DNA from: Patescibacteria group bacterium
GTDB lineage: Bacteria; Patescibacteriota; Patescibacteriia; UBA10025; JAHIVO01
DNA length: 64,000 nucleotides
Assembly (NCBI GenBank): GCA_041660605.1
Contig: JBAZWB010000002.1
Span: 170,408-234,407, forward strand
Direction of reading: 5' to 3'
Part shown: piece by piece, positions 1 to 64,000 of the stretch
Layout: every line of letters begins with the position of its first letter
How positions within the stretch are numbered: position 1 is the stretch's first letter
Notes under the pieces: generated by a model
What the model was told of the DNA's origin: nothing
The model's database searches: none
What the model saw: only the letters and a program-made list of their open reading frames with translations
Program-made: the position numbers and the translations under genes

Positions 1-978
1 TATATCCATAATCCAATTTTTATTAAAATGGGCGCGACGGGCAATTTCGTTATACATAAAACTGGCTCCGTAATCGGATAAAAAGAACGCTTCCACCCGT
101 CTGTTACGGACATAGGAGTGATAGCGAGCCTGTGTTATTATCCTACGGAAATTTGGTTTAGGCTTCACTTTATTAAGTGCCCATTGATATTCCTCTTTGA
201 TTTTCTGCGGCGAGCTTAAATGGATGAGCTCATTTAACCCTTTTTTATCGCTCCAAGCTTGCCTAATCCGGGCAATTATATTGGAAAAGGTATAGGCCTT
301 GCTTGTTGCCAGGCCGCGATTGATATAGGCGTATGCATCCAGATGGCGTTCAATGATTTTTTTCGCCTGAGGAGACGGTTTAGATAAATTCTCTCGCTTC
401 TTTTTAAACTCCTTGGCAATTTTCATCAGCTTCCATTTCTCATTAGCCACGTCAGTCATCTGCCGCGGATCGGTAAATATTAAAACAATTTTTCGGAAAT
501 CAGGATGATCGGCCGGCAGATATTTAACTAGCTCAATTTCAATGGTCGTTTCAAAATACTCATCAAGCGGGTACTGCGTGTACCACGAGCATGTCACATA
601 ACGGTACTTGTTTAACTGGGTATCCAGCACTTCACTAATCTCCTGGTTGGATTTTTTCGCCCAATCAATTTTTTTTAGCTGCAACCCGCGCCGGTACAGA
701 TCATTGTATTTAACAAATTCTTTTCGATAGAAATGCTCCAGCCAATTTTTCTTATACTTCACGTAATCAATGATTTCCTTTTCAAAAGCATCATACTCCT
801 TCGCCGGCCAGTACATCATGTGATGAAGATACGTTCGGTTCACCATATGATGTTTAAAACCGATAGCGGCTGAAATTTTGTGGGAAAATCCCGAATTGAT
901 TATAAACCGCAAAAAAATTGGCAGCTTCCCGGAGGGCTTGATCCGCCAATCGCCGTATCGTTGCACTGCTGAGGACAT
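1..978 (-). CDS. partial CDS (N-terminal part only; the 3' end runs off the window start). Helical protein, possibly a further paralogue of the downstream swivel-domain array
   Basis: An uninterrupted minus-strand frame runs from ATG at 976-978 (MSSAVQRYGDWRIKPSGK...) to position 1 with no stop. The Lys/Tyr/Trp-rich helical composition resembles the N-terminal halves of the array members. The C-terminus is not visible. Confidence 0.4.
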   Translation of the reverse strand, partial: MSSAVQRYGDWRIKPSGKLPIFLRFIINSGFSHKISAAIGFKHHMVNRTYLHHMMYWPAKEYDAFEKEIIDYVKYKKNWLEHFYRKEFVKYNDLYRRGLQLKKIDWAKKSNQEISEVLDTQLNKYRYVTCSWYTQYPLDEYFETTIEIELVKYLPADHPDFRKIVLIFTDPRQMTDVANEKWKLMKIAKEFKKKRENLSKPSPQAKKIIERHLDAYAYINRGLATSKAYTFSNIIARIRQAWSDKKGLNELIHLSSPQKIKEEYQWALNKVKPKPNFRRIITQARYHSYVRNRRVEAFFLSDYGASFMYNEIARRAHFNKNWIMDI

Positions 979-1000
979 ATTATTTATTATTAATATTAAA

Positions 1001-2566
1001 CTATTTCAATATTACCTTATTATAGCTACTTTTTAATTTCCGGACAATTCCCTGCTCCATATCCATTTCTACGCGATCGCCCGTTTTTAATACCCGGGTG
1101 GCAACTTTACAGCCGATAATGCAAGGTTTTTTTAGTTCACGTGATATAATCGCCGCATGGCAAGTTAAGCCTCCCTCATCAGTTATCACTGCTTTGGCGC
1201 GCCGCAAATAAGGGATAAAATCAGGTCGGGTCATAGTGGTGACTAAGATATTGCCGGAAGAAAACTTTTGCTTATTGACATCCATCACTACCTGCACTAC
1301 GCCGGTCATTTTTTTTACCGGCGCGCTGGCCACCTGTCCGGTTACAATCATGGATTTTATTTTTACTCCCAGCTTGAAAGCTTTGAATATTTGCCGGGCC
1401 TGACGGCCATAATAAATTGTTGGAATGGCCTGATGGCCATGCTTGACGATGGCATAAACAGATAACTTCCTGCGCGCTTTGGCAATTTTTTGATCAAGGC
1501 GCCGGCCGTTCAGCAATAAATTCTTAACCTCCTTATATAAATAGTATTTAACCTCCCAAATGTTTATGGCAAAACGCCTGGCCAGCTCTTCGCAAAAAAG
1601 AGTAATAAAATGACTGGCTATAAGCATATGCTGTTTGCGATCATCAATCAATTCTCCAAAATACCGCACTAAGAATAAATGCAGCCTTAAATCGGGGGAG
1701 AAATGATATTTTGCCGATATTTTATGATGTTCTTGCCTTAGACGTACGGTTTTTGTATTTAAACTGGCAAGTTCATTTTTTAACTTTTGATATGAATTTT
1801 TTCTAATTTCCTCCGTTATCTCCAGGAAATACTGTTCTCTGGTAATAACCCGCGTTTGTGCAAATGAATTCCTGGTCCAAAAATAAAGCTTCTGCAGCCT
1901 GGTGATTTCTTTCAGCCATTTTTCCGAAGAGATATCCGAGAGACTGATTTTTTTTCGCTTTTTAATCTGGCGATGCAGGCCTAAACAAATTTCCAAAAAC
2001 AACCGCCGCTCTTGTTCAATAAAGCTTAGATGTGCTGGCATAGCCATCAGGCTGGTAATCTCCCTGGCTGCGGCTTCAGGTACTGCCGGCAATTCATCCG
2101 CAACCAACGGTTCCAGATAATATGCAGTGAAAACGTCCACGCACTCCCAAGCAGCGCCGAATCGCAAAAAATCAATATAACTCTGCATAAAAGACTCATA
2201 GATCCGCCAGAACTTCTGGTTTGATAATTTATGCTTATTTTTTCCAAAATACTGCCCCAAGGTTACAAACTTTTTTCTTTTTTTTACCTGACGCTTTTTT
2301 AAAGCTAAATACCGATTATTTATTTTTGATTTGTTAAAAATATATTTATACACCTCATACTTCTCCTGCTCCGGCGTTTCTTCGTAGAAAAAATCATCCT
2401 GGAAAGGCAAAACGGCAATTGTCAGATATTTCGGATGGAAATACCTGGACTGCTCAATGAAAGCATGCATTATTTGCGCAACACAATGATAAGCAGCCGG
2501 CGCTTTCTCCTCCCACCAGCTGATATTTTTAATAGTTTTCTGTAACTGAGCAAAATCCATAAGCAA
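1001..2566 (-). CDS. PEP-utilizing-enzyme mobile (phosphohistidine swivel) domain protein, array member 1 (521 aa)
   Basis: The C-terminal block TRPDFIPYLRRAKAVITDEGGLTCHAAIISRELKKPCIIGCKVA..VEMD matches the PEP-utilizers swivel domain with the catalytic His. The N-terminal ~430 aa are helical with no PPDK_N ATP-grasp motifs. Confidence 0.8.
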   Translation of the reverse strand: MLMDFAQLQKTIKNISWWEEKAPAAYHCVAQIMHAFIEQSRYFHPKYLTIAVLPFQDDFFYEETPEQEKYEVYKYIFNKSKINNRYLALKKRQVKKRKKFVTLGQYFGKNKHKLSNQKFWRIYESFMQSYIDFLRFGAAWECVDVFTAYYLEPLVADELPAVPEAAAREITSLMAMPAHLSFIEQERRLFLEICLGLHRQIKKRKKISLSDISSEKWLKEITRLQKLYFWTRNSFAQTRVITREQYFLEITEEIRKNSYQKLKNELASLNTKTVRLRQEHHKISAKYHFSPDLRLHLFLVRYFGELIDDRKQHMLIASHFITLFCEELARRFAINIWEVKYYLYKEVKNLLLNGRRLDQKIAKARRKLSVYAIVKHGHQAIPTIYYGRQARQIFKAFKLGVKIKSMIVTGQVASAPVKKMTGVVQVVMDVNKQKFSSGNILVTTMTRPDFIPYLRRAKAVITDEGGLTCHAAIISRELKKPCIIGCKVATRVLKTGDRVEMDMEQGIVRKLKSSYNKVILK

Positions 2567-2604
2567 ACTTATAAAAAATTATGCACCTAAATTTTTGAAT
2601 AATT

Positions 2605-4062
2605 TTATTTGACTATTTTTATCAGCCCATGGTTCGCCCTGACTTCAACAATCATGCCATCTTTCAACACTTTCGTGGCGATTTTTGTGCCGATAACGCA
2701 GGGCAGGCCAAGTTCACGCGCAACAATAGCAGCATGACAGGTGATACCGCCTTCATCTGTCACAATGGCGGAAGCCTTTTTCAGGGCGGGTAAAAACTCC
2801 GGCCGGGTCATTGAAGCGACAATCACGTCGCCCTGGCCTACCTTGCTCAGGGAGGCGATGTTGCGGCAGACCGTAACGCGCCCGACCGCCGTACCGCCAT
2901 TGGCCACCGAACCATGTATGGAGCTGCCGTCGGCGGCTGAGCGCTGTTCCACTGCGCGGATCAAAGGCAGAAGCTTGCGGTATTGTTGGCCACTAACTTT
3001 ATATTCTCCGTCTTTTTCCATTAAAATCAACATGCCCAGCTGCCTTTGCCGCAATAGAGGTGATATTGATTTTAACGCCTTTATTGAACGAACTGACAAT
3101 GATTCGTTTACCCCAAGCTGATAAATTTGTTCAACAGTTAAATCAGACCGGCGGGCTAATTCACGCGCCACTAAAGCTAAGTATGAAACATTTCTAAGGA
3201 TGTTAGCTTTCCTGCTATCCTGCCAAATCGTGGTAAATTCAATCAAATTGATAAATTCTCTAAGCGACCGGCTAATTTTCAGACGGGCGAGCAAACGCAG
3301 TTTTTTCCTGCGAACAGACCCGGGATTAACCAGCTTGATTGATCGAACAGCTTCAAGCCGGCGCATAAAGTCATTGATCGTTAATTTTTTCGGGCCGCTA
3401 TAGCTGTTTTGAATCCAGAAATATTTTTTAAGATGCACGGCAAGGTTTTTCTTGCGTAACGACCTCGGCAAACGGGCGATACGCTGTAAAGCGGTTTCCT
3501 GCTGACCGATAAAAGACGCTTCCGCCGGGGTAGTCAAAAGGTTATAAATCTCATTAAAATCCGGCTGTACGCCGATCGACCGCAGCAGCATAGATTTGAA
3601 TTCCTTTTCTGCGGCGACACTGATTATCTCAACTAAATGACCGACTCCTACCGTATCTATCTGCGCCTGCACAGAATGGCGAAAAAAATCCATTAACTCG
3701 TCCTCACTAAGACGGTGCAGCACTGTCTTGCTGATTTTTACTTGAAACGCCTCAGCTTCTGAGATTTTTTTATCGTATAATCGTTTAACCTTTACCAAGT
3801 AATTTTTATCTCGCTTCAAAAGTATTTTTATCTTCTGCCAAATGGCGGCAATATCTGTATTCAAATAGGCCATCTCCCCGTAGCCATCACGATAATGGAA
3901 GAGGAAGCCGTGATAGCCGAAACCAAGATCATGCCTCATGTTAATACCGCTAATGGCCGAGGGGCCGAGAAATAGTGGCACAGCATTAAATCCCTGAACA
4001 TACCAGTCCAGATTTATGGCCTTTTTTATTTTTTTAAAATCATTCATTATAAAATTTTCCAA
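2605..4062 (-). CDS. PEP-utilizing-enzyme mobile domain protein, array member 2 (485 aa)
   Basis: The C-terminus TRPEFLPALKKASAIVTDEGGITCHAAIVARELGLPCVIGTKIATKVLKDGMIVEV matches the swivel domain. The N-terminus carries the shared motifs KKYFWIQNSY and IWQDSRK...ELARR. Confidence 0.8.
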   Translation of the reverse strand: MENFIMNDFKKIKKAINLDWYVQGFNAVPLFLGPSAISGINMRHDLGFGYHGFLFHYRDGYGEMAYLNTDIAAIWQKIKILLKRDKNYLVKVKRLYDKKISEAEAFQVKISKTVLHRLSEDELMDFFRHSVQAQIDTVGVGHLVEIISVAAEKEFKSMLLRSIGVQPDFNEIYNLLTTPAEASFIGQQETALQRIARLPRSLRKKNLAVHLKKYFWIQNSYSGPKKLTINDFMRRLEAVRSIKLVNPGSVRRKKLRLLARLKISRSLREFINLIEFTTIWQDSRKANILRNVSYLALVARELARRSDLTVEQIYQLGVNESLSVRSIKALKSISPLLRQRQLGMLILMEKDGEYKVSGQQYRKLLPLIRAVEQRSAADGSSIHGSVANGGTAVGRVTVCRNIASLSKVGQGDVIVASMTRPEFLPALKKASAIVTDEGGITCHAAIVARELGLPCVIGTKIATKVLKDGMIVEVRANHGLIKIVK

Positions 4063-4077
4063 TAAAATTAATTTATG

Positions 4078-5643
4078 TCAACTTCTCTTAATCACCGTAA
4101 CCACGCCGTGGTTGCCATTAACTTCTACAATGTCGCCGTTCCGCAGAACTTCAGTGGCGATCTTCGTGCCGATGACGCACGGGATATTTAACTCACGTGC
4201 GACTATGGCTGCGTGGCAGGTGACGCCTCCTTCGTTAGTAACAATGGCCGCCGCTCTTTTCATGCCCATAATATAATCCGGACGGGTCATCACGGCCACC
4301 AGCACGTCGCCAGGCCTGACATTTTTAGTTTCCGTAGCGCTTTTTACGATTCTGGCCGGTCCGCGCGCCACACCCCGGTTTGCCGACAAACCGCGAAAAT
4401 CATTGACTGCCTGCAAAGATCTTTTCTCAAAAATTTTCTTAAACGTCCCCCGGGCGTTGGAGGTAATTACTTCATACTTATCTGCTCCTAATTGCAGCCA
4501 TAGGCATTTTTTCCATCTGGCACGCGCTTCCTGCGGTGTCACTAGGGGCCTGGCAAAAAGCGAATCAACCTCCGGTGGCGCCAAATACTTCATCTCCTGC
4601 AGAGTAAATCCGAAGCGCCGGCCGATTTCTTTGAGCAGAATACTGCCGTAATGCGTGGACCAATAGGTCATTTTCTTACGATTGTCCTGCCACCAGGTGA
4701 AATCCTCGGAGATTTCCAGAAGCACACGGATTTTTTTTGGCGGATTAAGTTTCTTCAGTAATATTTTTTTCTCCTGAAGGCTGCGCTGAGGCGTAGCCAC
4801 AATCTGCCTGATCTGCTGGCCAATATTAATGCTGGATTTGAACACGGCCTTCAGCTCACCAACCCACTTATTTACATCCAGATAATTATTGTGGACATAG
4901 TTATTCTTACTCCAGAAATAGTCCTGCTCCTGCTTCTCTAGCAATTTTATAATAGCTGGATAGTAACGAACGATTTTTTGTAGATTTTTTATTGGGCGCT
5001 TCCGAAAGGCTCGACTCAAGACTGGGATTCCTTTGACTCTATTCGCTATACGCAATAAGCTGACCTCCGCTTCATTGATAAACGAATGGTGCACAGGAGC
5101 AGTAAGAACGGAAAAAAATCTGGATAACTGCTTCTCCAATCCCTTTGCTTTTAATACCATCATCAATTCTTTTTGGATCAGATAGTCAGTGCCCAGGGCA
5201 AAACCATCGATGATTGAACTGGATGTGACGAATTTCAAATCACGCCGGATATACTCATCGTACAATTTTACTAAATTTTCATTATCTAATTGTCTCAAAT
5301 GCTCCCAATCAGTGTCCAGACAAAACCGGTAAAACGCCGCTTCATCAGCAGACCAACGCTTCATTAATCCCTTGGTGAAATGCTTTTTATGCATGGCCAA
5401 ATCAGTCAACCGTTTCGCAATGCGATCAATGTCCTCCTGATCAATATACCAGTCCGATTTATCCTGTTCAAACAAGCCGAAGTGGCTGGTGGCATGGCAA
5501 CCAAACTTGCGCGCTTCTGACGCCAACTCGGCCATGGAAATGAGAAAAATAAAATGCGGGCTGCCATCAAACCGCTGATGGTACCACTTTTTACCCTGGA
5601 TTAGAGATAAATTCCTTTTTATCAACCCCTTAACTGGCTTCAT
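4078..5643 (-). CDS. PEP-utilizing-enzyme mobile domain protein, array member 3 (521 aa)
   Basis: The C-terminus TRPDYIMGMKRAAAIVTNEGGVTCHAAIVARELNIPCVIGTKIATEVLRNGDIVEV matches the swivel domain. The N-terminus has the motifs DYFWSKNNY and WWQDNRK. Confidence 0.8.
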   Translation of the reverse strand: MKPVKGLIKRNLSLIQGKKWYHQRFDGSPHFIFLISMAELASEARKFGCHATSHFGLFEQDKSDWYIDQEDIDRIAKRLTDLAMHKKHFTKGLMKRWSADEAAFYRFCLDTDWEHLRQLDNENLVKLYDEYIRRDLKFVTSSSIIDGFALGTDYLIQKELMMVLKAKGLEKQLSRFFSVLTAPVHHSFINEAEVSLLRIANRVKGIPVLSRAFRKRPIKNLQKIVRYYPAIIKLLEKQEQDYFWSKNNYVHNNYLDVNKWVGELKAVFKSSINIGQQIRQIVATPQRSLQEKKILLKKLNPPKKIRVLLEISEDFTWWQDNRKKMTYWSTHYGSILLKEIGRRFGFTLQEMKYLAPPEVDSLFARPLVTPQEARARWKKCLWLQLGADKYEVITSNARGTFKKIFEKRSLQAVNDFRGLSANRGVARGPARIVKSATETKNVRPGDVLVAVMTRPDYIMGMKRAAAIVTNEGGVTCHAAIVARELNIPCVIGTKIATEVLRNGDIVEVNGNHGVVTVIKRS

Positions 5644-5663
5644 AATATATTATTATATGAAAA

Positions 5664-6251
5664 CTACGAATATTTTTTTATTAATAATCTGGCTGCTTCT
5701 CCAATATCCTCAACGCGGTAAAAAATAAATTTTCCTTGAGTAGTTATTCCCCACTCCAGTATAACATTTTTCAAGGTTATTTTCCTCTCAGCCTGCAATA
5801 CTTTTTTACGTTCAGCCGATGTTAAAACATTCCGATCTCCAACTACCGCAGTCAGCTTACCTCGTTTATAAAAATAACTGGCTTCCACTTGCCCATGCCG
5901 CATCAAGTCAACAATCGCACCGCGCCGTGCTTCTATGACAGTACGGTTTTTTTCCAGCAGGACGGTTCCGGCTTTTTTCCACTTCCATGACGGGTAAATA
6001 ACGAATAAAGCTTTGTTCTTGTGTTTTTTCTGCAGTTTATCAACCACAGAAGGCACATCTTTTTTAGCCACCCAGTTGGCATAATGATTCATCCATGGGC
6101 CATTAAACACTTTCACGGTCCTGATGGTCCAGCCGACATAATCTTTAATCCTGGCTAAATTTTTTATCTCCCGGGAACTGCTGACAAACTGCCAGGTCGG
6201 ATGGGGAAATTCGTATTTATCAATTATTTTTAAACCTTGGTAAATGGTCAT
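5664..6251 (-). CDS. hypothetical protein (195 aa) lying between array member 3 and the IS200-like transposase
   Basis: Complete ORF tightly spaced with its neighbours. It has no recognisable motif and is possibly cargo of the adjacent insertion element. Confidence 0.45.
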   Translation of the reverse strand: MTIYQGLKIIDKYEFPHPTWQFVSSSREIKNLARIKDYVGWTIRTVKVFNGPWMNHYANWVAKKDVPSVVDKLQKKHKNKALFVIYPSWKWKKAGTVLLEKNRTVIEARRGAIVDLMRHGQVEASYFYKRGKLTAVVGDRNVLTSAERKKVLQAERKITLKNVILEWGITTQGKFIFYRVEDIGEAARLLIKKYS

Positions 6252-6269
6252 AGCTCGGGGCCTTTCGGA

Positions 6270-6833
6270 TTATAAAACTTTAGTTTTATCAAACTTACCA
6301 TGTACGCCGGTATAATCAATAATGGGATAATAATACTCGGTATTATTTAAAAATTCCTTCCCGAGCTTATTTTTATAGTAATTATAACTGGAAAACATAT
6401 AATTGCCATTAGCAGCTGCATAGCCGTGTTTGACTGGATTATGGTGGATGTAATTAAATCTTTTAAAAAAATCTTTTTCCTCATGAATACAGCGGTCCCA
6501 ATAGTTCCACCAAATCTTATGACCCGGAGTATTATCAAGCTTATTTATATCATATGAACTCCCGCCATTAATAAATTTAATAATTTTACTCAATTCAGTG
6601 CCTTTACCCAAGGCGAATAGAATATGGTAATGGTTAGGCAATGCTACCCAGGCATGGAGTGTAATTTTAAACTTTCTTCTGGCCTGTTCTAATCGATTAA
6701 CTAATAGTATAAGCTTTTCTTTTGAATTAAAATATTTCTTCTTATCAAACGTACGCGCGGCAACAAAATAAGTTTGGTTATCCAGATATAAATGGAAAGG
6801 AATGTGCTTTTTAAATTTATTTTCTTTTATCAT
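6270..6833 (-). CDS. IS200/IS605-family (Y1 HUH) transposase-like protein, TnpA or REP-associated tyrosine transposase type (187 aa)
   Basis: The HUH motif is present in VALPNHYHILFALG. The segment YIHHNPVKHGYAA matches the IS200-like Y..NPVKAG signature. The size is typical of IS200 TnpA. Confidence 0.65.
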   Translation of the reverse strand: MIKENKFKKHIPFHLYLDNQTYFVAARTFDKKKYFNSKEKLILLVNRLEQARRKFKITLHAWVALPNHYHILFALGKGTELSKIIKFINGGSSYDINKLDNTPGHKIWWNYWDRCIHEEKDFFKRFNYIHHNPVKHGYAAANGNYMFSSYNYYKNKLGKEFLNNTEYYYPIIDYTGVHGKFDKTKVL

Positions 6834-6854
6834 AAATCTATCTTCGGCTTCACT

Positions 6855-6912
6855 CAGATTAAAAAAGATTTATAAACCGAAACCCGACTTCGGACTATCA
6901 AGCTTTAGCTTG
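6855..6912. repeat. two short hairpin-forming palindromes (CCGAAacccgacTTCGG and CAAGCTttAGCTTG) immediately 5' of the HUH transposase gene
   Basis: Both inverted repeats are read directly from the sequence. IS200/IS605 ends carry subterminal hairpins that TnpA recognises. Confidence 0.4.
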
Positions 6913-6924
6913 ATAAAAAACTCC

Positions 6925-8376
6925 TCACAGCTTCCTAATGACCCCTTTATTAGCGTCAATTTCCACTCTATCCCCATTTTTAAAAACTTTTGTGGCCACC
7001 TTTGTGCCTACAATACAGGGTATGCCCAGCTCTCGGGAAACAATGGCCGCGTGGCAGGTCAGGCCGCCAGTATCAGTTATTATTGCCTTCGCACGTCTAA
7101 TGGCGACGATATATTCCGGAGCTGTCATGCTGGATATCAGGATTTTTCCACTGGGAAATTTTTTGATATCATTTGGATTATTAACTATATAAACCTGGCC
7201 GCGTATATTTAATTTTCCGGAGCTGACCACTAATCCAGAAATAACTTTCTCTTTCAGCGTGGTCTCAGGCGCCTCCCAGAATTTTTTTATAAAATCGGCT
7301 GCCGCCTGCGGTCGTAGGACGCTAAGTTTATTCTTGGCAAACCTGGCAACTTTAAGGTGCCATTTGCTTCTAAGAAATAACCGCTGCTTATCGACTGCTT
7401 TTAAAGGCAACCGTATTTCGTCAAGATAAGCGTAATGGAATGAACTGAATGGCATATGATTGCGCCGGGCAATCTCCCTTACTAGCGTCTCAAAATAATG
7501 TAAATACTGAAAAATTAATTTTTTACGCTGGTCCTGCCACCAGATGCAAAAACTTAATTTATCGGCCGTCTGTATTAACTTTTTATCTAGCTGATAAAGT
7601 TTGATAATCTTCTTTTTTCTTTTCTTAATCTCCATCAAACCCGCTTTTATCTTACTAATTTCGTTTAAACCATTGCTAACTAGCCTCTTCTTTTCTCTTA
7701 ATCGCTTGAGAAAATATTCTACTGGTAGTACCCTCGTGCTAAAATAACTGTTTTCCAGCCAAAAATATCGTTGCTGATGATTGTTAAGCAGATTTTTAAA
7801 ATTATTCTTTCTATAACTAGCAATAAGCTTCAATAAATCAATTTCTTCTTCCTGATAAAAAGACAGGCGTTCAGGCGCGGCAATTACTGAAGATATTTCA
7901 TTTAGCTCATTCTTTGACAAATGCTCCTTTATCAACATCCGATTCAAGATACTTTCTCCGCCGTACGCCGCTAATTCCGGGACAACTCCCGCTTCCCAAA
8001 ACTTGAAAAGCAGGTTGTTGTATTTTTTCCACAAATCAACCAATGCTCTATCGCTCATTGCTGAGAAATTATCAAGAGAAATTTTTTTATGGAAGGCTGA
8101 TAAATCAACTACTGCTTTATTCCAGGCAAACCAAATTGATTTCCCGCGGACAGTTCCGACCAGTTTTTCGAAAATACTGGCTCCGACTGCTTCGAGTTTT
8201 TGGCGTTCACATATAAATAGTCCCCTGGTCCCGTTGAAAATTACATAAGATTCCGGCCATAAATAATGATGCAGCCTGCCTGGATAATCATTGTAAATTA
8301 CCAGCCAGTGGGTGATATACATCAAGCGAAGCGGAATGGGACCCCAGCGAAATATATTTTTTTTAATATCAAGCAT
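6925..8376 (-). CDS. PEP-utilizing-enzyme mobile domain protein, array member 4 (483 aa)
   Basis: The C-terminus TAPEYIVAIRRAKAIITDTGGLTCHAAIVSRELGIPCIVGTKVATKVFKNGDRVEIDANKG matches the swivel domain. The N-terminus has QRYFWLENSY and IWWQDQRK...EIARR. Confidence 0.8.
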   Translation of the reverse strand: MLDIKKNIFRWGPIPLRLMYITHWLVIYNDYPGRLHHYLWPESYVIFNGTRGLFICERQKLEAVGASIFEKLVGTVRGKSIWFAWNKAVVDLSAFHKKISLDNFSAMSDRALVDLWKKYNNLLFKFWEAGVVPELAAYGGESILNRMLIKEHLSKNELNEISSVIAAPERLSFYQEEEIDLLKLIASYRKNNFKNLLNNHQQRYFWLENSYFSTRVLPVEYFLKRLREKKRLVSNGLNEISKIKAGLMEIKKRKKKIIKLYQLDKKLIQTADKLSFCIWWQDQRKKLIFQYLHYFETLVREIARRNHMPFSSFHYAYLDEIRLPLKAVDKQRLFLRSKWHLKVARFAKNKLSVLRPQAAADFIKKFWEAPETTLKEKVISGLVVSSGKLNIRGQVYIVNNPNDIKKFPSGKILISSMTAPEYIVAIRRAKAIITDTGGLTCHAAIVSRELGIPCIVGTKVATKVFKNGDRVEIDANKGVIRKL

Positions 8377-9697
8377 TTTTATTTATTTTTATAATAATCC
8401 CCTTATTAGCATCTACTTCCACTTTATCTCCATTTTTCAAAACCAGCGTGGCAATTTTCGTACCAATAATACAGGGTTTTTTCAGCTCCCGTGCAATAAT
8501 AGCGGCGTGGCAGGTGAGCCCACCTTCATCGGTCACAATCGCAGCTGCCTTGCGAATCGCGGGTAAATAATTTGGAGTGGTCATGTGTGCAACCAATATA
8601 CCACGTAATTTGAAACGCCGTATATCAGCAGAATTTCTGACTATTTGAACTCGTCCAATAATATTTTTTTCAGGGCCAAAAGCAACTTGGCCTCGTAAAT
8701 CAATAGAGGATAAGGAAATTTTTGGTGACTCCCGCAGCATTTTCGCACCGTGACCGGAAAAAGAAAAGGCTTTCCCATTCTTTATCATAAACCCATACAA
8801 CTGCAGACGTTTTTGGATTTTTCGCAACGGAACAGCATCTCCGCGAAGGCAACCGGCAATTTCTTCAGCCGACATCGCGGTGACCTTTTCCCAACCCAGA
8901 CGACAGCGCCTGGCGCTCTCTTTCAGCAATCGCCGATAGTTATACTCTGCCTTCATAAATTCCTCTGCCTCTAGATTCCGATCGTGTGATAAAATTTTCA
9001 TTTCCGTAACGAGTGGCCCACGTAAAGAGATTGAATGCTTTTTCGAAATACTTGATGATCGAATATTTTTTGAATCCCTAATAATTTGCCGCTCCGTGAG
9101 CTCGTCACCGATGAAAAAAAAGCTTCCAAGCCAATAATATTTTTCCAGAATTTTTCTTACTTGGGTTTTTAAAATGCGCTTATTACTGATGGATGCCAGC
9201 TGTGCAACTTCATGATTATAGCTAGTTAATGAAGTTTGGTCATTAAAAAACATTTGAGAATATCTTTTACCGTATTTTTTCAGCAATTGCCGGTTTAGAT
9301 AGTCCGTATAGAGTGTACCCAGGCCTAGAAAACTGTTTACCCGCGCATACAAATCATCAGCCGCGAGCAACCTGACGGCTAGTTGTCCATTGGTAAGATT
9401 ATGGCGCTGCTGGCTAATTTTTATTAATCCTGAAATACTTTTTCGATATTCCTTGCGCCTCATCCTGATATATCCGTTTACTCCGCCCAAAGCTTGGTGA
9501 ATACTCCTATACAATTGCGCGAGTTCACGCTGATAGGTGATAAAACTAAAATGAGCATGATCAATATATTTATAATTCCACAAAAGATGAGGGAGACCAG
9601 AAAACACGCGCATATAGTGGTTGATACACTTAAATACCCCATTATGCCTCGCTAAGTAGGTACTTGCTTTTGAGCCAAATTTAATCCAGGTGCCCAT
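8369..9697 (-). CDS. PEP-utilizing-enzyme mobile domain protein, array member 5 (442 aa)
   Basis: The C-terminus TTPNYLPAIRKAAAIVTDEGGLTCHAAIIARELKKPCIIGTKIATLVLKNGDKVEVDANKG matches the swivel domain. Its start overlaps the stop of member 4 by 8 nt. Confidence 0.8.
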   Translation of the reverse strand: MGTWIKFGSKASTYLARHNGVFKCINHYMRVFSGLPHLLWNYKYIDHAHFSFITYQRELAQLYRSIHQALGGVNGYIRMRRKEYRKSISGLIKISQQRHNLTNGQLAVRLLAADDLYARVNSFLGLGTLYTDYLNRQLLKKYGKRYSQMFFNDQTSLTSYNHEVAQLASISNKRILKTQVRKILEKYYWLGSFFFIGDELTERQIIRDSKNIRSSSISKKHSISLRGPLVTEMKILSHDRNLEAEEFMKAEYNYRRLLKESARRCRLGWEKVTAMSAEEIAGCLRGDAVPLRKIQKRLQLYGFMIKNGKAFSFSGHGAKMLRESPKISLSSIDLRGQVAFGPEKNIIGRVQIVRNSADIRRFKLRGILVAHMTTPNYLPAIRKAAAIVTDEGGLTCHAAIIARELKKPCIIGTKIATLVLKNGDKVEVDANKGIIIKINKNA

Positions 9698-9732
9698 ATT
9701 ACAAAATCTTATTTATTAACCCATGCCTGCTT

Positions 9733-9830
9733 TATTTTCATATTTTTTTCACTACTCCTTTGGTGGCATCCACCTCTACTCTATCCCCATTTTTTGCCGA
9801 TTTTGTCCCTGAAGACAAGCGAAGTGCTGA
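9733..9830 (-). pseudogene. 3'-terminal remnant of another swivel-domain paralogue (encodes ...LRLSSGTKSAKNGDRVEVDATKGVVKKI*)
   Basis: The reverse complement of 9733-9806 translates to KNGDRVEVDATKGVVKKI followed by a stop. This is the same C-terminal consensus seen in the intact array genes, and no upstream body is present. Confidence 0.5.
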
Positions 9831-9914
9831 CTGAAGGGGTACAAAATCGAGTATCCCGCTGACCCCTGAAGCTGAGCCTGCCGAAGCTGAAGGGGATAGC
9901 GGGAAAAAACTGCC

Positions 9915-11006
9915 TCATATTTTCCTAACAACCCCATTATAGGCATCAACCTCTATTTTGTCACCATCCTTGAACACTTTTGTGGCAATTTTCGTACCAA
10001 TAATACAGGGAATACCGAGCTCTCGCGCTACTACTGCCGCGTGCGAAAGCATCCCGCCCTCATCCGTGACTATAGCGCTGCAACGTCGGATAAACCTGAT
10101 ATCATCCGGATGAGTCATGGGCGAGACCAAAATAATTTTATTTTTTCGGGCTGGGCGTTTGTGTGATTTCGCCAGCAGAATATTAAAAACTATGCCTCGC
10201 ACTATTCCCGGATGTGCCACATGGCCGCTGACAACCTTTTGCCCTCTGGTGTTAAAAAAATTATTTAATAAACTCCTGGCTGCACGATTATCTGCCTGCA
10301 CAGTTTCCTGATTATTCCGCAATAAATAGACAAACCCGCGTGTCCGCTGGCGTAACCCTCTAATTTGTTTTTTAGATAAAGCCCTGCCATTCAGAAAAAA
10401 ATTCATTTCATTTCTCGTCATAGCTAGCAGTAATTCTGGCTTGAGATGCAGGGGCTTGCCAAGCTGACCCATAGCAGTACGCAGCCAGCCTTCAACCACC
10501 GAGTAAAACCTGCCAACCTGATCACGCTGTTTAGCGATTAACACGACAGATTTCCTTGGCAGTACGCGGGTTTCCTGGGCATCACCGAGATAGCGCATCA
10601 AGGCACTATAAATTCCCAAACTGATGAAGTAGCGCGGAAATTCATTAATGGCCAAACTAATAAATTTTTTTGGATTTTTTCTCGCACCTGATGCGGACCG
10701 CCGCAGCCGCAAAGAAATTTGGTGATACATGCTTTGCGCTAATTTAAGTGTAGTACTGAGCCAGTGGTGGCTGTTTTGCAACGCTTGTCCAACTTTTCTG
10801 CCAATGTCTTCCTGATTCATTAACGTCAAACATTCTCTCCTGTCGCCAACGCCTCCGATTATGGTATACCGGAAACCAATTGCCCGCTTTAACTGACGAT
10901 AATAAGCTTCGCTAACGCAACTCAATGTAAAAATAGAAATTGGACGCCTTACTCCAGTAGTTAAATTATACTTTTTAATAAAAGAAGCTGATAATAGGCT
11001 ACCCAT
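9915..11006 (-). CDS. PEP-utilizing-enzyme mobile domain protein, array member 6 (363 aa, shorter N-terminal domain)
   Basis: The C-terminus THPDDIRFIRRCSAIVTDEGGMLSHAAVVARELGIPCIIGTKIATKVFKDGDKIEVDAYNG matches the swivel domain. Confidence 0.75.
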   Translation of the reverse strand: MGSLLSASFIKKYNLTTGVRRPISIFTLSCVSEAYYRQLKRAIGFRYTIIGGVGDRRECLTLMNQEDIGRKVGQALQNSHHWLSTTLKLAQSMYHQISLRLRRSASGARKNPKKFISLAINEFPRYFISLGIYSALMRYLGDAQETRVLPRKSVVLIAKQRDQVGRFYSVVEGWLRTAMGQLGKPLHLKPELLLAMTRNEMNFFLNGRALSKKQIRGLRQRTRGFVYLLRNNQETVQADNRAARSLLNNFFNTRGQKVVSGHVAHPGIVRGIVFNILLAKSHKRPARKNKIILVSPMTHPDDIRFIRRCSAIVTDEGGMLSHAAVVARELGIPCIIGTKIATKVFKDGDKIEVDAYNGVVRKI

Positions 11007-11008
11007 AA

Positions 11009-12085
11009 TTATTTTTGTAACAATTTTACTTGCCCACGCGTTGCATCCACCTCCACCTTATCACCATCTCTTAAAACTTGAGTGGCGATTTTCGTACCGA
11101 TGACGCAAGGGATCCTTAATTCGCGGGAAATAATTGCAGCATGCGATGTAATTCCGCCCTCATCAGTAATAATAGCTTTTGCCCTCTGGTATGCCAAGAT
11201 AGTATCAGGGCGAGTCATCTCGGTTACTAAAATTTCATTTTTTCTGAATTTTCTGATTTGATTGGAGATATTATGCGATTTGTGGAGTACCAACCTTACA
11301 CTACCCCTGACTTTTCCTTTGTACGCTATTGTACCAGTAATTGCTTGTTTTGAATTAGTAAAATAATGATTAACCCATTTCCATATTTTTTTATATTCCT
11401 GACCGGTTAAAATAATTTCCCGACCACCCATTTTCCATAAAAGATATCCCTTTTTTCTACGCGAAATTAACTTTTGCGGAACACTTTTCCCTGTAAACAC
11501 TTTATTTATCTCTTTGCTGGTATAAAAATATAAATCTTGAGCGGCAATATTGAAACTTTTCCCAACTGTTGTTAGCAATTCTTTAAAAAGCAGATAAAAA
11601 ACTTGCTCGCCGGCCTTCCGCAGTTTAAAACGCAAGCGGCCAAGCTGATGCATTGTTTTTTTCTCCTTGGCACTGGCCAATGATTCAAATTTTTTTAGCC
11701 TCACCTCCTCAGTCCAGGTATAAATATTACTGTATCTATTGAGCAAGGAAACCATTTCCTCAAATAAAACCTTCAGCTGTCTATTACTCAACTTTTTGAT
11801 ATCAGTATTCCCGTATTTTTTGATGAATTGCCCAATTTGAAAAATAATTCGATCAGCATTTTTATGATACGCAGCAAAAGCGCCTGCCTGACTAAAAAAA
11901 CGGTGGCCTTTCTGGATTTCCTCATTATAACGGCCATTAATAAAATACAGATGTAAAACCGATTTATTATAAAAACACAGTAAATTATCATTTAAAATTA
12001 AATGGCGCTTATCAGTCAGCCAAAAAAGCGGTAACAAATATTCACGCGCCCAAAATTCTACTGATTTAATTTCTGATAAGCTCAT
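11009..12085 (-). CDS. PEP-utilizing-enzyme mobile domain protein, array member 7 (358 aa)
   Basis: The C-terminus TRPDTILAYQRAKAIITDEGGITSHAAIISRELRIPCVIGTKIATQVLRDGDKVEVDATRG matches the swivel domain. Confidence 0.75.
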   Translation of the reverse strand: MSLSEIKSVEFWAREYLLPLFWLTDKRHLILNDNLLCFYNKSVLHLYFINGRYNEEIQKGHRFFSQAGAFAAYHKNADRIIFQIGQFIKKYGNTDIKKLSNRQLKVLFEEMVSLLNRYSNIYTWTEEVRLKKFESLASAKEKKTMHQLGRLRFKLRKAGEQVFYLLFKELLTTVGKSFNIAAQDLYFYTSKEINKVFTGKSVPQKLISRRKKGYLLWKMGGREIILTGQEYKKIWKWVNHYFTNSKQAITGTIAYKGKVRGSVRLVLHKSHNISNQIRKFRKNEILVTEMTRPDTILAYQRAKAIITDEGGITSHAAIISRELRIPCVIGTKIATQVLRDGDKVEVDATRGQVKLLQK

Positions 12086-13578
12086 GATATTTTTTTAACT
12101 ACGCCTAGCTTCGCATCCACCTCAACGCGGTCGCCGTCTTTTAAAACGCTGGTGGCCGTCTTCGTGCCAACAATACAGGGTTTTTTCAGCTCCCGGGCAA
12201 CGATGGCTGCGTGGCAGGTGATGCCGCCCTCGTCAGTGACAATCGCCCGGCACTTGCGCATGGCCGGCACAAAATCAGGGTGCGTGGTAACCGCAATCAT
12301 AATATCGCCCTGCCTGATTTTCCGTAAGTCATGCTTGGTATAGATTACCTGTGCCGAACCCACCACCTGCCCGGGCGAACCCGCCATCCCGTGCAGAATA
12401 CGCGTTTCGTGAATACACTGGCCGCCAAGTTCCTGCTTGATCATTTTTTTAAGCTCTGGGCCTTGCATCACGACAACCTCGCCCCCATGCTTCCGCAATA
12501 ATCCATAAGCTTTAACCCGTGTCTTTAATACTGTTTTGTCCACTGGTAATTTTCCCTGCGTAAGGTAGGCAATCATTTCCTTTCGGATTAGATGGGTTAT
12601 TTCTTTAATAGTAACGCCTGCCCGACGGGCTAACTCATGATAAAGCGGTTGGATATTGTGGCTACCTAAACGGCGGTAATCATCGCGCTGATCCTTAATA
12701 AACGACATTTCATGCGCCATAATCAATAGTTCTCGCTGGCGGGGAGTAGGATACAGCTCATGCAATATTTTCTTGAACATCCGCTGGCGGTAGGGGAAAC
12801 GTTTTCTTAGCTGGCTTAACTCAAGCTTTAGACTAGCAATATTCTTCCGGAGCAACTTGTTTAATTCCGACATAAAGTATTCCCTTGTCCATGGCTTATC
12901 ATTAATGTCATAACATGGCAGCCAGCGGTACTTCTGCCAGTGGAGATTAATCAGGCGGCCAATAGCTGCTTGCTTCAGCCGAGGCTGGCTTTTTGTCCAA
13001 ACAGCCAGCTTAAGTAAATTTTCATGTTCGCTAATTACAGCATTCTTTTTTTCCGGTGAAAATATTATCTCAACAATTTCCTCCGTATCCGACACGCGCT
13101 GGTGCTGACGGAGGAGCTTTTGCAGCTCTTGTTCGGCGACCTGCGAAATAAAAGGTTCCGTAATAAATGGCACCCAGATCGGGCCATTGAAAAAATCCAG
13201 ATGCAGCCGATCAAACGCTAAATAACGTCTTCTCAGCTCTCTCCATGATAGTTTAGTCAGGTTACCGTTGGCCAGCTTCTGCGCGCCGCTGCCATATCTA
13301 ACCTGCCATCGCCGGACCAACTGCATATAGTAATGAAAAGTTGGCAGGTTTTTACAGGTGCCGTAATATACTTTTTTGGTAAAACGCTGCCATTCTGCAT
13401 TTTCATAATATATCGTATGATTGCCACGTTCGGGAGCGACCAGGTTGTTCTGCAGACTGGCATGAAAACGCTTCCGGTAGAAATCCGAAATAAAAACCCG
13501 GATGACAATTTCGAACCGCTGGCTGCAGAATTTCCGGGAAAAATAATGGGTCCAAACTATTTTTTTATCTTTACTCAT
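12082..13578 (-). CDS. PEP-utilizing-enzyme mobile domain protein, array member 8 (498 aa)
   Basis: The C-terminus THPDFVPAMRKCRAIVTDEGGITCHAAIVARELKKPCIVGTKTATSVLKDGDRVEVDAKLG matches the swivel domain. The start codon overlaps the stop of member 7 in an ATGA arrangement. Confidence 0.8.
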   Translation of the reverse strand: MSKDKKIVWTHYFSRKFCSQRFEIVIRVFISDFYRKRFHASLQNNLVAPERGNHTIYYENAEWQRFTKKVYYGTCKNLPTFHYYMQLVRRWQVRYGSGAQKLANGNLTKLSWRELRRRYLAFDRLHLDFFNGPIWVPFITEPFISQVAEQELQKLLRQHQRVSDTEEIVEIIFSPEKKNAVISEHENLLKLAVWTKSQPRLKQAAIGRLINLHWQKYRWLPCYDINDKPWTREYFMSELNKLLRKNIASLKLELSQLRKRFPYRQRMFKKILHELYPTPRQRELLIMAHEMSFIKDQRDDYRRLGSHNIQPLYHELARRAGVTIKEITHLIRKEMIAYLTQGKLPVDKTVLKTRVKAYGLLRKHGGEVVVMQGPELKKMIKQELGGQCIHETRILHGMAGSPGQVVGSAQVIYTKHDLRKIRQGDIMIAVTTHPDFVPAMRKCRAIVTDEGGITCHAAIVARELKKPCIVGTKTATSVLKDGDRVEVDAKLGVVKKIS

Positions 13579-15071
13579 AGTCTTTTAATTATACCCTTAT
13601 TTGCATCCACCTCAACCATTTCGCCATTTTTAAATAACCGCATGGCAAAACGGGTGCCCACCACACAAGGTATTTCCAATTCACGGGAAATAATTGCGGC
13701 ATGCGAAGTCAGGCCGCCTTCATCAGTGACGATCGCGCCGGCCCTACGAATCAGCGGTACAAAATCCGGCCTGGTCATATATGTCATCAGCACTTCGCCT
13801 TTTTTTAATTTTTTCCCCTGCAAACCAGGTGTCTCAATCTTTCTGACACGCCCGCGATAATATCCCGGCGAAGCCGCTATGCCTTTCAATTCATTAACGC
13901 CACTTTTTAAATTCATCTCATTAATAATTTTCCAAATAGCGGCAAGCTGGCGGCCGGTTAAAATACCTTCCTGGCCATCGGCAAAAACATAATACAGCAT
14001 TCCCGATATTCTTTTTTTCAGATCCGCTCGGACAATTTTTTTTCCTTTAATGCTGGCAATGAACTCCTGCGGTATTAAATGCTGAGCCTCTGAAACCGAT
14101 AAATTGGAAATTTTCGTTACCTGGCTAATAAAACGATTGCACCAATAATTACCCAATAAATTAGCCACTTTTCTCTCATCCTGCCAATGGGCGGCGAAAC
14201 CGATGCGCTTCAGCTTTTTTATTTCCTCCTTGGATAATTTGGTCTTTTGTTCTGCCTGATGCTGCCGCCGACGTAAATCCTTTTCATAGTTTTTTAAATA
14301 GATATGCCTATTATTAATTTTCTGGTAATTTTCACTATCAAGCATTCTTAACTGGCTGTAAAATTTCCCCAATGACAACGGCTTTGTATCGCGATAGTTA
14401 AAATGCATCCAGTAATATTCTTTTTGGATCTTAATTAATTTTTGATAAGCCGCCGGCTGTTTCTTCTTAAAAATTTCCAGAGTTTTTGGCAATCTGCCTT
14501 TCAATTTCAAATACAAATCAAGCAGTCCCAGCTCTGCCATTTGTAAAAATGCCAGTTTTGGTGGGCTGGCAAATAATATGATATCCTCGTCAATTTTTGA
14601 TAAAAACCCATATTTACTCTTTAAGTTTTTAATCAATTTATCACCAGCCAGGGAAAAATACTCGGTAATCAAAGGCAGGCTGTATTCATACAAATATAAA
14701 TTATAAAAATTAAGGAAATCCCGCTGCAAATTTTTGATCCCCCTATGCGCCAGGTGATCTAAATTTTTATAATACCGTCTTTTATCCTTCTCCCACTGAA
14801 AATATATTTTGTTTACAAAATCAACATGGCCTAAACACCACTCACCCAGTTTGGTTAATTCGTCTTCGTCAAAAATCCAATACGCGCGATTGCCCCCATT
14901 GAAGGAAGCGATAATAATTTTTTTCGCTTGTAAAATAGGGAATCGCCGGTGCATAATCTTCGTTATTGCCTCAGCTGGTATGATAAACATTAGAGGTACG
15001 CCAACTCCGCCTTGGATTACCCAGCGCTTTGTGTTTATTAATATTTTCTTTTTTGTACTTTTAAAATTCAT
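13575..15071 (-). CDS. PEP-utilizing-enzyme mobile domain protein, array member 9 (498 aa)
   Basis: The C-terminus TRPDFVPLIRRAGAIVTDEGGLTSHAAIISRELEIPCVVGTRFAMRLFKNGEMVEVDANKG matches the swivel domain. The N-terminus has KEYYWMHFNY and HWQDERK. Confidence 0.8.
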   Translation of the reverse strand: MNFKSTKKKILINTKRWVIQGGVGVPLMFIIPAEAITKIMHRRFPILQAKKIIIASFNGGNRAYWIFDEDELTKLGEWCLGHVDFVNKIYFQWEKDKRRYYKNLDHLAHRGIKNLQRDFLNFYNLYLYEYSLPLITEYFSLAGDKLIKNLKSKYGFLSKIDEDIILFASPPKLAFLQMAELGLLDLYLKLKGRLPKTLEIFKKKQPAAYQKLIKIQKEYYWMHFNYRDTKPLSLGKFYSQLRMLDSENYQKINNRHIYLKNYEKDLRRRQHQAEQKTKLSKEEIKKLKRIGFAAHWQDERKVANLLGNYWCNRFISQVTKISNLSVSEAQHLIPQEFIASIKGKKIVRADLKKRISGMLYYVFADGQEGILTGRQLAAIWKIINEMNLKSGVNELKGIAASPGYYRGRVRKIETPGLQGKKLKKGEVLMTYMTRPDFVPLIRRAGAIVTDEGGLTSHAAIISRELEIPCVVGTRFAMRLFKNGEMVEVDANKGIIKRL

Positions 15072-16530
15072 TTCTCAATTTTTTTACATAACCGGAGTTG
15101 GCATCAACCTCTACTTTGTCACCATCCTTGAACACTTTAGTACCTATTTTCGTCCCTATTATGCAGGGCTTACCTAATTCACGGGAGATAATCGCTGCGT
15201 GGCAGGTGATGCCGCCCTCATCGGTTACCACCGCTGATGCCCTTTTCATTGCTGGAGCAAAATCCGGCGTCGTCATGGAAGTTATCAGAACATTCCCCTG
15301 CTTTAGTCTGCCTAAGATATCACCCGCTTGATGCGATACCCTGGCAATACCCCTGGCCTTGCCTGGCGAAGCTGCTATACCTTTTATCTTGTCAATATTG
15401 GCAAAATTTTTCCGCCCAAAAACTTGGAGCTGCTTGTCTTTTGCCTTTTGGCCGCCTAAAACAATAAACTTACCCCTAGTGGCTTCGCAATACAAATATT
15501 TCTGGCGGCTTCGCACTTCCTGCCAGTCAATTGCTTTATTTATCATAACCTCGTTTATTTCCTCGGGTGTGCACCATAAAAGATCGTTAAAACTGATCTG
15601 CCTTTGCCGATTTATAAATTCCCGTAATAACAGACGGCTGGCATACATGGCCTTCATCTGAATTTCTTTCCTCCAATCATGCAAAACCGCAATTTTTTCA
15701 ATCAATTCTAAATATGAACTAATTTTTTCCGGCAGATGATATTTTCTTTTTATTTCACTTTTTTTGCGTTTGATGTTTTTAGGAAAATTCCTGGCTTCTT
15801 TGATCTTTTGATCAAGCTGTTCGGGCGTAAAATTTAATAACTGCTTAATTCTGGTTTTAATATCGGCTATAGTCTGAATTTCAACGTAGCCCCAGCCAAG
15901 TGAGATCCACCAAAATTCATTATAATGCCTCATGATCAAGGCATCTTTGCGTTTCCTGACGAGCTTGTCTTTTATTTTTCTGGCAATAGTTAAAAGGCTC
16001 AGCTCTTCCTTTTGTAAATATGTAGGCTTAGTGGGGGTTAATAGTATATTTTGGGCATAATGATCCGTTGATGGTATCAGCTTATTGAGCAGTGGCGGCA
16101 AGATCACCTCTAAAGCTTCATCAACGCCATCCAAAGGCATTCCCAAATTAGCAAAGTGCAGATAATTACTGCTGAATTCCGTATATGATTTATAAAGAGC
16201 TTTATTGGAATACTGCTTTAAATTTGCGGTAACAATTTCTTCAGTAAAACTAATATTCTTTTTCTGCCAATACTTCCAGATACGGAGATAAGTATTTTTA
16301 AATTTATCTGAATTTATCAATCTATCCGCTATTCTTATGCCATACTTTAAATTATCTTTATAAGGATAAAACCAGCTTAAATTTTTTCCGGTTGAGATGT
16401 AAATAATCCTGCTAAAATCAATATCTAATTTTGAAAGGTTATGATTTACAGGGCCAATAACCCAATAGTAAAGCACCTGGGGTACGCAATTACCACGGCT
16501 ATACTGCATCCATTTTGTGCCAATTATCAT
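15061..16530 (-). CDS. PEP-utilizing-enzyme mobile domain protein, array member 10 (489 aa)
   Basis: The C-terminus TTPDFAPAMKRASAVVTDEGGITCHAAIISRELGKPCIIGTKIGTKVFKDGDKVEVDANSG matches the swivel domain. The N-terminus has NEFWWISLGW and HDWRKE. Confidence 0.8.
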   Translation of the reverse strand: MIIGTKWMQYSRGNCVPQVLYYWVIGPVNHNLSKLDIDFSRIIYISTGKNLSWFYPYKDNLKYGIRIADRLINSDKFKNTYLRIWKYWQKKNISFTEEIVTANLKQYSNKALYKSYTEFSSNYLHFANLGMPLDGVDEALEVILPPLLNKLIPSTDHYAQNILLTPTKPTYLQKEELSLLTIARKIKDKLVRKRKDALIMRHYNEFWWISLGWGYVEIQTIADIKTRIKQLLNFTPEQLDQKIKEARNFPKNIKRKKSEIKRKYHLPEKISSYLELIEKIAVLHDWRKEIQMKAMYASRLLLREFINRQRQISFNDLLWCTPEEINEVMINKAIDWQEVRSRQKYLYCEATRGKFIVLGGQKAKDKQLQVFGRKNFANIDKIKGIAASPGKARGIARVSHQAGDILGRLKQGNVLITSMTTPDFAPAMKRASAVVTDEGGITCHAAIISRELGKPCIIGTKIGTKVFKDGDKVEVDANSGYVKKLRNEF

Positions 16531-16673
16531 ATAAAATTATGAATTCTGCCTAAAAATAAAAACATTTAGCTCTACTTATTCGCCCTTCTTTTCCTTTATT
16601 CTCATTAAAAAACCAAAAAAAAGCAAGCCCCAAGCAGCCATGCCGGCAATTGTGATTTTTTAATAAAGTAAAT

Positions 16674-18374
16674 CTATTTTTCTTCCTTGGACAGATTCAA
16701 AATAATCGCTAGTGAATTAAAATCCAACAATTGCAGATATTTTTCCGTTTTACTGTTGGTATGCCGGAAGCGCAGGTTCTCGGGCGCAATATTATCCAAA
16801 TGAAGCTTCGCCTGCAAATCCAAACCCAGGCCTTTTTTCAGGTTATTAAAAGCCAGTAAAATATTATTAGTGCGATCGCCAATAGTATCAATTTTTGACA
16901 GGTTCAGTCCGCGCGTCTGCTCCAGTAATTGGCCTAGTTCCTCTCTGATACCCTCTAACAACTTTACCTGGGGCTTTTTTAATCCCTTTCCGACAGCTTT
17001 AAGCTCAGCGGCGCTTAACTTCTGCAGACTCTCCGCCGCTTTTCTATTATTAATAACCTGGGTAATTTCTCTTATTGCCGATTCCATTGATTGCCAGGCA
17101 GTCCAAAATTCGTTAACCTTTTTATCTTTTGATAATTTAGCTGCCTCATAAGCGCTATGCGCTTCCTTGGCCTGGCTGGTCAGTTGTTTCTGGACGCTCT
17201 CCAGGTCTCCAGACTTTGCATCAGGGCGTAGGCCAATTGATGCCGGGTTATCCAGGGCACTGGCTTCCACTGGAACTAAAATTTCCTGGCCGGCCTGAAC
17301 CCTCAGGCTATCCAATCGGGGATTATAGTTCACTACCTCCCCTTTATTATTAATAATTGTAGTTTCCGCTGCCTTTTTATCCTGCAAATCAACAACGTCG
17401 TCATCATCCCATTTGTCTTCATGTCTTTGATCGCTGACCCTTTGGACATTATGCCAATACTTTTTATCCTGGCGGTGTGACAACGCTTCCAGTACCAGTT
17501 CGCTGTACTCGGCATCTGCCTTTTCTCTGGCTTCAGCTTCAGTCAGGCCCTCTTCTTCCATAATTTTTTCCATTAACGCCTGCTTATTCACGCCCTTCCC
17601 TTCATCCAAATCAAGTATGCCAGCAGATATTTTACCAATAAAATCCTCTATCTTGGCCACTTGGGCTTCTGTTAGTTCTACCTGTTTCTGTGCCTCTGCG
17701 TCATCACGATGTTCCTTGGCATTACGTTGCTGCGCCTTTACCCGCTCCACCCATTCAACCAATAAATCTAAATTTTCTGCGAATGCATCAAACAATTCGC
17801 CCTGAAAATGCTCTGTTTTTACCTCCAGAAGTTTGCTCACACTTTCCTTCAGATTCCATTTTCCCACATTACTAAGCTCGCGAAAGGCTATATTGTTTTC
17901 ATCATCTGCTGCCTCTAAAAAATAATCCTGACGTCTCTGCTTCTGGACAAAAATCCGGCCTTCACGCTTTTTATTAAAATTAGCTGAAATTTCTGCTCCT
18001 TCATCTTGCCGCCAGTCATCCGTACCGCATTTACTCCATATTATCTCACTTGACTCAGGGTCAAAAGTGGTAATCCCTTTCAACCAGGCATCCTGGTTTT
18101 TTAACCCCAATTCTTCAAGACGCCTGGCGAGCATCAGTGTGCCACGCGTATCCCCAAACATATGCTTCAATAGTACCTGTGTCGCTGCTTGCGACACCAC
18201 CCCTGGCCTGATATTGTTGTTTTTGAACCTTTCAACCTCTTCCGGCTTCCGCAATAAATCCATAGCTTCTTCTGGAGAAGCCAGCTTCTCTTCCATATTA
18301 TTTACTTCCAAACTATCGCCACCTAAACCATGTTCAGAAGCCAAAATTTCGCCCCCTGGTATTTCACGGCTCAT
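16674..18374 (-). CDS. hypothetical soluble protein (566 aa) with a coiled-coil C-terminal half. Its N-terminal domain is paralogous to the C-terminal domain of the 1060-aa membrane protein
   Basis: It shares the motifs LLKHMFGD, WLKGI, QKQRRQ(D/N)Y and NVGKWNL with ORF 19762-22944. The composition is acidic and helical. Confidence 0.55.
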   Translation of the reverse strand: MSREIPGGEILASEHGLGGDSLEVNNMEEKLASPEEAMDLLRKPEEVERFKNNNIRPGVVSQAATQVLLKHMFGDTRGTLMLARRLEELGLKNQDAWLKGITTFDPESSEIIWSKCGTDDWRQDEGAEISANFNKKREGRIFVQKQRRQDYFLEAADDENNIAFRELSNVGKWNLKESVSKLLEVKTEHFQGELFDAFAENLDLLVEWVERVKAQQRNAKEHRDDAEAQKQVELTEAQVAKIEDFIGKISAGILDLDEGKGVNKQALMEKIMEEEGLTEAEAREKADAEYSELVLEALSHRQDKKYWHNVQRVSDQRHEDKWDDDDVVDLQDKKAAETTIINNKGEVVNYNPRLDSLRVQAGQEILVPVEASALDNPASIGLRPDAKSGDLESVQKQLTSQAKEAHSAYEAAKLSKDKKVNEFWTAWQSMESAIREITQVINNRKAAESLQKLSAAELKAVGKGLKKPQVKLLEGIREELGQLLEQTRGLNLSKIDTIGDRTNNILLAFNNLKKGLGLDLQAKLHLDNIAPENLRFRHTNSKTEKYLQLLDFNSLAIILNLSKEEK

Positions 18375-18394
18375 ATAATTATTATTTAATATTT

Positions 18395-19744
18395 TTAATC
18401 GTTCTCTGAAACTAGCTTGCTGTTTTTTATATAATTCTTTGCCCAGGTAAAATTGCCTGTCTCCTGGTCGCCATAAGCTAAGCCTTCATAGCGCACGCCC
18501 ATTAACTGTCCGATTTCCACTCCGACGAGCGCTGAATCATTTTCATCAAACTCAAGTTTTTCCCTCAATAAATACTGCAATAATTCTGAAATTCCCGCCG
18601 GTGAACCAGGGTCGCTTTTAAGCGCGAAAGTAGCGCTATTTATTTCATCAGGTTTATATTGTGAAGCGTACTTTTTTTGTATATACTCCTGCACCGCGGC
18701 GTGCCAGGCCAGGTTATCGCTCAAAGCGGTCGCCAATGATCCCTGCCGAGCCAATATTTTTAAGCAGGCGATAACTTTTATTTTCTCGTTTTGCCGTGAA
18801 GCCTGCGCCAGTTCTCTTTTTACCATTTCTGGCTCGCCCTTGGTGTCGTTAACCAGCTGGTCTTCCAGGTCCAATACAACCTGTCTCTGCAGGCGGTAGT
18901 CCTGATATTTTTTCTTCAATAGTGCCAGAGGGTCTGACTGCCCGACTGGCGCTGATTCCATTACTGATTTATCAATATTTATAACTTGTGACTTGCCGTT
19001 TTTTGGCTTCATTGGTTCAAATGTCTTTTGTTTTGCTATAAGTACAAACCGTCCGTTCTGTAAATCAAAGATATTACCGTCATCATCAATCATGGTCATG
19101 GTATCTTCAATACCTTCCGGCGTTAATGACGGGATGCCTAGTCTCTCAAAAAGATGAAAAAGTTCTTTGAGCTTTTTCTGTTCAGTATAGGGTAGTTTTT
19201 TAAAATTAATATTATCAGAAAAATACTGCGCTTCTTTTAATTTGTCCACGCCCTCTGTCCCTACTTTCCGGAAATAATCGCGAAACCAATTTTTTACCAC
19301 GCTGGGCACCTGTTCATTGTTTATTACCAGAGAACCCGGCACTCTCTGGTTATTACGTAATAATGCCTGGCGCAGGCGCTCCTTAAAAGCATCTCTCTCG
19401 CTAATATAGATCTGCACCAGTCTCCCAATTACAACGTCCATTAAATCAAAATCTTCGGAGCCAAGCGCATCATAAATCCTTTGCTCAAAAAATGATTCTA
19501 CTTCTTTTTCCGAATAAAACTGCAAGCCGGCAAACCGCAGTTTGGATATCCATAATGAATAGCTGCGCTCTAATTCGTTCATCGCTCCCTCCGGTCTGAT
19601 CTGCAGGGTTTTATCGAGAAATTCGGCCAGCTGATAAGTCCGCCGCTCAACAAACCTGACATAATCATAAGCTTCGCTAAAAACCCGCTTGGCGAATTCC
19701 GGCTCCAGAAGCTTTTGCCTGGTTGTATTTTTCAGATCAATCAT
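18395..19744 (-). CDS. hypothetical protein (449 aa)
   Basis: Complete ORF in the same operon-like minus-strand run. No recognisable motif. Confidence 0.5.
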   Translation of the reverse strand: MIDLKNTTRQKLLEPEFAKRVFSEAYDYVRFVERRTYQLAEFLDKTLQIRPEGAMNELERSYSLWISKLRFAGLQFYSEKEVESFFEQRIYDALGSEDFDLMDVVIGRLVQIYISERDAFKERLRQALLRNNQRVPGSLVINNEQVPSVVKNWFRDYFRKVGTEGVDKLKEAQYFSDNINFKKLPYTEQKKLKELFHLFERLGIPSLTPEGIEDTMTMIDDDGNIFDLQNGRFVLIAKQKTFEPMKPKNGKSQVINIDKSVMESAPVGQSDPLALLKKKYQDYRLQRQVVLDLEDQLVNDTKGEPEMVKRELAQASRQNEKIKVIACLKILARQGSLATALSDNLAWHAAVQEYIQKKYASQYKPDEINSATFALKSDPGSPAGISELLQYLLREKLEFDENDSALVGVEIGQLMGVRYEGLAYGDQETGNFTWAKNYIKNSKLVSEND

Positions 19745-19761
19745 AGAGATGCTATTTTAAT

Positions 19762-22700
19762 CTAAGTTGTGGGTTCCCCTGGCTCGCTCTCTGGAGCCGC
19801 TTCTTGCTTCGTCTTACTGGCTTTCTCTTTGGAAACTTTCAGGGTGTCCAGGATCTTGCCCAATACGGCAAATGTCCTGTATTGAGTTTCATTATTGGCA
19901 AAAGTACTGGTGTTTGATCCCTTTTGTATCCCTTCCAGTTTTTCTTTCAGTTCCTTACCTATCTTATCCGGCAGACTGCCTATTACTTCATTCAGCTGCG
20001 TGACGCTTTCAGCTATCATTCTGGAAAAATCATTTAAATTGAGGCCTTCTGACGTGGTGTTCGCAACTTTATCCATTGCTTCTTTTATGCTCTGGGATAA
20101 TTTGTTTATTGATCCATCCGGTAATTTTTCTTTAGTGCTGGCAATTTTTTCCTCTGCGTCTTTTACGCTTCCAGCCATTATATTCTTTGTGTCTGTAGGT
20201 ATTTTTACAGGGACAGCCAGTTCCTTGTCAACTTTTATATTGAAATTTTCAACTACCTTTTTAATTTCCGGCTCTGCATTTTTATAAGCCTCCTCAACGC
20301 CAACGTCGCCCTTATTATCTCGCAAGGTCGCTTTAACTAGTTGCGGAGTTGCCTCCCCTATGCGCTTTCTCAGGGCATTTAAGCGTGGATTGTAATGGCG
20401 CTTCTCTCCATCTTCATCTTCAAAAAGATTGTTTCTGGCATAATCATCCATTTCACGGTCATAATCATCATTCTTTGACCAGCCCATCTGGTCACGGTTA
20501 TCGTTCACCGAATGTAAATTATTCCAATACTTAGACCCCTGCCGGCGCTCCACAGCTTTTAGCACATTTTGTCCCCATTGAACTTCAGCTTTCCTCCTTA
20601 AGTCTTCTTGTTCTTTTTCATTCGGCTCTCTTTTATTGTCTCTATCAAAATCCACAAATTTCTCCTTATAAATTGATTCCGGAGAAATATCCTTGACCTC
20701 ATCCAGGCCCAGTTCGCTGGCGGCTAATTTACCTATTACCCCTTTTAATTTGGCTAACTCTGACTTTTCCAGTTCGGCCGGCTCATGATTGTCATGCTGC
20801 TGCTGCACCTTTTCCGCCCATTCTACCAGCAAATCCAGGTTTTCTATCATGGCATCTTTGAATTCACCCTGATAGTGCTCCAGTTTAGTGCTTAAAAAAT
20901 TCTCCGCATTTTTTTGCAGATTCCATTTCCCTACGTTACTGAGTGACCTGAAAGATAAATTATTATTTTCATCCGCGCGCTCAGTTAAATAGTTTTGGCG
21001 CCGTTGTTTCTGGATAAAACCGCGGCCTTCAAGTTTTGAATTAAAAAAAGCGGATTGTTCCGCGGCCTTATCTTCCCGCCAGTCTTCCGTACCGGCTTTA
21101 GCCCACGAAAGATTGCCCTGCTTATCCATGGCGACTATGCCTTTTAGCCAGGAATCAGACTGATGCAATCCCTGTTCTTCTATTTTTTTTGCGATACGCT
21201 TTGTATCTTTAGAATCGCCAAACATATGCTTCAATAGATTTTGGGCATCCTCCTGTGATACTTTACCGCCGCCATTATTATATTGCGTCATAACATTGGC
21301 AAATTCTCTCCTCTTCAGCACTTCATTAAAGTCATGCGAACCTAGCAGAAGTTCTAAGGAACCTTCTGCTTCCGCTACTTTTGTCGGTAGGACTCTCATA
21401 TCTTTCGATGTTCCAGAGTTGACCATTCTGCTTATAATGACTTCCTGCTCAGTACCGGCAGCCGCTATCTCAGATTTGGCTTTGGCAGCGCGCGCGGCTC
21501 TGGCCTGCGAAACATAATCAGTTTTTTCCCTGCCCTGGCTATACACCCGGAACAAAATATCCTCTGCTACCGCCGGCGCTTCACCGAGACGCTGGGCCTC
21601 AATTCTCTGCTTCCTTGATTTCCAGGCAGTAGGGATGGCCCGGATTTGGATGCCATGTTCCTGGATTTTTTCTAAGCCAATTGCTTTGCCTAATTTAGTA
21701 TTGGCGATAGCGCTCCCCAATCTGGTATTCATAAACCGGCGCTGCAGCCCGGCTTGCGAGTCATCAAGCCTTTTTACGCCCCAACCGCCAGCCGCCGAGG
21801 CCGCACCTTTCATAGCTCCGAGGGGAGCCATAATAGAGGCAGAACCCATTTTCTGTATCCTCTGGCTCATCTTACCGGCAAAAGCACCGGCGATGCCGCC
21901 CAGCGACCCAGCCACTGACAAGGCTATTAAAAACATGCTGACTGCCAGAATAAAGCCCAAAATATTTTCTGAGGAAGAAACGCCGGAGATGCCGGCAGCG
22001 ATAACTCCGCCGCCGCCGGATAAAACCTGACCGGCCGCTTCTTCCGTACTGCCGGGTTTTATGCCCATATTACCATTGCCTACAGTCAAAACTGAAAGTG
22101 CCAGCCAGATAAAAAATGCCAATATCGGGCCAATCGTTACCCATTGTCCGAATTTCTGCCACCATTGGGAAGAGTATGAAGCGGCCTTGCCCGGCAATAC
22201 CGACAGGAGATAAGCCAGCGGCGACAACACGACCAGCACCCATAAAACTATGATGCGAATCAAAAAAACCACTACCATGGCCAGCATAACCATCAGGGCG
22301 ATTACCAGTAGAATTATCGCCAGGAAAGGCACGCCGACAACTTCCATAAACGAAGGGGAGCCAGCCGCATCTACCTGGTCGGGGACCGTGGTATTCAACA
22401 TTTCCCGCAGTTTCAGCACTGAAGTAAAATTTCCCGTGGCCGTATTGGCGAAGGCATTCACGAAAGTCAGCATGACTACCTGCCCCAGGTCAATGAAAAA
22501 CGCTGAAATGGTTTTGGAAAAATTTATCAATACCGCCATAATGATCAGCTTGGCCAGGAGGCGGTTATATTTATAATTTTCAATTTTTAAGATAGTACCG
22601 AAGGCAATAACCAGCAGAACAATAATAAAAAACATGTTGCACAAATCTCTGAGCACTGCCCAGCCTTTGCTTACCGCATCCGCCGTGGCAAAATCGTTGT

Positions 22701-22944
22701 ATTGCACTACTCCGATAAGAATATCAATAACGACGACTAATATCTTGCCCAGTATAGAGGCTATCCATAACAATACAGTGGCCAAGACAGAAGCAACTGA
22801 ATCTATGCCCCAGCTGAAAATACTGGCGTTTGCTTTTAATGGCAAGGCCAGAAATGCAGCCGCTACTCCCGCTACCAATAATAAAACTATCCACGGTTTC
22901 GGGCTGTTAAATATTTTAATTTTCTGCCACGCTTTTTGCAACAT
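19762..22944 (-). CDS. polytopic membrane protein (1060 aa). The N-terminal ~450 aa hold multiple TM helices plus a Gly-rich segment, followed by a large soluble domain
   Basis: Several 20-25-aa hydrophobic stretches are visible. One example is VVGVPFLAIILLVIALMVMLAMVVVFLIRIIVLWVLVVLSPLAYLL. A Gly/Ala/Ser-rich linker follows. The C-terminal domain is homologous to ORF 16674-18374. The overall topology is reminiscent of VirB6/TrbL-like proteins, but no family assignment is possible. Confidence 0.55.
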   Translation of the reverse strand: MLQKAWQKIKIFNSPKPWIVLLLVAGVAAAFLALPLKANASIFSWGIDSVASVLATVLLWIASILGKILVVVIDILIGVVQYNDFATADAVSKGWAVLRDLCNMFFIIVLLVIAFGTILKIENYKYNRLLAKLIIMAVLINFSKTISAFFIDLGQVVMLTFVNAFANTATGNFTSVLKLREMLNTTVPDQVDAAGSPSFMEVVGVPFLAIILLVIALMVMLAMVVVFLIRIIVLWVLVVLSPLAYLLSVLPGKAASYSSQWWQKFGQWVTIGPILAFFIWLALSVLTVGNGNMGIKPGSTEEAAGQVLSGGGGVIAAGISGVSSSENILGFILAVSMFLIALSVAGSLGGIAGAFAGKMSQRIQKMGSASIMAPLGAMKGAASAAGGWGVKRLDDSQAGLQRRFMNTRLGSAIANTKLGKAIGLEKIQEHGIQIRAIPTAWKSRKQRIEAQRLGEAPAVAEDILFRVYSQGREKTDYVSQARAARAAKAKSEIAAAGTEQEVIISRMVNSGTSKDMRVLPTKVAEAEGSLELLLGSHDFNEVLKRREFANVMTQYNNGGGKVSQEDAQNLLKHMFGDSKDTKRIAKKIEEQGLHQSDSWLKGIVAMDKQGNLSWAKAGTEDWREDKAAEQSAFFNSKLEGRGFIQKQRRQNYLTERADENNNLSFRSLSNVGKWNLQKNAENFLSTKLEHYQGEFKDAMIENLDLLVEWAEKVQQQHDNHEPAELEKSELAKLKGVIGKLAASELGLDEVKDISPESIYKEKFVDFDRDNKREPNEKEQEDLRRKAEVQWGQNVLKAVERRQGSKYWNNLHSVNDNRDQMGWSKNDDYDREMDDYARNNLFEDEDGEKRHYNPRLNALRKRIGEATPQLVKATLRDNKGDVGVEEAYKNAEPEIKKVVENFNIKVDKELAVPVKIPTDTKNIMAGSVKDAEEKIASTKEKLPDGSINKLSQSIKEAMDKVANTTSEGLNLNDFSRMIAESVTQLNEVIGSLPDKIGKELKEKLEGIQKGSNTSTFANNETQYRTFAVLGKILDTLKVSKEKASKTKQEAAPESEPGEPTT

Positions 22945-22979
22945 GGGGAATAAATTGCTACTTTTTTAGTAATAGCTTC

Positions 22980-25900
22980 TTAAGTCGGATCGTAAGTTAT
23001 ATAAGTCTGTAAATAATCACAGTCGTCTCCGTCCGCGTTCCACCGGCAATCGCCTGAAACGCAAACTCCCGCCGCAGTCACGCCGCACCAGTCCCAATTA
23101 TCAACAATTTTAATTCTCACGCCAGTACCGTTAGGATCAGCGGGGTTATATGGCGTAAAAGGCTGCGCGAAATTATAAGTATGGGTCAAATAAATTGTAT
23201 TTGAGTCGTACTTGCCCTGGATGATAAAGTTTGAACCGTCGCCCCAGTTGACCTCAATGCGTTTGAGGGGCTTCTGCTCTTTATCAACATTGACATTAAA
23301 TGCCAGGTGAACTTCGCCGGTCCATAACGACAAACTAACCGGATTCAGTGGATCAGGCTCGGCCATAGTCGTTTGCGAACGGCCCACCCTGATGTCGCTG
23401 ACCACCGGCGGCATGCCGCAGTAATCACCGGGATCATCGCCGAGATTATCAGGGCGCGTGGCAACATTGCACACAGGCATATCGTTATACCCAAAGTAAT
23501 GCTTGCCGCTGATGTCATATCCATTTATCCAGTCATCCATAAAAGAACTGCCAACGCCAATTTTAATATACTGCCTTTGCTGGGAATCCCATCCCCAGCC
23601 GGCCACCGGCTTGGCGAACAAACGTTTTATGGTGTTAATGGCATCTGTCCGGGTCCTACCGGAGGCAAAAACACCGGCGCCCTCCAGGACGCATCTATTG
23701 TCCGCGCCAGTACACTGGGCATTTTCCGTACAACGGATTTTAGTATCTTTCAGGCAAAAACCCGAACCTAAGCCAACGCAAATGCCGTCATTGAGATCCA
23801 TATTCCCGTCATTATGCGCTAAGCATTTGCTAGTTAAATCATTTGACGAGCAATCGTTGGTTTCGTCCCAATTGCATCCCCTGTCCCAGCAATTGCCTAC
23901 GCATGAATATGGGCTGCCGGCCCGGGCGTTGTTGCTGGTTAGCGGATTTTCACGCTGCTCAACTGGTATCATAGGCCAGGAAGTCGGATCCAGTTCGTTG
24001 CGGCCTTGCGATGTGCTGGGATTTACAAAAGCGCCAAAAGGTTTGTAGTCCTGCTCATATTGATACTTCAATCCTTCCGGCACGTCTGGCGGCGGAGGAT
24101 TATCCTGAAGTATATAAGTCGAACTGGAACCGGTACGGCTCGACCAGGCTATCGGCTCTTCAGATAAATCAACTGCCTGGGCGATGGCACTGCAGGATTC
24201 CTTCAGATAAAAATTCAAATGAAATGCTCCATACTCATCCTTTCCTGCTGTTGAATCTTCACCAATAGTTCGGATTTCTTTCAATTTGCCGGTATTATTA
24301 TCAAATATTATCTGCAGCCACATGCACTGATACCCAGAATTTTCGTGGCAGGTGTCAATTGGATATAACCGCCATATCCTGTCACTGCCGCTAACCACCC
24401 TGTCCACTCTCCCCGCGGCGGCGCCACTGTCGCATTTTAATGGCGAAGAATTTTTATTACAGGCATAACCAGCCGTGGTCATTGTCTCTGGCGTGAAATA
24501 TCCGCTATATCCGCCCCAGCCAAAACTTGCATTAGTGACCCACTCCAATTCTACCCTGGATATGTCATCTTCGGTAATATTGCTGGTAATTTTAGAATCA
24601 TAATAGCTATTTGTACTGCTCCAATTGCAATCTGCACCAGGAGGATTGCCAGGCCAGATGCTCGGGGGGTATGGCTGACATGCATCGTCGCCGCCGGTTT
24701 GCACTATCCAGGAGTTTGTATATACTGTACTCGCAAATTCATCATCATGCCATTGAGAGGCAGTCAGCGGCTGTATATAATAATTATCACCAGTAGTCGC
24801 TGCAGGAAAAGTGCCCTCGTTCGTGGTAGTTGATAAGGTCATGCTCGGCTTATTGTTTCCCGGCGCTTCCATACAATAATACAAAGGCCGTCGGCCGGAG
24901 TATTGCGTTGTTTTCAGATTGCTGAAAATGTCAGTCTCACCGGAAATCAGGTCAACCGGCCACCAATTCAGGCAGTACTTGGAATTATTGGGATCCGATT
25001 CAATGCAATAGCCATACCAGCCGTTGAAAGTAGTATTATTTTCGTCAGTATAGGTGCAGTATGGCGCTTCAGCGTTCGGATACATGCGGCAGGACCGGGC
25101 CAGGTTGGTCTGCGTATAGCAATAGCCGCTAGGACAGTTATCGTCCGTTTCGCAGTAATTACCGTCATTGGCGCCGCCGATGCACTTGCGCTCCTGCACC
25201 TGCAGGACCGGCTTCATCGATACGTCATCCAAATAAAACTCCAAATCAGTGAACGGGGTCAGCAAAGAATCACGTACATAGATGATGTTCAGGCGGGCAT
25301 TGACAAAATCTTTAGCGTCGTCATTGCCGTCATCATCAACGCCAGCCGTAATCGGACCCAGAGCGAATTTCTGCCATTCCAAAGACGGCTTGATCCTGTC
25401 AAAAGTCATATAAGTTCCGTTTGGCGCGTTTATTTGATTGCCATCATTATCTAAATATTCCAGCTGCACGTAGATATAATCATCCGGCCGAAACACCTGG
25501 TTGGTTTTTATCTTGAAAGAGACCGCGTACTCTTCGCCCTTGAAAACCCTGGTCTGCAGATCATAGGTCGCGCCGGTATAGTTGCCCGCGGCCACCACGT
25601 GCCCAATATTATTCTCATCCAGGTTGGCGTTCGGCGAGGGTATCTGCCCGCTAGCCGCCTCTTCGCCCCAGAGCATTACTGGCGCGGGCAAGGAATTTGG
25701 AGGCAATATGGGATTCTGCCGTGCGGACCACAAACCGATAGACTGGGTGGGGGTTAGTTTGGAGAATTCTATTTCCAGCGGGGCGTCAGCTTGGCCGCTT
25801 TCATCAACCGCGGACAGCACTTTGCTTAATTCCGCGTTTTTGAAATAACTGCTGTCGCCAAAATCCCCATAACTGATTATATCGCCTTGCGGGGAAGTAG

Positions 25901-28900
25901 TGCCGACTTCTTCCATGGCCTGATAAGGGAAGTCACCCTCAGTCAGCTGAGGTTCCGGAGAGCAGGTGCCATTGTCCACGCAATCGCCGCCCGGGCAATC
26001 GCCCCCGACGGTACAAATCTCATCGGCACGAACGCCGCCGCCGCAACGCATGCAATCAGCATCAATATCGCAAACGTAATTCATATTTTTGCTGCAGCGC
26101 TTATCCCAATCCATGCCGGCCAAAACCATGCCGGAATAATTTTTTATCTTATCGGCAAAAGCAGGCGAGGAATAAGTGTCATTCACCCGTTCATACTGGA
26201 CTTCATCGGTACAGACGCCGGTCTGCTCATCCATTTCATCACAGAGTTTCAGCTTCAGGCACAAATCCTGATTCTGCCCGCTTTCATTAGTGGTAATCAA
26301 TTTATCGGCGCACTCCAGCCACTTGTTGCACACCCTGTCCTTCTTCGCCTGAATGACGCTGTTAGAGTCACAATTGGTCTCCAGATATTGCGGCAGAGGA
26401 GGATCGCCTCCGGAAAAAATATAAGCAACTATATAATTTATATCATCCATATCCACATCACCATCATTATCAGCATCTCCCCGCTCAACCGGAGTTATTG
26501 TTCCTGTTCCATTCAGATAAGCACCAATAAGCTGTGGGTCGCCAATATTTATTTCATTATCATTATTGGTGTCGCCCCGCATTATCCTGGAATTTCGCGG
26601 TATAGTGCACAGAGCGGGGGACTCCTCATTTTTCGTTTCAGTAGCGTCGTAATTCAGGGTTGGCACGCTGGTGTCATTGAACATGAGGCAGCCGCTCTTG
26701 CGATCGACTAAATTATTGCAGCTGGATTTATCCACGTTGCCTGACAAATAATAATATGAATTGCAATCATAAGTTAAGACTCCGTCTCCGCCGCCGTCAG
26801 CCAGATAAACATCACAAGGCTTCGGATGGTCAGGATCGGAATAATCCACCGGATTTTCTGGATCGCGGTATTCCGTACAGCCGGTAGCGGTCGCCGGACA
26901 GGCGCCCACCCAGCCAGCCGCCGGCTGAGCTACGATCTTATCGCGCGGTACGCATAAATCAGCGCCAATAGACGGCCAATCATCGCAATCATTGAATTCT
27001 TGATTATTCAGGGCAGTATTGCAGGCCTGTCCTTTATTATGGCCTCCGACGCAGACACCGTTGGTCACCGGGCAATTAGCCGTCCCCTCGGTAGTGCCGC
27101 TCTGATACCAGCCGGCCACGCTCTGACCCGGAACTTTTGTAAAGTTACAAACCGCCTTGCCCGGATCTTTGAAATAATATTTTGCTCCGCTGGATGAAGT
27201 GTACTCATTGCAGCTGCTGTTTTCGTAATAGCACATGGTCTGGCCGTAATTATCCGGCTGATTAGCCAGATATGCGTCACTGAAAGACGAAACGCTGCCA
27301 TCGGCTTCTATGACCGGCTTGCCCAGGCGCTCACAGCCTACGGCGGTAGCGGAACAGCTTTTCTCCGGATCATTAACAACGAATATCATGCTGTCATTGG
27401 CCACGCCGGTTTTTACCTGCCCAGTGATGTAGCGCGGCAATGGAGATGGACCGCCGTTATGCAAAAATTGATAAAGATAGGTGGAATCTTCCTTGCTAAG
27501 ATTTCCGGAATTATTCAAATCAGCTATTTCAGCCGGGTCAGGGCAGCCAACTGCCGAATTAATACAAATATCCAATAAGGTCTGATCAGCATCATCAACA
27601 GTCCCATCTTTATTAATATCACCCCTTAAGAATCTGTTTACATTGGCCACGGTATAATCGGAAGCGCTGGGACCGACAGTATTCTTAGTGTCAATCATCG
27701 CCTCACATCCAACTTTGTCGTCTCGGCAGAGGCGCGTAAATGATTTCAGATAATGGATAGTGTTTGACCTGTCTTTATATTGATCGCAATTTTCATAACC
27801 GGAGCATTCTTTATATGAATCCTTAATCAAATAAGTGTTTTCATACACCTCATTTATTATAATATTATCAATGTAAAAGGCGTTGGTGCCGAAAGCCACC
27901 AGCTGTACAGCGCTTAAATCCGTGCCCGCTGGTACATATACCGGACCCAGATGGAACTGATTCCAATCTTCGGCTCCGGCCACCGCTTGTCCCGGAAAAA
28001 CCAGCGGGGTGGCGGTATTGAGGGTAAAGGTGATTGGCGTGTCCGCCGTAGCCTTGGCCCAGAAGCTGACTTCATAGGATTTATCAGCGGTCATGCCAAG
28101 GGCCGTGCCGACATTAGCTATCGCGCCGTTATTATTTATAAGCATGGAATGCCCGCCGACATTGACGGATTCGTTGCTGTAGGTAACATTGCCGATCCAC
28201 GGAGAGATTGTGCCATTTTCAAAACTTTCGCTATACACCTGGCGCACGTTATCGCCGGCATTTCCTTTATAAGAACGGCAGCCATTCTGACTGGCAGAGC
28301 AGGAAACGCTCTGTTTGGGAATCAAATGATATATCGCGCTCGCGCCGTCGATGGAGTTGCGGTAAGCATTACAATCCGCGGAAGCGAAAATGACGCGCGA
28401 CTTGAGATAATAATATGTCAAACCGTTGTCATCATAAAATTCCGTACAGTCGGGATTTACTCCGACTTCGGCCGCCAGGCAGGTCGCCGCTAGGTGTGAC
28501 TCAAGAAATCCGTCGCCATTATCATCAAAATCCTTGCCATCAACACAATTAGGCCACCTATTTTCCGGAGCGAGAGCGGAATTTTCTGCCATCATATTAG
28601 TACATGGCCCGAATTCTCCGGGATTTGTCAGATCAGGCCAGTTGCTTTGTTTCAGAGAATATTTTTTCAGCTGATAGCCGAATTCATCAGAACCTTCCCA
28701 GGCATAAAACGTCTTAATTGATGCATCGTCTTCCTGCACGCACAGGCGGATATTGCTGTAATATTCCTTGCCTTCTCCGCCCTGGCCTACGGCATCCAGA
28801 TTCGTATATTCTTCGCAGCCCACGGCTGAAGCGTTGCAGCTCTGGCCGGTGGTGGCGATGAAGGAAACCGGATCCCTGGCCGGCCGCTGCGGTACATGTT

Positions 28901-31900
28901 CTATGGGCATCTCGCGATAAGCCCGGCATCCGACAAATTCCGCCGGGCACTGGTCGCAGGAATCAGGATTATTAGGATCGCAATTATTAGGATCAGAAAT
29001 AATGCCGCTGACCTTTTGGTTTGAGGTCAGGGAAGTGTATAATTCGCAGCCAACCTCATTGGCTGAACAAAATAAAGCATACTCGCCGCAGGCCTGATTG
29101 TCGGACTGCGAATTTCCGGTACAAGAAAGGAAATCGGGGGCGATGCGCAAATTAGTTTTTGGGTTGTCCTCATAGGCGATATAATTGCTGGACGCGCCTT
29201 CTTGCACCATTATATCGTCGATGATCACATCGCAGGCGATATCATCTGGCCGGGTAATCAGAGGCACGATTCCCTGCATCATCCAGGCTGAACCCCATTG
29301 TCCGGTCGGTATGCTGGGATAAGTAATAGTATAAACATAACGCCGCCACTCATCCGAAACATTTATTGAGGACGGATGGACCTCTGAATTTGCGGCGTCA
29401 ATCGGGCGCATTAAATCAATGTCTAATTGACCGGCATTTCCCGTACAATCAGGATCATCCGCCGCTCTCTTGGCATACAAAGATAAAGTAAAAGTCCGGT
29501 GATCCGTCAGATATCCCGTGGAGACGATTGTCGGCGAACCGGATGACGTATCGCCTATATAGAGAATCGCAGAGTCGTTAGAGCCTGGGTACATTTTGAT
29601 CCGGGCGGCTGTCGAGCCTTCATACGCGTCTGAAACGGCCACCAGGCTGTCGCCACAGGCCGACCCGGCACAATTCTTATTATAGTTCCAGTCATCAAAT
29701 GAGTCAGGCAAAGCGGTATCTTTAATGCCGTCATCACCGGCTACGCCTTTGCCAAATTGTTCAAGTCCGCCATTATAAATCAAATTCGCTCCAGCGCCGT
29801 ACTGCCGGATCAGCTGAGTGCATCCTTCTGATGAGGCATCGCAGGCCGTAATGCTATTATTAAAACTGATTTTACCGCCGGTGCCCAGCATAGTCGGAGG
29901 TTCGCCGGTGCAGTTCCATTTTCCGGTGGCGGCATTCCAGTCCTGGCAGTACCAGCTGCAGCCGACATTTGAAGAATTGCAGCCGTCTGTGTTGGTGGTG
30001 CTGGTCAGATAAGCTACCTCATCGCCGGTGCTGTTGGCCAGGGACTGGCAGCTGTTATACTGGGATTCGCAAGACTCGCTGTTAAATTTCCAGATCGGCT
30101 TTTCCTCCACGCAGTAACCGAACTTTTTGCAGGTGCCGTCGTCATTCTCCGCCAGGCACATCTGTTCGTCAGCGCAGTAATTATCCTGGCGCTGCACCAT
30201 ATTATTGGCCACGTCCTTCAGATCTACGGTACCGTCTCCGTTTGTATCTTCGCTCCTGATCGCCTGCGTTGATACCACCTTTTCTCCCGATCCTTCGCGC
30301 TTACAGAAAATTTCCGGGGATTTCAGCACCCAGTTCGGATCCACCAACCGGTAGAACGGTGAGATAGGATTATCGTATTCAGCGATTAGATCACTAAGCG
30401 TATAGTCCTGTTTGGCATAATCGCGGATATATTTCGCGGCTAGTTCCCAGCCTACAGGAATAATCCGATATTTGCGTAAAATTACCAGACTTCTGTATGG
30501 ATAGCCGTTATAATACTCCGGCTGGGTGCCGTCGGAATAAAATCCAAAAATTTTATTACTATCATCTTTGGCATCCAATAATCCCTGGTCAATCGCCTGC
30601 TGTACTGTCAGTTCCTGCTCAATGGCCGTCTGAAGGCGGTTATCAATCACGCAGGTATCAGGCGTGGAGTTCTCCGTGTCCGGACAGCTGGCCAGAGTTG
30701 GCAGCACTTCCTCTGCTCCGCCGGTGGAATATTCAGTCTTTTGCAAATCAGAAAAAAGCAGCTTCGCGGCAGTAATCCCAGGCGAAGTTCCGCCAAAGAT
30801 ATCGGCAAATAAGCTGGTGGATGATTTTGTCCCGCCTTTTGAGGCAAAAGGATTCCAGCCCTGGTTAATGAGACGATCCAGAAGTTTACTGGCTAAAGTA
30901 TTAGTAAAAGTACCAACCGCGTCGGCGACCATTGATCCTGTTTGTACTAACGATTGGCTGATAGATTGATTGAACAAAACTCCCTGCGCCTGCTCGATAA
31001 ATTTAGCCGGTGTTTTATTTTCTTTGGTGACCGCGGTAGTGGCCGGCTCCATCTCTCCGGACAACGACTGCGTGAATTTTTTATTATCTTCCGCTTTAGC
31101 CGCTTCCTCGTCCGCTTTGCGCACTATTTCCAGATAAGCACCGATCTCCGTCGCTTCAGGATTGAAACTCTTGGAAAATTCGAAAAGGCGCTGCTTGGAA
31201 GTGGCATTTACATTATCAATTATTTCAGAGAGGGTGCATTTGGCGGAAACGTCCTGCGGTCCGCCAAAAGTTGCTTCCCTGGCCCAGGTCTGCAGTTTGA
31301 TCTTAGTGGTAATATCTTGTGGTTCGCACAGACTGAAATCCTTGATGCACTGCGGCGCACCGGTTCGCGGAGCGAACTCATAATTTTTATATTTTTCCGG
31401 TACCTGTCCTGACCCCTCCCATGAAGGGCAAGACTGATTTTTTCCGCATTCGAGCAAGATACAGCCGCGTGAGATACAAAACTGTTTGGCTTCCACGCTA
31501 CTGTCACATTCAGTAAAACAAGCACCCGATCCTTGTCCGAAGGCACAAGGAGAAGACGGAATGGCATTTTTTGGACAGAGCAACAGCGGCGCATAGCTCT
31601 TGCAGTCATTATCACTACCGCAAGATTGATAGTTATGACCCTGGCAGGTACCACTGGACCAGGAATTTGCCATACTATCCAGGAAATCGCCAGCTGCGGC
31701 ATCGGCGGTTTGTTTCAATAAAGTGGAAGGATTAGTGACAAAAAGCGGTTTCTGGCCTGGTTTGCCAGTGGCGATTTTTACCGCATAGTTATAAGCTAAA
31801 TTATTTAAGTAGTTCTTTAATATGTTTTTAAAAGCGACATCTGAGGCTGTCTTTATAGCCTTAGACACGGCTTCCATCAGCTTGGCGGCGGGATTAGCCA

Positions 31901-32057
31901 CCACGGTGGTGAGGGTAATATCGCCAATGCCAAAAATCGCCAATGCCGGTTTTGGCTGCAGGGCGATTGGCAGGGATATCTGCAATACAAAAAACATCAT
32001 GGCGCCAAAAATTGCCCACCTTTTGCCTCTGCTTATTTTCGTCCCCTTATTGAACAT
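22980..32057 (-). CDS. giant Cys-rich cell-surface protein (3025 aa) with dockerin-like Ca-binding repeat pairs and CBM4/9-like beta-sandwich modules
   Basis: A single 9-kb ORF with an N-terminal signal/anchor (RWAIFGAMMFFVLQISLPIALQP). Dockerin-type repeats are present (GDINKDGTVDDADQTLL...ADLNNSGNLSKED and GDTNNDNEINIGDPQLIGAYL...GDADNDGDVDMDDINYIVAYIFSG). NGGLE/FENG...W segments resemble carbohydrate-binding modules. Cys clusters occur throughout. Confidence 0.7.
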   Translation of the reverse strand: MFNKGTKISRGKRWAIFGAMMFFVLQISLPIALQPKPALAIFGIGDITLTTVVANPAAKLMEAVSKAIKTASDVAFKNILKNYLNNLAYNYAVKIATGKPGQKPLFVTNPSTLLKQTADAAAGDFLDSMANSWSSGTCQGHNYQSCGSDNDCKSYAPLLLCPKNAIPSSPCAFGQGSGACFTECDSSVEAKQFCISRGCILLECGKNQSCPSWEGSGQVPEKYKNYEFAPRTGAPQCIKDFSLCEPQDITTKIKLQTWAREATFGGPQDVSAKCTLSEIIDNVNATSKQRLFEFSKSFNPEATEIGAYLEIVRKADEEAAKAEDNKKFTQSLSGEMEPATTAVTKENKTPAKFIEQAQGVLFNQSISQSLVQTGSMVADAVGTFTNTLASKLLDRLINQGWNPFASKGGTKSSTSLFADIFGGTSPGITAAKLLFSDLQKTEYSTGGAEEVLPTLASCPDTENSTPDTCVIDNRLQTAIEQELTVQQAIDQGLLDAKDDSNKIFGFYSDGTQPEYYNGYPYRSLVILRKYRIIPVGWELAAKYIRDYAKQDYTLSDLIAEYDNPISPFYRLVDPNWVLKSPEIFCKREGSGEKVVSTQAIRSEDTNGDGTVDLKDVANNMVQRQDNYCADEQMCLAENDDGTCKKFGYCVEEKPIWKFNSESCESQYNSCQSLANSTGDEVAYLTSTTNTDGCNSSNVGCSWYCQDWNAATGKWNCTGEPPTMLGTGGKISFNNSITACDASSEGCTQLIRQYGAGANLIYNGGLEQFGKGVAGDDGIKDTALPDSFDDWNYNKNCAGSACGDSLVAVSDAYEGSTAARIKMYPGSNDSAILYIGDTSSGSPTIVSTGYLTDHRTFTLSLYAKRAADDPDCTGNAGQLDIDLMRPIDAANSEVHPSSINVSDEWRRYVYTITYPSIPTGQWGSAWMMQGIVPLITRPDDIACDVIIDDIMVQEGASSNYIAYEDNPKTNLRIAPDFLSCTGNSQSDNQACGEYALFCSANEVGCELYTSLTSNQKVSGIISDPNNCDPNNPDSCDQCPAEFVGCRAYREMPIEHVPQRPARDPVSFIATTGQSCNASAVGCEEYTNLDAVGQGGEGKEYYSNIRLCVQEDDASIKTFYAWEGSDEFGYQLKKYSLKQSNWPDLTNPGEFGPCTNMMAENSALAPENRWPNCVDGKDFDDNGDGFLESHLAATCLAAEVGVNPDCTEFYDDNGLTYYYLKSRVIFASADCNAYRNSIDGASAIYHLIPKQSVSCSASQNGCRSYKGNAGDNVRQVYSESFENGTISPWIGNVTYSNESVNVGGHSMLINNNGAIANVGTALGMTADKSYEVSFWAKATADTPITFTLNTATPLVFPGQAVAGAEDWNQFHLGPVYVPAGTDLSAVQLVAFGTNAFYIDNIIINEVYENTYLIKDSYKECSGYENCDQYKDRSNTIHYLKSFTRLCRDDKVGCEAMIDTKNTVGPSASDYTVANVNRFLRGDINKDGTVDDADQTLLDICINSAVGCPDPAEIADLNNSGNLSKEDSTYLYQFLHNGGPSPLPRYITGQVKTGVANDSMIFVVNDPEKSCSATAVGCERLGKPVIEADGSVSSFSDAYLANQPDNYGQTMCYYENSSCNEYTSSSGAKYYFKDPGKAVCNFTKVPGQSVAGWYQSGTTEGTANCPVTNGVCVGGHNKGQACNTALNNQEFNDCDDWPSIGADLCVPRDKIVAQPAAGWVGACPATATGCTEYRDPENPVDYSDPDHPKPCDVYLADGGGDGVLTYDCNSYYYLSGNVDKSSCNNLVDRKSGCLMFNDTSVPTLNYDATETKNEESPALCTIPRNSRIMRGDTNNDNEINIGDPQLIGAYLNGTGTITPVERGDADNDGDVDMDDINYIVAYIFSGGDPPLPQYLETNCDSNSVIQAKKDRVCNKWLECADKLITTNESGQNQDLCLKLKLCDEMDEQTGVCTDEVQYERVNDTYSSPAFADKIKNYSGMVLAGMDWDKRCSKNMNYVCDIDADCMRCGGGVRADEICTVGGDCPGGDCVDNGTCSPEPQLTEGDFPYQAMEEVGTTSPQGDIISYGDFGDSSYFKNAELSKVLSAVDESGQADAPLEIEFSKLTPTQSIGLWSARQNPILPPNSLPAPVMLWGEEAASGQIPSPNANLDENNIGHVVAAGNYTGATYDLQTRVFKGEEYAVSFKIKTNQVFRPDDYIYVQLEYLDNDGNQINAPNGTYMTFDRIKPSLEWQKFALGPITAGVDDDGNDDAKDFVNARLNIIYVRDSLLTPFTDLEFYLDDVSMKPVLQVQERKCIGGANDGNYCETDDNCPSGYCYTQTNLARSCRMYPNAEAPYCTYTDENNTTFNGWYGYCIESDPNNSKYCLNWWPVDLISGETDIFSNLKTTQYSGRRPLYYCMEAPGNNKPSMTLSTTTNEGTFPAATTGDNYYIQPLTASQWHDDEFASTVYTNSWIVQTGGDDACQPYPPSIWPGNPPGADCNWSSTNSYYDSKITSNITEDDISRVELEWVTNASFGWGGYSGYFTPETMTTAGYACNKNSSPLKCDSGAAAGRVDRVVSGSDRIWRLYPIDTCHENSGYQCMWLQIIFDNNTGKLKEIRTIGEDSTAGKDEYGAFHLNFYLKESCSAIAQAVDLSEEPIAWSSRTGSSSTYILQDNPPPPDVPEGLKYQYEQDYKPFGAFVNPSTSQGRNELDPTSWPMIPVEQRENPLTSNNARAGSPYSCVGNCWDRGCNWDETNDCSSNDLTSKCLAHNDGNMDLNDGICVGLGSGFCLKDTKIRCTENAQCTGADNRCVLEGAGVFASGRTRTDAINTIKRLFAKPVAGWGWDSQQRQYIKIGVGSSFMDDWINGYDISGKHYFGYNDMPVCNVATRPDNLGDDPGDYCGMPPVVSDIRVGRSQTTMAEPDPLNPVSLSLWTGEVHLAFNVNVDKEQKPLKRIEVNWGDGSNFIIQGKYDSNTIYLTHTYNFAQPFTPYNPADPNGTGVRIKIVDNWDWCGVTAAGVCVSGDCRWNADGDDCDYLQTYITYDPT

Positions 32058-32098
32058 GATTGATATTTAGCTGAAAAACTATTTTCGGGAATTATTTT

Positions 32099-32941
32099 TT
32101 ACTGGGTTTGAAAATTTTGAGCCAAGCTTTCCAGGTATATTTGTTTGAGAGTTGCGTCGTCCAATTGATTCAATGTATCTTCGGGCACCCCATTCTGTAC
32201 CAGTAATGAACGGATTTCCGCGATGGTAAGATTGGCCAGCTGTTCATAAGTTACCCCGCCCGTATCCTGAGTATTCGTATTGGTCGCGGAGTTAGTATTG
32301 GCATTACCGCCTTCTTCTTCCAGTATTTGCTGGTAAGTGGCAATCAAAGTTTCGTCATCCAGCTGGTTCAGGCTGTCTTCAGGCACGCCGGCATTCAGTA
32401 GTACATCCCTTAATTGCTGGGTGGTCAGGTTGCCATAGACTGAATTAGTGTTGGTTGGCTTCAAATCAGTTAAAAATCCACTGTTGGTATTACTGGAATT
32501 TGTGCTTGAGGTATTGCTATTGGTTTCGTTGCCGCAGGCAGTGCCCTGTGGGCAGTTTGGATCAGAGCCCTGGTCTATTTCAATTTTATCGCTGATTTTA
32601 TCACTGTCGCTATCCGATAGATACGGGCTGGTGCCAAACACGTATAATTCATCATAATCAGACAGGCCATCCTGATCGGTATCCTTATCGCGCAAATTCT
32701 CCAGCGCTGCCAGTGAATTAGTATTAATCCCCAGCTCATCGGCGTTAACGCTGAAATTAGCCTCTGAATTCTCAGAATTGGCTATTTTTTTAATTTCAAA
32801 GGGGCTGTTTAATTGCCATATTATATACCAACCTCCGAAACCGACTGATAATAAAGCGATAACCGATAGCAAGAGCAATCCTTGTTTTCTTAAACGCTGC
32901 TCCTTTTTATCATTAAAAATTGGAGTTTTTTCCTGTTCCAT
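32099..32941 (-). CDS. membrane-anchored protein (280 aa) with an Asp-rich Ca-binding segment and two internal repeats (..NAGVPEDSLNQLDDETL.. / ..NGVPEDTLNQLDDATL..)
   Basis: It has an N-terminal TM helix (LLLLSVIALLSVGFGGWYIIW) and DTDQDGLSDYDE...SDSDSDKISD thrombospondin-type-3-like loops. The ~34-aa internal duplication is read directly from the translation. Confidence 0.5.
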   Translation of the reverse strand: MEQEKTPIFNDKKEQRLRKQGLLLLSVIALLSVGFGGWYIIWQLNSPFEIKKIANSENSEANFSVNADELGINTNSLAALENLRDKDTDQDGLSDYDELYVFGTSPYLSDSDSDKISDKIEIDQGSDPNCPQGTACGNETNSNTSSTNSSNTNSGFLTDLKPTNTNSVYGNLTTQQLRDVLLNAGVPEDSLNQLDDETLIATYQQILEEEGGNANTNSATNTNTQDTGGVTYEQLANLTIAEIRSLLVQNGVPEDTLNQLDDATLKQIYLESLAQNFQTQ

Positions 32942-33027
32942 ATATTGAAGCTGATTTTTGTTTTTCCAGTGGCTGGAGTAATAATTTTACCTCTCCATTA
33001 TATCATAATATGTCAAATCTGTCAAAC

Positions 33028-33897
33028 TTACTTTCTGGCTAGTATTTCCAGTTCTTTGGTAATTTCTATCCATTGATTTATTGATAATTCCTGAGCTCTG
33101 ATCATCTGGTTTAAATCTATTTTTGAAAGTATTTTGCTGATTTCCTTGCCTGTGACTCCGAGGCCTCCGGATAAATTATTATGCAGCTGCTTTCTTTTTG
33201 CGGAAAATCCTAATTTAATAATTTTGAATAATTCTTTCTGATCCAGGCCATTTAAGCTTTGCAGATAATTATTCGGATCTTTGCCGATTTCTTTTATCTG
33301 CAATATCGCGGAGTCAACCTGCGGTTCCGGCCAAAAATCGCTTTTCGGTATATAACTGATGACGCGGGGGGAGCCGAAAAACTGTACGGCCACGCTTAAT
33401 AAGCTCAGGCTGCCCGGCTGTGCGCAGATACGGTCAGCCACCTCTTTCTGCACGAGTAAAGTCATGGCGCTCGGCCGCGGCTGATACTCTAAAAAATTTC
33501 TTAAAACCAGGGAAGTGATATTATACGGCAGATTGGCCACCAACTTGTAGCTTAGGTCAGGAAACCCAGCTGAAATTACCTTCCAATTCTGAAAAATATC
33601 CCCCAAAACCGCTTTTAAATTCGGGCTGACTGCGGAAATCTTCTGCAAAGCCCCAAACAGGCGTTTATCCATCTCAACGGTGGTTATTTGCCCGGCTTTT
33701 TCCAGCAGGGCGGTGGTCAGCGTCCCGAAACCGCCGCCGATTTCCAAAACCTTATCGTTAGAATTCAGATTGGCTGATTCAACTATTTTATTCAGGGTTT
33801 TTTCGGAGACGAGAAAATTCTGGCCGCTGCTGCGCGACGGCCAAAAATCGTACTTCCGGCACAAAAACTGGATGGTTTTTTTAGACGTTAAGTGCAT
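33028..33897 (-). CDS. rsmA: 16S rRNA (adenine1518/1519-N6)-dimethyltransferase RsmA/KsgA
   Basis: GQNFL, the SAM-binding segment VLEIGGGFGTLT and the NLPYNITS motif are all present. The length of 289 aa is typical. Confidence 0.85.
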   Translation of the reverse strand: MHLTSKKTIQFLCRKYDFWPSRSSGQNFLVSEKTLNKIVESANLNSNDKVLEIGGGFGTLTTALLEKAGQITTVEMDKRLFGALQKISAVSPNLKAVLGDIFQNWKVISAGFPDLSYKLVANLPYNITSLVLRNFLEYQPRPSAMTLLVQKEVADRICAQPGSLSLLSVAVQFFGSPRVISYIPKSDFWPEPQVDSAILQIKEIGKDPNNYLQSLNGLDQKELFKIIKLGFSAKRKQLHNNLSGGLGVTGKEISKILSKIDLNQMIRAQELSINQWIEITKELEILARK

Positions 33898-33898
33898 G

Positions 33899-35086
33899 CT
33901 AAGTTGTAGCGACTTTTTTTACGTCTTTTAAAAATAAATAAAAAAGCGAGAAAATAGCGGCCAGGATAAACAAAGGCACCCAGGGAGAACTAAATATATA
34001 AATAATTATTATCGCCAGCAGAGCGGCAAAAAACTTCGCCACCGCCAAAGATTGCTCAAAAAATACCGCATAAGATAAAGCCCCGATCTCCTTAGCCTTG
34101 CTGTAGGTAATCACCTGGAGCGGGACAAAAAGCATTTCCTTGGAAAATCTTGAGGAAGCGTCCAATCCGAAAACGTGCCAGGGGACGGAGGCGAAACCTC
34201 GCAGCAGCCAGGTAAAAAAATAAATGATTATTCCGGAACGCATAATTTTGTCCCGCCGGTACTTGTCAGAAGCGCGGCCAAGATACAAAACGATAATGCT
34301 GGTTACAAATGTTGTTACGGCTATCAAGGCGCCTATTTCCAGATAATTCTTGACTACTATGAAAATAAAGACCGGCCAAAGCGTCAGCACGATCATTTCT
34401 TCACCAAAACCGAAATAAGCCAGAGAGTAACGCCGGTGCTCTTTGTCAAAAAGCTGGCGCCAGGCCTGCGAATACGAGTAATCCATCTTGCCATGGATCT
34501 CTTTTATCCTGAAAAGCGGTATGGAGGAAATTATAAATAATATGGAAGCGCAAAAAAATAAAACGCCGAAGCTAGTCCATTCAATTATCGCTCCGCCAAT
34601 CAACGGGCCGAGAATATAGACGAAAACGCTCAGCGTTTCCAGGCCGCCGACTTCGCGGCCGCGCTGGCCATCCTGAGAAAATGAGACGAAATCAGCGTGA
34701 TAAGCCGGCCAATAAAACGATTTATAAAGAGCGCAAAAAAGCGGAGCAATATAAAAAAGCAGTCCGACCTGGGGAATGGAAAATAATAATATAAAGTAGA
34801 ATATCAGTACAAACTGGCTGTAAAAAATTGAGTGCTCCAAACCGATCCGGCTTATAACCCTCCCAAAAAGCGGCAGCAGCAGCACATATGCGCCATAGAT
34901 GATCAGATAGAACAACATGATTGACTGCAGCGAATAACCGAGAGTATATAAATAAATCGGCTCAAAAATCGTCACTGCCGCCAGGGCAAAATCCTTCAAG
35001 CCCACGGACCAGTACAGATCTTTTAAACCTTGCGACGGGTGCTGAGAAAAATAGTGAGGCCTTTGAAATTTGATTTTTTTAAACAT
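33899..35086 (-). CDS. polytopic membrane protein, MFS-like transporter (395 aa, ~12 TM segments)
   Basis: Twelve hydrophobic segments in two halves. There is no specific signature, so the call rests on architecture only. Confidence 0.4.
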   Translation of the reverse strand: MFKKIKFQRPHYFSQHPSQGLKDLYWSVGLKDFALAAVTIFEPIYLYTLGYSLQSIMLFYLIIYGAYVLLLPLFGRVISRIGLEHSIFYSQFVLIFYFILLFSIPQVGLLFYIAPLFCALYKSFYWPAYHADFVSFSQDGQRGREVGGLETLSVFVYILGPLIGGAIIEWTSFGVLFFCASILFIISSIPLFRIKEIHGKMDYSYSQAWRQLFDKEHRRYSLAYFGFGEEMIVLTLWPVFIFIVVKNYLEIGALIAVTTFVTSIIVLYLGRASDKYRRDKIMRSGIIIYFFTWLLRGFASVPWHVFGLDASSRFSKEMLFVPLQVITYSKAKEIGALSYAVFFEQSLAVAKFFAALLAIIIIYIFSSPWVPLFILAAIFSLFYLFLKDVKKVATT

Positions 35087-35190
35087 AGTGTTAATTATGC
35101 ATATAGCATATAGTGTATGGCATATAGTTCATTAAGCTAGAAAAATATTATATCGCTTACTATACGCTATATGCTATAAGCCATATACTA

Positions 35191-35802
35191 CTAAACAACC
35201 TTTACCGGCCCTTTTCGTATTACCTTGATCTTATTATCAACCACCTGCGCTACCGTGGAAACAGGCACCTCCGGCAGATCTCCGGCATCCAGCAGCAGGT
35301 CTGGCTGCGTTTCACTGTCCTGGAACATGCGCGTAACGCATTCCGGCGAATAACAATTGCCCTTGCCGGTAATATTGGCACTGGTTGAGGTCAACGGTTT
35401 ATTGCAGACTTTAACTAACGCCTGTGCCACCAGCGAATCGGGTATGCGTACTCCGATGGTAGGCAATCCCAGTGTGAGAAAAGGCGGGACGCTGTCTTTT
35501 TTATTGAAAATCACTGTCAGCGGACCAGGCCAATATTTAGCAATTAACTTTTTTTCTTTAGGCGTGACTTCCGCCACCTTTGACAGCATGGCCAGTGAGT
35601 TAACGATTATCGGCAGGGGTTTCTGCACGCGGTGCTTGATAATAAAAAGTTTGCCAATGGACTTCTCGTCCAGGGCGTTGGCAGCCAGGCCATAGGCCGT
35701 GTCTGTCGGGTAAGCAACGACTCCGCCGGCCAGAATAATGCTGACTGCCTGTTTGATCGCGCTACTCTCTGGTTTTTTTAGGTTTATTTTTATTACCTGC
35801 AT
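35191..35802 (-). CDS. tsaC: L-threonylcarbamoyladenylate synthase, TsaC/YrdC family (t6A biosynthesis)
   Basis: The YrdC signature is present in AIKQAVSIILAGGVVAYPTDTAYGLAANALD...KLFIIKHRVQKPLPIIV. The 203-aa length fits the single-domain form. Confidence 0.8.
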   Translation of the reverse strand: MQVIKINLKKPESSAIKQAVSIILAGGVVAYPTDTAYGLAANALDEKSIGKLFIIKHRVQKPLPIIVNSLAMLSKVAEVTPKEKKLIAKYWPGPLTVIFNKKDSVPPFLTLGLPTIGVRIPDSLVAQALVKVCNKPLTSTSANITGKGNCYSPECVTRMFQDSETQPDLLLDAGDLPEVPVSTVAQVVDNKIKVIRKGPVKVV

Positions 35803-35805
35803 TTT

Positions 35806-36276
35806 TTATCTGTTTAAATATTTTTTAATCGTCTTTTTTTTCAAATCCCAGTCTGACTGCGGAAGTTTCTTTAGTTTCAAATCGCTCATGACATGGCTGG
35901 TGACCAGACCAAGGCTTTTCTCGCTTAATTCCTGGGTCGGGAAGCCAAAATACATGTTGCGATGGGACAATTGCCGGATAAAATCCTCCAGCATGGCCAA
36001 GGGTTCTTCATTAACTGTCAGAGTCAGCGGATGGGCGAAAGATGGCGCGCTGTAAACCATGTAAATCGGAATGTAATCTTCCGCTTGTTCCTCCCAGCTG
36101 TAACCGGAATATTTTTCGATTAATTCCAGAATATTGTTGATATGCGCCTCATAAATTTTTTCAAAATCAGCCCCAATCGTGATAATCCTCAGCCAGGCAT
36201 CTTCAAAAATTCCTTCTTCATTATAAAGACGCTTGGCATATTCCTGATTGTAGATAATATCCGTGATTGGTAGCAT
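35806..36276 (-). CDS. hypothetical protein (156 aa)
   Basis: ORF only. No motif recognised. Confidence 0.4.
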   Translation of the reverse strand: MLPITDIIYNQEYAKRLYNEEGIFEDAWLRIITIGADFEKIYEAHINNILELIEKYSGYSWEEQAEDYIPIYMVYSAPSFAHPLTLTVNEEPLAMLEDFIRQLSHRNMYFGFPTQELSEKSLGLVTSHVMSDLKLKKLPQSDWDLKKKTIKKYLNR

Positions 36277-36360
36277 ACAAGTAATTTACCATTTTTTTCC
36301 CTGTTTGAGGAGGAGAAATGGAAAAAGCTATTTTTTATTAACCTTTATGTATTTACCGTA

Positions 36361-36467
36361 TACTCCTCTCCCCGCGGGAGAGGGACTAATAACACGAACC
36401 CTCAGGTAATTAATCAGGCATTCCTCTCCTTGAGGAAAGGAACTGAAGGTGAGGTGTTATTTACAAA
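36361..36467. repeat. copy A of a ~107-bp palindrome-containing repeat (REP/MITE-like). It overlaps the last 17 codons of the DUF559 gene
   Basis: About 80% identical to copy B at 36803-36918. It contains the hairpin-forming inverted repeats CTCTCCCCGCGGGAGAGGG and TTCCTCTCC..GGAAAGGAA and the shared tail GAAGGTGAGG..TTAT..ACAAA. Confidence 0.6.
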
Positions 36468-36824
36468 CCTGTATATTTCTTCCAATACACCATCAATATT
36501 TTCATATACTTCATTAGCCCAAACTCTGATAACCGAGTAACCGCGTCGCTTGAGATAAAAATCACGTTGCCTGTCTCGCTCTATTTGCTTGGGAAAATTA
36601 TGACCGCCACCATCAACTTCTAAAACCAATTTGTGCTCCATGGCACAGAAATCAGCAATATACGGCCCGATTGGGCACTGACGCCGAAATTTAATATTCA
36701 TGAATCTTCTATTCCTTAATAATGACCACATTATTGCTTCCGTCTGGGTTTGCCTTTTTCTAAGGCTACGAGCGATTTTTGTCATTTTTTTAGCCATTGA
36801 ATACCTCTCCTGGCCTCTCCCCAT
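36414..36824 (-). CDS. DUF559 domain protein (Vsr/restriction-endonuclease-like fold). The true start is probably Met10 at ~36797
   Basis: The DUF559 core is present in IMWSLLRNRRFMNIKFRRQCPIGPYIADFCAMEHKLVLEVDGGGH...RDRQRDFYLKRRGYSVIRVWANEV. The first 9 codons of the annotated ORF lie inside repeat copy B. Confidence 0.7.
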   Translation of the reverse strand: MGRGQERYSMAKKMTKIARSLRKRQTQTEAIMWSLLRNRRFMNIKFRRQCPIGPYIADFCAMEHKLVLEVDGGGHNFPKQIERDRQRDFYLKRRGYSVIRVWANEVYENIDGVLEEIYRFVNNTSPSVPFLKERNA

Positions 36825-36918
36825 GGGAGAGGGATTAATACATTCACCCTTGGGCTATTAATCAGTCCTTCCTCTCCCTCCGGGAGAGGAACCGAAGGTG
36901 AGGGGGTTATACTACAAA
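36803..36918. repeat. copy B of the ~107-bp palindrome-containing repeat. It begins exactly at the leuS stop codon and extends to the DUF559 start
   Basis: It contains CTCTCCCCATGGGAGAGGG and TTCCTCTCCCTCCGGGAGAGGAA inverted repeats. It is a direct repeat of copy A, and the pair brackets the DUF559 gene. Confidence 0.6.
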
Positions 36919-39900
36919 ATTTATTAATCGGCCTGGCACAAAAATCGTTTTTTTCGGCTGCTTGCCTCCCAGCCATTTTTTAATCTTTTCACTGGCCAGT
37001 GCCCTCTCCTGCGCCTCTGTTTCAGAAATTCCGGCTGGCACAGTAAACTGGTCGCGCACCCTGCCGTTCACCTGCACCACGAGGGTTATTTCTGCTTTAA
37101 CAATCAATTTCGGATCAAATTCTGGCCATTTTTCATTAAAAATACTCTTCTTATGACCTAACTTTTCCCACAATTCTTCGGCCAAATGCGGGGCAAAAGG
37201 CGATAAAAGCACTAAAAATGTTTCATATGCTTCACGTGGAACAATTTCCTCGGAAAACCATTCATTACTGGCCTCCATAAAATGGCTGACACAGGTGTTA
37301 AATTTAAAATTTTCAATATCATTAGTAATAAACTTAATCAGGGTATGCAATGATCTTTTCCCCTTATTAAGCTCGACATCGGCCACATTTTCACCGGCTT
37401 TATAAAGCCTATCTAAAAACCGGCGCACACCAATAATCCCCTGCATATTCCACGGCTTGGCGTCCTCAAACGGCCCCATGAACATTTCATACATGCGCAT
37501 GGTATCCGCGCCGTATTTTTCTATTACCTCGTCGGGATTAACGACGTTACCGCGCGACTTGGACATCTTTTGCCCGTCTTCTCCGAGGATTAATCCCTGA
37601 TTTTTTAATTTTTTAAACGGCTCATCTCCGCATTTCTCCGGCACCGCTTTGATATCAAATAAAAACTTGTAAATAAACCGCGCGTACAGCAGATGTAAAA
37701 CTGCGTGCTCTGCCCCGCCGATATATAGATTAACCGGCAGCCACTTCTTTAATTTCTCAGGATCAGCCAGTTGCTTATCATTATGCGCATCACAGTAGCG
37801 CAGGAAATACCAGTTTGACCCGGCCCATTGCGGCATGGTATTGGTCTCGCGTCTGGCCGGACCCCCGCACTGCGGACATTTGACGTTTACCCATTCTTTA
37901 ATATTGGCCAGCGGCGATTCGCCTGTGCCGGTGGGCTCGTATTTTTTTACGTCAGGAAGCAGTACCGGCAAATCTTTCTCCGGAACAGGCACCTGGCCGC
38001 ATATCTCACAATGTATGATCGGTATTGGTTCACCCCAATACCGTTGTCGGCTAAATAGCCAATCGCGTAGTTTGTAATTAATCGTAGCTTGAGCAACTGA
38101 TGAATTTGACGAGCTTTTCGGAAAGAATGGTAATATTTCCGGTAATGATGTCACACCTCCGGTAGATTCGCTGAAATGCGATTTACCTGGCATACAATGA
38201 ATCTCGGCTTCTGGAAGGTTTTCCTTATAATATGCCATGCTTTCGGGAGGAACGTATGGATCATTATCCGAGTGGATAATTATGAACCGTTTTGCCAGCG
38301 AGCGTATTTTTGGCCAATTAAAATTTTGGGCGCTGCTCATGTTCTTGACCGCGTCCCAATCGGCTTGGGGATACTTTTGCTTGAGTTGCGGCCAATATTG
38401 TAATGGATTTGTCGGCGCAACCAAAATAACCGTATCAACTTTTTTTTCTAATTGTTGTAGGTGAAATAAAATCGAAGCGCACCCTAGGCTATGCCCAACC
38501 AATACGGAATTTTCATTGATTCGCTGGTCGAACTGTCCAAGATACTCGTCCCATGAATTTAAAACCGGGTGGCCTGCGCCAGGCATAGTCGGGACTATCG
38601 TCTCCCAGCCGGCTTTATTAAGCTCCTCTTTCAGCCAAGGAAACCAATTTTCCCGTTTATGACCGCTGATCCCGTGAACGATAAGGCAGGCATTATGGAC
38701 CTGTTCTGTTTTGGAATTTAGCCACTCCACGATTTTTTTCCGGCCTTGTTCGCTGGAAATGCCGTTGAACTGCCCGGAATTAACCATCGTGCCGTCGCCG
38801 GTCCAGCATTGGCTCTCTAGATCCGCTTCTTTCACGCCCCAGGCAGACGCACTGCCCAGAGACGGATAGGTTTTCGGCATTACCGACGGGGGTTTGATGA
38901 CCTGGATAATTGGTAATTTAAACTTTTTGGCGAATTCAAAATCACGTTCGTCGTGAGCGGGGACAGCCATGATCGCTCCGGTGCCGTAAGTTGATAAAAC
39001 GTAATCCGCGATCCAGACCGGTATTTTCGCGTTATTAACGGGATTAATGGCGTAAGCGCCGGTGAACACCCCGGTTTTTTCCTTGGCTAAGTCTGTTCTT
39101 TCTAAATCAGACTTGGCGGCAGATTCTTTTTTGTATTTTTCCACAGCTTTAAATTGTTTCTCGGTCGTGATCAAATCAACCAGCTCGTGCTCTGGTGACA
39201 AAACCATATAGGTAGCACCAAACAACGTGTCAGGACGGGTAGTAAACACGGAGATAACCTTGAACTTAGAACTTAGAACTTCTGATAACTTACGACGCGG
39301 TTCTTTGTTCCCAGTCCAAAGTTCAAAGTTAACAATCGCTCCTTCCGACCGGCCAATCCAATTCCGTTGCAATGTTTTAATAGATTCCGGCCAGTCCAAA
39401 TCGTCCAAGCCGTGCAATAGCCGCTCAATGTATTTTTCATCGGTAATTTTCACCAGCCACTGCTTGATTTTCTTTTTCACCACCGGTGTGCCGCAACGCT
39501 CGCATTTGCCGTTAATTACCTCTTCATTAGCCAGACCGGTTTTGTCTTTTGGACACCAGTTAATGGGAGCGTAACTTTCATAAGCTAAGCCATGTTTGAA
39601 AAGCTGCAGAAAAATCCACTGCGTCCATTTATAATATTCTGGATCAGAGGTGATGACTTCACGTTTCCAGTCATAGGAAAAACCCAGGCTTTTTATCTGC
39701 CGGCGCATGTTATTAATATTTTTTGCGGTGGTAGTAGCTGGATGTGTACCGGTTTTGATGGCATAATTTTCTGCCGGCAGGCCAAAAGAATCAAAGCCCA
39801 TTGGGTGCAGGACATGATAACCCTTCATCCTATAAAACCGCGCGACAATGTCCGAAGCGGTATACCCCTCGGGGTGTCCGACATGCAAGCCCTGGGCGGA

Positions 39901-40047
39901 AGGATAGGGGAACATATCCAAAACATAAAATTTGGGAGACGAGCTGTTTTCTTTCGTGTCCCAAATTCCTTCCTGCTCCCATTGCTTCTGCCACTTTTTT
40001 TCTACCCGACTGCTGTCGTATTTTATATTCATAACTGATTGAATCAT
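36907..40047 (-). CDS. leuS: leucine--tRNA ligase (LeuRS) carrying an inserted alpha/beta-hydrolase domain (1046 aa)
   Basis: The HIGH motif is HVGHPEGY and the KMSKS motif is QKMSKSRGN. The CP1 editing domain is present ([19 protein letters not shown] ... [15 protein letters not shown]), as is the [19 protein letters not shown] segment. The protein is ~190 aa longer than typical bacterial LeuRS because of an insertion at aa ~450-640. Confidence 0.9.
38127..38700 (-). other. alpha/beta-hydrolase (YdeN/RBBP9-like serine hydrolase) domain embedded in LeuRS between the CP1 editing domain and the catalytic core
   Basis: The segment [14 protein letters not shown]...[13 protein letters not shown]...[12 protein letters not shown]...MPGKSHFSE has an HG oxyanion motif, the GHSLG nucleophile elbow, and Asp and His in the canonical triad order. 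It is in frame and flanked by LeuRS sequence on both sides. Confidence 0.75.
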
Positions 40048-40111
40048 ATCATTTTAATAGCTCAATTTCAAGCCATTAGACCGCTGAAAATATAGCGGCT
40101 GGCATGCATTA

Positions 40112-40140
40112 TTGACCAAAAAATACTCCTCTGCTACTAT
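40112..40140 (+). promoter_or_regulatory. candidate sigma70-type promoter (TTGACC-17 nt-TACTAT) upstream of the CDP-alcohol phosphatidyltransferase gene, in the divergent leuS intergenic region
   Basis: The hexamers and spacing are read from the sequence. It lies ~50 nt upstream of the ATG at 40190. The same TTGACC-17-TA.TAT arrangement recurs at 48718-48746. Confidence 0.35.
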
Positions 40141-40189
40141 GCATTAATAAATTGCACATATACAATTCAACCGCGGAAGGGATAAGCCC

Positions 40190-41071
40190 ATGAAAAAATG
40201 GTTCCGTTTTATTGACCATTTCAGGTTTATTCCTGAATGGATCAGCGTACTAAGACAAGAATTCAAACTCTCAAATCTCAAAATGTGGGCGCTAATGCCG
40301 CCACTACTGGAGATGGACATAATTGATATTGAACAGAAGGAAATTGATCGTTATCAATTGATTCCTGGATCACTGGTACGTCTGGCACTTGGTCTGGTCA
40401 ACTCCATCGTGCGGCTTCTGGTGCGCTTCCATGTTAAGGCTGATCACATCACCATGGCTGGAGCATACCTTAGTCTGAACTCGCTGCCCCTGCTCGCTCA
40501 GGGATATTTTACCTGGGGCGCCATACTGCTCCTGGCCGGCGGCCTGTGTGATTTGCTTGATGGAGCGGTCGCGCGCCTATCAAATACATGCTCACCCGTA
40601 AGCCAACGAAAGGACTTCCTGGCGGATAGGCTCTCGGATGCCGCGCCATTAGTAGGATTATTTTGCTTCTTCAGCAACGGAGACAATAACATGCTCCATA
40701 GTGCGCTCGCCGCGGGGGCACTGGAGATAAGTCTCAGGATAAGCTACATCAAGCGACTGGCCCTCCAAATCAAATTATACAAGCCCTGCGCCGGCATACT
40801 ACAGCGCCAGCATCGCCTCCTCCTACTCGTGTTCGGCCTCCTCTTATGTGGCGCGTATCCGCTACCACCGCAAGTTGCTACGCCCACCGTATTGTTCTTT
40901 TTCGGCCCGCAGGTAATTCTCGTGTGGCCACTAACCCTAGTGCTGATAATTATTCTACTACTAGGTACTATCACGTTTACGCAGCGGCTGGTCTCTGCAA
41001 TCCTCGGCACTGCAAACCTGCGGACAATACTGTCTATATTCCGTGGTGAAACGAGTCCACGAGCTGAGTAG
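40190..41071 (+). CDS. CDP-alcohol phosphatidyltransferase family membrane protein (293 aa)
   Basis: It matches the D-G-x2-A-R-x8-[GS]-x3-D-x3-D motif in DLLDGAVARLSNTCSPVSQRKDFLADRLSD. Multiple TM segments are present. Confidence 0.6.
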   Translation: MKKWFRFIDHFRFIPEWISVLRQEFKLSNLKMWALMPPLLEMDIIDIEQKEIDRYQLIPGSLVRLALGLVNSIVRLLVRFHVKADHITMAGAYLSLNSLPLLAQGYFTWGAILLLAGGLCDLLDGAVARLSNTCSPVSQRKDFLADRLSDAAPLVGLFCFFSNGDNNMLHSALAAGALEISLRISYIKRLALQIKLYKPCAGILQRQHRLLLLVFGLLLCGAYPLPPQVATPTVLFFFGPQVILVWPLTLVLIIILLLGTITFTQRLVSAILGTANLRTILSIFRGETSPRAE

Positions 41072-41357
41072 TACCACTCCCTATGTGGGTATGGAGCTCC
41101 AAGAATGAGTCTTCGTAACGGGCGGTTGTTATACGCAACTGACCCGTTTTTTTATGTCAAAAAACTTTTTGTCTTATTTCCTCCCAGGCAATAATCATCT
41201 ATCGCTCATACACCCCCTGTATTGACACGGCTATAATCTTATGATATTATTCCCAATTGAAACTACGGCTCCACCGATATCAAGTAAGTTTAGCTAAAAA
41301 TACCATTAACCATCAAAATATATTACTCTCAGAGTAAAATCACTAGGCCTAAAAATA

Positions 41358-42659
41358 TTGCTGCGGATTTTGGAGGTATTTATTTTAATCGGCAGGGGCA
41401 TAGAATATATTTTCTTTAACATAATAATCAGGCCATTAATTACAGTGGCCAGATTTTTGTTCAGGCATTTTCTGATCCATATCTATCGCCTATACCTGCT
41501 CGTTTCAAAAGAACTGAATAAAATATTTGCGCCAGCCAAAAATAAGATTTTTTATCCTTTGCTGAATAAATCCACGATACACGTGGCTTTAATTTTTATC
41601 GGTCTCGCTGTGCTGGTGAATAATTTCGTCATCCATGACACGCAGGCCGAAGAATTCGGGAAAAATACCATTTTAGCTTCAGTCGTTTCGGACGCTCAGG
41701 ATATAGAAATAACTGAAAAAGCGGCTTTACCGGCTCCAAGCAAACCAGTAAACTATTATCAAATCGCCGGTACACTGACCCTGGCCAGTGCTTCAAGAAA
41801 TGAAACAGCCTCTGAAAGCGGAGGAGAAAATGAAATAATAACTACGGCTAACAGCGCCGCTCTGGTGAACCCCGGGCTGTCCCAGACTACGATCGGCAAC
41901 CGTCCGCGGGAAGCAGTGGCCTACTATACCGTCGAGGGCGGTGACACGATAAGCACTATTGCGGAAAAATTTGGGATTTCGTCAAATACTATTTTATGGG
42001 AAAATAAGCTTGGCCCGCGCGATTACATTAAACCAGGGGAAAAGCTGACCATTCTGCCGATGTCAGGCGTCTCACACCAGGTGCAATCAGGGGACACCCT
42101 GGACAAGATAGCCAAGAAATACAGCGTTACGACTGATGAAATCTTACAATACAATAAATTGGCAGACGCCTCGGCCATTGAAAAAAATCAAATTCTGGTA
42201 ATCCCCGGCGGAGTGATGCCTGAAGAACCGAAGCCAAAGCCGCAGGCAAGCTCCTCGGGATTTGCGTTATTTAATATTCCGCCGCCGGCTTCATCCAGCA
42301 GCGGGACAAAACTGCAGTGGCCGACCACCGGACACAGGATCAGCCAATATTATAGGATTGGCCATCCCGCTATTGATATAACCGGTAATTACAGCCAGCC
42401 TATTTATGCTGCTGATGACGGGCGGGCTGAGGCAGTCGGCTGGGGAACCGGCTACGGCAACCGCATAATCTTGAACCACGGCAACGGGATTAAAACCTTG
42501 TATGGCCACGCCTCAAAAATTTTCATAAAAACCGGCGACTATGTTAAGCGAGGCCAGACTATCGGCATGATCGGCTGCACAGGCTGGTGCACCGGTCCAC
42601 ATATCCATTTCGAAGTTATCGTCAACGGCGCCAAGCCAAACCCCCTTTCTTACCTATAA
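41358..42659 (+). CDS. LysM-domain M23 family metallopeptidase (peptidoglycan hydrolase), membrane anchored
   Basis: Two LysM motifs are present (YYTVEGGDTISTIAEKFGIS and HQVQSGDTLDKIAKKYSVT). The C-terminal M23 signature is LNHGNGIKTLYGHASKIFIKTGDYVKRGQTIG...HIHFEV. Confidence 0.85.
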   Translation: MLRILEVFILIGRGIEYIFFNIIIRPLITVARFLFRHFLIHIYRLYLLVSKELNKIFAPAKNKIFYPLLNKSTIHVALIFIGLAVLVNNFVIHDTQAEEFGKNTILASVVSDAQDIEITEKAALPAPSKPVNYYQIAGTLTLASASRNETASESGGENEIITTANSAALVNPGLSQTTIGNRPREAVAYYTVEGGDTISTIAEKFGISSNTILWENKLGPRDYIKPGEKLTILPMSGVSHQVQSGDTLDKIAKKYSVTTDEILQYNKLADASAIEKNQILVIPGGVMPEEPKPKPQASSSGFALFNIPPPASSSSGTKLQWPTTGHRISQYYRIGHPAIDITGNYSQPIYAADDGRAEAVGWGTGYGNRIILNHGNGIKTLYGHASKIFIKTGDYVKRGQTIGMIGCTGWCTGPHIHFEVIVNGAKPNPLSYL

Positions 42660-42712
42660 TTTTATCGCCAAAAAAAGCTCCTGATTTGTAGATCGAAGCT
42701 TTTTATTATTTA

Positions 42713-43555
42713 CTATTTTTTCTGCGCTAAAACTTTTCTGATTTTTTCTATAATTTCATCAATAGTAAAATTTGATTTTATCAGATAATCATCGGCTCCC
42801 AAAGCTCTGCCTTTTTCAATATCCGCTTCCTGGCCTAAATTTGACAGTAAAATAACCGGCGTGCGGGCAATGGACATATTCGGATTGATCCTCACGCGTT
42901 TTAATATTTCGAAGCCATCAAGACCGGGAAGGATAATGTCCAGTAACACGACTTCCGGCCTTGTTTCAGTTATTTTTTCCAATCCGCCCGGACCGTCAAT
43001 AGCCGAAGTAACTCCAAAATTTTCCCGTTGCAGCTTGGTTATCAGCAAATCACGTAAAAATTGATCATCCTCAACCACCAAAACGTCAGCTTCTTTCGCT
43101 TTGCCCGAAGACACCGGTTTTACCATCGGCTTCGCCTCAACCTCGGCTTCCAATTCCTCGCCAAACTCACTTGATTGGCCCATTAACTTATTTACTTTGC
43201 TTATGACTTCTTCCGGCGTAAACTGTGCTTTTATAATATAATCCCTAGCCCCCAAATTTATAGCTTTATCAATTTCTACGGGCTGTCCGGAATTTGAAAT
43301 AATAATAACCGGAGGCATTTTATCCCGCCCATATTTTTCCTGCAATACGCCCAGTACCTCATAACCGTTCATTTTTGGCATGACAATATCCAATAAAATC
43401 AAATCCGGCTTCACTTTTTCAATAACATCCAGGCCTTTTTCCCCGTCCACGGCGGAAAAAACCTCATAATTCTCTTTATCAAGCTTTTTCTTCAGCACGT
43501 CAACAAGAATCTGCTCATCCTCAATTATTATTACTTTTCCTTTATTTTTTGCCAT
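42713..43555 (-). CDS. response regulator with two tandem receiver (REC) domains and no output domain
   Basis: REC1 is KVIIIEDEQ...DLILLDIVMPKMNGYEVL. REC2 is DVLVVEDDQ...VVLLDIILPGLDGFEIL. Both have the acidic pocket and the phospho-acceptor Asp. Confidence 0.8.
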   Translation of the reverse strand: MAKNKGKVIIIEDEQILVDVLKKKLDKENYEVFSAVDGEKGLDVIEKVKPDLILLDIVMPKMNGYEVLGVLQEKYGRDKMPPVIIISNSGQPVEIDKAINLGARDYIIKAQFTPEEVISKVNKLMGQSSEFGEELEAEVEAKPMVKPVSSGKAKEADVLVVEDDQFLRDLLITKLQRENFGVTSAIDGPGGLEKITETRPEVVLLDIILPGLDGFEILKRVRINPNMSIARTPVILLSNLGQEADIEKGRALGADDYLIKSNFTIDEIIEKIRKVLAQKK

Positions 43556-43582
43556 ATATTATTCTCTTAATTTTATTATACA

Positions 43583-44398
43583 CTATATTTTAGATTGAGT
43601 AACTTCCCCTTTTCTTTTATAAAGAATGCCGAAAAATATGATTAAAAAAGAAAACAGGGAAAATACTTCGGAAATGAAGGCAACCAGCGGAGTAGTGGCG
43701 ATATAATAGGTTAAAGCCGTGACAGTCAGCAGGGTCAGGCCGCTGCCGATAATTAACGAACGGGCGCGGACTATTTTTTCCTGCGAACGCCAGCCCTGCC
43801 GGAGAAAGAAAATCGCACTGGGGAAAAGCACTCCGCCAAAAATGATCAGACTGGAAATCCCCACCACCGGATTGATGTCCCAATTGATAATTCCCGTGAC
43901 GGAATTATAGGTAGGATACCCCAGATAGAAAATATTGAGCAAAGTGGCGATAGCGGAGAGAAAAATAACCACCCAGAAAGCGCGGGCGGCCCACTTTATA
44001 TTTATAAAAAACATGGTCACTTTTGAGAAATAAGCTATGGCAACGTAAAAGAAAGCATTGGCAATCATAAAACCAATGCCTATATAATAAGAATTATGCG
44101 GGGTAAAAATAAAAGGGAAAGAGAAAAAAATAAAAGAAAAAACCGTGGAAAAATATCCCTTAGAGAAATATAAAATCACCGGATTCCGGCCGCCGCCTTT
44201 TAAATAAGAACGATATAGTATCAGACTGCAAACACCGCAGATTATAGCGTTCGCTACATTAATAAAATTTGTAATGAATAAGGCCATATGTTTAAATGCT
44301 TTTAATAAACTTATCAAATTGCGTACCGGCCGAATATCTGCCCAACTCCACCGGCAGAGAAAAATAAAAAGTAGTGCCTTTGCCTTCCGTGCTTTCAA
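43583..44398 (-). CDS. polytopic membrane protein (about 235-270 aa). It probably starts at the internal Met at ~44287, just after the kinase stop
   Basis: Six to seven hydrophobic helices. The annotated ORF overlaps the kinase gene by ~100 nt, so a later start is likely. Confidence 0.45.
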   Translation of the reverse strand: MKARKAKALLFIFLCRWSWADIRPVRNLISLLKAFKHMALFITNFINVANAIICGVCSLILYRSYLKGGGRNPVILYFSKGYFSTVFSFIFFSFPFIFTPHNSYYIGIGFMIANAFFYVAIAYFSKVTMFFINIKWAARAFWVVIFLSAIATLLNIFYLGYPTYNSVTGIINWDINPVVGISSLIIFGGVLFPSAIFFLRQGWRSQEKIVRARSLIIGSGLTLLTVTALTYYIATTPLVAFISEVFSLFSFLIIFFGILYKRKGEVTQSKI

Positions 44399-45791
44399 AC
44401 CAGACAGTACCCTGATGATTTTCTACGATGCTTTTCACGATAAAAAGTCCAAGTCCGGAACCGTCGGTCTGCATGCGTATGACGTTATCTGCCCGAAAAA
44501 ATTTAGAAAAAATACGGCTTTGCTGGTAAGCAGGTATGCCCACACCGCCGTCAGCAATGCTGCAAATTACCTGATTTTCCTCATACAACATTGAGAGGAC
44601 GACCTTATTGCCTTTAGGCGTATATTTTATTGCGTTATCCAGCAAATTTTGCAGAACCAAGCGCATTTTTTGTGGATCAATATTGACCTTTGGCAGCGGT
44701 GATCTCGGTTTTTTATATTCAAACTTTATTGCTTTTTTCTTCACTACATTATACAGCTCCTGAACCACGCTTTCCACTACCTCCTCCAGGGACATATGAA
44801 TGAACCTGTATTGGAAGCGCCCCTCTTCAATCCGGGAAACATTCAGCAAGTCATTTATCAGCCCGATCATTCTCTCGTTAGTCTGGTACCCTTTGGCCAG
44901 CATTTCGCGCTGCTGGGGGTTTAACGGTCCCAGATCCCCGTCCAAAATCATGCGCAGCACCCACTTAGTGGCAGACAGAGGGGTTCTCATCTGATGGGAA
45001 GCGACCGAAATGAATTCGGTTTTCATCTGGTCGATCTCTTTTAAGCGCCTGTTCAGTTTTGAATAAACCTTATTCAGCCGGATTAATTCCTGATTCGCTT
45101 TCAATAACTCGCTTTCTACTGTGCTCAGGCTTCTGACCACATATCCGCTGCGATAAGTACTGATGCCCATCAGCCAGAGCATAGTGAATGAAGCGCCAAA
45201 AATATATGGCACATTCTGATATAAATTATCTTTAATAATGAATATCGCGTTGTGCGGCAGGATGCCGTAAAATTCCAGGATTATTACGGCGACAAACATT
45301 GAACCGCCGAATATCAAATTTAACGGAGCAGCGATAGAGCTGAAATGCACGTTGGTGCCGACTAACTGCAAAAGATATAGCGGCAAGAAAATACTTTCAA
45401 TTCCGCCGGTGGCATGGACGATCAAAGTAATGACGATCATATCCAGAAAAACACCGATGTATGGCCAAAATCTCGGGTAATTCACCGTTCTGAATACCAG
45501 GCCGGAAGTTAAATTATAAATAAAAGCAATAGTCACGGCAATCAGAATGCCAAAAAGGTCAAACTGAAAACCCGCCTCATATGAGATGAGGGAGATCAAA
45601 GCCACGACGGTAATCATTATATACCGCACGGCCACTGACCAGCGCATGCGCTTTAGTCTTTCCTCCGCTCCTATCGTCACCATATTCTTGCGCAAAGCGG
45701 TTATTTCCGCCTCCTCTTCGCTGCTTTTTTTATCCACCTCCTGGTCTTCGGAGTTATTTTTTTCCGATAGTATCGGACTGTTACCTTCCAT
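44292..45791 (-). CDS. sensor histidine kinase with an N-terminal multi-TM sensor domain
   Basis: The HisKA H-box is ISVASHQMRTPLS. The HATPase_c motifs are LLDNAIKYTP (N-box), DGGVGIP (G1) and GSGLGLFIVKSIV (G2). There are about 6 TM helices N-terminally. Confidence 0.85.
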   Translation of the reverse strand: MEGNSPILSEKNNSEDQEVDKKSSEEEAEITALRKNMVTIGAEERLKRMRWSVAVRYIMITVVALISLISYEAGFQFDLFGILIAVTIAFIYNLTSGLVFRTVNYPRFWPYIGVFLDMIVITLIVHATGGIESIFLPLYLLQLVGTNVHFSSIAAPLNLIFGGSMFVAVIILEFYGILPHNAIFIIKDNLYQNVPYIFGASFTMLWLMGISTYRSGYVVRSLSTVESELLKANQELIRLNKVYSKLNRRLKEIDQMKTEFISVASHQMRTPLSATKWVLRMILDGDLGPLNPQQREMLAKGYQTNERMIGLINDLLNVSRIEEGRFQYRFIHMSLEEVVESVVQELYNVVKKKAIKFEYKKPRSPLPKVNIDPQKMRLVLQNLLDNAIKYTPKGNKVVLSMLYEENQVICSIADGGVGIPAYQQSRIFSKFFRADNVIRMQTDGSGLGLFIVKSIVENHQGTVWFESTEGKGTTFYFSLPVELGRYSAGTQFDKFIKSI

Positions 45792-45980
45792 TGGTAATAT
45801 TTCGAAAAATTTGATAAACCAAATTTAATTATAACACATTTTTTTCAAAAAATCAATAGTAAAAATATTTTACTTAAATAGCCTGGCGATGATGTTTTAG
45901 GTAAGCAAGTGGATAGAAAGGCATATTGATGGTAAACTATAAATATAATTAATAAAGAGGAGTAGAGAGGGGGTGAATGA

Positions 45981-46733
45981 ATGAAAAAAATAATTGTGGT
46001 TTTCATTGTTGTAGTTGCCTCAACTATGTTGACAGCGGGAATTGTCCGGGCGGCCGCTTCTCATAACATCACCAGCGCACTTGGCGGCGTAGCAGGAGAT
46101 TCTTTTTCTTTGGATGGCACGCTGGCCACCAGTTCTCTGCGAGTCGGCAGCCAGGGCACCGGCGGTGTTACATATTTTAACGGAACCATTGTAAATACTA
46201 CGACCGGTACAGGCGGAACGGACAACCCCGTCACCTTCGGCGATAACGTCCGTGTTGACGGCCGGGTTTACCGCGGAGCTACAGCTGGTACAGCTGACTC
46301 ATTGCCATTTATTGTCAATGACAACATGGAGGTAGCAGGTACTTTAACCATTGGGGGCAAGGATGCTACGACAAAAACAGTACTGTCTGGTTCCCTAGAT
46401 TTAACCGCTGCCGGTGATGAGACTATAGAATATGATTACAGCGCTGACTGCATAGCAGAATATCCTGAAGGAGTAGCAAAGTATACCTATCACTATAGAA
46501 AAATTTTAGTTCCAGATTTAAGTGTTGATAATCCCATGGAATTGCGAGTTTTCACCTCAGTGGATGCGACTAGCGGACAGCTCGACCTGGAAAACCAATG
46601 GGTATCGGCGGGCTATACAATGACTGATGGCGCAATTTATGTTTATTTTAAATCCGAGACCCAATTGTGTGGTGGATCGAGTACTGTTGGATATGGCACT
46701 ACTGGTGATTACAAGGTAGTAATTGTGGATTGA
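45981..46733 (+). CDS. secreted Gly/Thr-rich hypothetical protein (250 aa) with a signal peptide
   Basis: The signal peptide is MKKIIVVFIVVVASTMLTAGIVRAAAS. A strong RBS (GGAGTAGAGAGGGGG) lies upstream. Confidence 0.6.
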   Translation: MKKIIVVFIVVVASTMLTAGIVRAAASHNITSALGGVAGDSFSLDGTLATSSLRVGSQGTGGVTYFNGTIVNTTTGTGGTDNPVTFGDNVRVDGRVYRGATAGTADSLPFIVNDNMEVAGTLTIGGKDATTKTVLSGSLDLTAAGDETIEYDYSADCIAEYPEGVAKYTYHYRKILVPDLSVDNPMELRVFTSVDATSGQLDLENQWVSAGYTMTDGAIYVYFKSETQLCGGSSTVGYGTTGDYKVVIVD

Positions 46734-46767
46734 TGGTAACTAAGCTTTTAAGAAAATAAAGGACTTC

Positions 46768-46800
46768 CGATCAGCTCGGGAGTTCTTTATGTTTAATGAA
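46768..46800 (+). terminator. rho-independent terminator after the secreted-protein gene
   Basis: GGACUUCCGA-ucagc-UCGGGAGUUC forms a 10-bp stem (with G-U pairs) followed by UUUAUGUUU. Confidence 0.45.
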
Positions 46801-47057
46801 TATTTTATAAATATGATGACCAAAGCCAGTCTTCAGAATTTTTACATAAACCGGCCTTAACGGGATTCAAATGAATATAATTAATCTTTTCTGTTAATTT
46901 TTTATCAGAATAAATATTGAAATCGTAAAACGAGAGCTGCCAGATTTTGTTTTCAATCGGGGTATGTACCGCTCCTGCATCTTTCCATTTGTAACCCGCG
47001 GGTAGCGGCGAGCCCGCCCGCCTCTGGGACGGGTGCGGTGTGTTTAGAAAAAACGTA

Positions 47058-48587
47058 TTACTCCATCTGCGGCCGGTACTGCAGGCTTTCGGCTAAATGC
47101 GCGGTGGTAATTTCTTCTTCGCCGGCCAAATCAGCGATGGTGCGGGCTACTTTTAAAACGCGGTGATAGGCACGGGCGGATAAATAAAACTGGTTGACTG
47201 CTTTCTTGAGAAATTCCCTTGACGGAGGAGACAGCCGGCAGTTATTATCGATTTCACGTATGCCCATTTCCGCGTTGGCAACGATGGATGTCGAGAAAAA
47301 TCTTTTCGACTGGCGTTGGCGGGCTGAAGCTACTCTCTGCCTGATCGCCCTGGAAGTCTCCCCGCCGGCTGCAGCGGAAATTTTTTCGTATTCCAGGCGC
47401 GGCACTACGATATGGATATCAATCCTGTCCAGTAATGGCCCGGAAATCTTTTTTTGATATCTGATAATTTGGTGAGGGGAGCAAGTACAGGCCTGCCGCT
47501 GGTCATTCAAGTAACCGCAGGGGCAGGGATTGCGCGCCGCTACCAGAGTGAACCGGGCGGGGAATTCTACCGACCCAGCGGCCCGGGAAACCGTCACCAC
47601 GCCGTCTTCCAGAGGCTGGCGCAAGCTCTCCAGCGCCAGACGCGAGAATTCGGAAAATTCATCCAGAAAAAGAACTCCGCGGTGGGCCAGGGAAATTTCC
47701 CCGGGTTTAGGAAAACTGCCGCCGCCTACCAGCGCTACCGACGAGATGGTATGGTGCGGCGAGCGGAAAGGCCTGGTCCTGACCATCGGCTCTCGCGCCG
47801 ACAATCTGCCCGAAACAGAATAAATTTTGGTTACTTCCAGAGATTCGTCAAAAGTCATTGAGGGCAAAATTGTCGGCATCGTCCGGGCTAATAATGTTTT
47901 GCCGGAACCCGGCGGTCCGGTCATCAGGACGTTATGCCCTCCGGCGGCGGCTATCTCCAGCGCCCTTTTGGCCTGTTCCTGGCCGCGGATGCTGGACATA
48001 TCACTCAAATTTTCAGGCTCCGGCTGCGTAGGCTCATTAATACCGACGTAACTGCCAATAACCTGCCTGCCCCTCAAATGTTCGACTAGCTGCTCCAGTT
48101 CATCAACCGGAAAAATCTTGATTCCTTTTACCAGTGATGCTTCTTTGGCATTCTTGGCTGCCAAGTAAAGTTCCTCGATCCCATTTTTCTTGGCAGCCAT
48201 GGCAATCGGCAAAACGCCGCTGACCGGACGCAGCCGGCCGTGCAGCGAGAGCTCCCCGATAAATAATTTTTTGTGGATTTTGTCCGGAGAACGCAGCTCT
48301 CCGCGTGCCATTAAAATCGCCACAGCAATCGGCAGATCAAATCGCGGCCCTTCTTTTTTTAGGTCAGCCGGCGCTAAATTTATGGTTACTGCCCCCGGCG
48401 GAAAATCAAAACCGCTGTTTTTAATGCCAGAGCGCACTCTTTCTTTCGCTTCCTGCACGGCTATATCCGGCAGGCCTACGATATTGAAGCGGACAAGCCC
48501 TCGGGAAGTGTCGGCTTCAACCTCCACTAGCCTGGCGTCCAAACCAACGACCGTGGCGGAATATACTTTGGCGGGTTTTTTAAACAT
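47058..48587 (-). CDS. comM: YifB/ComM family Mg-chelatase-like AAA+ ATPase
   Basis: The N-terminus is typical (VVGLDARLVEVEADTSRGL..FNIVGLPDIAVQEAKERVRSG). The Walker A motif is GPPGSGKT. The Mg-chelatase ChlI-like core and C-terminal domain are present. Confidence 0.85.
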   Translation of the reverse strand: MFKKPAKVYSATVVGLDARLVEVEADTSRGLVRFNIVGLPDIAVQEAKERVRSGIKNSGFDFPPGAVTINLAPADLKKEGPRFDLPIAVAILMARGELRSPDKIHKKLFIGELSLHGRLRPVSGVLPIAMAAKKNGIEELYLAAKNAKEASLVKGIKIFPVDELEQLVEHLRGRQVIGSYVGINEPTQPEPENLSDMSSIRGQEQAKRALEIAAAGGHNVLMTGPPGSGKTLLARTMPTILPSMTFDESLEVTKIYSVSGRLSAREPMVRTRPFRSPHHTISSVALVGGGSFPKPGEISLAHRGVLFLDEFSEFSRLALESLRQPLEDGVVTVSRAAGSVEFPARFTLVAARNPCPCGYLNDQRQACTCSPHQIIRYQKKISGPLLDRIDIHIVVPRLEYEKISAAAGGETSRAIRQRVASARQRQSKRFFSTSIVANAEMGIREIDNNCRLSPPSREFLKKAVNQFYLSARAYHRVLKVARTIADLAGEEEITTAHLAESLQYRPQME

Positions 48588-48717
48588 AAGACAAAAACTT
48601 TCCCTAAAATAAATTTGGGGAAAGTCTTTGATTAATTCACTCGCCTATAGATTATACCTGCTAAAAATTTTTGTCAAGCAGGTGGAAATTATTAAACATA
48701 TATATACAGCCGGGCAT

Positions 48718-48746
48718 TTGACCATTTTATTAACTCGTGATAGTAT
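48718..48746 (+). promoter_or_regulatory. candidate promoter TTGACC-17 nt-TAGTAT driving the ORF-less unit 48753-49098
   Basis: Hexamers and 17-nt spacer read from the sequence. Downstream there is no ORF of 30 codons or more on the + strand until a U-tract terminator. Confidence 0.35.
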
Positions 48747-48752
48747 GGAAAT

Positions 48753-49098
48753 CCGCTCATTAATTTGTATATAAAGGGAGGCTTGGGGAATTGCCAGGAT
48801 CTGCGCTCCGGCCATTCTGGACAGCATGTCCACTGTCTACGGTATTGGCGATGGTAAAAACGCTGCCTGTTTGCTACATCATTCCCGCGTTTTCGCGACA
48901 ATAGCCCTGCAGGCCGAACAGACACGTTTTTGGTGCCAATCATCTCATGTTTTCTAAGAGATGCCGATGAACTAAGAATTGGCATTTTGCGCGCCGAACA
49001 GGACGCAACCAAAAACGGACTAGCAGTCATCTGTGCTATTCTACTGAGCCTCCCATGTGGATACGAGCCTTGGGTCAACCGACTTGAGGCTTTTTTTA
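48753..49098 (+). ncRNA. candidate ~345-nt non-coding RNA or long structured leader (unclassified). It is bounded by a promoter-like element and an intrinsic terminator
   Basis: GC content is locally higher than the surrounding intergenic DNA. The longest + strand ORFs are under 30 codons. A 3' hairpin AGCCUUG-11 nt-CUUGAGGCU followed by UUUUUUU lies at 49065-49098. The only ORF of 60 codons or more (48692-49159, minus strand) has no RBS or motif. Confidence 0.3.
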
Positions 49099-49198
49099 TT
49101 TGACAATAAAAAAATTCTAGCACAAAATAAAGATGGCACCATTGGTTCGTACTTTTCAATTATTACCGCAGTTACTACTTCTTTTTTCAGGAGGAATC

Positions 49199-49480
49199 AT
49201 GCTTCCACAAAAAGCACGCCAGGAAGGCGCGCCTCCAAATTTTACCGGTGAAACCAAGGATTATTCCGCTGGTATGCTTATTGACGGTACTTACGACCTG
49301 ATCATGACCTGCGATGAATGCCACGAACAATTCGCCCTTCTCGCTAAAGACCAGGTCTACCTTGCCGGAAGAGGATTTGCAAAACCACCAAAACACTGCA
49401 AGACCTGCCACGCAGAACACAAAATGTCCAGGCAAAGAGCTTCACATCTAGACCAATTTCAAAATTCTGCCCAAGCCTAA
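49199..49480 (+). CDS. small zinc-ribbon-like protein (93 aa; CDEC...HCKTC)
   Basis: GGAGG lies 5 nt before the ATG at 49199. Two Cys pairs are present: CDECHEQF...x33...HCKTCH. Confidence 0.5.
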   Translation: MLPQKARQEGAPPNFTGETKDYSAGMLIDGTYDLIMTCDECHEQFALLAKDQVYLAGRGFAKPPKHCKTCHAEHKMSRQRASHLDQFQNSAQA

Positions 49481-49592
49481 AATCAGCTGAATAGTCAGCT
49501 ATTTCCCACAGATACGCCCTACCGAGCAAAACAACAAAAGATACCATTCCCAAACGAGCTTTTTCACACAACCAAAGTGCCAATCAATATCA

Positions 49593-49632
49593 AAAGCCGC
49601 ATTTACACTGATCATCAGGAATCTGCGGCTTT
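49593..49632. terminator. bidirectional hairpin (AAGCCGCA-22 nt-TGCGGCTT) between the convergent small-protein gene and the pseudouridine synthase gene
   Basis: An 8-bp perfect stem followed by UUUAUUUUAAU on the + strand. It overlaps the stop codon of the minus-strand gene. Confidence 0.35.
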
Positions 49633-50434
49633 ATTTTAATACTTCACTGCGGCTGATTATTTTAAAACCGCCAGACGGCAATCCGCCCAGCCGGTAATTA
49701 CCCTCGCTGACTCTGGTCAGGGAAACGATGTTTGCATTGACGGAGCCAAACATTCTCCTGATCTGCCTTTTCCAGCCTTGGTGCAAAGTAATAGTATAAA
49801 TATTTCCGCCGGATTTCTGCAGGGTATCGGCTTTGGCCAGGCCTTCTTCAAGTTCAACGCCATTTTTTAATTTTTGAATTGTTTCCGCACTCAGCGGCCG
49901 GCTGGTTCTGGCTTCGTATCTTTTCTCCTGTTCAAACTTCGGATGCGTCAGGCGATAAATCAAATCACCGTCGTCGGATAAAATTAAAAGCCCCTCAGAA
50001 TCTTTGTCCAGACGGCCGGCAATTTTCAGGTGGCGGAATTTTTCCGGCAATAAATCGAATATTGATTTTTCATTGTCATAATGCGCGTGCGTGCAGACAT
50101 AACCGCGCGGTTTATGAAAGGCCAGGTAAATAAAATTATCTTTAACCTGGCACAACTGCCCGTCAATAAAAACCCGGTCTTTCTCCGGATCAACCTCCAT
50201 GCCCAGCTGACGGACAATGGAATTATTAACCCGCACGCGGCCATGCTGGATTAGCTCATCGGCTTTTCGCCGCGAAGCCTGTCCGGAAAGCGAGATATAT
50301 TTATTTATTCTCATGACTACAGTATAACAAAAAAAGGACAATCGGTAAGGACTGCCCTTCATTGACGAAAAAACATTGATCGAAGAATTATTCAGAGAAT
50401 TGGAACAGGAATCCCCTGTCCCGTAGCTTGCCAA
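49631..50434 (-). CDS. rRNA pseudouridine synthase, RsuA/RluB family (S4 domain plus catalytic domain). The likely true start is Met42 at ~50313
   Basis: The S4-like N-terminus is MRINKYISLSGQASRRKADELIQHGRVRVN. The catalytic Asp motif is AGRLDKDSEGLLILSDDG. Confidence 0.8.
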   Translation of the reverse strand: MASYGTGDSCSNSLNNSSINVFSSMKGSPYRLSFFCYTVVMRINKYISLSGQASRRKADELIQHGRVRVNNSIVRQLGMEVDPEKDRVFIDGQLCQVKDNFIYLAFHKPRGYVCTHAHYDNEKSIFDLLPEKFRHLKIAGRLDKDSEGLLILSDDGDLIYRLTHPKFEQEKRYEARTSRPLSAETIQKLKNGVELEEGLAKADTLQKSGGNIYTITLHQGWKRQIRRMFGSVNANIVSLTRVSEGNYRLGGLPSGGFKIISRSEVLK

Positions 50435-50918
50435 TCCATTCGGTGACCAGCGTGCTAAGTCCGCTTCTGATTAAATCGTATTTAGAAGAAGCGAGTTCCG
50501 CATGATCTAAAAGGTTAGCGCAATAAAGAAGAAGATGATTGCTCCCGGGTATGCAGAGTTTCCCCTTATAGGTCGCAAGACACTGGGTTTCGGCGAATGC
50601 TCCTTTCTTATACGGAGTTTTGCCCGTAAGAGACTGCTCGACATAGCCGGTAAGTTCTTCTTTTGATCCCTTTTTGCTAGTCAGAAAAGTCTGCGCATAC
50701 AATTCACAACATACGAAGTCGCTGTCTGACCGCATCTGATACGAAGCGCGAATTGCAGTGACATGCACTCCATCAGTAGTGTGCAGTACGAGAACTTCTA
50801 CGCGATCGAGATTTGCAGAAGTAGACAATTGGCTCTGCGACCGAACGATGACGTTCCCATCGACTTCCATTACGTACTTGAGCAGCTTGTCTAGATCGCT
50901 ATTTACTTGAGCTTTCAT
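50388..50918 (-). CDS. hypothetical protein (176 aa). GC content is locally higher than in neighbouring genes
   Basis: ORF only. No motif recognised. Confidence 0.4.
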   Translation of the reverse strand: MKAQVNSDLDKLLKYVMEVDGNVIVRSQSQLSTSANLDRVEVLVLHTTDGVHVTAIRASYQMRSDSDFVCCELYAQTFLTSKKGSKEELTGYVEQSLTGKTPYKKGAFAETQCLATYKGKLCIPGSNHLLLYCANLLDHAELASSKYDLIRSGLSTLVTEWIGKLRDRGFLFQFSE

Positions 50919-51099
50919 GGTACCTCCTTATCAGCTCAAATGTTTCACATTTTAAGCAATTAGTGACAATGATCGAATGTCTAAAATTAACACAGGCCAT
51001 TAACGCTGTCAATGGCTTGTATACCAAACTGTCCCAGTACCGTTGCGCTCATACTCAATAAAGCTGTGGGTAGTGTAATTTATTTATTTATTTTCCTAG

Positions 51100-52362
51100 C
51101 TATAATTTTACGACAATAGCTGCCATATCATCATACTGTTTCAACCGGGGATATTTCCAGCACTCAGGATCTGATTTTTCCAGATCACGTATTGTCTGCC
51201 TTACCATATTTAATCCCCCTTGGCGGAACAATTCCACCATTTCAAAAAAATCTTCAGACTCTTCGGGATCTTCTTTTGGTATTAAAAAGCCGTCGGTAAA
51301 AAGAATAATATTTTTTACGCCTTTAACGCTTATTTCCCCTTTTTGGATGAAGCTTATCGCTCGATTATCGCCATTCAGAGCGCCATATTTGATATTAGTC
51401 TCCATCCTGACCTTCCTGTTTTGCTCCCGTAAATGCTGGCGAATATTCTTAGTCTTTTTTTGGGCAAGCGCTTTCCACATTTTTAACGTTTCCAGATCAT
51501 GGTTATGGTATTCACCCAGCAATTTGACAGAACCGTCCTGATTCAAAACCAGCAAATTACAATCTCCAATCTTTATCCATTCTGCGGTTTCGTCTTTAAT
51601 GCGCACTGCTACCAGCGAGGCGCTCCAGCGATTTACAGTGTTTGAAACATCAATATTATTTTTAATCATTGCTTCGGCTATAGCCGTATTGGCATTGGTT
51701 ACGGTTTCTATCAATGTTCCCTGGCCACCGGTAATTTTTTCTCTAACTACGGAAGCGGCTAAATAACCACCCGTCTTGCCCGAACTATCATGGTAGCCAT
51801 TCAGGCTAGAAGCGCCGTCAATTACGCAGAATAAATTTTCTTTCACTACCAGCCTGTCCTCATTCATTTCACCCGATCCCTTTTCTGAAACGCAGCTGCT
51901 CTGAAATTGCTGGCTCTTATAAATCTTTAAAATCAGCCAGATACCGCCGGCTAAAATAAAAATATCAGCTAGATTAAAGACCGGCCAAGAGGTTAAGACT
52001 ATCATGTCAACCACATACCCGTGCTGCAGACGGTCTAATAAATTTGAAAAAGCTCCGATGATTATCAAACTAATAGATAAAACGACCATCAATTCCTTTT
52101 TTTGTACGGCTTTGATTAATATTATAAACAAAACCAGTAAAATAAAAGTTACGACGGCTATCAAAACCGGACTGGGTATAGGGACGCTATACGCAATTCC
52201 CTGGTTTCGCTCCAAAACAAATCCGGTTACTTTTGGAATTAAAAAAACGCCCTCACGCGGCAGATTATTCAAGGCCAGCCATTTGGTCAACCGGTCAATT
52301 AAAAACAAACCAGCTATCAAAAGCGGTAGCCACCAATAGATCTTATTTTTTAATTTATCCAT
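51100..52362 (-). CDS. lspA: fusion protein: N-terminal lipoprotein signal peptidase (signal peptidase II, LspA) plus a C-terminal PP2C-family Ser/Thr phosphatase domain (420 aa)
   Basis: The LspA part covers aa 1-150. It has four TM helices and the conserved segments RNQGIAYS and VVDMI...FNLADIFILAG. The PP2C part covers aa ~165-420, with the motifs NEDR, VIDGASS, GDCNLLVL, LFTDGF and the terminal DDMAAIVVKL. Confidence 0.75.
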   Translation of the reverse strand: MDKLKNKIYWWLPLLIAGLFLIDRLTKWLALNNLPREGVFLIPKVTGFVLERNQGIAYSVPIPSPVLIAVVTFILLVLFIILIKAVQKKELMVVLSISLIIIGAFSNLLDRLQHGYVVDMIVLTSWPVFNLADIFILAGGIWLILKIYKSQQFQSSCVSEKGSGEMNEDRLVVKENLFCVIDGASSLNGYHDSSGKTGGYLAASVVREKITGGQGTLIETVTNANTAIAEAMIKNNIDVSNTVNRWSASLVAVRIKDETAEWIKIGDCNLLVLNQDGSVKLLGEYHNHDLETLKMWKALAQKKTKNIRQHLREQNRKVRMETNIKYGALNGDNRAISFIQKGEISVKGVKNIILFTDGFLIPKEDPEESEDFFEMVELFRQGGLNMVRQTIRDLEKSDPECWKYPRLKQYDDMAAIVVKL

Positions 52363-52371
52363 AGAAAATGT

Positions 52372-52728
52372 CTAGATGCCGTGGCACTTCAGGCAATGCC
52401 TGGCTTCTGGATTTGCCAATAAGCGCTCAGCATTTATTTCGTTTCCGCATTTCTCGCAAAGGCCGTATTTGCCTTTTTCAATCTTCTGAAGCGCTATCTC
52501 AATTTTCTCCAGGTTAGTCTCCAGGTTTCTTTCCAGCGAAATATTATCCTGGTACTGCGCGACCTCAACGGCGCTGTCTTCTTCCTTATCGCCCATTTCT
52601 TCCCATTTAGCTTGAACCCGATCTTTATCAAATGTCTTTTCTTTAGTCATCTCCTCAAGCTGGGCAACCAGCTGCTGCTTTCTCTCGAGAAGTTTGCCTT
52701 TTACTTGCTCTACGATCTCTTTTTCCAT
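52372..52728 (-). CDS. DksA/TraR-family C4 zinc-finger protein (118 aa)
   Basis: An N-terminal coiled coil plus CEKCGNEINAERLLANPEARHCLKC, which is the four-Cys signature of the family. Confidence 0.7.
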   Translation of the reverse strand: MEKEIVEQVKGKLLERKQQLVAQLEEMTKEKTFDKDRVQAKWEEMGDKEEDSAVEVAQYQDNISLERNLETNLEKIEIALQKIEKGKYGLCEKCGNEINAERLLANPEARHCLKCHGI

Positions 52729-52865
52729 AAAACTGGCTTAATAATTAAGGCATTAACAAATGCTGATAGCATTATATACTAAACAATTATTAGAGGCAAA
52801 TACCATCCCCCTCGCCCGAAATCGGACGAGGGGGATGTATTAAAATTCGCTAATAACTGTGGTTT

Positions 52866-55800
52866 TTACAGGGCTGGCATGCTACCAATATTGATGCCGC
52901 CGCGGAATCCCGTGTGGTGGGTAAAGAACTGGGCAATAACCTCACCGGCGTAGTTGAAGGCACGCACGTGCGGGCCCATACCTTTGCCAGGAGCAGTGAT
53001 AATGTCACTCGTGCCATCCTGGTTCAAATCCGCCAGTAATGAAGTGAAATTGCCGCGTAAGCTCTTTGAGTAGGCGAAGAACTGGGAAACCACCTCACCC
53101 TGGGTATTAAATACCCGGATGTGCGGACCAGCACCGCTTTCCGGTGAAGCGACAATCTCGTTCTCACCGTCACCGCTGACATCGCCAACTGAAACGTTCA
53201 GGCCGCCGCGGAAAGTCGTAGCATAGGCAAAGAACCGGCCTACCAGCGTGCCGTTGCCGTTAAACATAGCCACCTGCGGACCCAGTCCCGGGCCAGGCGT
53301 AACTATGACGTCTGCCGTCCCGTCTGCGTCAATGTCGCCGGTTGTTACATGGTAGCCTCCGCGAATCGAACTGGCATAAGCCATGAATTGTGAAACAACA
53401 GTGCCGTCATGGTCAAACACCCGGACTTGCGGGCCGCCGGCTGAAGCCGGTACCACGATGATCTCATTCACGCCATCGCCATCAACATCGCCGGTAGTCA
53501 AATTAACACCACCGCGGAAAGTAGTCGGGAAGGCGAAGAATTGCGATTCTACTTCTCCCTGGCCATTGAATATCCTGATCTGCGGACCAACGCCCGGCAT
53601 GGTAGTAACGATTATTTCATCTGTGCCGTCGCCATCAACATCGCTGACAGCTAAATTCAGGCCAGCGCGGATGTTTGTCGGGAAGGCGAAGAATTGGCCG
53701 ATGACCTGGCCGTGCATATTGAATATCCTGATCTGCGGACCAGCACCGGCTCCTGGCGCCACCACTATTTCATTTTCACCATCGCCATTAACATCACCGA
53801 CTACCGCCTGGATGCCCATGCGCAGGCTGGACGAATAAGCGAAGAAATTCACGAGCATGTTACCGTCGCCATCCCAGACAGTAACCTGCGGACCGCCGCC
53901 GCTGACCGGCGTAGCAATCACGTCAGCCGGACCGCCAGCAGAGGCTGAAGCGCCAAAGGTAGCTCCGGTGGTTAAAGCAAACTGGGTAAAGTGATCAACC
54001 TGCAAACATGCCTGACTATCGGTAACCACGGCTGTATCGGGAACCTGCCAGGCACCGGCGGTAGAATTCCAATATTTCGGGAAAACATCTTCAGCAGTCA
54101 AACCGACTACCCCCAGATATTCCTCCGGCAAAGGCATGCAAATCTGCACGCTAGAATCAAATTGCTCAACCAATTCAGTGTTAGAATCACTCTGTTTTGT
54201 TACTTCTAAATCCCAGGCAAAAGTCAAAGGCTTATCCGAATCAGTAAACATTAAATCGGTAGCCGGAGTAGCCCGGAAAGTATAGGTACTGTCATCAGAA
54301 CCAGCGGCATTAGCCGGCATCATTATGGTCGTACCGTCAGGCAGAGTAAAATTATTCTGTTGTGTGGCGGTGAATGTCTGGCTGAATGACTCTGGTATAT
54401 TAAATAATGCCTGTTTCATGACAAACGATTTGGATTTATCGTCGCCGGTTACTACTGATATCTGCTGCTCTTCTGACCGATAAAATTTATTCGTATCTGG
54501 GTTATATGTATCGCAGCCAATCCACCAGGAACCGGTAGTCAGCGGAATGCGCGCGTTGCCGCCCATCATTTCGCGACCGGAATTCCCGCCCTCCGGATTC
54601 CAGGCATGACAAAAGCCCATATTAGGCACGGTGCCGTCTTCTAATGTGCCTGAAGCCGTAACATATGCATCAGCATTGCGGTACTTCATCACAATCCCGG
54701 TAGCGGGAGTACCAGAGGTAACCGTAATCTCAACTCCTTCAGGCGACATATAGTCGGACTCAAATTCCGGGGGCAAACCTGAATTGAGCATGTATGTTCC
54801 GGACACTAGGTTTAACCTGAATGTACCGTCGCCCCTTGATTCTGTTCCGCTGCGTAAAACCTTTCCGCCCGCAAAATCGCCTTTCATCTTGCCTTCCATC
54901 TGCTTATAATTATCTGCGTTGATCCAGACATGCGGCATCGGGTTGCCACTGGGGTCCTGAACTACTCCTTCGACATAAGTATCAGCCCTGTATATTGTTA
55001 CAATTTTTACAACTTCAGTACTGGCTGGCACTGTCACCGCTTCTGAGGGCTCCGGCTGCGTAGCCACAAATTGGGAATTGCCCTCTTGGGCGCCAAAAAT
55101 ATTGATTTGGACAACAAAGGCATCATTAGTGCCTCCCAATAAGCTGATCCGGTAACTGCCGTCATCATTTATAATGCCCGGATGATATTGCATGTTGCCA
55201 CCCATACCAACAGCCGCTGCTTCAGCCTGTCCGGCCAATCCGGTAACAATATTTCCGTTCTGGTCTTTTACCCAGCCTATAATCGCTGAATCATTGTCTA
55301 CTAATGTTAACTTAATATCCTTGGTTTCTCCCTTGCCAACAGTTAATTCAACTTCATCAAGCAAAGAACGGTTTCCTTCTGGCGGCATATTCATACCGCA
55401 GACAAAATCGTATCCGCCTAATAAAGGAATGCTAGCTGAACCTCTGTCAACACCCGCGCCGAATTCCGATCCTGGGCCAAAACCGCCGCCTGATTTGCGG
55501 CAATATGCCCAGCCATAAGTATCGGTAACGGCATTGCCATTATTATCTACAATTTTTACGTTAACGCGTGCATCGGCTAGCTGGACGTTAATGACAATCC
55601 CGGTTACTGTTTGACCTTCTGTGACTAAAATCGAATCTGACTTTTGATTAGCGGAAATATAGTTACCACCTTCATTTCTGCCCTGGTCAAGCTGCAACTG
55701 CCAATCGCCTGCCTGAACATACATGGTAAAAGTACCATCCGCTTCGGTCTGTACATTACCCCAGCCTTGTCCGTTTCTCACCCAACCGTTAAGCCAGACA

Positions 55801-57206
55801 CTAGGCACACCATTGCCATCCGTATCCATAACTTTACCTTTAATAGCCGATGTTTTTTCTTTCATTACTACAGTAAGCGTCTTTGTCTGATCTTCACCGA
55901 CGCGTACTGAGATTTCATCAGAATAATATTTGGCTAGATCTGGATTCATGTTATCCGGGTAAACTGTCACTTTATAATCTCCGGCCTTAACATTGGCCGA
56001 AAAAGATCCCTGGTTTATGCCACTTCCATTCCCTCCCTGATTGCCTGATTTGATGTCTACGTAACCGCCAGTAAAAGGAGTTACTCCATCCGGAAAATAT
56101 ACCGTGCCTCTTATCCTGGCGTTGGTTTGCTGTACAGTAAATGTAATATCTTCGGACTCAATTGTGCTATTATTTGCAAAATCAACCATCGTTGCCTGTG
56201 AATTATACGACCAATCGCAATCTTTCTGCTGTTGCAGCTCCTGATCCCAACCGCAATTAACTCCGACATCCCAGCTGCCGCCGGACATGGACAGAAGCGC
56301 TTCACCATTGCTGTCCGTATCAGTGCCTACATGGCTGCCGCCGTCTCTTTTGTTTGCCCAGACATTAGCTGTAGTTACCGGGTCGCCATTTTCATATACC
56401 ACAGTGGCATTAATTGTTTTTGATGCTGTTATCAAGGTTATATTCTTGGTAATGGTCGAACCATTATAGACAAAACTTACCGTATCCGGAGAAATCACGC
56501 CGGGGGTACTGCCTGGCCAGGCATCTATCATATAGGTTGTGCCTGATACAAGCGTGCCATTCTGGGTGACTTTAGGAATAACATACCAGCCGTTTTGATC
56601 AACACCAGTACCATAATTAAAATTAAAATCCTGTGTCCTGACATTGACGCCGACACCATGCTCACTAGAAGCTGGATTGCCATCAGGCATCTTTACCTGG
56701 CCTTTTACCGCAATATTCCCCAGAAAAATCGGGTTATCAGCAAATGTATTTTCACCAGGGCCTTCTGACCCAGGCAAGCGCACCTCAATGCGCATACTAT
56801 ACATGCCAGAATTGGCTGGATTAAGCACGTCGCTTAATACAATTGTGCTAATACCTGCGGAAATGGAGCTGGACAATTGGACAGTAAAGCTATCATTCCA
56901 TGGCCAAATATCACCTGCTAAGTTAATTGTCGCATTCTCAAAGTTATGACCACAAGGAGTTTCTGGCGGACAATAGCCATTAAAATCCGAACGGAAGGTG
57001 AGCTGCGATCCTATCGGAATAAGCTGGCTAAAGGCTACTTCCAGAGTATAGTCCGTCGTGGCGCTAAGTGTAGTACTGTAGCCACTATCCACTGACATTC
57101 CTAATACAAGTGGGGTGACAGCTTGCACTGGCGCGCTTAAACTAAAAAAAGACACTAGCGCTAGGCCAGCTATCATGCTAACTGACCAAAATAATTTTTT
57201 ACGCAT
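52866..57206 (-). CDS. large secreted cell-surface protein (1446 aa) with a C-terminal FG-GAP beta-propeller (six or more repeats) and N-terminal Ig/carboxypeptidase-regulatory-like beta domains
   Basis: The signal peptide is MRKKLFWSVSMIAGLALVSFFSLSAPVQA. The unit GDVNGDGENEIVVAPGAGAGPQIRIFN..G..I.QFFA repeats about 7 times in the last ~360 aa. Confidence 0.7.
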   Translation of the reverse strand: MRKKLFWSVSMIAGLALVSFFSLSAPVQAVTPLVLGMSVDSGYSTTLSATTDYTLEVAFSQLIPIGSQLTFRSDFNGYCPPETPCGHNFENATINLAGDIWPWNDSFTVQLSSSISAGISTIVLSDVLNPANSGMYSMRIEVRLPGSEGPGENTFADNPIFLGNIAVKGQVKMPDGNPASSEHGVGVNVRTQDFNFNYGTGVDQNGWYVIPKVTQNGTLVSGTTYMIDAWPGSTPGVISPDTVSFVYNGSTITKNITLITASKTINATVVYENGDPVTTANVWANKRDGGSHVGTDTDSNGEALLSMSGGSWDVGVNCGWDQELQQQKDCDWSYNSQATMVDFANNSTIESEDITFTVQQTNARIRGTVYFPDGVTPFTGGYVDIKSGNQGGNGSGINQGSFSANVKAGDYKVTVYPDNMNPDLAKYYSDEISVRVGEDQTKTLTVVMKEKTSAIKGKVMDTDGNGVPSVWLNGWVRNGQGWGNVQTEADGTFTMYVQAGDWQLQLDQGRNEGGNYISANQKSDSILVTEGQTVTGIVINVQLADARVNVKIVDNNGNAVTDTYGWAYCRKSGGGFGPGSEFGAGVDRGSASIPLLGGYDFVCGMNMPPEGNRSLLDEVELTVGKGETKDIKLTLVDNDSAIIGWVKDQNGNIVTGLAGQAEAAAVGMGGNMQYHPGIINDDGSYRISLLGGTNDAFVVQINIFGAQEGNSQFVATQPEPSEAVTVPASTEVVKIVTIYRADTYVEGVVQDPSGNPMPHVWINADNYKQMEGKMKGDFAGGKVLRSGTESRGDGTFRLNLVSGTYMLNSGLPPEFESDYMSPEGVEITVTSGTPATGIVMKYRNADAYVTASGTLEDGTVPNMGFCHAWNPEGGNSGREMMGGNARIPLTTGSWWIGCDTYNPDTNKFYRSEEQQISVVTGDDKSKSFVMKQALFNIPESFSQTFTATQQNNFTLPDGTTIMMPANAAGSDDSTYTFRATPATDLMFTDSDKPLTFAWDLEVTKQSDSNTELVEQFDSSVQICMPLPEEYLGVVGLTAEDVFPKYWNSTAGAWQVPDTAVVTDSQACLQVDHFTQFALTTGATFGASASAGGPADVIATPVSGGGPQVTVWDGDGNMLVNFFAYSSSLRMGIQAVVGDVNGDGENEIVVAPGAGAGPQIRIFNMHGQVIGQFFAFPTNIRAGLNLAVSDVDGDGTDEIIVTTMPGVGPQIRIFNGQGEVESQFFAFPTTFRGGVNLTTGDVDGDGVNEIIVVPASAGGPQVRVFDHDGTVVSQFMAYASSIRGGYHVTTGDIDADGTADVIVTPGPGLGPQVAMFNGNGTLVGRFFAYATTFRGGLNVSVGDVSGDGENEIVASPESGAGPHIRVFNTQGEVVSQFFAYSKSLRGNFTSLLADLNQDGTSDIITAPGKGMGPHVRAFNYAGEVIAQFFTHHTGFRGGINIGSMPAL

Positions 57207-57260
57207 ATTCCTCTCCTTTTTTCGCCAATAGGCGATTAATAATGTAAAAATTTTATATTA

Positions 57261-57290
57261 AAACAAAAAGACCGCAAAAATTGCGGACCT
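57261..57290 (-). terminator. rho-independent terminator downstream of gdh
   Basis: On the minus strand, CCGCAA-uuu-UUGCGG (6-8 bp stem) is followed by UCUUUUUGUUUU. Confidence 0.5.
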
Positions 57291-57418
57291 TTCAGTTTGA
57301 TTCCACGTATTCTCTGGTTATTCTTTGTTGAAAAAATATCATAAGCTACTGACAAGCAAAATAGCTCTAATACCTAAAAAGTATACCCTATTTTATAATT
57401 TTTGTCAAATTTAACGCC

Positions 57419-58684
57419 TTACCTTGGCTTTTTCTCTGCTTCAATGATCCGGCCGATGCCAAGCATGAAAGCCGCCGTTCTCAAATCAACATTTTTTGTT
57501 TCTGAAATCAACCAAATATTATTGAACTCCTTTATTATGATTTTCTCTAATTTGTCCAAAATATCTTTCTCTGGCCAATGCTCATTCTTTAAGTTTTGCA
57601 GCCATTCAAAATAACTGACGACCACGCCGCCGGAATTTGCCAAAACATCAGGTACTATTTTTATTCCCCTCTGGCGCAGGATCTGGTCGGCTTCTGGTGT
57701 TGTCGGACCGTTGGCTAGCTCCACTACGGCTTTGGCCTTAATTTTTTCGGCGTTGGCCGCTGTCAGCTGATTTTCCAAAGCGGCCGGAATCAAAATTTCG
57801 CAATCCAATTCTAGAAGCTCCTCATTGGTTATTTTTTTATGATCAATCACATCGCAAACCGAACCTTCGCAATAAGCTCCGACCAAAACGCCTTTTTCCT
57901 TTTTTACGCGCATGACGTGTTCCGGCGTGAATCCGTCTTCAACCAGTATCCCGCCTTTTGAATCAGACACGGCGATAATTTTATAACCATGCTCATGAAG
58001 GATCTGCGCCGCATGATAGCCGACATTGCCGAATCCCTGGACTGCTACTCTGGTTTTTTCAGGCTTGAGCCCTAATTTTTTTGTTAACTCTCTGACAGCA
58101 TAAAATCCACCCATGGAAGTGGAAAATTCCCTGGCTTCAGATCCGCCTTTATCCAGCGGCTTGCCGGTAAATGCCGCCGGGGTATACTGGCCGGCTAGTT
58201 TTGAATATTCATCCACCATCCAGGTCATTATCTGGGGATTGGTATAAACGTCGGGCGCAGGTATGTCTTTTTGCGGGCCGATATCTTCATAAAACCCCCG
58301 CACCCAGGCTCTGGACAATCTTTCAATCTCTCCGGCGGACAGCTCCTTGGGGTTTACCGTTATGCCTCCCTTTCCGCCGCCCATGGGAATATTGGCAACG
58401 GCGCATTTGACGGCCATCAGCAAAGCCAGGGTTTTTACTTCATCAAGGTTCGCTTGCGGATGATAGCGTATGCCCCCTTTATAAGGGCCGCGCGCGTTAT
58501 TAAATTGAACGCGATAGCCATGAAAGGATTTATCCTGGCCATTATCCAGCTTGATATTTAACTGGCGCTCAATTACTTTGTCGGGTGTACTGAGCTTTTT
58601 GAACCAATTTTTATCCAAACCCAGCTGCTCTGTTGTTTTTTTAAGCCCCTTCAATACATTTTCAAACGGATTTATAGTTTTCAT
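57419..58684 (-). CDS. gdh: Glu/Leu/Phe/Val dehydrogenase family protein (NAD(P)-dependent glutamate dehydrogenase)
   Basis: The catalytic Lys-containing glycine-rich motif is NIPMGGGKGG. The dimerisation domain and the Rossmann domain (GFGNVG) are present. Confidence 0.85.
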   Translation of the reverse strand: MKTINPFENVLKGLKKTTEQLGLDKNWFKKLSTPDKVIERQLNIKLDNGQDKSFHGYRVQFNNARGPYKGGIRYHPQANLDEVKTLALLMAVKCAVANIPMGGGKGGITVNPKELSAGEIERLSRAWVRGFYEDIGPQKDIPAPDVYTNPQIMTWMVDEYSKLAGQYTPAAFTGKPLDKGGSEAREFSTSMGGFYAVRELTKKLGLKPEKTRVAVQGFGNVGYHAAQILHEHGYKIIAVSDSKGGILVEDGFTPEHVMRVKKEKGVLVGAYCEGSVCDVIDHKKITNEELLELDCEILIPAALENQLTAANAEKIKAKAVVELANGPTTPEADQILRQRGIKIVPDVLANSGGVVVSYFEWLQNLKNEHWPEKDILDKLEKIIIKEFNNIWLISETKNVDLRTAAFMLGIGRIIEAEKKPR

Positions 58685-58700
58685 ATGCTAAATGATATCA

Positions 58701-59900
58701 CTAAATTGTTAATTTCTTATTAAACTCCTCTAAAGCCTTTTTTAATATCTGCATTGCCATTTCTAATTTCTTTGATTCCAGCACATAGGCAATTCTCACC
58801 TCTTTTTTCCCCATTCCCTCCGTCACATAGAAACCGTTCCCGGGCGCCAGCATCACCGTGCTGTTTTCATATTGAAATTTTTCCAGCAGCCAGCGGCAGA
58901 ATTCTTCCGCGTCATTGACAGGCAGCTCGACGGTCAAATAGAACGCGCCTTCCGGATGGCCATATTTTACCCCCTTGATCTGGCTGAGTGCTTGAGCGAC
59001 TGTCTGCATGCGCCGTTGGTATTCAGTTTTTAATTTATCCGTGAATTTTTTTGAATCCGCCAATAAAGGCGCCACTCCCAGCTGTTCAATGGTAGGAGCG
59101 GACAACCGTCCCTGCGCAAATTTAGTTACCGACGAAATAATCTCCTGATTCTGGCTGGCCAGGCAGCCGATGCGCGCGCCGCATAAATTAAATCTTTTTG
59201 AAACGCTATCAACCACGATGGTCCTGGATTTCGCCTGGGGAAAATCCATGATACTGATGAATTTATTTTTCCCGAAAATCACCTCTCGGTAAGTTTCATC
59301 AGCAATAATGTATAAATCATTCTTTTCCGCGAGGTCAATCACGTCTTGCAGCTCCTCTCTGGTATATACGGCTCCGGTAGGATTGGATGGGTTGTTTACC
59401 AGAATAGCCCTGGTTTTTTTATTCACAAATTCCTGAATCTTCGCGGCCGGGGGCAGGTGGTAACTGTTTTTTATATTCAAGGTTACCGGGCGCAGCCTGA
59501 CATCCACCATGGAAGCGAACGAAAGATAATTCGGATATAAAGGCTCAAAAACGATAATTTCTTCCTCATAATCCGCCACTGCCACAAAGGCAAAAAGCAG
59601 CGCTTCACTGGCACCCATGGTCACAATAATCTGGTTCTCCTGAAAACTAATGCCAAAATCATGGAAATATTTTTGCCAGGCTTTTATGGTCTCTGTGTAT
59701 CCCGTGGAAGGAGCGTAAGACAGGGTTTTCTTAGAAAAATTCCCTATCTCGTCATAAAATTCCTGCGGCGTCGGCAAGTCCGACTGGCCGATATTCAAAT
59801 GATAAACCTCAAGTCCTCTTTTCTCGGCTGCCTCGGCAAGACAATACAATTTCCGTATTGGAGAGGAGGGCGTCCTAAATGCTCTGCGGGAAACATGCAT
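58701..59900 (-). CDS. class I/II PLP-dependent aminotransferase (aspartate/aromatic aminotransferase-like)
   Basis: The PLP-Lys motif is SKRFNLCGARIGCL. The conserved segments NPSNPTG and YIIADETY are present. Confidence 0.8.
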   Translation of the reverse strand: MHVSRRAFRTPSSPIRKLYCLAEAAEKRGLEVYHLNIGQSDLPTPQEFYDEIGNFSKKTLSYAPSTGYTETIKAWQKYFHDFGISFQENQIIVTMGASEALLFAFVAVADYEEEIIVFEPLYPNYLSFASMVDVRLRPVTLNIKNSYHLPPAAKIQEFVNKKTRAILVNNPSNPTGAVYTREELQDVIDLAEKNDLYIIADETYREVIFGKNKFISIMDFPQAKSRTIVVDSVSKRFNLCGARIGCLASQNQEIISSVTKFAQGRLSAPTIEQLGVAPLLADSKKFTDKLKTEYQRRMQTVAQALSQIKGVKYGHPEGAFYLTVELPVNDAEEFCRWLLEKFQYENSTVMLAPGNGFYVTEGMGKKEVRIAYVLESKKLEMAMQILKKALEEFNKKLTI

Positions 59901-59901
59901 A

Positions 59902-60855
59902 TTATTTATTTTTTATACCCCAGTCAATGCCCACCCCTCCGGCCTTATTGGCATTTAAATATTTATACGCCTGCAAGGCTGCCTTCGCCCCTTCACCAGC
60001 GGAGATTATTATTTGCTTATAAATAATATCAGTCACGTCGCCAGCGGCAAAAATTCCAGGCACCGATGTTTCATTGTTTTTGCTTATGATAATCTGATTC
60101 TTGTCATCAAGCTCCACCAGGCCCTTTACCAGGTCGGCTCTAACCTGAAATCCTATTTCCACAAAAATACCGTTCAGTTTTATCTCCCTTTCTTTTGCCT
60201 CATCTTTCACGTCAACCGCTGTCAGACTTTCGACAACGGTATTACCGCTTATTTTTTTTACTTTAGAATTATAAACCGCTTCAATATTTTCAGCGCTTTT
60301 TAGCCGTTCAACTAATATCTCTTCGCCGCGAAATTCATCGCGCCGGTGAATAAGATAAACCTTTTTAGCAATCTTAGAAAGAAGCAAGGCAGCGTCCAAA
60401 GCGGCGCTGCCGCCTCCGACTACCGCCACGTCTTTGTTTCTGAAAAGCGGCGCATCGCAGGTAGCGCAGTAGGAAACGCCTTTGCCGATATGCTCCTCTT
60501 CCCCGTCAACGCCGAGATGGCGATGGGTCAGGCCGAAGCATAATATTATTGTTTTGCTGTCATACTCTTTATTGCTGGAAACAACATGGAAATACTGGCC
60601 ATCTTTCTGTATAGCTTTAACTTCCTCAAAGGCAAATTCCGCCCCAAAGCTTTGCGCCTGCTTCTGAAACTTTTGCATCAGCTCCAGCCCGTCAACTTTC
60701 TCAAAACCGGGAAAGTTTTCCACATCAGGAGTAGTGGAGGCCTGACCGCCGATGTCCTGGGTAATCAGCAATGTTTTCATTTCCCGCCTGGTTGTATATA
60801 TCGCTGCAGTCATGCCGGCAGCGCCAGCACCAACAATGATTACATCATATAACAT
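59902..60855 (-). CDS. trxB: thioredoxin-disulfide reductase
   Basis: The FAD-binding motif is DVIIVGAGAAG. The redox-active CATC occurs in YCATCDAPLF. The NADPH site is VAVVGGGSAA. Confidence 0.85.
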   Translation of the reverse strand: MLYDVIIVGAGAAGMTAAIYTTRREMKTLLITQDIGGQASTTPDVENFPGFEKVDGLELMQKFQKQAQSFGAEFAFEEVKAIQKDGQYFHVVSSNKEYDSKTIILCFGLTHRHLGVDGEEEHIGKGVSYCATCDAPLFRNKDVAVVGGGSAALDAALLLSKIAKKVYLIHRRDEFRGEEILVERLKSAENIEAVYNSKVKKISGNTVVESLTAVDVKDEAKEREIKLNGIFVEIGFQVRADLVKGLVELDDKNQIIISKNNETSVPGIFAAGDVTDIIYKQIIISAGEGAKAALQAYKYLNANKAGGVGIDWGIKNK

Positions 60856-60875
60856 AATCGTTTTGTATTTTTAAA

Positions 60876-61202
60876 TTATTTAGGCAGGATCTTGCTTACC
60901 TCTTCGGTGAGCTTGCCTTTTTGATGCAGGCCGATGCCCTGCCAGGCGATTTTACCGTTTTTGAAAATTGCCAAAGTCGGTATGCTCATCACTCCGAACT
61001 TCTGGGCCATTTGCGGATTCTGATCCACTTCCAGCTTGCCAACTTTTGCTTTTCCTTCCAGCTCTTTGGCCAGCTCCTCCACGATCGGCCCTTGCATCTT
61101 GCAGGGCCCGCACCAGGTTGCCCAAAAATCAACCAGGACAGGCTTGTCCGATTTCAGCACCTCGGATTCAAAATTTTGATCGGTAAAAATTACCTCTGAC
61201 AT
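60876..61202 (-). CDS. trxA: thioredoxin
   Basis: The active site is WATWCGPCKM. The length is 108 aa. Confidence 0.9.
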   Translation of the reverse strand: MSEVIFTDQNFESEVLKSDKPVLVDFWATWCGPCKMQGPIVEELAKELEGKAKVGKLEVDQNPQMAQKFGVMSIPTLAIFKNGKIAWQGIGLHQKGKLTEEVSKILPK

Positions 61203-61252
61203 AAATTTTGTTATTAGTTATTATTAATTAGCAAATAGTTAATAGCAAATCG

Positions 61253-61564
61253 CTAGACAGCCTTGAATAGGGCAGCGACAATGCGGTTTAGATCACTTAG
61301 GGTCTGACCGCCTTTTTTGCTGGACAAACAGCCTCTAGCTTCGCTTTCTAAAACCAGTAGGGCAACCTGATCCAGAGCTTTGCGAACTGCCACGATCTGC
61401 TGTAAAACCGACAGGCAATCTTTCCTGGTATCAATCATTTTCTCAATGCCATTTATCTGGCCGCTAATCCGGTGCAATCGCGTCTGTATAGCGCTAAAAT
61501 CGCAGCTCGCCCCCCTACTGGACGGATTTTTTTTCAATAAAGTTCGCTTATTATTCATTGCCAT
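61253..61564 (-). CDS. CsoR/RcnR-family metal-sensing transcriptional repressor
   Basis: The core RLHRISGQINGIEKMIDTRKDCLSVLQQIVAVRKALDQVALLVLE matches the family helix pattern with the conserved Cys. Confidence 0.6.
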   Translation of the reverse strand: MAMNNKRTLLKKNPSSRGASCDFSAIQTRLHRISGQINGIEKMIDTRKDCLSVLQQIVAVRKALDQVALLVLESEARGCLSSKKGGQTLSDLNRIVAALFKAV

Positions 61565-61724
61565 TTTACGCTCGTTAGTATACTCCCCCCCAGTACCCCA
61601 CTACTTTATATGATCCATATTACTTTGTCAAGGGTCATTTAAAAAGAGAATTATTTTAAAAACCGCCGTGGTTTGGAAGACCTCGGCGGCTGGAGATGAC
61701 AAGCTGAATAAAGAATGAACTATG

Positions 61725-62093
61725 TTAGTGCCACATATCATCGAGCTTCAGCTGAAGCTCCGGGTGCTTGGTAGCCACAAACCACTCAAGCACCGGCGCG
61801 ATCTCAGCACGAGATGGCCATCCATAAGTTCCGCTGCTTCCTCGTGCGAATAAACTTATTCCGCTGGCGAATAAAAGTTCGCCGCCCCCACAAACCCGAA
61901 ACGGTTCATCCACCAGCTTTGCCTGCAACGCCTCGGCCACTAATTCTTTATGCGACTTACGGCCGGCGTACACCACTTTCATGGATGCAGAGACAAGAAA
62001 CACGAAACCTAAATCAAAATATACATTTCGGCTCTGCTTCAGGCTCTGCTCCGCCTCCTCTGGTATGTATACCAGAAAATTGGCTTTTGACAT
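61725..62093 (-). CDS. hypothetical protein (122 aa)
   Basis: ORF only. Confidence 0.35.
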   Translation of the reverse strand: MSKANFLVYIPEEAEQSLKQSRNVYFDLGFVFLVSASMKVVYAGRKSHKELVAEALQAKLVDEPFRVCGGGELLFASGISLFARGSSGTYGWPSRAEIAPVLEWFVATKHPELQLKLDDMWH

Positions 62094-62116
62094 TAGGTTA
62101 CTCCTGCCTAGGCATG

Positions 62117-62632
62117 CTATTTCTCAAGCGTGCCAACAATAACGATTGTCTTTCCCGGTTCCCGTTCATACGCACCAGTTATTAAGATTCGTGATGGAGC
62201 GGACTTACAGGCATATAGCTGCTCAATTCCGTGAAGGTGCGACGGACGAGGTGGCTGGGCGATTTTAAAGTTCTCCCAGCGATATACCGTCTGCGGGGAG
62301 ATGCCTAGTTGTTTAGCAAATTCAATCGGTGAAAGTTTCAACCCCAGTCTTAGTTTGGTCATCAACTTGCATCGCAGCAAATTATCGGCACTGTCGCTTC
62401 CAGTCAGATCAATAATTTTTTTTATTTGCGTTCTGGCTTGATCAAAGTCAACTGCTGAACCACTGTTATCAGAATTTTTCAGCAATGACGAACCTTCAGC
62501 TAATACCTGGCAATTCTTTAAATTGATTTCTCCGGAAACTAGGAATACATACCCCTGAATTTTATTAATGTCCACTTTTACTCCTTTGAGTTTTACAAGT
62601 AATTTATTTATTAATGTGTTATTATATAGCAA
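62117..62632 (-). CDS. helix-turn-helix DNA-binding protein (171 aa)
   Basis: The C-terminal segment LSPIEFAKQLGISPQTVYRWEN is a canonical HTH. Confidence 0.5.
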   Translation of the reverse strand: MLYNNTLINKLLVKLKGVKVDINKIQGYVFLVSGEINLKNCQVLAEGSSLLKNSDNSGSAVDFDQARTQIKKIIDLTGSDSADNLLRCKLMTKLRLGLKLSPIEFAKQLGISPQTVYRWENFKIAQPPRPSHLHGIEQLYACKSAPSRILITGAYEREPGKTIVIVGTLEK

Positions 62633-62642
62633 TTATTATTAT

Positions 62643-62734
62643 TGTCAATTATCCTGACATATATTTATCATAATGTACCCAATTATATTGAATATGTATT
62701 AAATCTATAATTATTGTTGTCAGAATTATTGACA
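62643..62734. promoter_or_regulatory. two 17-bp palindromic operator candidates TGTCA-N7-TGACA (62643-62659 and 62718-62734) in the divergent regulator intergenic region
   Basis: Both sites are read directly from the sequence. Each is followed by TGACATAT. They lie between two divergently transcribed putative regulators. Confidence 0.4.
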
Positions 62735-62771
62735 TATTTGTTCACATCTGATATCATCAAATCATAAAAAT

Positions 62772-63512
62772 ATGATGGAAAAATATTTAGAGGCAATCGG
62801 ATTATCCGACAAAGAATCGAAAGTATATCTCGCAGTTCTTGAGCTTGGCGAAAGTTCAGTGGTCACAATTGCCCGGAAATCATTATTAAAACGACCGACG
62901 GTGTACATTGTGCTTGATTCTCTGTTGCGACGTGGGTTAGTCAGAAGAGTGCCAAAAAATTCCAAATCTTTTTTTATTGCGGAAAATCCCGAAGCATTAA
63001 ATGAAATGCTGGCGACACAACAAAAAAGCATTGAACGCGTACTGCCCCTAATCCGAGCATTTTATAATTCACGGACAAAAAAGCCATCTATAAAATATTA
63101 TGAGGGCAGCGATGGTGTTAAAAAAATATACGCACAAATCTGCCAGGCTAAAAAGTCAGTATATTTTTATGGATCAATTAAGGATATTTTATCTAATTAC
63201 GAAGAGGTTATGCTAACTCCAGAAAAGGCAGTACAAATGAAAATATCAATCAAAGAAATTATGTCAACTAATCCAGTAGATAAAAGTTATGCTGCGCGAA
63301 TTAACAAAACAAAAAATAATAAACATGAGGTTCGATTGGTGGACGAAAATGATTTATTCGCCATAGATATGGCGATCATTGATGATCGCTCACTTGCCCT
63401 AATTTATCCTAAAGCTGATGAGTTTGGTTTATTAATTGAAAGTATAGAAATTACTAAATCACTTCGAACGCTTTTTGAGATGGCTTGGCAAGCTGCCACG
63501 CCGGTTGCTTAG
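62772..63512 (+). CDS. TrmB-family transcriptional regulator
   Basis: The N-terminal wHTH is LEAIGLSDKESKVYLAVLELGESSVVTIARKSLLKRPTVYIVLDSLLRRGLV. The C-terminal effector domain is of typical TrmB length. Confidence 0.7.
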   Translation: MMEKYLEAIGLSDKESKVYLAVLELGESSVVTIARKSLLKRPTVYIVLDSLLRRGLVRRVPKNSKSFFIAENPEALNEMLATQQKSIERVLPLIRAFYNSRTKKPSIKYYEGSDGVKKIYAQICQAKKSVYFYGSIKDILSNYEEVMLTPEKAVQMKISIKEIMSTNPVDKSYAARINKTKNNKHEVRLVDENDLFAIDMAIIDDRSLALIYPKADEFGLLIESIEITKSLRTLFEMAWQAATPVA

Positions 63513-63526
63513 AATAATTATTTATC

Positions 63527-63560
63527 AAAAAACAGTTCATCTTTTATTGAACTGTTTTTT
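63527..63560 (+). terminator. rho-independent terminator after the TrmB-family gene
   Basis: AAAAAACAGUUCA-ucuuuuau-UGAACUGUUUUUU gives a perfect 9-bp stem with flanking A and U tracts, so it is potentially bidirectional. Confidence 0.55.
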
Positions 63561-63635
63561 GGTGGACCTCAGGGGGATCGAACCCCTTACCTCTTCCATG
63601 CCATGGAAGCGCTCTACCAATTGAGCTAGAGGCCC
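63560..63635 (-). tRNA. tRNA-Ala (anticodon GGC), CCA encoded
   Basis: The reverse complement folds as a canonical cloverleaf: GGGCCUC / GCUC-AAUUGGU-AGAGC / CUUCC-AUGGCAU-GGAAG / AGGUA / AGGGG-UUCGAUC-CCCCU / GAGGUCC-A-CCA. It has the G3:U70 Ala identity pair. Confidence 0.85.
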
Positions 63636-63787
63636 TTATACTTTTTTACTAACCTATGAATTTTATCTTATTAGCCTGTCTAGTCAAGTACGTTGTTGGA
63701 ATTTCTTAAAAGTATTGCGCTTCTTGTATTTCAATGTTCCACGTGGAACGTTTTTAGCGAATCATGATTTTTCAGTGTAAGTTTCTG

Positions 63788-63868
63788 GTGGACCGTGCCG
63801 GAATCGAACCGGCGACCTCTGCAATGCGAATGCAGCGCCCCGCCTGCCATCGCCAATTGACCTAGGGA
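63788..63868 (-). other. tRNA-like element or probable tRNA-Ala(CGC)-derived pseudogene. The anticodon arm, T arm, U70 acceptor strand and CCA are intact, but the 5' half is aberrant
   Basis: The reverse complement reads ...CUGCA-UUCGCAU-UGCAG AGGUC GCCGG-UUCGAUU-CCGGC ACGGUCC-A-CCA. No canonical 5' acceptor or D arm can be paired with it. The only 5' strand with a G3:U70 pair is GGGGCGC, directly abutting the anticodon stem, which would give a D-arm-less minihelix. Confidence 0.35.
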
Positions 63869-63902
63869 GAATCTAATTTCCGTCTGAGTCCCGCTTTAAT
63901 TA

Positions 63903-63975
63903 TGGACCAAAGGGGAGTCGAACCCCTGACCTCCGCAATGCGAATGCGGCGCTCTACCAACTGAGCTATTGGCCC
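63903..63975 (-). tRNA. tRNA-Ala (anticodon CGC), CCA not encoded
   Basis: GGGCCAA / GCUC-AGUUGGU-AGAGC / CCGCA-UUCGCAU-UGCGG / AGGUC / AGGGG-UUCGACU-CCCCU / UUGGUCC-A. The G3:U70 pair is present. The gene is flanked by a 14-nt perfect inverted repeat (CCCGCTTTAATTAT / ATAATTAAAGCGGG). Confidence 0.85.
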
Positions 63976-64000
63976 ATAATTAAAGCGGGAAAAGTAATCA

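Follow-up and report, generated by a model that had tools for sequence, protein, structure and literature searches.

The window analysed here is a stretch of 64,000 nucleotides from a Patescibacteria group bacterium. At its start lies a head-to-tail array of paralogous genes (p0 to p10), interspersed with two unrelated genes and the remnant of a lost copy:

1..978 (-): p0, H-type (substrate-binding plus swivel) paralogue, N-terminal 326 aa, the remainder being cut off by the window edge
1001..2566 (-): p1, H-type paralogue, 521 aa, PF00391 E 6.7e-24, His470
2605..4062 (-): p2, H-type paralogue, 485 aa, PF00391 E 8.5e-24, His443
4078..5643 (-): p3, H-type paralogue, 521 aa, of the universal and most conserved subfamily, structure modelled
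5664..6251 (-): miniature ATP-grasp protein by predicted fold, 195 aa, no Pfam match
6270..6833 (-): REP-associated tyrosine transposase (RAYT), NF047646 E 1.5e-30, PF01797
6925..8376 (-): p4, H-type paralogue, 483 aa, PF00391 E 2.6e-25, His442
8369..9697 (-): p5, H-type paralogue, 442 aa, PF00391 E 5e-25, His397
9733..9830 (-): 3′ remnant of a lost copy, the last ~30 swivel-domain codons, by translation and repeat family D2
9915..11006 (-): p6, short H-type paralogue, 363 aa, PF00391 E 4.2e-25, His322
11009..12085 (-): p7, short H-type paralogue, 358 aa, PF00391 E 4.1e-25, His315
12082..13578 (-): p8, H-type paralogue, 498 aa, PF00391 E 5.8e-25
13575..15071 (-): p9, H-type paralogue, 498 aa, PF00391 E 8.8e-24
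15061..16530 (-): p10, H-type paralogue, 489 aa, PF00391 E 9.3e-24, His444, first of the array

The ten complete minus-strand ORFs of the original prediction were all recovered at exactly the coordinates claimed, and the further copy that it suspected at the window edge is real: on the source contig p0 is complete, as a 494-aa PF00391 protein with the swivel motif GGLSSHAA, and the array therefore comprises eleven complete copies. As called on the source contig, p1 and p2 are 519 and 480 aa long, respectively. The 3′ remnant is likewise genuine, as the gap at 9698-9914 translates to '...KNGDRVEVDATKGVVKKI*' and nucleotides 9740-9795 cluster with the 3′ ends of swivel-coding segments (repeat family D2). 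Translational coupling holds in part: the 4-nt overlaps at 12082 (p8/p7) and 13575 (p9/p8) are present, but the other spacings differ from the gaps of 1-20 nt that had been described, with overlaps of 11 nt at 15061 and 8 nt at 8369 and remaining gaps of 2-44 nt, except for the 217-nt gap containing the remnant and the p4-p3 interval (6925 to 5643) containing the two unrelated genes. One of these, the RAYT gene, is a mobile-element gene within the array and no functional part of the system; RAYT homologues are also contained in the arrays of loci L046 and L009. In alignments, the N-domain is shorter in p6 and p7, with ~130-160 residues missing at its start, and these two may therefore bind nothing or act differently.

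The C-terminal block shared by these proteins is indeed a phosphohistidine swivel domain, as originally predicted. PF00391 (cutoff 23.1 bits) is found in all 11 copies, with E-values of 3e-26 to 9e-24 for the ten window ORFs in a Pfam profile search, and the catalytic His is kept in every copy (11/11), at a distance of 42-52 residues from the C-terminus in p1-p10; in Rph and HpeH, too, it is near the C-terminus (PMC12167813). The other two Pfam families that had been proposed for a check, PF01326 and PF02896, match no array copy, PF00391 being the sole significant Pfam domain. For comparison, 80 species-representative loci of 20 kb from CPR and DPANN genomes were used, in which 295 of 317 copies carry the strict swivel motif and most of the other 22 show HVS, HAS or HAG variants with the His kept. 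The Thr at position -2 from the His, which is of the PEP-synthase type, is present in 252 of these 295 copies and in 9 of the 11 array copies (the exceptions are Leu in p6, whose loop reads GGMLSH, and Ser in p0), and the best matches of the swivel domain are PEP synthases (E 9e-26).

The N-terminal parts are more diverged than the ~20-35% identity claimed for them: a global alignment yields 12-22% identity to p3, while full-length sister copies are 21-29% identical in one alignment and never exceed 33%. By sequence, the N-domain on its own finds no relative in the PDB. In a structure model, the p3 N-domain is a long helical bundle and a structural homologue of the rifampin-binding domain of Rph, an antibiotic-inactivating kinase that is the sole whole-length structural relative of the modelled protein; the analogy to this enzyme is therefore closer than the original prediction, which had mentioned it as an example, could know. 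A full-length profile aligns Rph across profile positions 192-505 (E 3e-24) and places W-Q-D320-x-R322-K323 opposite Y-R666-E667-Y-P-K670 of Rph, in which the substitutions R666A and E667A each abolish the second phosphotransfer. Specifically, in this sequence alignment D320 stands opposite E667 and K323 opposite K670, but R666 is matched by Q319 (Gln, not Arg), and judging from the alignment R322 may substitute for it. D320, R322 and K323 are each retained in 8-9 of the 11 array copies, whereas of the 44 invariant residues of the p3 subfamily, sister copies retain only 8-25. Since the eleven N-domains keep the catalytic core and differ at most other subfamily-conserved positions, each probably serves a different substrate, and a conserved phospho-shuttle combined with diversified substrate-binding parts, as first proposed, is still the best reading of the array.

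Without an ATP-binding domain, however, the H-type proteins cannot be complete enzymes. The original prediction missed that they need an ATP-binding partner, a candidate for which is encoded just outside the window: there is no canonical PF01326 ATP-grasp gene within it, but the source contig has a stand-alone gene of this kind (314 aa, PF01326 E 1e-92, best matches to PEP synthases at E 3e-67) on the strand of the array and 3.5 kb downstream of it, which gives 11 H genes to 1 canonical I gene in the part of the contig that was read. The 195-aa protein at 5664..6251, likewise overlooked by the original prediction, is modelled as a miniature Rph/HpeI-type ATP-grasp fold and would, going by this model, probably act as an accessory or alternative partner for nucleotide binding. 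In 34 of the 80 loci there is a stand-alone ATP-grasp gene no more than 10 kb away on either side. Of 35 such nearby genes, 34 are on the strand of the array, and the median distance to the nearest H gene is 69 nt; linkage by chance would amount to ~2% if there is one ATP-grasp gene per ~1-Mb genome, a figure that is roughly estimated rather than computed. The canonical gene is missing from 46 of the 80 loci, which is not decisive because many arrays extend past the 20-kb locus.

The interpretation favoured here, with reasonable though not high confidence, is that the eleven copies are H-type subunits of a split Rph-like dikinase, with the ATP-binding half encoded separately. An H subunit would combine a ligand-binding domain of the Rph type with a phosphohistidine swivel domain at its C-terminus and would not itself bind ATP, and the I-type subunit would be the separate 314-aa ATP-grasp protein. 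The proposed mechanism is taken from the two-component dikinases HpeHI, CreHI and PpsAB, with the cycle patterned on Rph, phenylphosphate synthase PpsAB and HpeHI: (i) ATP would be presented by the ATP-grasp subunit, (ii) the swivel His of an H subunit would attack the beta-phosphate, with the gamma-phosphate leaving as Pi, (iii) the phospho-His domain would swing back to its own N-terminal domain and (iv) the phosphate would be passed to a hydroxyl of the bound small molecule, aided by the conserved D320, R322 and K323. This would yield AMP, Pi and the phosphorylated substrate. H and I subunits would interact physically, the chemistry would be that of a dikinase and the substrates would be small molecules; each H subunit probably phosphorylates a different one, with one ATP-charging subunit common to many acceptors.

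HpeHI (Rhodococcus), CreHI (Corynebacterium) and PpsAB (Thauera) are two-component small-molecule dikinases with adjacent H and I genes and one H paired with one I (Dexter et al., J Biol Chem 2025, PMC12167813), and HpeH, CreH and phenylphosphate synthase PpsA are ~45% identical to one another. Likened by domain layout, the array proteins share with them an H component made of an Rph-type substrate-binding domain and a C-terminal swivel with its His, which in the array sits in a T/SxxGGxxxH-type loop within ~50 residues of the C-terminus, as well as an ATP-grasp (PPDK_N) I component encoded separately near the H genes. In contrast to them, the array has 11 H genes per canonical I gene instead of a 1:1 ratio, its H subunits are ~360-520 aa long as against the 71-kDa HpeH, one array clade has an additional miniature ATP-grasp protein, and the hosts are CPR/DPANN organisms rather than aromatic-compound degraders, with no linked carboxylase or aromatic-catabolism genes. 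Moreover, Rph, HpeH, CreH and phenylphosphate synthase PpsA have Met at -2 from the His, whereas the array has Thr, and this Thr together with the best scores to PEP synthases indicates a lineage distinct from the characterised two-component dikinases, which could be regulated differently. The NCBIfam PRK08296 models match only the swivel region of the array copies. From Rph itself (PDB 5hv1, 5fbs) the array copies differ in sequence (15% identity) and in the lack of PF01326. NCBIfam Rph models score far below cutoff (NF041857 at 45-61 bits versus 999, NF000283 at 33-44 versus 1700), and nothing points to rifamycin as a substrate.

PEP synthase (PpsA) and PPDK have the same GGxT[CS]HAAI loop with Thr and are where the swivel and the stand-alone ATP-grasp score best, but there the swivel is central, between ATP-grasp and the PF02896 barrel, instead of C-terminal. 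In the array this TIM barrel is absent, the substrate domain has a different fold and the PpsA NCBIfam models reach only 93-126 bits against cutoffs of 598 and 740. Therefore, database names such as ‘phosphoenolpyruvate synthase/pyruvate phosphate dikinase’ are misleading for these proteins. As for novelty, no description of a multi-copy H array with a separate ATP-grasp was found in the literature, in line with the original prediction, which knew of no such swivel-domain array, but the enzyme class as such, which the original prediction did not recognise, has already been described (PMC12167813). The array resembles this known class of two-component Rph-type dikinases, and what sets it apart is its 11 H subunits per canonical ATP subunit.

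CPR bacteria and DPANN archaea commonly have H arrays of this layout, and the search for related arrays that had been suggested recovered orthologous arrays in many of their genomes. Among the 80 loci the number of H copies has a median of 4 and reaches 10 outside this array, with at least 5 copies in 39 loci and at least 8 in 10. A p3-type copy is present in 78 of them, in a subfamily that spans CPR phyla and DPANN (a close relative has a copy 84% identical to p3 over the full length, a Nanoarchaeota contig one at 43%). Orthologues in locus L001 are 65%, 59% and 46% identical to p8, p2 and p1 over the full length, p4 is 50% identical to a partial copy and 36% to copies in L002 and L005, and the N-domains of p0 and p9 are 70% and 43% identical to copies in L010 and L009, respectively; 12 loci hold a copy at least 30% identical to the p0 N-domain over at least 70% of its length. 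For p5 there is no close orthologue among the sampled loci. Overall, p0-p4 and p8 have orthologues elsewhere at 46-84% (for p4 a partial copy only) as against at most 33% for full-length sisters, and by these sequence comparisons the paralogues are differentiated lineages.

This weakens the arms-race reading of the original prediction, with its toxin-modifying enzymes and ongoing birth and death of copies, since six copies (p0-p4, p8) are far closer to outside orthologues than to their sisters; hints of faster turnover come only from p5-p7, p9 and p10 in the upstream half and from the remnant. An Rph-like detoxification battery, in which each copy inactivates a different host or competitor antibiotic or toxin by phosphorylation, is thus an unlikely explanation, even though an antibiotic-inactivating kinase is the one structural relative over the whole length, the family is highly diverse (clustering at 30% identity divides 336 N-domains into 108 groups), a decayed copy and the absence of close orthologues for p5, p6 and p7 suggest turnover, and ‘rph’ hits in CPR genomes were tallied in a resistome survey (PMC8651080). 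Conservation of the core subfamilies extends over CPR phyla and into DPANN, as exemplified by p3 and the p0 N-domain, polar and charged side chains are frequent among the conserved residues of the p3 subfamily, and the Rph models score as low as stated above. The recurrent neighbours of the arrays are HAD and histidine-phosphatase-like proteins, PTA_PTB and a TrmB regulator, with no resistance, efflux or defence genes recurring in the sampled loci, and PADLOC gave no significant match (two marginal ones, E 0.0025 and 0.0034, are to unrelated short models).

Less probable still is that the system works towards ATP or PEP formation, or that its proteins are transphosphorylases independent of ATP: H subunits would pass phosphate from phosphorylated metabolites through the ATP-grasp to AMP and Pi, or else to other acceptors, so that fermentative symbionts could conserve energy. 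PPDK does act reversibly, as do some PEP synthases (PMC5371819), HpeH alone moves phosphate between phosphorylated and unphosphorylated substrate, PTA_PTB genes adjoin arrays in 11 loci and an acylphosphatase does so in L002, and PEP synthase is the closest match of both swivel and ATP-grasp. However, the PEP/pyruvate-binding barrel PF02896 is absent and the co-located phosphatases better suit a logic of kinase then phosphatase. Apart from PEP, moreover, few phospho-donors are able to drive AMP + Pi to ATP.

Slightly more doubtful again are regulatory or macromolecule-directed phospho-carriers, whose swivels would relay phosphate to proteins or polymers bound by the helical N-domains (as in PTS enzyme I or glucan, water dikinase). 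Swivel domains do also serve in phosphorelays between proteins, PTS EI being an example, the Thr of the regulatory type is retained at -2 and the N-domains are long helical bundles, but the N-domain is a homologue of a domain that binds small molecules and retains residues for transfer to a ligand hydroxyl, and no linked HPr, EIIA or carbohydrate-binding module occurs in the loci examined. Finally, pseudogene fragments of a single PpsA/PPDK gene, or an artefact of assembly or duplication, can be dismissed with near certainty despite the one genuine 3′ remnant and the transposase-family gene inside the array, because there are 11 intact ORFs (358-521 aa, each with a whole swivel domain and its His), the N-domains are not PpsA or PPDK sequence and the copies share just one 188-nt segment at 61-71% DNA identity; together with the occurrence of the p3 gene on at least 5 contigs of a public collection this makes misassembly or repeat collapse implausible, the window and the locus on the source contig (L086) match without a difference over 15,643 nt, many genomes hold orthologous arrays, and the originally predicted operon-like array of intact, deeply diverged paralogues stands.

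If the array does encode H-type subunits of a split dikinase, the recurrent HAD and histidine-phosphatase-like neighbours point to a possible role in which phosphorylation traps or activates scavenged metabolites, with dephosphorylation later. More tentatively, a modular one-to-many dikinase of CPR/DPANN can be envisaged, in which one charging subunit (plus a miniature ATP-grasp in some lineages) would serve up to a dozen interchangeable acceptors, each for a different scavenged host metabolite that is released by co-encoded HAD/histidine-type phosphatases, with modules exchanged between both domains of life. Should this be true, it would constitute a previously unrecognised core metabolite-capture strategy of ultrasmall symbionts. 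The array would occupy about 1.7% of a genome of ~1 Mb.

All ten complete minus-strand open reading frames of the original prediction are present in the window (358-521 aa), and the phosphohistidine swivel domain claimed for each of them spans nearly the entire 72-position PF00391 model (E 3e-26 to 9e-24). The further copy suspected at the left edge is also there, the region at 1-978 coding for the N-terminal 326 aa of p0. The array copies are:

1-978, minus strand: p0, cut by the window edge
1001-2566, minus strand: p1
2605-4062, minus strand: p2
4078-5643, minus strand: p3
6925-8376, minus strand: p4
8369-9697, minus strand: p5
9915-11006, minus strand: p6
11009-12085, minus strand: p7
12082-13578, minus strand: p8
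13575-15071, minus strand: p9
15061-16530, minus strand: p10

The source contig (ENA ERZ27249449 k141_729649, positions 777934-799499) was located by the exact p3 sequence, and the 15,643 nt that its locus, L086, shares with the window show no difference. L086 carries p0 whole, as a 494-aa PF00391 protein, and the array thus consists of 11 complete copies and one remnant. The latter, predicted as a 3′ fragment, occupies the 217-nt gap at 9698-9914, which carries the final ~30 codons of a decayed copy (translation '...KNGDRVEVDATKGVVKKI*'). As had been claimed, the catalytic His is kept in every copy (11/11), and in p1-p10 it lies 42-52 residues from the C-terminus. The junctions are operon-like: the two overlaps originally noted, at 12082 and 13575, are both of 4 nt, others are of 11 nt (at 15061) and 8 nt (at 8369), and the remaining junctions are short gaps, except for the remnant gap and a stretch with two unrelated genes. 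DNA similarity among the copies is confined to a 188-nt swivel-coding segment at 61-71% identity, and p3 is carried by at least five contigs of the public collection, so that repeat collapse or misassembly is of no concern, in agreement with the exclusion of collapse or duplication artefacts made from the window alone.

The N-terminal parts are indeed diverged, and more so than first estimated: identity to p3 in global alignment is 12-22%, not 20-35%. They nevertheless align on common motifs (SF..E..LL.IA, YFW..N, WQD.RK and E..ARR). Searches of Pfam, NCBIfam and PDB sequences detect just the C-terminal ~100 residues, with PEP synthases top-scoring; in some copies an Rph-like NCBIfam match (PRK06241 group) reaches 80-100 residues upstream of the swivel domain. 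PF00391 is found in the copies, PF01326 and PF02896 in none of them, and a profile of the N-domain on its own gave only chance matches among PDB sequences. The possibility that the N-terminal parts are fragments of PpsA or PPDK is ruled out, since nothing beyond the swivel domain matches in Pfam, NCBIfam or PDB sequences and the fold is that of the ligand-binding domain of rifampin phosphotransferase (Rph). The full-length family profile aligns Rph across profile positions 192-505 (E 3e-24) and sets the family's W318-Q-D320-x-R322-K323 on Rph Y-R666-E667-Y-P-K670 (native Rph numbering, i.e. the alignment count minus a 12-residue tag offset). The R666A and E667A variants of Rph lose the second phosphotransfer and keep the ATP-side partial reaction (PMC4844700). 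D320, R322 and K323 are each found in 8-9 of the 11 window copies, and W20, L196, W244, R343, E358 and R376 are likewise kept by most. By comparison, sister copies retain just 8-25 of the 44 residues that are invariant in the subfamily of p3 (p3-type, the most conserved). Judged by sequence, a shared core with variable subfamily residues is the pattern that would be expected of one chemistry acting on different ligands.

[quoted passage not shown] The expected partner is a stand-alone ATP-grasp protein (PF01326). No relative of such proteins was detected in the window by tblastn with three of them as queries. The source contig holds one just past the left edge of the window, a 314-aa PF01326 protein (L086 19624-20568, E 1e-92) on the same strand; between it and the array come, also on that strand, a HAD hydrolase and a 353-aa protein whose RH..R motif is histidine-phosphatase-like, and then one gene on the opposite strand. 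Its best matches are the archaeal PEP synthase 8a8e (3e-67), followed by Rph (6e-53) and the HpeI structure 9goj (9e-50). The same association recurs in two CPR (Patescibacteria) contigs and one Nanoarchaeota contig, where a stand-alone PF01326 gene of ~280-315 aa lies near each array (3 to 10 or more copies). Among 80 homologous loci, 34 have such a gene within ±10 kb. There are 35 of these genes, and 34 share the array strand (17 downstream of the array, 12 inside and 5 upstream), their median distance to the nearest H gene being 69 nt. A ~460-aa gene following the ATP-grasp gene and a 469-aa gene preceding it are unrelated to the family. Matches that resemble a fused ATP-grasp and swivel protein occur in five loci in total, one of them of 1675 aa; three of these (790-927 aa) were set aside as nearby genes with the size and N-terminus typical of PPDK/PpsA, two of them on the opposite strand.

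Neither Pfam nor NCBIfam models match the 195-aa gene at 5664-6251, which lies within the array, and a first hhalign comparison with ATP-grasps gave a probability of 0.7%. A deeper profile-profile comparison shows weak agreement (E 8e-4), pairing EKNRTVIEA with DRNQMVIEAGWG and LEWGITTQGKF with DIEWAFEKNKFY. The family has 36 matches, all in Patescibacteria-labelled records and mostly with 46-76% identity across the whole protein, and in three assemblies a 64%-identical homologue sits directly after the last H-type gene and directly before the PF01326 gene. We conclude that the protein is a miniature ATP-grasp of the Rph/HpeI type. In the system it could serve as an alternative nucleotide-binding partner or in regulation, or correspond to the stimulatory third subunit that phenylphosphate synthase has. 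Kinship with a 198-aa neighbour in another locus (L002) was rejected. Being missing from all 80 species-representative loci, the miniature ATP-grasp family is a clade-specific accessory.

The original prediction proposed a search for related arrays, and these recur across CPR and DPANN (the archaeal radiation). A word-limited search with a profile of the N-terminal part retrieved 359 proteins of ~500 aa from Patescibacteria and Nanoarchaeota, nearly all with a C-terminal PF00391 and named solely 'PEP-utilizing enzyme', 'phosphohistidine swiveling domain-containing protein' or 'phosphoenolpyruvate synthase/pyruvate phosphate dikinase'. In a set of 1.84 billion cluster representatives, 5,094 match the N-domain profile at E <= 1e-3 (3,599 at E <= 1e-10), each representing a 50%-identity cluster. 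With p3-subfamily N-domains only as the probe, 113 loci were confirmed in GTDB species representatives and 80 analysed, with many CPR phyla represented as well as Woese-, Nano-, Micr- and Iainarchaeota. The H genes are co-directional in 78/80, with a median of 4 and a maximum of 10 copies within ±10 kb (at least 5 in 39 loci, at least 8 in 10). Clustering at >=30% identity divides their 336 N-domains into 108 groups, and p3-type is present in 78/80 loci, partly owing to the design of the probe. Full-length window paralogues are at most 33% identical to each other, and full-length identity to the close relative L001 is 84% for p3, 65% for p8, 59% for p2, 46% for p1 and 50% for p4 (partial copy). 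Synonymous sites of the orthologue pairs have probably diverged too far for dN/dS to carry information. The p0 N-domain shares 70% identity with a copy from another locus, and its type (>=30% identity) occurs in 12 loci, while p5, p6 and p7 have no close relative within the locus sample. Archaeal and bacterial p3-type N-domains are intermingled on a neighbour-joining tree, which shows at least five domain switches (domains taken from record titles, some of them placeholders). On the same labels, the top cross-domain identity, 60.6% between archaeal L031 and Paceibacterota L049, exceeds the within-bacteria mean of 39%, which suggests inter-domain transfer of p3-type genes as far as record titles give the domain. 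Titles such as 'uncultured Gammaproteobacteria', 'Methanosarcinales archaeon' and 'Ignavibacterium sp.' on contigs with CPR/DPANN-like genes (L012, many 'MAG TPA_asm' loci) look like placeholder labels or mis-binned contigs. Some proteins of 1,000-2,300 aa have 2-4 tandem N-domain matches (P0158, P0161, P0163 and others), and are either true H-type fusions or read-through calls across an array, perhaps with an alternative genetic code.

In the known two-component cycle the His attacks the β-phosphate of ATP, the γ-phosphate is hydrolysed and the phosphate on the His is passed to a phenolic substrate; HpeH can also transfer phosphate from one substrate to another by itself, and its complex with the I subunit is only transient (PMC12167813). 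By analogy, a single ATP-grasp subunit may charge many H subunits through an HpeHI-like cycle, a one-to-many sharing that a transient complex, as in HpeHI, would make feasible. Several features differ from HpeHI, CreHI and PpsAB: (i) one H gene per I gene is replaced by 11 H genes per canonical I gene, (ii) the residue at -2 from the His is Thr, as in PEP synthases, in 252/295 copies and Met in Rph, HpeH, CreH and PpsA, (iii) PEP synthases are the nearest relatives of both the swivel domain and the ATP-grasp, (iv) the H subunits are shorter than HpeH, (v) one clade has the extra miniature ATP-grasp protein, and (vi) the hosts are reduced-genome symbionts and the loci lack aromatic-catabolism genes. 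The linked phosphatases, and the polar and charged character of the residues conserved in the p3 subfamily, suggest hydrophilic metabolites and a logic of phosphorylation followed by dephosphorylation. Compound trapping was suggested as the role of HpeHI by its authors (PMC12167813), and trapping of scavenged compounds may, speculatively, be the role here. The original prediction leaned towards antibiotic modification or an arms race, which might apply to the variable copies and is not the reading we favour. PADLOC defence-system models gave no significant match.

The enzyme class is already known. What appears new is the one-to-many array, the CPR/DPANN spread and the miniature ATP-grasp protein; no description of the arrays or of the family in CPR/DPANN was found in full-text literature, a coverage that excludes most subscription journals. 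A survey of the CPR resistome counted 'rph' hits (PMC8651080). The array proteins have neither a pyruvate/PEP-binding barrel nor an ATP-grasp domain. Gluconeogenesis reconstructions and rifamycin-resistance counts could mislead if based on such names or hits. Both great radiations of ultrasmall symbionts have the family, which shows signs of transfer between the domains, and the 16.5 kb that the array takes in a reduced genome (largest contig 0.96 Mb, 960,449 bp) implies an important function. If true, the use of one ATP-grasp by many acceptor subunits would broaden the two-component dikinase class, itself defined recently, and the array would offer a natural collection of Rph-fold ligand-binding domains in which to look for substrates.

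Recurrent neighbours of the arrays, with the number of loci.
HAD hydrolase: 17
TrmB regulator: 16
Unannotated ~279-aa protein: 15
Second HAD-like protein: 13
PTA_PTB: 11
Hexapeptide transferase: 10
RH-motif histidine-phosphatase-like proteins (three clusters): 7, 6 and 5
M29-like protein: 7
Small cytidylyltransferase-like protein: 7
Creatininase: 5

In another locus (L087), an APH/choline-kinase-like protein and an alpha/beta hydrolase (3249-4298 and 4314-5093) lie between H-type genes, so that other small-molecule-modifying enzymes have been recruited into such loci; T4SS-like genes (PrgI, TraC-like, VirB4-like) come after that array. RAYT (REP-associated tyrosine transposase) homologues lie within two other arrays (L046 9235-9609, L009 7926-8432). 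The rest of the window is an ordinary CPR chromosome (LeuRS, KsgA, Sua5, a two-component system, GDH and others), with the following additional features:

6270-6833, minus strand: RAYT, inside the array
16674-22944, minus strand: three large Pfam-less genes directly upstream of the array
22980-32057, minus strand: giant protein of 3025 aa, probably located at the cell surface, that carries dockerin repeats and a carbohydrate-binding module (CBM_4_9)
36907-40047, minus strand: LeuRS of unusual architecture, with an alpha/beta serine-hydrolase insert (PF06821, residues 455-639) after the editing domain
46811-46951: weak RAYT-like remnant
51100-52362, minus strand: single ORF combining signal peptidase II (Lsp) and a PP2C-type protein phosphatase domain

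Two of the three Pfam-less proteins (16674-18374 and 19762-22944) have a ~150-aa homologous block in common, and the 449-aa protein between them (18395-19744) resembles, by eye, an array-adjacent protein cluster of 6 other loci.

Follow-up and report, generated by a model that had tools for sequence, protein, structure and literature searches.

Two-component dikinases of the HpeHI, CreHI, and PpsAB (phenylphosphate synthase) kind consist of an ATP-grasp-only subunit and a subunit that combines an RPH-type substrate-binding domain with a C-terminal swivel domain carrying the catalytic His. The action of such an ATP-grasp in trans on acceptor/His subunits has been established experimentally for all three, and the presence of Met instead of the regulatory Thr two residues before this His is a criterion of two-component dikinases (PMC12167813). 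The two subunits are encoded by linked genes as one-to-one pairs, HpeH, CreH, and PpsA are about 45% identical to each other, and the hosts are aromatic degraders. In RPH (PDB 5FBS and 5HV1), a single chain contains all three domains, and the R666A and E667A substitutions eliminate only the second of the two phosphotransfers (PMC4844700). In PEP synthase and PPDK, a central swivel shares one chain with PPDK_N and a PEP-utilizers_C TIM barrel.

A locus with 11 tandem paralogs from a Patescibacteria bacterium, contained in a 64,000-nucleotide stretch of contig JBAZWB010000002.1 (hereafter, the window) and its flank, is predicted to be a new variant among these two-component systems. As in HpeHI, CreHI, and PpsAB, the genes for an ATP-grasp-only subunit and for proteins with an RPH-type substrate-binding domain and a C-terminal swivel are linked, but eleven H-type genes correspond to one canonical ATP-grasp gene, and there is an extra 195-aa mini ATP-grasp (mini-grasp) without a counterpart in the known systems. 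The residue two positions before His is Met in RPH and HpeH but Thr, as in PEP synthase, in the array swivels, and the hosts here are Patescibacteria and DPANN with tiny genomes. The array proteins show no full-length PRK08296 match: these NCBIfam models (PpsA/HpeH-like) cover only their last 90 to 135 residues, with 42 to 100 bits against cut-offs of 578 to 730. We found no description of these arrays in the literature, where “rph-like” genes of CPR appear only within a resistome survey (PMC8651080). Comparable arrays are common across Patescibacteria and DPANN; their annotations there go no further than “PEP-utilizing enzyme” or mistake them for PEP synthase or rifampin-resistance genes.

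Array organization and the swivel domain

Ten of the paralogs are complete and one is cut by the window edge (Table 1). The genes are co-directional and tightly packed, with gaps of -11 to +38 nt except for two of 91 and 217 nt, and the array occupies ~16.5 kb, or roughly 1.7%, of a ~1 Mb genome. The original prediction, which concerned positions 2605-8376, missed two genes there, the ORF with the ATP-grasp fold and the RAYT-like transposase, and overlooked the eleventh paralog at the window edge (member 0). The frame of the latter is open across 1-951 and contains EIARR; on the extended contig (L102), the full gene spans 14666-16150 and its product contains PF00391 and matches the family HMM with 1.3e-80. 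An RNA gene or pseudogene in region 1-1000 was considered and rejected given that Rfam yielded no match and the region belongs to an ORF running past the window edge. Promoter and terminator scans gave counts near the shuffled expectation and were uninformative.

Table 1. Coordinates (window positions) of the array genes and associated features
Feature	Coordinates	Strand	Details
Member 0	1-978	-	N-terminal 326 codons of eleventh paralog (494 aa in full); runs off left edge of window
Member 1	1001-2566	-	521 aa; RPH-type acceptor domain and C-terminal swivel (both predicted); PF00391 at residues 436-506; LIDDRK, ELARR, GGLTCHAA
Member 2	2605-4062	-	485 aa; YFWIQNSY 3400-3423; WQDSRK 3208-3225; catalytic His443 codon 2734-2736
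Member 3	4078-5643	-	521 aa; YFWSKNNY 4897-4920; WQDNRK 4675-4692; EIGRR 4615-4629; His477 codon 4213-4215
Mini ATP-grasp	5664-6251	-	195 aa; candidate nucleotide-binding partner of swivel domains in trans
RAYT-like transposase	6270-6833	-	187 aa; Y1 (IS200-type) homolog within array; NF047646 1.5e-30, PF01797 1.4e-7
Member 4	6925-8376	-	483 aa; YFWLENSY 7744-7767; WQDQRK 7522-7539; His442 codon 7051-7053
Member 5	8369-9697	-	442 aa; YYW and ESARR; lacks WQDxRK
Swivel remnant	9740-9809	-	remnant of swivel-domain coding sequence in 217-nt gap between members 5 and 6
Member 6	9915-11006	-	363 aa, short form; PF00391 at residues 290-358
Member 7	11009-12085	-	358 aa, short form; PF00391
Member 8	12082-13578	-	498 aa
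Member 9	13575-15071	-	498 aa; YYW, WQDERK
Member 10	15061-16530	-	489 aa; first gene of array; LHDWRK

PF00391 is the sole domain match in all 10 complete members (E = 3e-26 to 9e-24) and ends 4 to 15 residues before the C-terminus; no match to PF01326 or PF02896 was detected at E ≤ 1 in any complete array protein, and regex searches for GGKxxN[LMI] and [VI][AS]VRSS came up empty for every member. The claims that these proteins lack PPDK_N signatures and a TIM barrel and that the swivel is strictly C-terminal thus hold, as does the absence of the PF01326 match that had been named as potential counterevidence. The catalytic His lies in a T/SxxGGxxxH motif of the TDEGGxT[CS]H type within ~50 residues of the C-terminus in the same 10 members, with T462, G465, G466, and H470 invariant, and is preceded at position -2 by Thr (GGxT[CS]H) in nine of these and by Leu in member 6. 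Within the window, the paralogs share 51% identity in the swivel compared with ~18% elsewhere.

The closest counterpart of the swivel is the one in PEP synthase (8a8e, E = 3e-47), and the GGxT[CS]HAAI motif with the regulatory Thr is common to both. This similarity would fit array proteins that receive their phosphate from phosphoenolpyruvate, or through a PEP synthase, PPDK, or Enzyme I-like enzyme of full length, and that play a phosphocarrier or regulatory role, and one comparison locus (L017) encodes a full-length PPDK near a family member. We consider such charging improbable. In contrast to PEP synthase and PPDK, the array proteins have a C-terminal rather than central swivel and no TIM barrel, and their acceptor domain differs in fold; that domain appears to keep an RPH-like architecture and an acid/Lys phosphotransfer motif. 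Moreover, no PEP-binding TIM barrel was found in the window or the extended contig, and what recurs beside the family is a PPDK_N-only protein rather than one with a TIM barrel.

The N-terminal domain

The N-terminal domain of the array proteins is predicted to be a mainly helical, RPH-type acceptor domain. The likeness to the rifampin-binding domain of RPH suggested by the original prediction is borne out by the profile of alignment A1, which matches RPH residues 606-866 (E = 4e-25), although identity is only ~15% and the array proteins, unlike the single three-domain chain of RPH, contain no ATP-grasp. Residues 69-357 of member 7 align with positions 524-820 of the 827 in NF004882, an RPH-like “PEP synthase” model. 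The RPH models NF041857 and NF000283 give the array proteins 32 to 67 bits against cut-offs of 999 to 1700, and we found no indication of rifamycins as an array substrate. The description of the domain as uncharacterized is accurate insofar as no Pfam or NCBIfam model covers it, but not with regard to its correspondence to RPH.

Three motifs proposed for this domain, YFWxxNxY, WQDxRK, and E[LI][AG]RR, are shared at the positions claimed and are conserved beyond chance in an alignment of 43 sequences that takes in Patescibacteria and DPANN homologs: W244, D320, and R322 do not vary, and N247, Y249, W318, Q319, K323, E339, and R343 reach a conservation of 90% or more. Their distribution among the members differs in part from that first described. 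[KQ][KRE]Y[FY]W is found in members 2, 3, 4, and 9 and additionally in member 5, but not in member 8, which has YRW. WQDxRK is present in members 2, 3, 4, and 9, as claimed, and the degenerate versions reported for the others amount to weaker D-x-R-K/D forms in members 1, 8, and 10. E[LIS][AG]RR occurs in members 1, 2, 3, 4, 5, and 8. The spacing between YFW and WQD is ~68 to 79 residues, not ~55, and a further shared motif, PxxLSFxxxEE, had been missed.

The A1 profile sets “lqDerk” on Y665-R666-E667-Y668-P669-K670 of RPH, and thus WQDxRK on its R666-E667...K670 phosphotransfer motif, in a part of the alignment that has low confidence. In this low-confidence arrangement, Q-D-x-R-K faces R-E-Y-P-K, with the acid and Lys conserved, the Arg three positions later, and Gln at Arg666. 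Such a correspondence with acceptor-site residues, along with the mainly helical RPH-type character of the domain and the lack of a match to any nucleotide-binding family, speaks against the suggestion that the domain is a novel nucleotide-binding fold, which would make each array protein a self-sufficient kinase. The one observation that favors this suggestion is the absence of a fused ATP-grasp from the polypeptide; the arrays are, however, accompanied by separate ATP-grasp genes, and we regard self-sufficient kinases as highly improbable.

Members 5, 6, and 7 lack WQDxRK, which counts against the assignment of all array proteins to split dikinases and would be expected if much of the array were evolutionary debris or non-catalytic binding proteins of a birth-and-death family with few active members. 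Three other features point the same way. The swivel remnant shows 60% to 69% identity over 14 to 20 aa to six members (tblastn) and represents an extra copy in repeat family D2. A RAYT-like transposase resides within the array; it is kept beside the mini-grasp in L003 (79% identity) and L004, and no REP-like palindromes that could explain its presence were found in 1-17000. Finally, the window and L003 arrays show no one-to-one orthology despite 75% identity of their mini-grasps. Nevertheless, all eleven reading frames are intact, the catalytic His is invariant, the swivels are 44% to 58% identical, orthologs of member 3 elsewhere are 76% to 83% identical, and the short form (~360 aa; members 6 and 7) recurs in many other arrays. 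We therefore consider an array made up largely of debris or non-catalytic proteins unlikely.

Candidate ATP-grasp partners

The original prediction invoked a phosphodonor supplied in trans and proposed a search for an orphan PPDK_N gene. Such a gene was found 4 kb outside the window: a 314-aa PF01326-only gene (1e-92) on the same strand, 4.0-4.9 kb left of the window and 3.5 kb downstream of the last array gene. Its product carries GGKGANL, VAVRSSATAED, and DIEWAF..TQTRPITTL, that is, all PPDK_N signatures, as in PEP synthase and PPDK. Between this gene and the array lie a HAD gene, a 353-aa gene, and an opposite-strand 469-aa gene, a non-contiguity that counts against the split-dikinase interpretation. 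Among loci found through the acceptor-swivel family, at least nine (L018, L033, L035, L038, L040, L041, L049, L057, and L075) contain a single stand-alone PPDK_N (~266-337 aa; cut by the contig end in L038) abutting an array of one to nine paralogs, and three (L051, L085, and L092) encode PPDK_N-acceptor-swivel fusions of 825-855 aa. Together with the orphan gene and the HpeHI, CreHI, and PpsAB precedent (PMC12167813), these arrangements back donation in trans. No ATP-grasp of either type was detected within the 5-10 kb flank examined around the large arrays of L019, L023, L036, and L047, which tells against the split-dikinase interpretation. As a rough apportionment, we lean slightly toward the canonical PPDK_N being the only or main donor of the array.

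The second candidate is the mini-grasp, whose two-lobed ATP-grasp fold was revealed only by structure prediction. Used as a single sequence or as a 31-sequence profile, it has no match in Pfam, NCBIfam, or PDB sequences, and none of the 31 family members matched PF01326 in hmmscan. Comparison of a close-homolog profile (A2) with the L018 PPDK_N, an L019 204-aa ORF, an L017 285-aa ORF, and an L016 372-aa ORF using hhalign was not significant. A 119-sequence profile did align with the PPDK_N profile over residues 83-183 (hhalign P = 4e-5, probability 70%). This alignment runs collinearly along the C-terminal two-thirds of the PPDK_N domain, and visual inspection pairs IEA..G...L..G with IEAGWGQGESIVSG and LEW with DIEW. 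The two-lobed fold is shared with PF01326 domains such as that of HpeI, but the mini-grasp is missing the helical insert and has ~120 residues fewer. We compared the nucleotide-site residues Lys22, Arg92, Glu323, Gln335, and Arg337 (PPDK numbering): R44, E107, and E166 reach at least 95% conservation among the 119 family members, the family has no conserved equivalent of Lys22, and R179/E181 stands in for the Q335/R337 pair in the window-type mini-grasp.

The altered nucleotide site is one of the reasons to ask whether the mini-grasp is a donor at all. It could instead be an enzyme of (deoxy)nucleotide metabolism, or a nucleotide acceptor of the swivel phosphate (NDK-like or reverse-PPDK-like), with the canonical PPDK_N alone charging the array. 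Mini-grasps without swivel neighbors occur in nucleotide-metabolism clusters (L005, L012, and L013) and beside an HD-domain gene (L001); a subgroup 46% to 48% identical is found in ThyA-DHFR-[mini-grasp]-(deoxyribosyltransferase-like or Ham1)-Tmk clusters in three genomes, and other copies adjoin HD, NUDIX, or cytidylate-kinase-like genes. The mini-grasp also coexists with a PPDK_N of the canonical type in L009, L100, and the window genome, which makes it less likely to be the missing donor that replaces PPDK_N. An array-embedded 204-aa ORF in L019 was rejected as a mini-grasp, being HAD-like. Comparison of the window and L003 arrays identified no dedicated acceptor subtype flanking the mini-grasp.

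Against a non-donor role, the mini-grasp is embedded on the same strand in nine arrays (window, L003, L004, L007, L008, L009, L011, L014, and L015), its stop and start codons frequently overlap with those of adjacent genes, and in L003, L004, L007, and L011 no canonical PPDK_N is present within 8-10 kb. In L011, it is followed by a swivel-only gene, and in P0189 and P0203, it is fused to a His-bearing swivel, with the order and linker (grasp, ~40 aa, G.GASPG swivel) copying the ATP-grasp-swivel part of PEP synthase. The predicted fold finds its best structural matches in the ATP-grasps that act as donors in RPH and HpeI. By the same rough apportionment, the mini-grasp may be a donor or co-donor, a possibility to which we give appreciable but less than even weight; a non-donor role also seems less likely than not.

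Predicted mechanism and significance

Taken together, the array proteins likely belong to split ATP-dependent dikinases of the RPH, PpsAB, CreHI, and HpeHI kind as their H-type subunits, each with a phosphohistidine swivel domain behind a predicted RPH-type acceptor domain for small molecules. Because the ATP-binding half that they lack is specified elsewhere, a single ATP module probably works with many diversified substrate modules. In the proposed cycle, the separate ATP-grasp protein would bind ATP, and the swivel His (His477 in member 3) would attack the beta-phosphate, forming phospho-His with release of AMP and Pi. The swivel would then return to its own N-terminal domain, where the WQDxRK helix may bring the phosphohistidine and phosphate into place for transfer onto a hydroxyl group of the substrate bound there; Asp320 would play the part of RPH Glu667 and Lys323 that of Lys670, with Arg322 shifted. 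One or two ATP-grasp donors would thus supply eleven acceptor subunits, and the combination of alike swivels with diversified acceptors would make the array a battery of kinases for different small molecules that share an ATP module. A HAD phosphatase and the 353-aa protein recur with these arrays, which suggests that the phosphate is later removed or passed on. With respect to physiology, we can only surmise that phosphorylation traps scavenged metabolites or inactivates toxic ones.

More tentatively, Patescibacteria and DPANN might possess a modular dikinase platform, in which a shared stand-alone ATP-grasp charges the near-identical swivels of up to ~11 fast-turnover acceptors, each specific for a small molecule, allowing episymbionts to trap scavenged metabolites or inactivate toxins of hosts or competitors. 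The 195-aa mini-grasp would then be the smallest known dikinase-type ATP-grasp and a second nucleotide site through which the platform connects with (deoxy)nucleotide metabolism, in the role of either an alternative donor or a phosphorelay acceptor.

Interpretation of the arrays as split dikinases with shared ATP-grasp donors would assign a concrete biochemical function to a large “dark” gene block in these lineages. It would extend the recently defined two-component dikinase subfamily well past aromatic catabolism and predicts a combinatorial design, with one donor and many acceptors. The 195-aa ATP-grasp family, for which no Pfam or NCBIfam model exists, would offer a minimal scaffold of practical use, and its association with thymidylate-synthesis clusters poses a question of its own on nucleotide metabolism in nucleotide-salvaging organisms.

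Composition of the array and domain architecture of its proteins

The array lies on a 960-kb contig of Patescibacteria (CPR) and runs on the minus strand from position 16530 to the left edge of the window as a co-directional, closely packed series of genes, with intergenic gaps mostly of -11 to +38 nt and two exceptions of 91 and 217 nt. It includes 10 complete paralogs (members 1 to 10; 358-521 aa) and member 0, which became complete when the contig was extended 5.9 kb leftward (L102, where window position x = 15644 minus the L102 coordinate). Members 6 and 7 represent a short form that also recurs in other arrays. The swivel-coding remnant in the larger gap suggests that one paralog was lost by deletion or decay. 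A RAYT-like gene, with no REP-like palindromes found near it, adjoins a 195-aa ORF with an ATP-grasp fold, denoted here mini-grasp; this adjacency is also seen in L003 (79% identity, 4-nt overlap) and L004, two of the loci compared (L numbers).

Features of the array, its extended contig, related loci and the rest of the window
Feature	Location	Strand	Remarks
Member 0 (eleventh paralog)	window 1-978; L102 14666-16150	-	open frame past position 1; 494 aa, complete with swivel on the extended contig
Mini-grasp	window 5664-6251	-	195 aa; NCBI WCV50_05060, 100% identity
RAYT-like Y1 transposase homolog	window 6270-6833	-	NF047646 at 1.5e-30; between member 4 and mini-grasp
Swivel-coding remnant	window 9740-9809		within the 217-nt gap, members 5/6
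HAD hydrolase	L102 16147-16749		overlaps member 0 (last array gene) by 4 nt
353-aa protein	L102 16766-17827		RHAE motif; one homolog gives a sub-threshold His_Phos_1 match
Stand-alone PPDK_N, 314 aa	L102 19624-20568 (4.0-4.9 kb left of window position 1)	array's strand	PF01326 at 1e-92
Mini-grasp subgroup	L005 8001-8591; L012 2903-3499; L013 10001-10588		between DHFR and thymidylate kinase
Mini-grasp-swivel fusions	L100 932-3640; L101 719-1687		347 and 322 aa
PTA_PTB phosphate acetyl/butyryl-transferase gene	L018 1917-2891		Nanoarchaeota array, among acceptor-swivel genes and a stand-alone PPDK_N
Large proteins	window 16674-32057	-	directly upstream of array; 566, 449, 1060 and 3025 aa; no Pfam assignment
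Leucyl-tRNA synthetase	window 36907-40047	-	1046 aa; alpha/beta-hydrolase domain (residues 455-639; PF06821 Ser_hydrolase, 2e-19) inserted after the editing domain
Signal peptidase II (Peptidase_A8) fused with PP2C-type phosphatase domain	window 51100-52362	-	420-aa ORF
Three clustered tRNA genes	window 63563-63975	-	sole Rfam matches in window

Among the large proteins encoded upstream, the 1060-aa one has a long hydrophobic N-terminal region and, by eye, has a repeated segment in common with the 566-aa one (…LLKHMFGD…QKQRRQ.Y…SNVGKWNL…); the 3025-aa protein has dockerin-like DxNxDG repeats and is rich in Cys. The hydrolase insert in the leucyl-tRNA synthetase is an unusual architecture.

The only Pfam match of each complete member is to PF00391 (PEP-utilising mobile, or swivel, domain; E 3e-26 to 9e-24), located at the very C-terminal end. 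Neither PF01326 (the PPDK_N ATP-grasp domain) nor PF02896 matched them at E<=1, and no array member contains the PPDK_N signatures GGKxxNL or VAVRSS. These matches bear out the original prediction that the proteins have a strictly C-terminal swivel and lack the catalytic partner domains. The N-terminal motifs that it described were also recovered: YFWxxNxY in members 2, 3 and 4 (YYW variants in 5 and 9, YRW in 8), WQDxRK in members 2, 3, 4 and 9 (weaker D-x-R-K/D forms in 1, 8 and 10) and E[LI][AG]RR in members 1, 2, 3, 4, 5 and 8. The spacing between the first two is about 70 residues rather than the predicted 55 or so, and the array proteins share a further motif, PxxLSFxxxEE. In an alignment of 43 sequences that included homologs from other Patescibacteria and DPANN archaea, W244, D320 and R322 (numbering of member 3, MFA6098887.1) are invariant, and conservation is 90% or more at N247, Y249, W318, Q319, K323, E339 and R343, indicating that the motifs are real.

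There is no Pfam or NCBIfam model for the N-terminal domain. As judged by profile comparison, it is no orphan fold and matches rifampin phosphotransferase (RPH): positions 237-496 of the ten-paralog profile align with residues 606-866 of Listeria RPH (E 4e-25), in agreement with its earlier likening to the rifampin-binding domain, and the suggested alternative of a novel nucleotide-binding fold finds no support. In member 7, matches to NCBIfam RPH-like 'PEP synthase' models continue into the N-terminal domain; the same pattern has been described (PMC12167813) for HpeH, which is the substrate/His subunit of the two-component dikinase HpeHI. The profile alignment places WQDxRK opposite RPH Y665-R666-E667-Y668-P669-K670, within a low-confidence stretch. 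RPH uses Glu667 to hold its catalytic His825 and Arg666 to bind the phosphate being transferred, with Lys670 in the same hydrogen-bond network; the R666A and E667A substitutions abolish rifampin phosphorylation and leave the ATP-side half-reaction intact (PMC4844700). Compared with the RPH motif, both the acidic residue (D320) and the Lys (K323) are retained in the array family, whereas the Arg (R322) is located three positions later. We read WQDxRK as a putative acceptor-site phosphotransfer motif, a reading based on this low-confidence part of the HMM alignment.

Stand-alone ATP-grasp genes beside acceptor-swivel arrays

The original prediction had suggested looking for an orphan ATP-grasp gene, and one was found near the array. 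Beyond the left edge of the window, the rest of member 0 is followed by genes for a HAD hydrolase, a 353-aa protein, a 469-aa protein on the opposite strand and a 314-aa PPDK_N protein. The latter bears GGKGANL, VAVRSSATAED and DIEWAF...TQTRPITTL and stops right after TQTRPITTL, exactly where the swivel linker would start. A gene for a low-complexity protein (>460 aa; no Pfam match) starts 1 nt past it.

A stand-alone PPDK_N beside acceptor-swivel arrays is a general arrangement. Among 80 metagenome loci retrieved via the acceptor-swivel family, with ORFs classed by HMMs, a single stand-alone PPDK_N (~266-337 aa; truncated by the contig end in L038) is located beside one to nine paralogs in L018, L033, L035, L038, L040, L041, L049, L057 and L075. 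In L051, L085 and L092, PPDK_N, acceptor and swivel are fused in proteins of 825-855 aa. No ATP-grasp was found within the 5-10 kb flanks of the large arrays L019, L023, L036 and L047. In two archaeal loci, L016 and L017, family members are bordered by TrmB-type regulators.

A mini ATP-grasp family within the arrays

The mini-grasp ORF falls inside the interval covered by the original prediction, where it went undiscussed. It had no sequence matches in Pfam, NCBIfam or PDB, profile searches included, and Foldseek returned ATP-grasp enzymes only (probability 1.0), with RPH among the best. In hhalign, a profile of 119 mini-grasp sequences aligned with a PPDK_N profile (residues 83-183; probability 70%, P 4e-5); in this alignment, IEA..G...L..G pairs with PPDK_N IEAGWGQGESIVSG and LEW with DIEW, and, by eye, DYVGWTIRT is like PPDK_N DYVAVRSS. 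Conservation across the family is 95% or more at R44, E107 and E166. Unlike PPDK_N, the mini-grasps lack a conserved equivalent of Lys22 and have R179/E181 for the Q335/R337 pair. We regard mini-grasp as a new ATP-grasp family, a by-product of the study of the array.

Genomic context ties mini-grasp to swivel domains. Inside arrays with as many as nine acceptor-swivel paralogs (the window, L003, L004, L007, L008, L009, L011, L014 and L015), it is encoded on the same strand, and overlaps between its stop or start codon and those of the neighboring genes are frequent. In L011, a swivel-only gene follows it. In two protein clusters, P0189 (347 aa) and P0203 (322 aa), it is fused to a His-bearing PF00391 domain with the order and linker of PEP synthase. 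Next after one fusion come a membrane-like 254-aa ORF and a stand-alone PPDK_N, and in P0245 (403 aa), a mini-grasp-like domain is duplicated in tandem.

Other contexts have no separate swivel gene within 10 kb: in L001 and L006, mini-grasp adjoins an HD-domain gene and NUDIX-domain genes occur in the vicinity, and in L101, the P0203 fusion is located beside cytidylate-kinase-like and HD genes. A subgroup with 46-48% identity, likewise at least 10 kb from any swivel gene, is part of ThyA-DHFR-[mini-grasp]-(deoxyribosyltransferase-like or Ham1)-Tmk clusters (L005, L012 and L013), a setting suggestive of a function in dTTP or nucleotide metabolism.

Mini-grasp and canonical PPDK_N co-occur in the window genome, L009 and L100, so the former is no simple replacement of the latter. 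No canonical PPDK_N was found within 8-10 kb of four mini-grasp arrays with well-covered flanks (L003, L004, L007 and L011). Given the precedent, the three-domain fusions and the intact catalytic signatures, we favor canonical PPDK_N as the predicted main donor to the array proteins; mini-grasp could be a co-donor or a nucleotide-handling module.

Probable split dikinases, acceptor diversity and candidate phosphatases

In architecture and inferred mechanism, the array proteins are similar to the H subunits of the two-component dikinases PpsAB, CreHI and HpeHI and to the C-terminal two-thirds of RPH, but they are not sequence members of these families: the PRK08296 and RPH models match the swivel only or far below cut-off, and the array swivel is PEP-synthase-like, with Thr at His-2. 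Also unlike the two-component dikinases, the array combines eleven H-type genes with one canonical ATP-grasp gene and one mini-grasp. We found no published description of such arrays in the literature searched, in which CPR 'rph' genes appear only as a resistome count (PMC8651080). The array is likely to be a split dikinase with the ATP-grasp acting in trans.

Swivel identity among the window paralogs averages 51% (44-58%), compared with ~18% for the acceptor domain and linker. The closest related array, L003, shares 75% identity in mini-grasp and 79% in the RAYT-like gene, whereas its acceptor-swivel genes show just 28-36% identity to any window member; orthologs of member 3 in other genomes are 76-83% identical. 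This pattern fits a constant swivel docking module for shared ATP-grasp partners combined with a changing acceptor repertoire.

Many arrays (window genome, L003, L008, L009, L019, L024, L036, L041, L047 and L064) include or end with a HAD hydrolase gene, in many cases along with the 353-aa family, a possible branch of the histidine-phosphatase superfamily. In L008 and L009, another HAD-like gene is located directly upstream of mini-grasp. Because these two families recur with the arrays, dephosphorylation is probably part of the pathway. Such dikinases have been suggested to trap scavenged substrates intracellularly by phosphorylation (PMC12167813). A possible kinase-phosphatase pairing would suit a phosphate that is added transiently for activation or trapping.

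Follow-up and report, generated by a model that had tools for sequence, protein, structure and literature searches.

Comparison of homologues and gene order indicated that the 1060-aa membrane protein encoded directly downstream of a giant surface-protein gene is an 'extended VirB6', the predicted polytopic subunit of a chromosomal monoderm-type (MPF_FATA-like) Patescibacteria T4SS. In the reading that we favour, and consider fairly probable, the large extension of this protein would be a cytoplasmic docking or regulatory element, a soluble 566-aa protein would act as its modulator, and the Sec-exported giant protein would be the contact partner of the T4SS.

The operon and its VirB6-like membrane protein

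The window (the whole stretch of 64,000 nucleotides that was analysed) contains a tight minus-strand operon of five genes, as the original prediction had stated. From first to last the ORFs encode the 280-aa protein (32099-32941), the 3025-aa giant protein (22980-32057), the 1060-aa protein (19762-22944), the 449-aa protein (18395-19744) and the 566-aa protein (16674-18374), all on the minus strand, with gaps of 41, 35, 17 and 20 bp respectively, compared with 143 bp beyond the 566-aa gene. The 86-bp gap with rsmA on one side and the 280-aa gene on the other contains a promoter-like site (32997..33025, minus strand), in which TTGACA and TATAAT with TG (extended -10) are separated by a 17-nt spacer. 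This site agreed with the sigma-70 consensus at 12 of 12 positions, had the top score of an 18-kb scan and is the likely start of the operon. No clear Shine-Dalgarno sequence was found in any of the operon genes, the leaders of which are AT-rich.

A multi-TM and Gly-rich architecture, vaguely reminiscent of VirB6/TrbL, had been proposed for the 1060-aa protein, and hydropathy analysis supported it, with about 7-8 hydrophobic segments in the region of residues 18-357, Gly-rich loops in the membrane domain and a signal-peptide-like N-terminus (AxA at 38-40). The 7-8 segments were conserved in 38 homologues, compared with the five or more helices expected of TrbL. Using homologues and hydropathy, the polytopic TrbL/VirB6-type domain was assigned to residues 1-400 (21745..22944, minus strand). 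The first ~400 residues are the widely conserved part of the protein, common to at least 885 Patescibacteria homologues, and W95, R99, D100, N103, R230, W235, P242 and W262, among others, are invariant in homologues of this domain. The VirB6-like family as a whole ranges from about 800 to 2082 aa and has variable C-termini.

The 1060-aa protein itself gave no match to Pfam TrbL, even at E<=1. Among 38 family members, six matched at E<=0.01 and two exceeded the gathering score of TrbL PF04610 (25.9 bits), namely P0051 with 29.4 bits and P0032 with 26.0 bits, both at profile positions about 21-182 of 215; P0055 (23.4 bits) and P0043 (17.3 bits) were below it. These TrbL-matching relatives show 36-46% identity in the same region, and the matches of the four together covered profile positions about 21-190. 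PF19590 (TrbL_3) or PF04610 was precomputed for about 13 of 120 proteins among the homologues listed, and one JGI source annotates a full-length homologue as 'type IV secretory pathway VirB6-like protein'. Since the 1060-aa protein lacks a TrbL match of its own, its VirB6 membership is by transitive homology and synteny only; with close relatives above the gathering score and the gene lying within T4SS clusters (see below), the resemblance points to real homology. Comparisons over longer distances were negative. The family profile detected no VirB6 among PDB sequences, only coiled-coil/low-complexity noise, hhalign with a 38-sequence N-terminal profile gave a probability of 1% for PrgH (pCF10) and 0.3% for Tn916 Orf15, and none of 72,556 plasmids matched the N-terminal domain in a tblastn search. 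A PrgH profile has been reported to retrieve only 12 of 480 Patescibacteria VirB6 homologues (PMC12102498).

Residues about 360-1060 are hydrophilic and contain no TM segment, in agreement with the extended VirB6 class as defined previously by VirB6-type helices with at least one large hydrophilic domain in a central or C-proximal position; the function of such extensions was stated there to be unknown (PMC12857230). Known examples are the Rickettsiales proteins RvhB6a-e, of 674-1154 aa with a ~413-aa VirB6/TrbL domain (PMC2653234), and Anaplasma VirB6-4 (PMC7648143). They share with the 1060-aa protein a membrane domain of ~400 aa, a large hydrophilic extension and a length of around 1000 aa. 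In contrast, the extensions have no sequence or fold likeness, the host here is monoderm, and whole virB6 genes are duplicated in Rickettsiales, whereas here the extension alone is duplicated, as a soluble protein.

The shared orphan domain and the topology of the extension

BLASTP confirmed that the C-terminal region of the 1060-aa protein and the 566-aa protein are paralogous (E=3e-73, 38% identity, 404 columns). Residues 501-893 of the former aligned with residues 9-392 of the latter, and the five motifs by which the domain had been recognized (LLKHMFGD, WLKGI, W..GT(D/E)DWR(Q/E)D, QKQRRQ(N/D)Y and NVGKWNL) all lie within the alignment. The domain is larger than the ~200 aa first claimed, as the colinear region measures about 390-400 aa and spans the N-terminal two-thirds, not half, of the 566-aa protein. 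By profile match, the membrane-attached copy comprises residues 511-921 (20182..21414, minus strand), preceded by a K/R-rich post-membrane linker and followed by a C-terminal helical tail (residues 922-1060 plus the stop codon; 19762..20181, minus strand), and the soluble copy comprises residues 19-424 of the 566-aa protein (17103-18320, minus strand). The two tails past the shared region are similar in length (about 170 aa) and loosely alike (pairwise E about 1). The tail motif GL..F...L...LP..IK..L ... Q..F..L..I...L was also found in many VirB6-like proteins without the shared domain.

The view that the shared domain has no known or housekeeping match held, as scans of the 566-, 449- and 1060-aa proteins against Pfam, NCBIfam and PHROG, and a search of PDB sequences, gave nothing usable. 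A model of the domain, built on a 7-sequence alignment with moderate confidence (mean pLDDT 69), showed no recognizable fold in fold comparison. Only 29 of 1.84 billion representative proteins matched the domain, almost always directly after a VirB6-like membrane domain, and an iterative HMM search of the local set converged at 36 of 220 VirB6-like proteins. We rejected the idea that the domain is a fast-evolving universal feature of VirB6-like tails, as it is subfamily-specific, and also that of a hidden ATPase, as the Walker A motif is absent from the 1060-, 449- and 566-aa proteins.

The ~660-aa hydrophilic extension is most likely cytoplasmic, because of its positive-inside charge and its absence of cysteines. 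Directly after the last membrane segment, residues 351-420 contain a family average of 9.7 K+R compared with 2.4 D+E, and there is no Cys in residues 400-1060, compared with one each in the 449- and 566-aa proteins and 120 in the giant protein. This predicted location argues against the direct anchoring role that had been suggested for the soluble region. The number of membrane spans is ambiguous by hydropathy (7 or 8), and an even number after a cleaved signal peptide would place the C-terminus outside. With eight segments, then, the extension could be extracellular as in TraG of the F-plasmid, the 566-aa protein being a T4SS-secreted or surface-released partner and both acting with the giant protein at host contact. 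The 566-aa protein contains neither a signal nor a TM segment, and T4SS substrates typically lack Sec signals; furthermore, the VirB6-like protein has a tail that is conserved family-wide and the genes adjoin the giant surface protein gene. An extracellular extension is nevertheless unlikely in our judgement, if still worth weighing, since the K/R excess is strong and family-wide, the whole extension is Cys-free compared with 4% Cys in the exported giant protein, the conserved 449-aa neighbour is signal-less too, and a highly charged, coiled-coil-like composition is seen. TraG combines an N-terminal VirB6-like domain with a periplasmic C-terminal domain that functions in mating-pair stabilization and entry exclusion. 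It thus resembles the 1060-aa protein in its two-part design, in which a large hydrophilic domain of separate function comes after the VirB6-like membrane domain, and differs in that the hydrophilic domain is periplasmic rather than, as predicted here, cytoplasmic; no sequence similarity was detected in the libraries searched.

The 566-aa gene appears to be the only stand-alone copy of the shared domain, as an exhaustive search for further such copies found none. Five candidates for additional soluble paralogs (P0139, P0142, P0148, P0158 and P0147) were rejected as N-truncated VirB6-like fragments on short contigs; the post-membrane linker is kept in the first four and not in the 318-aa fragment P0147. 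When the 566-aa protein was the query of a homologue search, it was its own sole match, probably an effect of low-complexity E/K words that overloaded the index. In a neighbour-joining tree, the domain of the 566-aa protein was sister to that of the VirB6-like protein of its own genome, consistent with a lineage-specific duplication of the 3' part of the VirB6-like gene, minus the membrane domain, from which the 566-aa gene may have arisen.

A partial tandem duplication of this kind could have left a functionless gene that is drifting to loss. The gene is unique to the lineage, its copy of the domain is on a longer tree branch, the 'NHD.NE' N-terminal motif is absent together with 8 of 25 family-conserved positions (17 of 25 columns are retained), and its tail is barely recognizable as homologous. 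However, the 566-codon ORF is intact at only 38% identity to its parent, and divergence to this level without a single stop codon suggests that the gene has been maintained for a long time. No core motif or invariant basic residue has been lost, the 20-bp spacing before the gene is that of a tight operon, and the genome is probably small and reduced (contig of 960 kb), Patescibacteria genomes being typically under 1 Mb (PMC12857230). Decay of the 566-aa gene is thus distinctly unlikely.

The T4SS cluster here and in related genomes

CBM_4_9 (6e-13) and Dockerin_1 (3e-11) were both detected in the 3025-aa protein, as had been described. With 120 cysteines and a signal or anchor segment at its own N-terminus, this protein looks Sec-exported rather than exported by the 1060-aa protein, and we presume it to be a surface or host-contact protein. 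In related loci, homologous giants of 2200-3260 aa lie directly upstream of the VirB6-like gene; by a strict test, co-conservation was found in 28 of the 32 loci with full upstream sequence, and locus L008 was negative by this test, yet a giant is listed there (beyond the 28/32). The new point is that the VirB6-like gene is nearly always preceded by a giant surface-protein gene. The 280-aa protein had been called a Ca-binding anchor: its single N-terminal hydrophobic segment (residues 20-42) is present, whereas the TSP3_bac match is weak (24.1 bits compared with a cut-off of 25). Homologues are encoded at the equivalent place in L001 and L005 and in 17 of the 32 loci with full coverage, and the 280-aa gene is, by position, the apparent conserved first gene of the module. 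The 449-aa protein is soluble, helical and two-domain, with no signal peptide or TM segment; a fold search with its predicted structure (pLDDT 81.5) gave no match. Its profile matched in 68 of 85 loci, directly 3' of the VirB6-like gene in those spot-checked, and it appears to represent a previously unnoticed soluble family encoded almost always after virB6.

The synteny statistics cover only the 80 nearest relatives among 546 that were confirmed, and species-representative loci were counted where at least 6.5 kb of downstream sequence was present (n=50). In 39 of these 50, genes for PrgI, TraC-like/TrsD and VirB4 follow the VirB6-like and 449-like genes; L004 and L005 have the same succession. 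The order in related genomes (280-aa, giant, VirB6-like, 449-aa-like, ~500-aa, PrgI/VirB3, TrsD/TraC-like, VirB4 and a ~200-aa protein) is shown by this comparison to be the ancestral order of the cluster. A PEP-utilizer array takes the place of the T4SS genes in nine of the 50 loci, and in L073 it separates the 449-like gene from the ~500-aa/PrgI genes. Here, the 566-aa gene is followed by about 17 kb of PEP-utilizer paralogs (11 in total, 10 of them in the window), and the contig continues through PEP-utilizer genes, HAD, PPDK_N and a 460-aa protein to PrgI, TraC-like and VirB4, identified in L086 as PrgI (PF12666), TraC-like (PF26593) and VirB4 (AAA_10/P-loop_TraG). This 460-aa/PrgI/TrsD/VirB4 core is encoded on the same strand and lies past window coordinate 1 by about 5-9 kb. 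Measured from the 566-aa stop, the 460-aa gene starts about 21.6 kb and PrgI/TraC-like/VirB4 about 23-24 kb downstream, and the VirB4 is 85% identical to that of L005. Gene order shows the array and a few further genes as an insertion between the 566-aa gene and the T4SS core.

These results bear on the original prediction that the membrane protein and its two soluble neighbours form a dedicated, T4SS-independent apparatus exporting, anchoring or controlling the giant protein. The giant and VirB6-like genes are indeed tightly co-conserved and co-oriented, and the VirB3/VirB4 genes no longer adjoin them here and in about nine of 50 species. But the membrane domain is homologous to VirB6, which makes the 1060-aa protein a VirB6-like subunit of a described chromosomal T4SS (PMC12102498), the T4SS cluster is uninterrupted in its ancestral arrangement, this genome retains PrgI, TrsD and VirB4 further downstream on that strand, an export/anchor segment is present in the giant protein itself and the 566-aa gene is not conserved, so that a dedicated machine is highly unlikely. 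Nor are the five genes conserved to the same degree, since the 566-aa gene occurs in this genome only and the shared domain in no more than a small subfamily. Neither of the two outcomes that had been set against the prediction, a match of the shared domain to a housekeeping domain or a lack of co-conservation with giant-protein genes, was found. The apparatus is, judged by its genes, the published Patescibacteria T4SS and not a new machine. That T4SS has been described with VirB6 homologues near virB4 (Quinonero-Coronel et al. 2025, PMC12102498) and a Saccharibacterium was found to depend on it (Wang et al. 2023, PMC10633639); no other T4SS has been shown to be essential to the organism that carries it (PMC10633639, PMC12857230). 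An integrated conjugative element instead of a resident chromosomal secretion system is barely credible: although VirB6, VirB3 and VirB4 are conjugation-type genes and the neighbouring array includes a Y1-transposase-like gene, the window ORFs compared with Pfam included no gene for a relaxase, an integrase or a coupling protein, rsmA is the upstream chromosomal neighbour in L005 too, GC is fairly even over the window (0.37-0.51, with the maximum within the giant gene), the cluster is kept across many species and most such clusters lack relaxases (PMC12102498).

Proposed role and comparison with known systems

In the favoured reading of a cytoplasmic extension with a soluble modulator, the extension would consist of a basic linker, the orphan ~400-aa alpha/beta domain with an invariant basic cluster and the helical tail, and would provide, on the cytoplasmic side of the channel, a platform for docking or regulation. 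VirB4, TrsD, the conserved 449-aa protein or substrates are candidate partners, and a docking platform would fit systems without a nearby coupling protein. Since the 566-aa protein is a free version of this domain, it probably interacts with the same partner(s) and may tune the machine as a soluble adaptor or competitor; this docking/adaptor role of the shared domain is something that we only infer. A point against it is that the VirB3/VirB4 genes of this genome lie some 22 kb away from the 566-aa gene. The giant protein, exported on its own by Sec, would give the T4SS a cell-surface or host-contact function, and we propose that it is co-transcribed for this reason. A bolder version, which we consider doubtful, is that the ABY1-type T4SS module is larger than published, with the giant and 280-aa proteins as its 'missing' contact/adhesin components, the 449-aa protein as a new core cytoplasmic subunit, the orphan domain as a substrate/ATPase receptor replacing the absent coupling protein, and the 566-aa protein as a soluble cargo-delivering or channel-gating adaptor.

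In comparison with the Patescibacteria (CPR) T4SS as described (PMC12102498, PMC10633639), the locus has the same TrbL/VirB6-type polytopic domain and the same co-encoded PrgI/VirB3, TrsD and VirB4, is likewise chromosomal and widely conserved, and has no relaxase nearby. The ~660-aa extension, the 449-aa partner and the CBM/dockerin giant directly upstream are absent from those descriptions, and the virB6 side is split from virB3/virB4 by the array and a few genes. The locus refines a known system and leaves the basic T4SS classification unchanged. Adhesins such as PrgB were stated not to have been detected (PMC12102498), and the giant carbohydrate-binding and small Ca-binding-type proteins are candidates for a contact module missed by profile searches. 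The free paralog of the extension domain may also provide a natural handle for interaction studies on VirB6 extensions.

The pairing of giant and T4SS would parallel the adhesin genes prgA/B/C before prgH-prgI-prgJ on pCF10 of Enterococcus faecalis, where the order is prgA, prgB and prgC (adhesins), prgD-G, prgH (VirB6-like), prgI (VirB3-like) and prgJ (VirB4). Both are monoderm-type T4SS in which surface proteins precede the VirB6-like, VirB3-like and VirB4 genes, and both have PrgI and TraC/TrsD-type Pfam matches. However, PrgH has 266 aa and no extension, and its hhalign comparison with the family profile was negative, as noted above. The surface proteins are unrelated, being LPXTG adhesins on pCF10 and a Cys-rich CBM/dockerin giant here, and pCF10, a conjugative plasmid, encodes both a relaxase and a coupling protein.

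Gene cluster and its T4SS setting

The five genes studied lie where the original prediction had put them, all on the minus strand, and encode proteins of 280 aa (32099-32941), 3025 aa (the giant protein; 22980-32057), 1060 aa (19762-22944), 449 aa (18395-19744) and 566 aa (16674-18374). In this order successive genes are separated by 41, 35, 17 and 20 bp, and the gap past the 566-aa gene is 143 bp. A perfect promoter-like site (TTGACA-17-TATAAT with an extended -10), the top result of an 18-kb scan, is located in the 86 bp that separate rsmA from the 280-aa gene. The giant protein contains CBM_4_9 (6e-13) and Dockerin_1 (3e-11) domains and has its own signal or anchor segment at the N-terminus, and the 280-aa protein has a single N-terminal hydrophobic segment, with TSP3 repeats below threshold.

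Synteny was counted in 80 species-representative loci annotated using phmmer, the closest 80 of 546 confirmed relatives. The gene order in relatives is a 280-aa-like protein, a giant protein (2200-3260 aa, CBM/dockerin), at times a protein of ~200-400 aa, the VirB6-like protein and a 449-aa-like protein, followed by a ~500-aa protein, PrgI (VirB3-like), TraC-like/TrsD, a VirB4-type ATPase and a ~200-aa protein. A giant homologue was found upstream in 28 of the 32 loci with at least 9.9 kb of upstream sequence, and also in L008, a locus missed by the overlap test, so that the proposed co-conservation of the cluster with giant-protein genes holds in relatives. Among the 50 loci in which downstream sequence extended to 6.5 kb or more, VirB4 followed in 39 and an array of PEP-utilizer-domain genes took its place in nine, one or the other being present in 48. 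At one locus (L073) two PEP-utilizer genes separate the 449-like gene from the ~500-aa/PrgI genes, which identifies the array as an insertion. In the present genome, the 960-kb contig continues leftward from the window with a further PEP-utilizer gene, genes for a HAD hydrolase and a 353-aa protein, a gene on the opposite strand and PPDK_N, and farther left with a 460-aa protein, PrgI, TraC-like and VirB4, the last four with 36-85% identity to their counterparts in a relative (L005). The T4SS core is therefore on the same strand, ~5-9 kb past window coordinate 1. Among the window ORFs scanned, none encoded a relaxase, integrase or coupling protein. The system is the chromosomal Patescibacteria T4SS published together with its VirB6 homologues (PMC12102498), which is essential in Southlakia epibionticum (PMC10633639).

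The PEP-utilizer array, inserted in the T4SS cluster here and in ~9/50 related species, comprises 11 tandem paralogs of 358-521 aa, ten at 1001-16530 (minus strand) and the eleventh just past the left edge of the window, where the region continues over 11583-17485 of the adjoining stretch L086. Their N-terminal region is family-specific without a Pfam match, and their C-terminus is a 'swivelling' phosphohistidine domain (PF00391, e.g. 9e-24), as in rifampicin-phosphotransferase-type enzymes (PDB 5FBS, 5HV1), as if such an enzyme had been split into genes; the PPDK_N protein beyond the array is a stand-alone ATP-grasp protein of 314 aa. The array is interrupted by a 187-aa Y1-transposase-like gene (PF01797; 6270-6833, minus) and a 195-aa protein (5664-6251, minus), and a comparable 136-aa Y1_Tnp-like gene (faint match) occurs in the array of L001, the locus of a relative. 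Between the array and the T4SS core, on the opposite strand (L086 14869-16278), lies a 469-aa protein in which a ~40-aa repeat 'KQDPAxxLxYLxxHPNxxxSLDDTxLLQD' occurs approximately four times in tandem and which has two membrane segments at its C-terminus.

The VirB6-like protein and its soluble paralog

At least 885 homologues of the 1060-aa protein were found, Patescibacteria throughout, ~800 to 2082 aa in length, alike over residues 1-400 (40-63% identity) and variable at the C-terminus. The VirB6/TrbL resemblance noted earlier gained support from relatives, although the 1060-aa protein itself had no match to Pfam TrbL: P0051 (29.4 bits) and P0032 (26.0) passed the gathering score of 25.9 bits, P0055 and P0043 came near it, and all four matched over residues ~125-290, corresponding to profile positions ~21-190 of 215. 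At E<=0.01, 6 of 38 family members matched. The family showed no match to PDB sequences, plasmid proteins, PrgH or Tn916 Orf15; the negative comparison with pCF10 PrgH agrees with published retrieval of Patescibacteria VirB6 homologues by a VirB6 profile and seldom by a PrgH profile (PMC12102498). Through homology to these relatives and by synteny, the membrane domain is assigned to the VirB6/TrbL type.

In a BLASTP comparison, residues 9-392 of the 566-aa protein matched the stretch 501-893 of the 1060-aa protein at 38% identity (E=3e-73). The paralogy originally predicted is thus real and every motif quoted for it is present in the alignment, but the shared domain is larger than the ~200 aa first proposed. 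The leftover tails have the same length (~170 aa) and loose similarity which, together with the alignment, makes the 566-aa protein colinear with nearly all of the 1060-aa protein's hydrophilic C-terminal region. In a neighbour-joining tree, the 566-aa domain was sister to that of the VirB6-like protein from the same genome and had a longer branch. Of 25 family-conserved columns it retains 17, the N-terminal 'NHD.NE' motif has been lost, and the gene is absent at the orthologous loci L001/L035, L002 and L003. In our reading, the 3' part of the virB6-like gene was duplicated long ago in this lineage alone, and the copy has been kept as an intact ORF.

An exhaustive search of 1.84 billion representative proteins with a seven-copy profile of the shared domain gave 29 matches at E<=0.001. 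Nearly all were 850-1650 aa long, with the domain beginning at approximately residue 510, directly after the membrane domain; the short ones were N-truncated fragments, all except the shortest (P0147, 318 aa) retaining the post-membrane linker. The 566-aa protein was the only stand-alone copy among the matches. Within the local set of 220 VirB6-like proteins, an iterative search reached convergence with 36. The shared domain, as an extension of VirB6, is an orphan confined to one subfamily. AlphaFold2 modelling from the seven-sequence alignment (mean pLDDT 69; ~80-93 for core 60-320) predicted a mixed alpha/beta fold with two beta-hairpins, and the invariant residues include a basic cluster, K136, R140, R148, R165 and K172 (566-aa numbering).

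The 449-aa family

A word-indexed search with the 449-aa protein returned 17 homologues, several of them on contigs equal in length to those of VirB6-like homologues and one with the neighbouring NCBI locus tag (KKF61_01655/01660), which places them beside VirB6-like genes. The family profile, chiefly through its N-terminal domain, matched in 68 of 85 loci, and at those checked by coordinates the match comes straight after the VirB6-like gene. The family is modular: members are fused through the N-terminal domain to the next (~500-aa) protein in several loci, the C-terminal domain is doubled within a 649-aa protein (L005 13118-15067), and in L062 (9833-12559) a copy of it lies inside the VirB6-like extension (residues 624-734, E=2e-5). 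The AlphaFold model of the 449-aa protein, a confident one (pLDDT 81.5), shows a disordered linker connecting two helical domains, and a fold search with it gave nothing informative. The protein lacks a signal peptide, TM segments and a Walker A motif.

Topology, proposed roles and related observations

The 1060-aa protein has seven or eight membrane spans, the count being ambiguous. The 70 residues past the last hydrophobic segment average 9.7 K+R against 2.4 D+E in 38 homologues, and the extension contains no cysteine, compared with 120 in the giant protein. The positive-inside rule makes a cytoplasmic location of the extension most likely. Beyond the homology and synteny established here, we infer functional roles: given that location, the extension may serve the T4SS channel as a platform for docking or regulation, the 449-aa protein may be a conserved cytoplasmic partner, and the 566-aa paralog may bind the same partner as a soluble adaptor or competitor. 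Sec export is probable for the giant protein, which would give surface or host contact. In pCF10 the adhesin genes prgA/B/C precede prgH-prgI-prgJ, a parallel to the giant gene before virB6-like.

Rickettsiales also have extended VirB6 proteins of about this size (PMC2653234), and according to PMC12857230 the function of such extensions is unknown. The published Patescibacteria survey detected no PrgB-like adhesins (PMC12102498). In the literature searched, which was incomplete, we did not find the near-constant linkage of virB6 to the giant CBM/dockerin and 280-aa proteins, the 449-aa family, or this VirB6 extension with its free paralog, and we provisionally regard all three as unreported.

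Many GTDB representative MAGs with the cluster (L008, L015, L016, L020 and others) are labelled 'uncultured Gammaproteobacteria bacterium', being binchicken or SRP co-assemblies, and one further MAG is labelled 'Planctomycetota'; as the cluster is Patescibacteria-specific, these look like mislabelled records. Elsewhere in the window, a 1046-aa leucyl-tRNA synthetase (36907-40047, minus) has an alpha/beta serine-hydrolase domain (Ser_hydrolase 2e-19, Abhydrolase_1 1e-10) inserted at ~455-639, between the editing domain and the remaining catalytic core, which is an unusual arrangement. In a 420-aa protein (51100-52362, minus), signal peptidase II (Peptidase_A8, 16-147) is followed by a fused PP2C-type phosphatase domain (163-375), and another large surface-type protein of 1446 aa, with CarboxypepD_reg and FG-GAP repeats, is encoded at 52866-57206 (minus).
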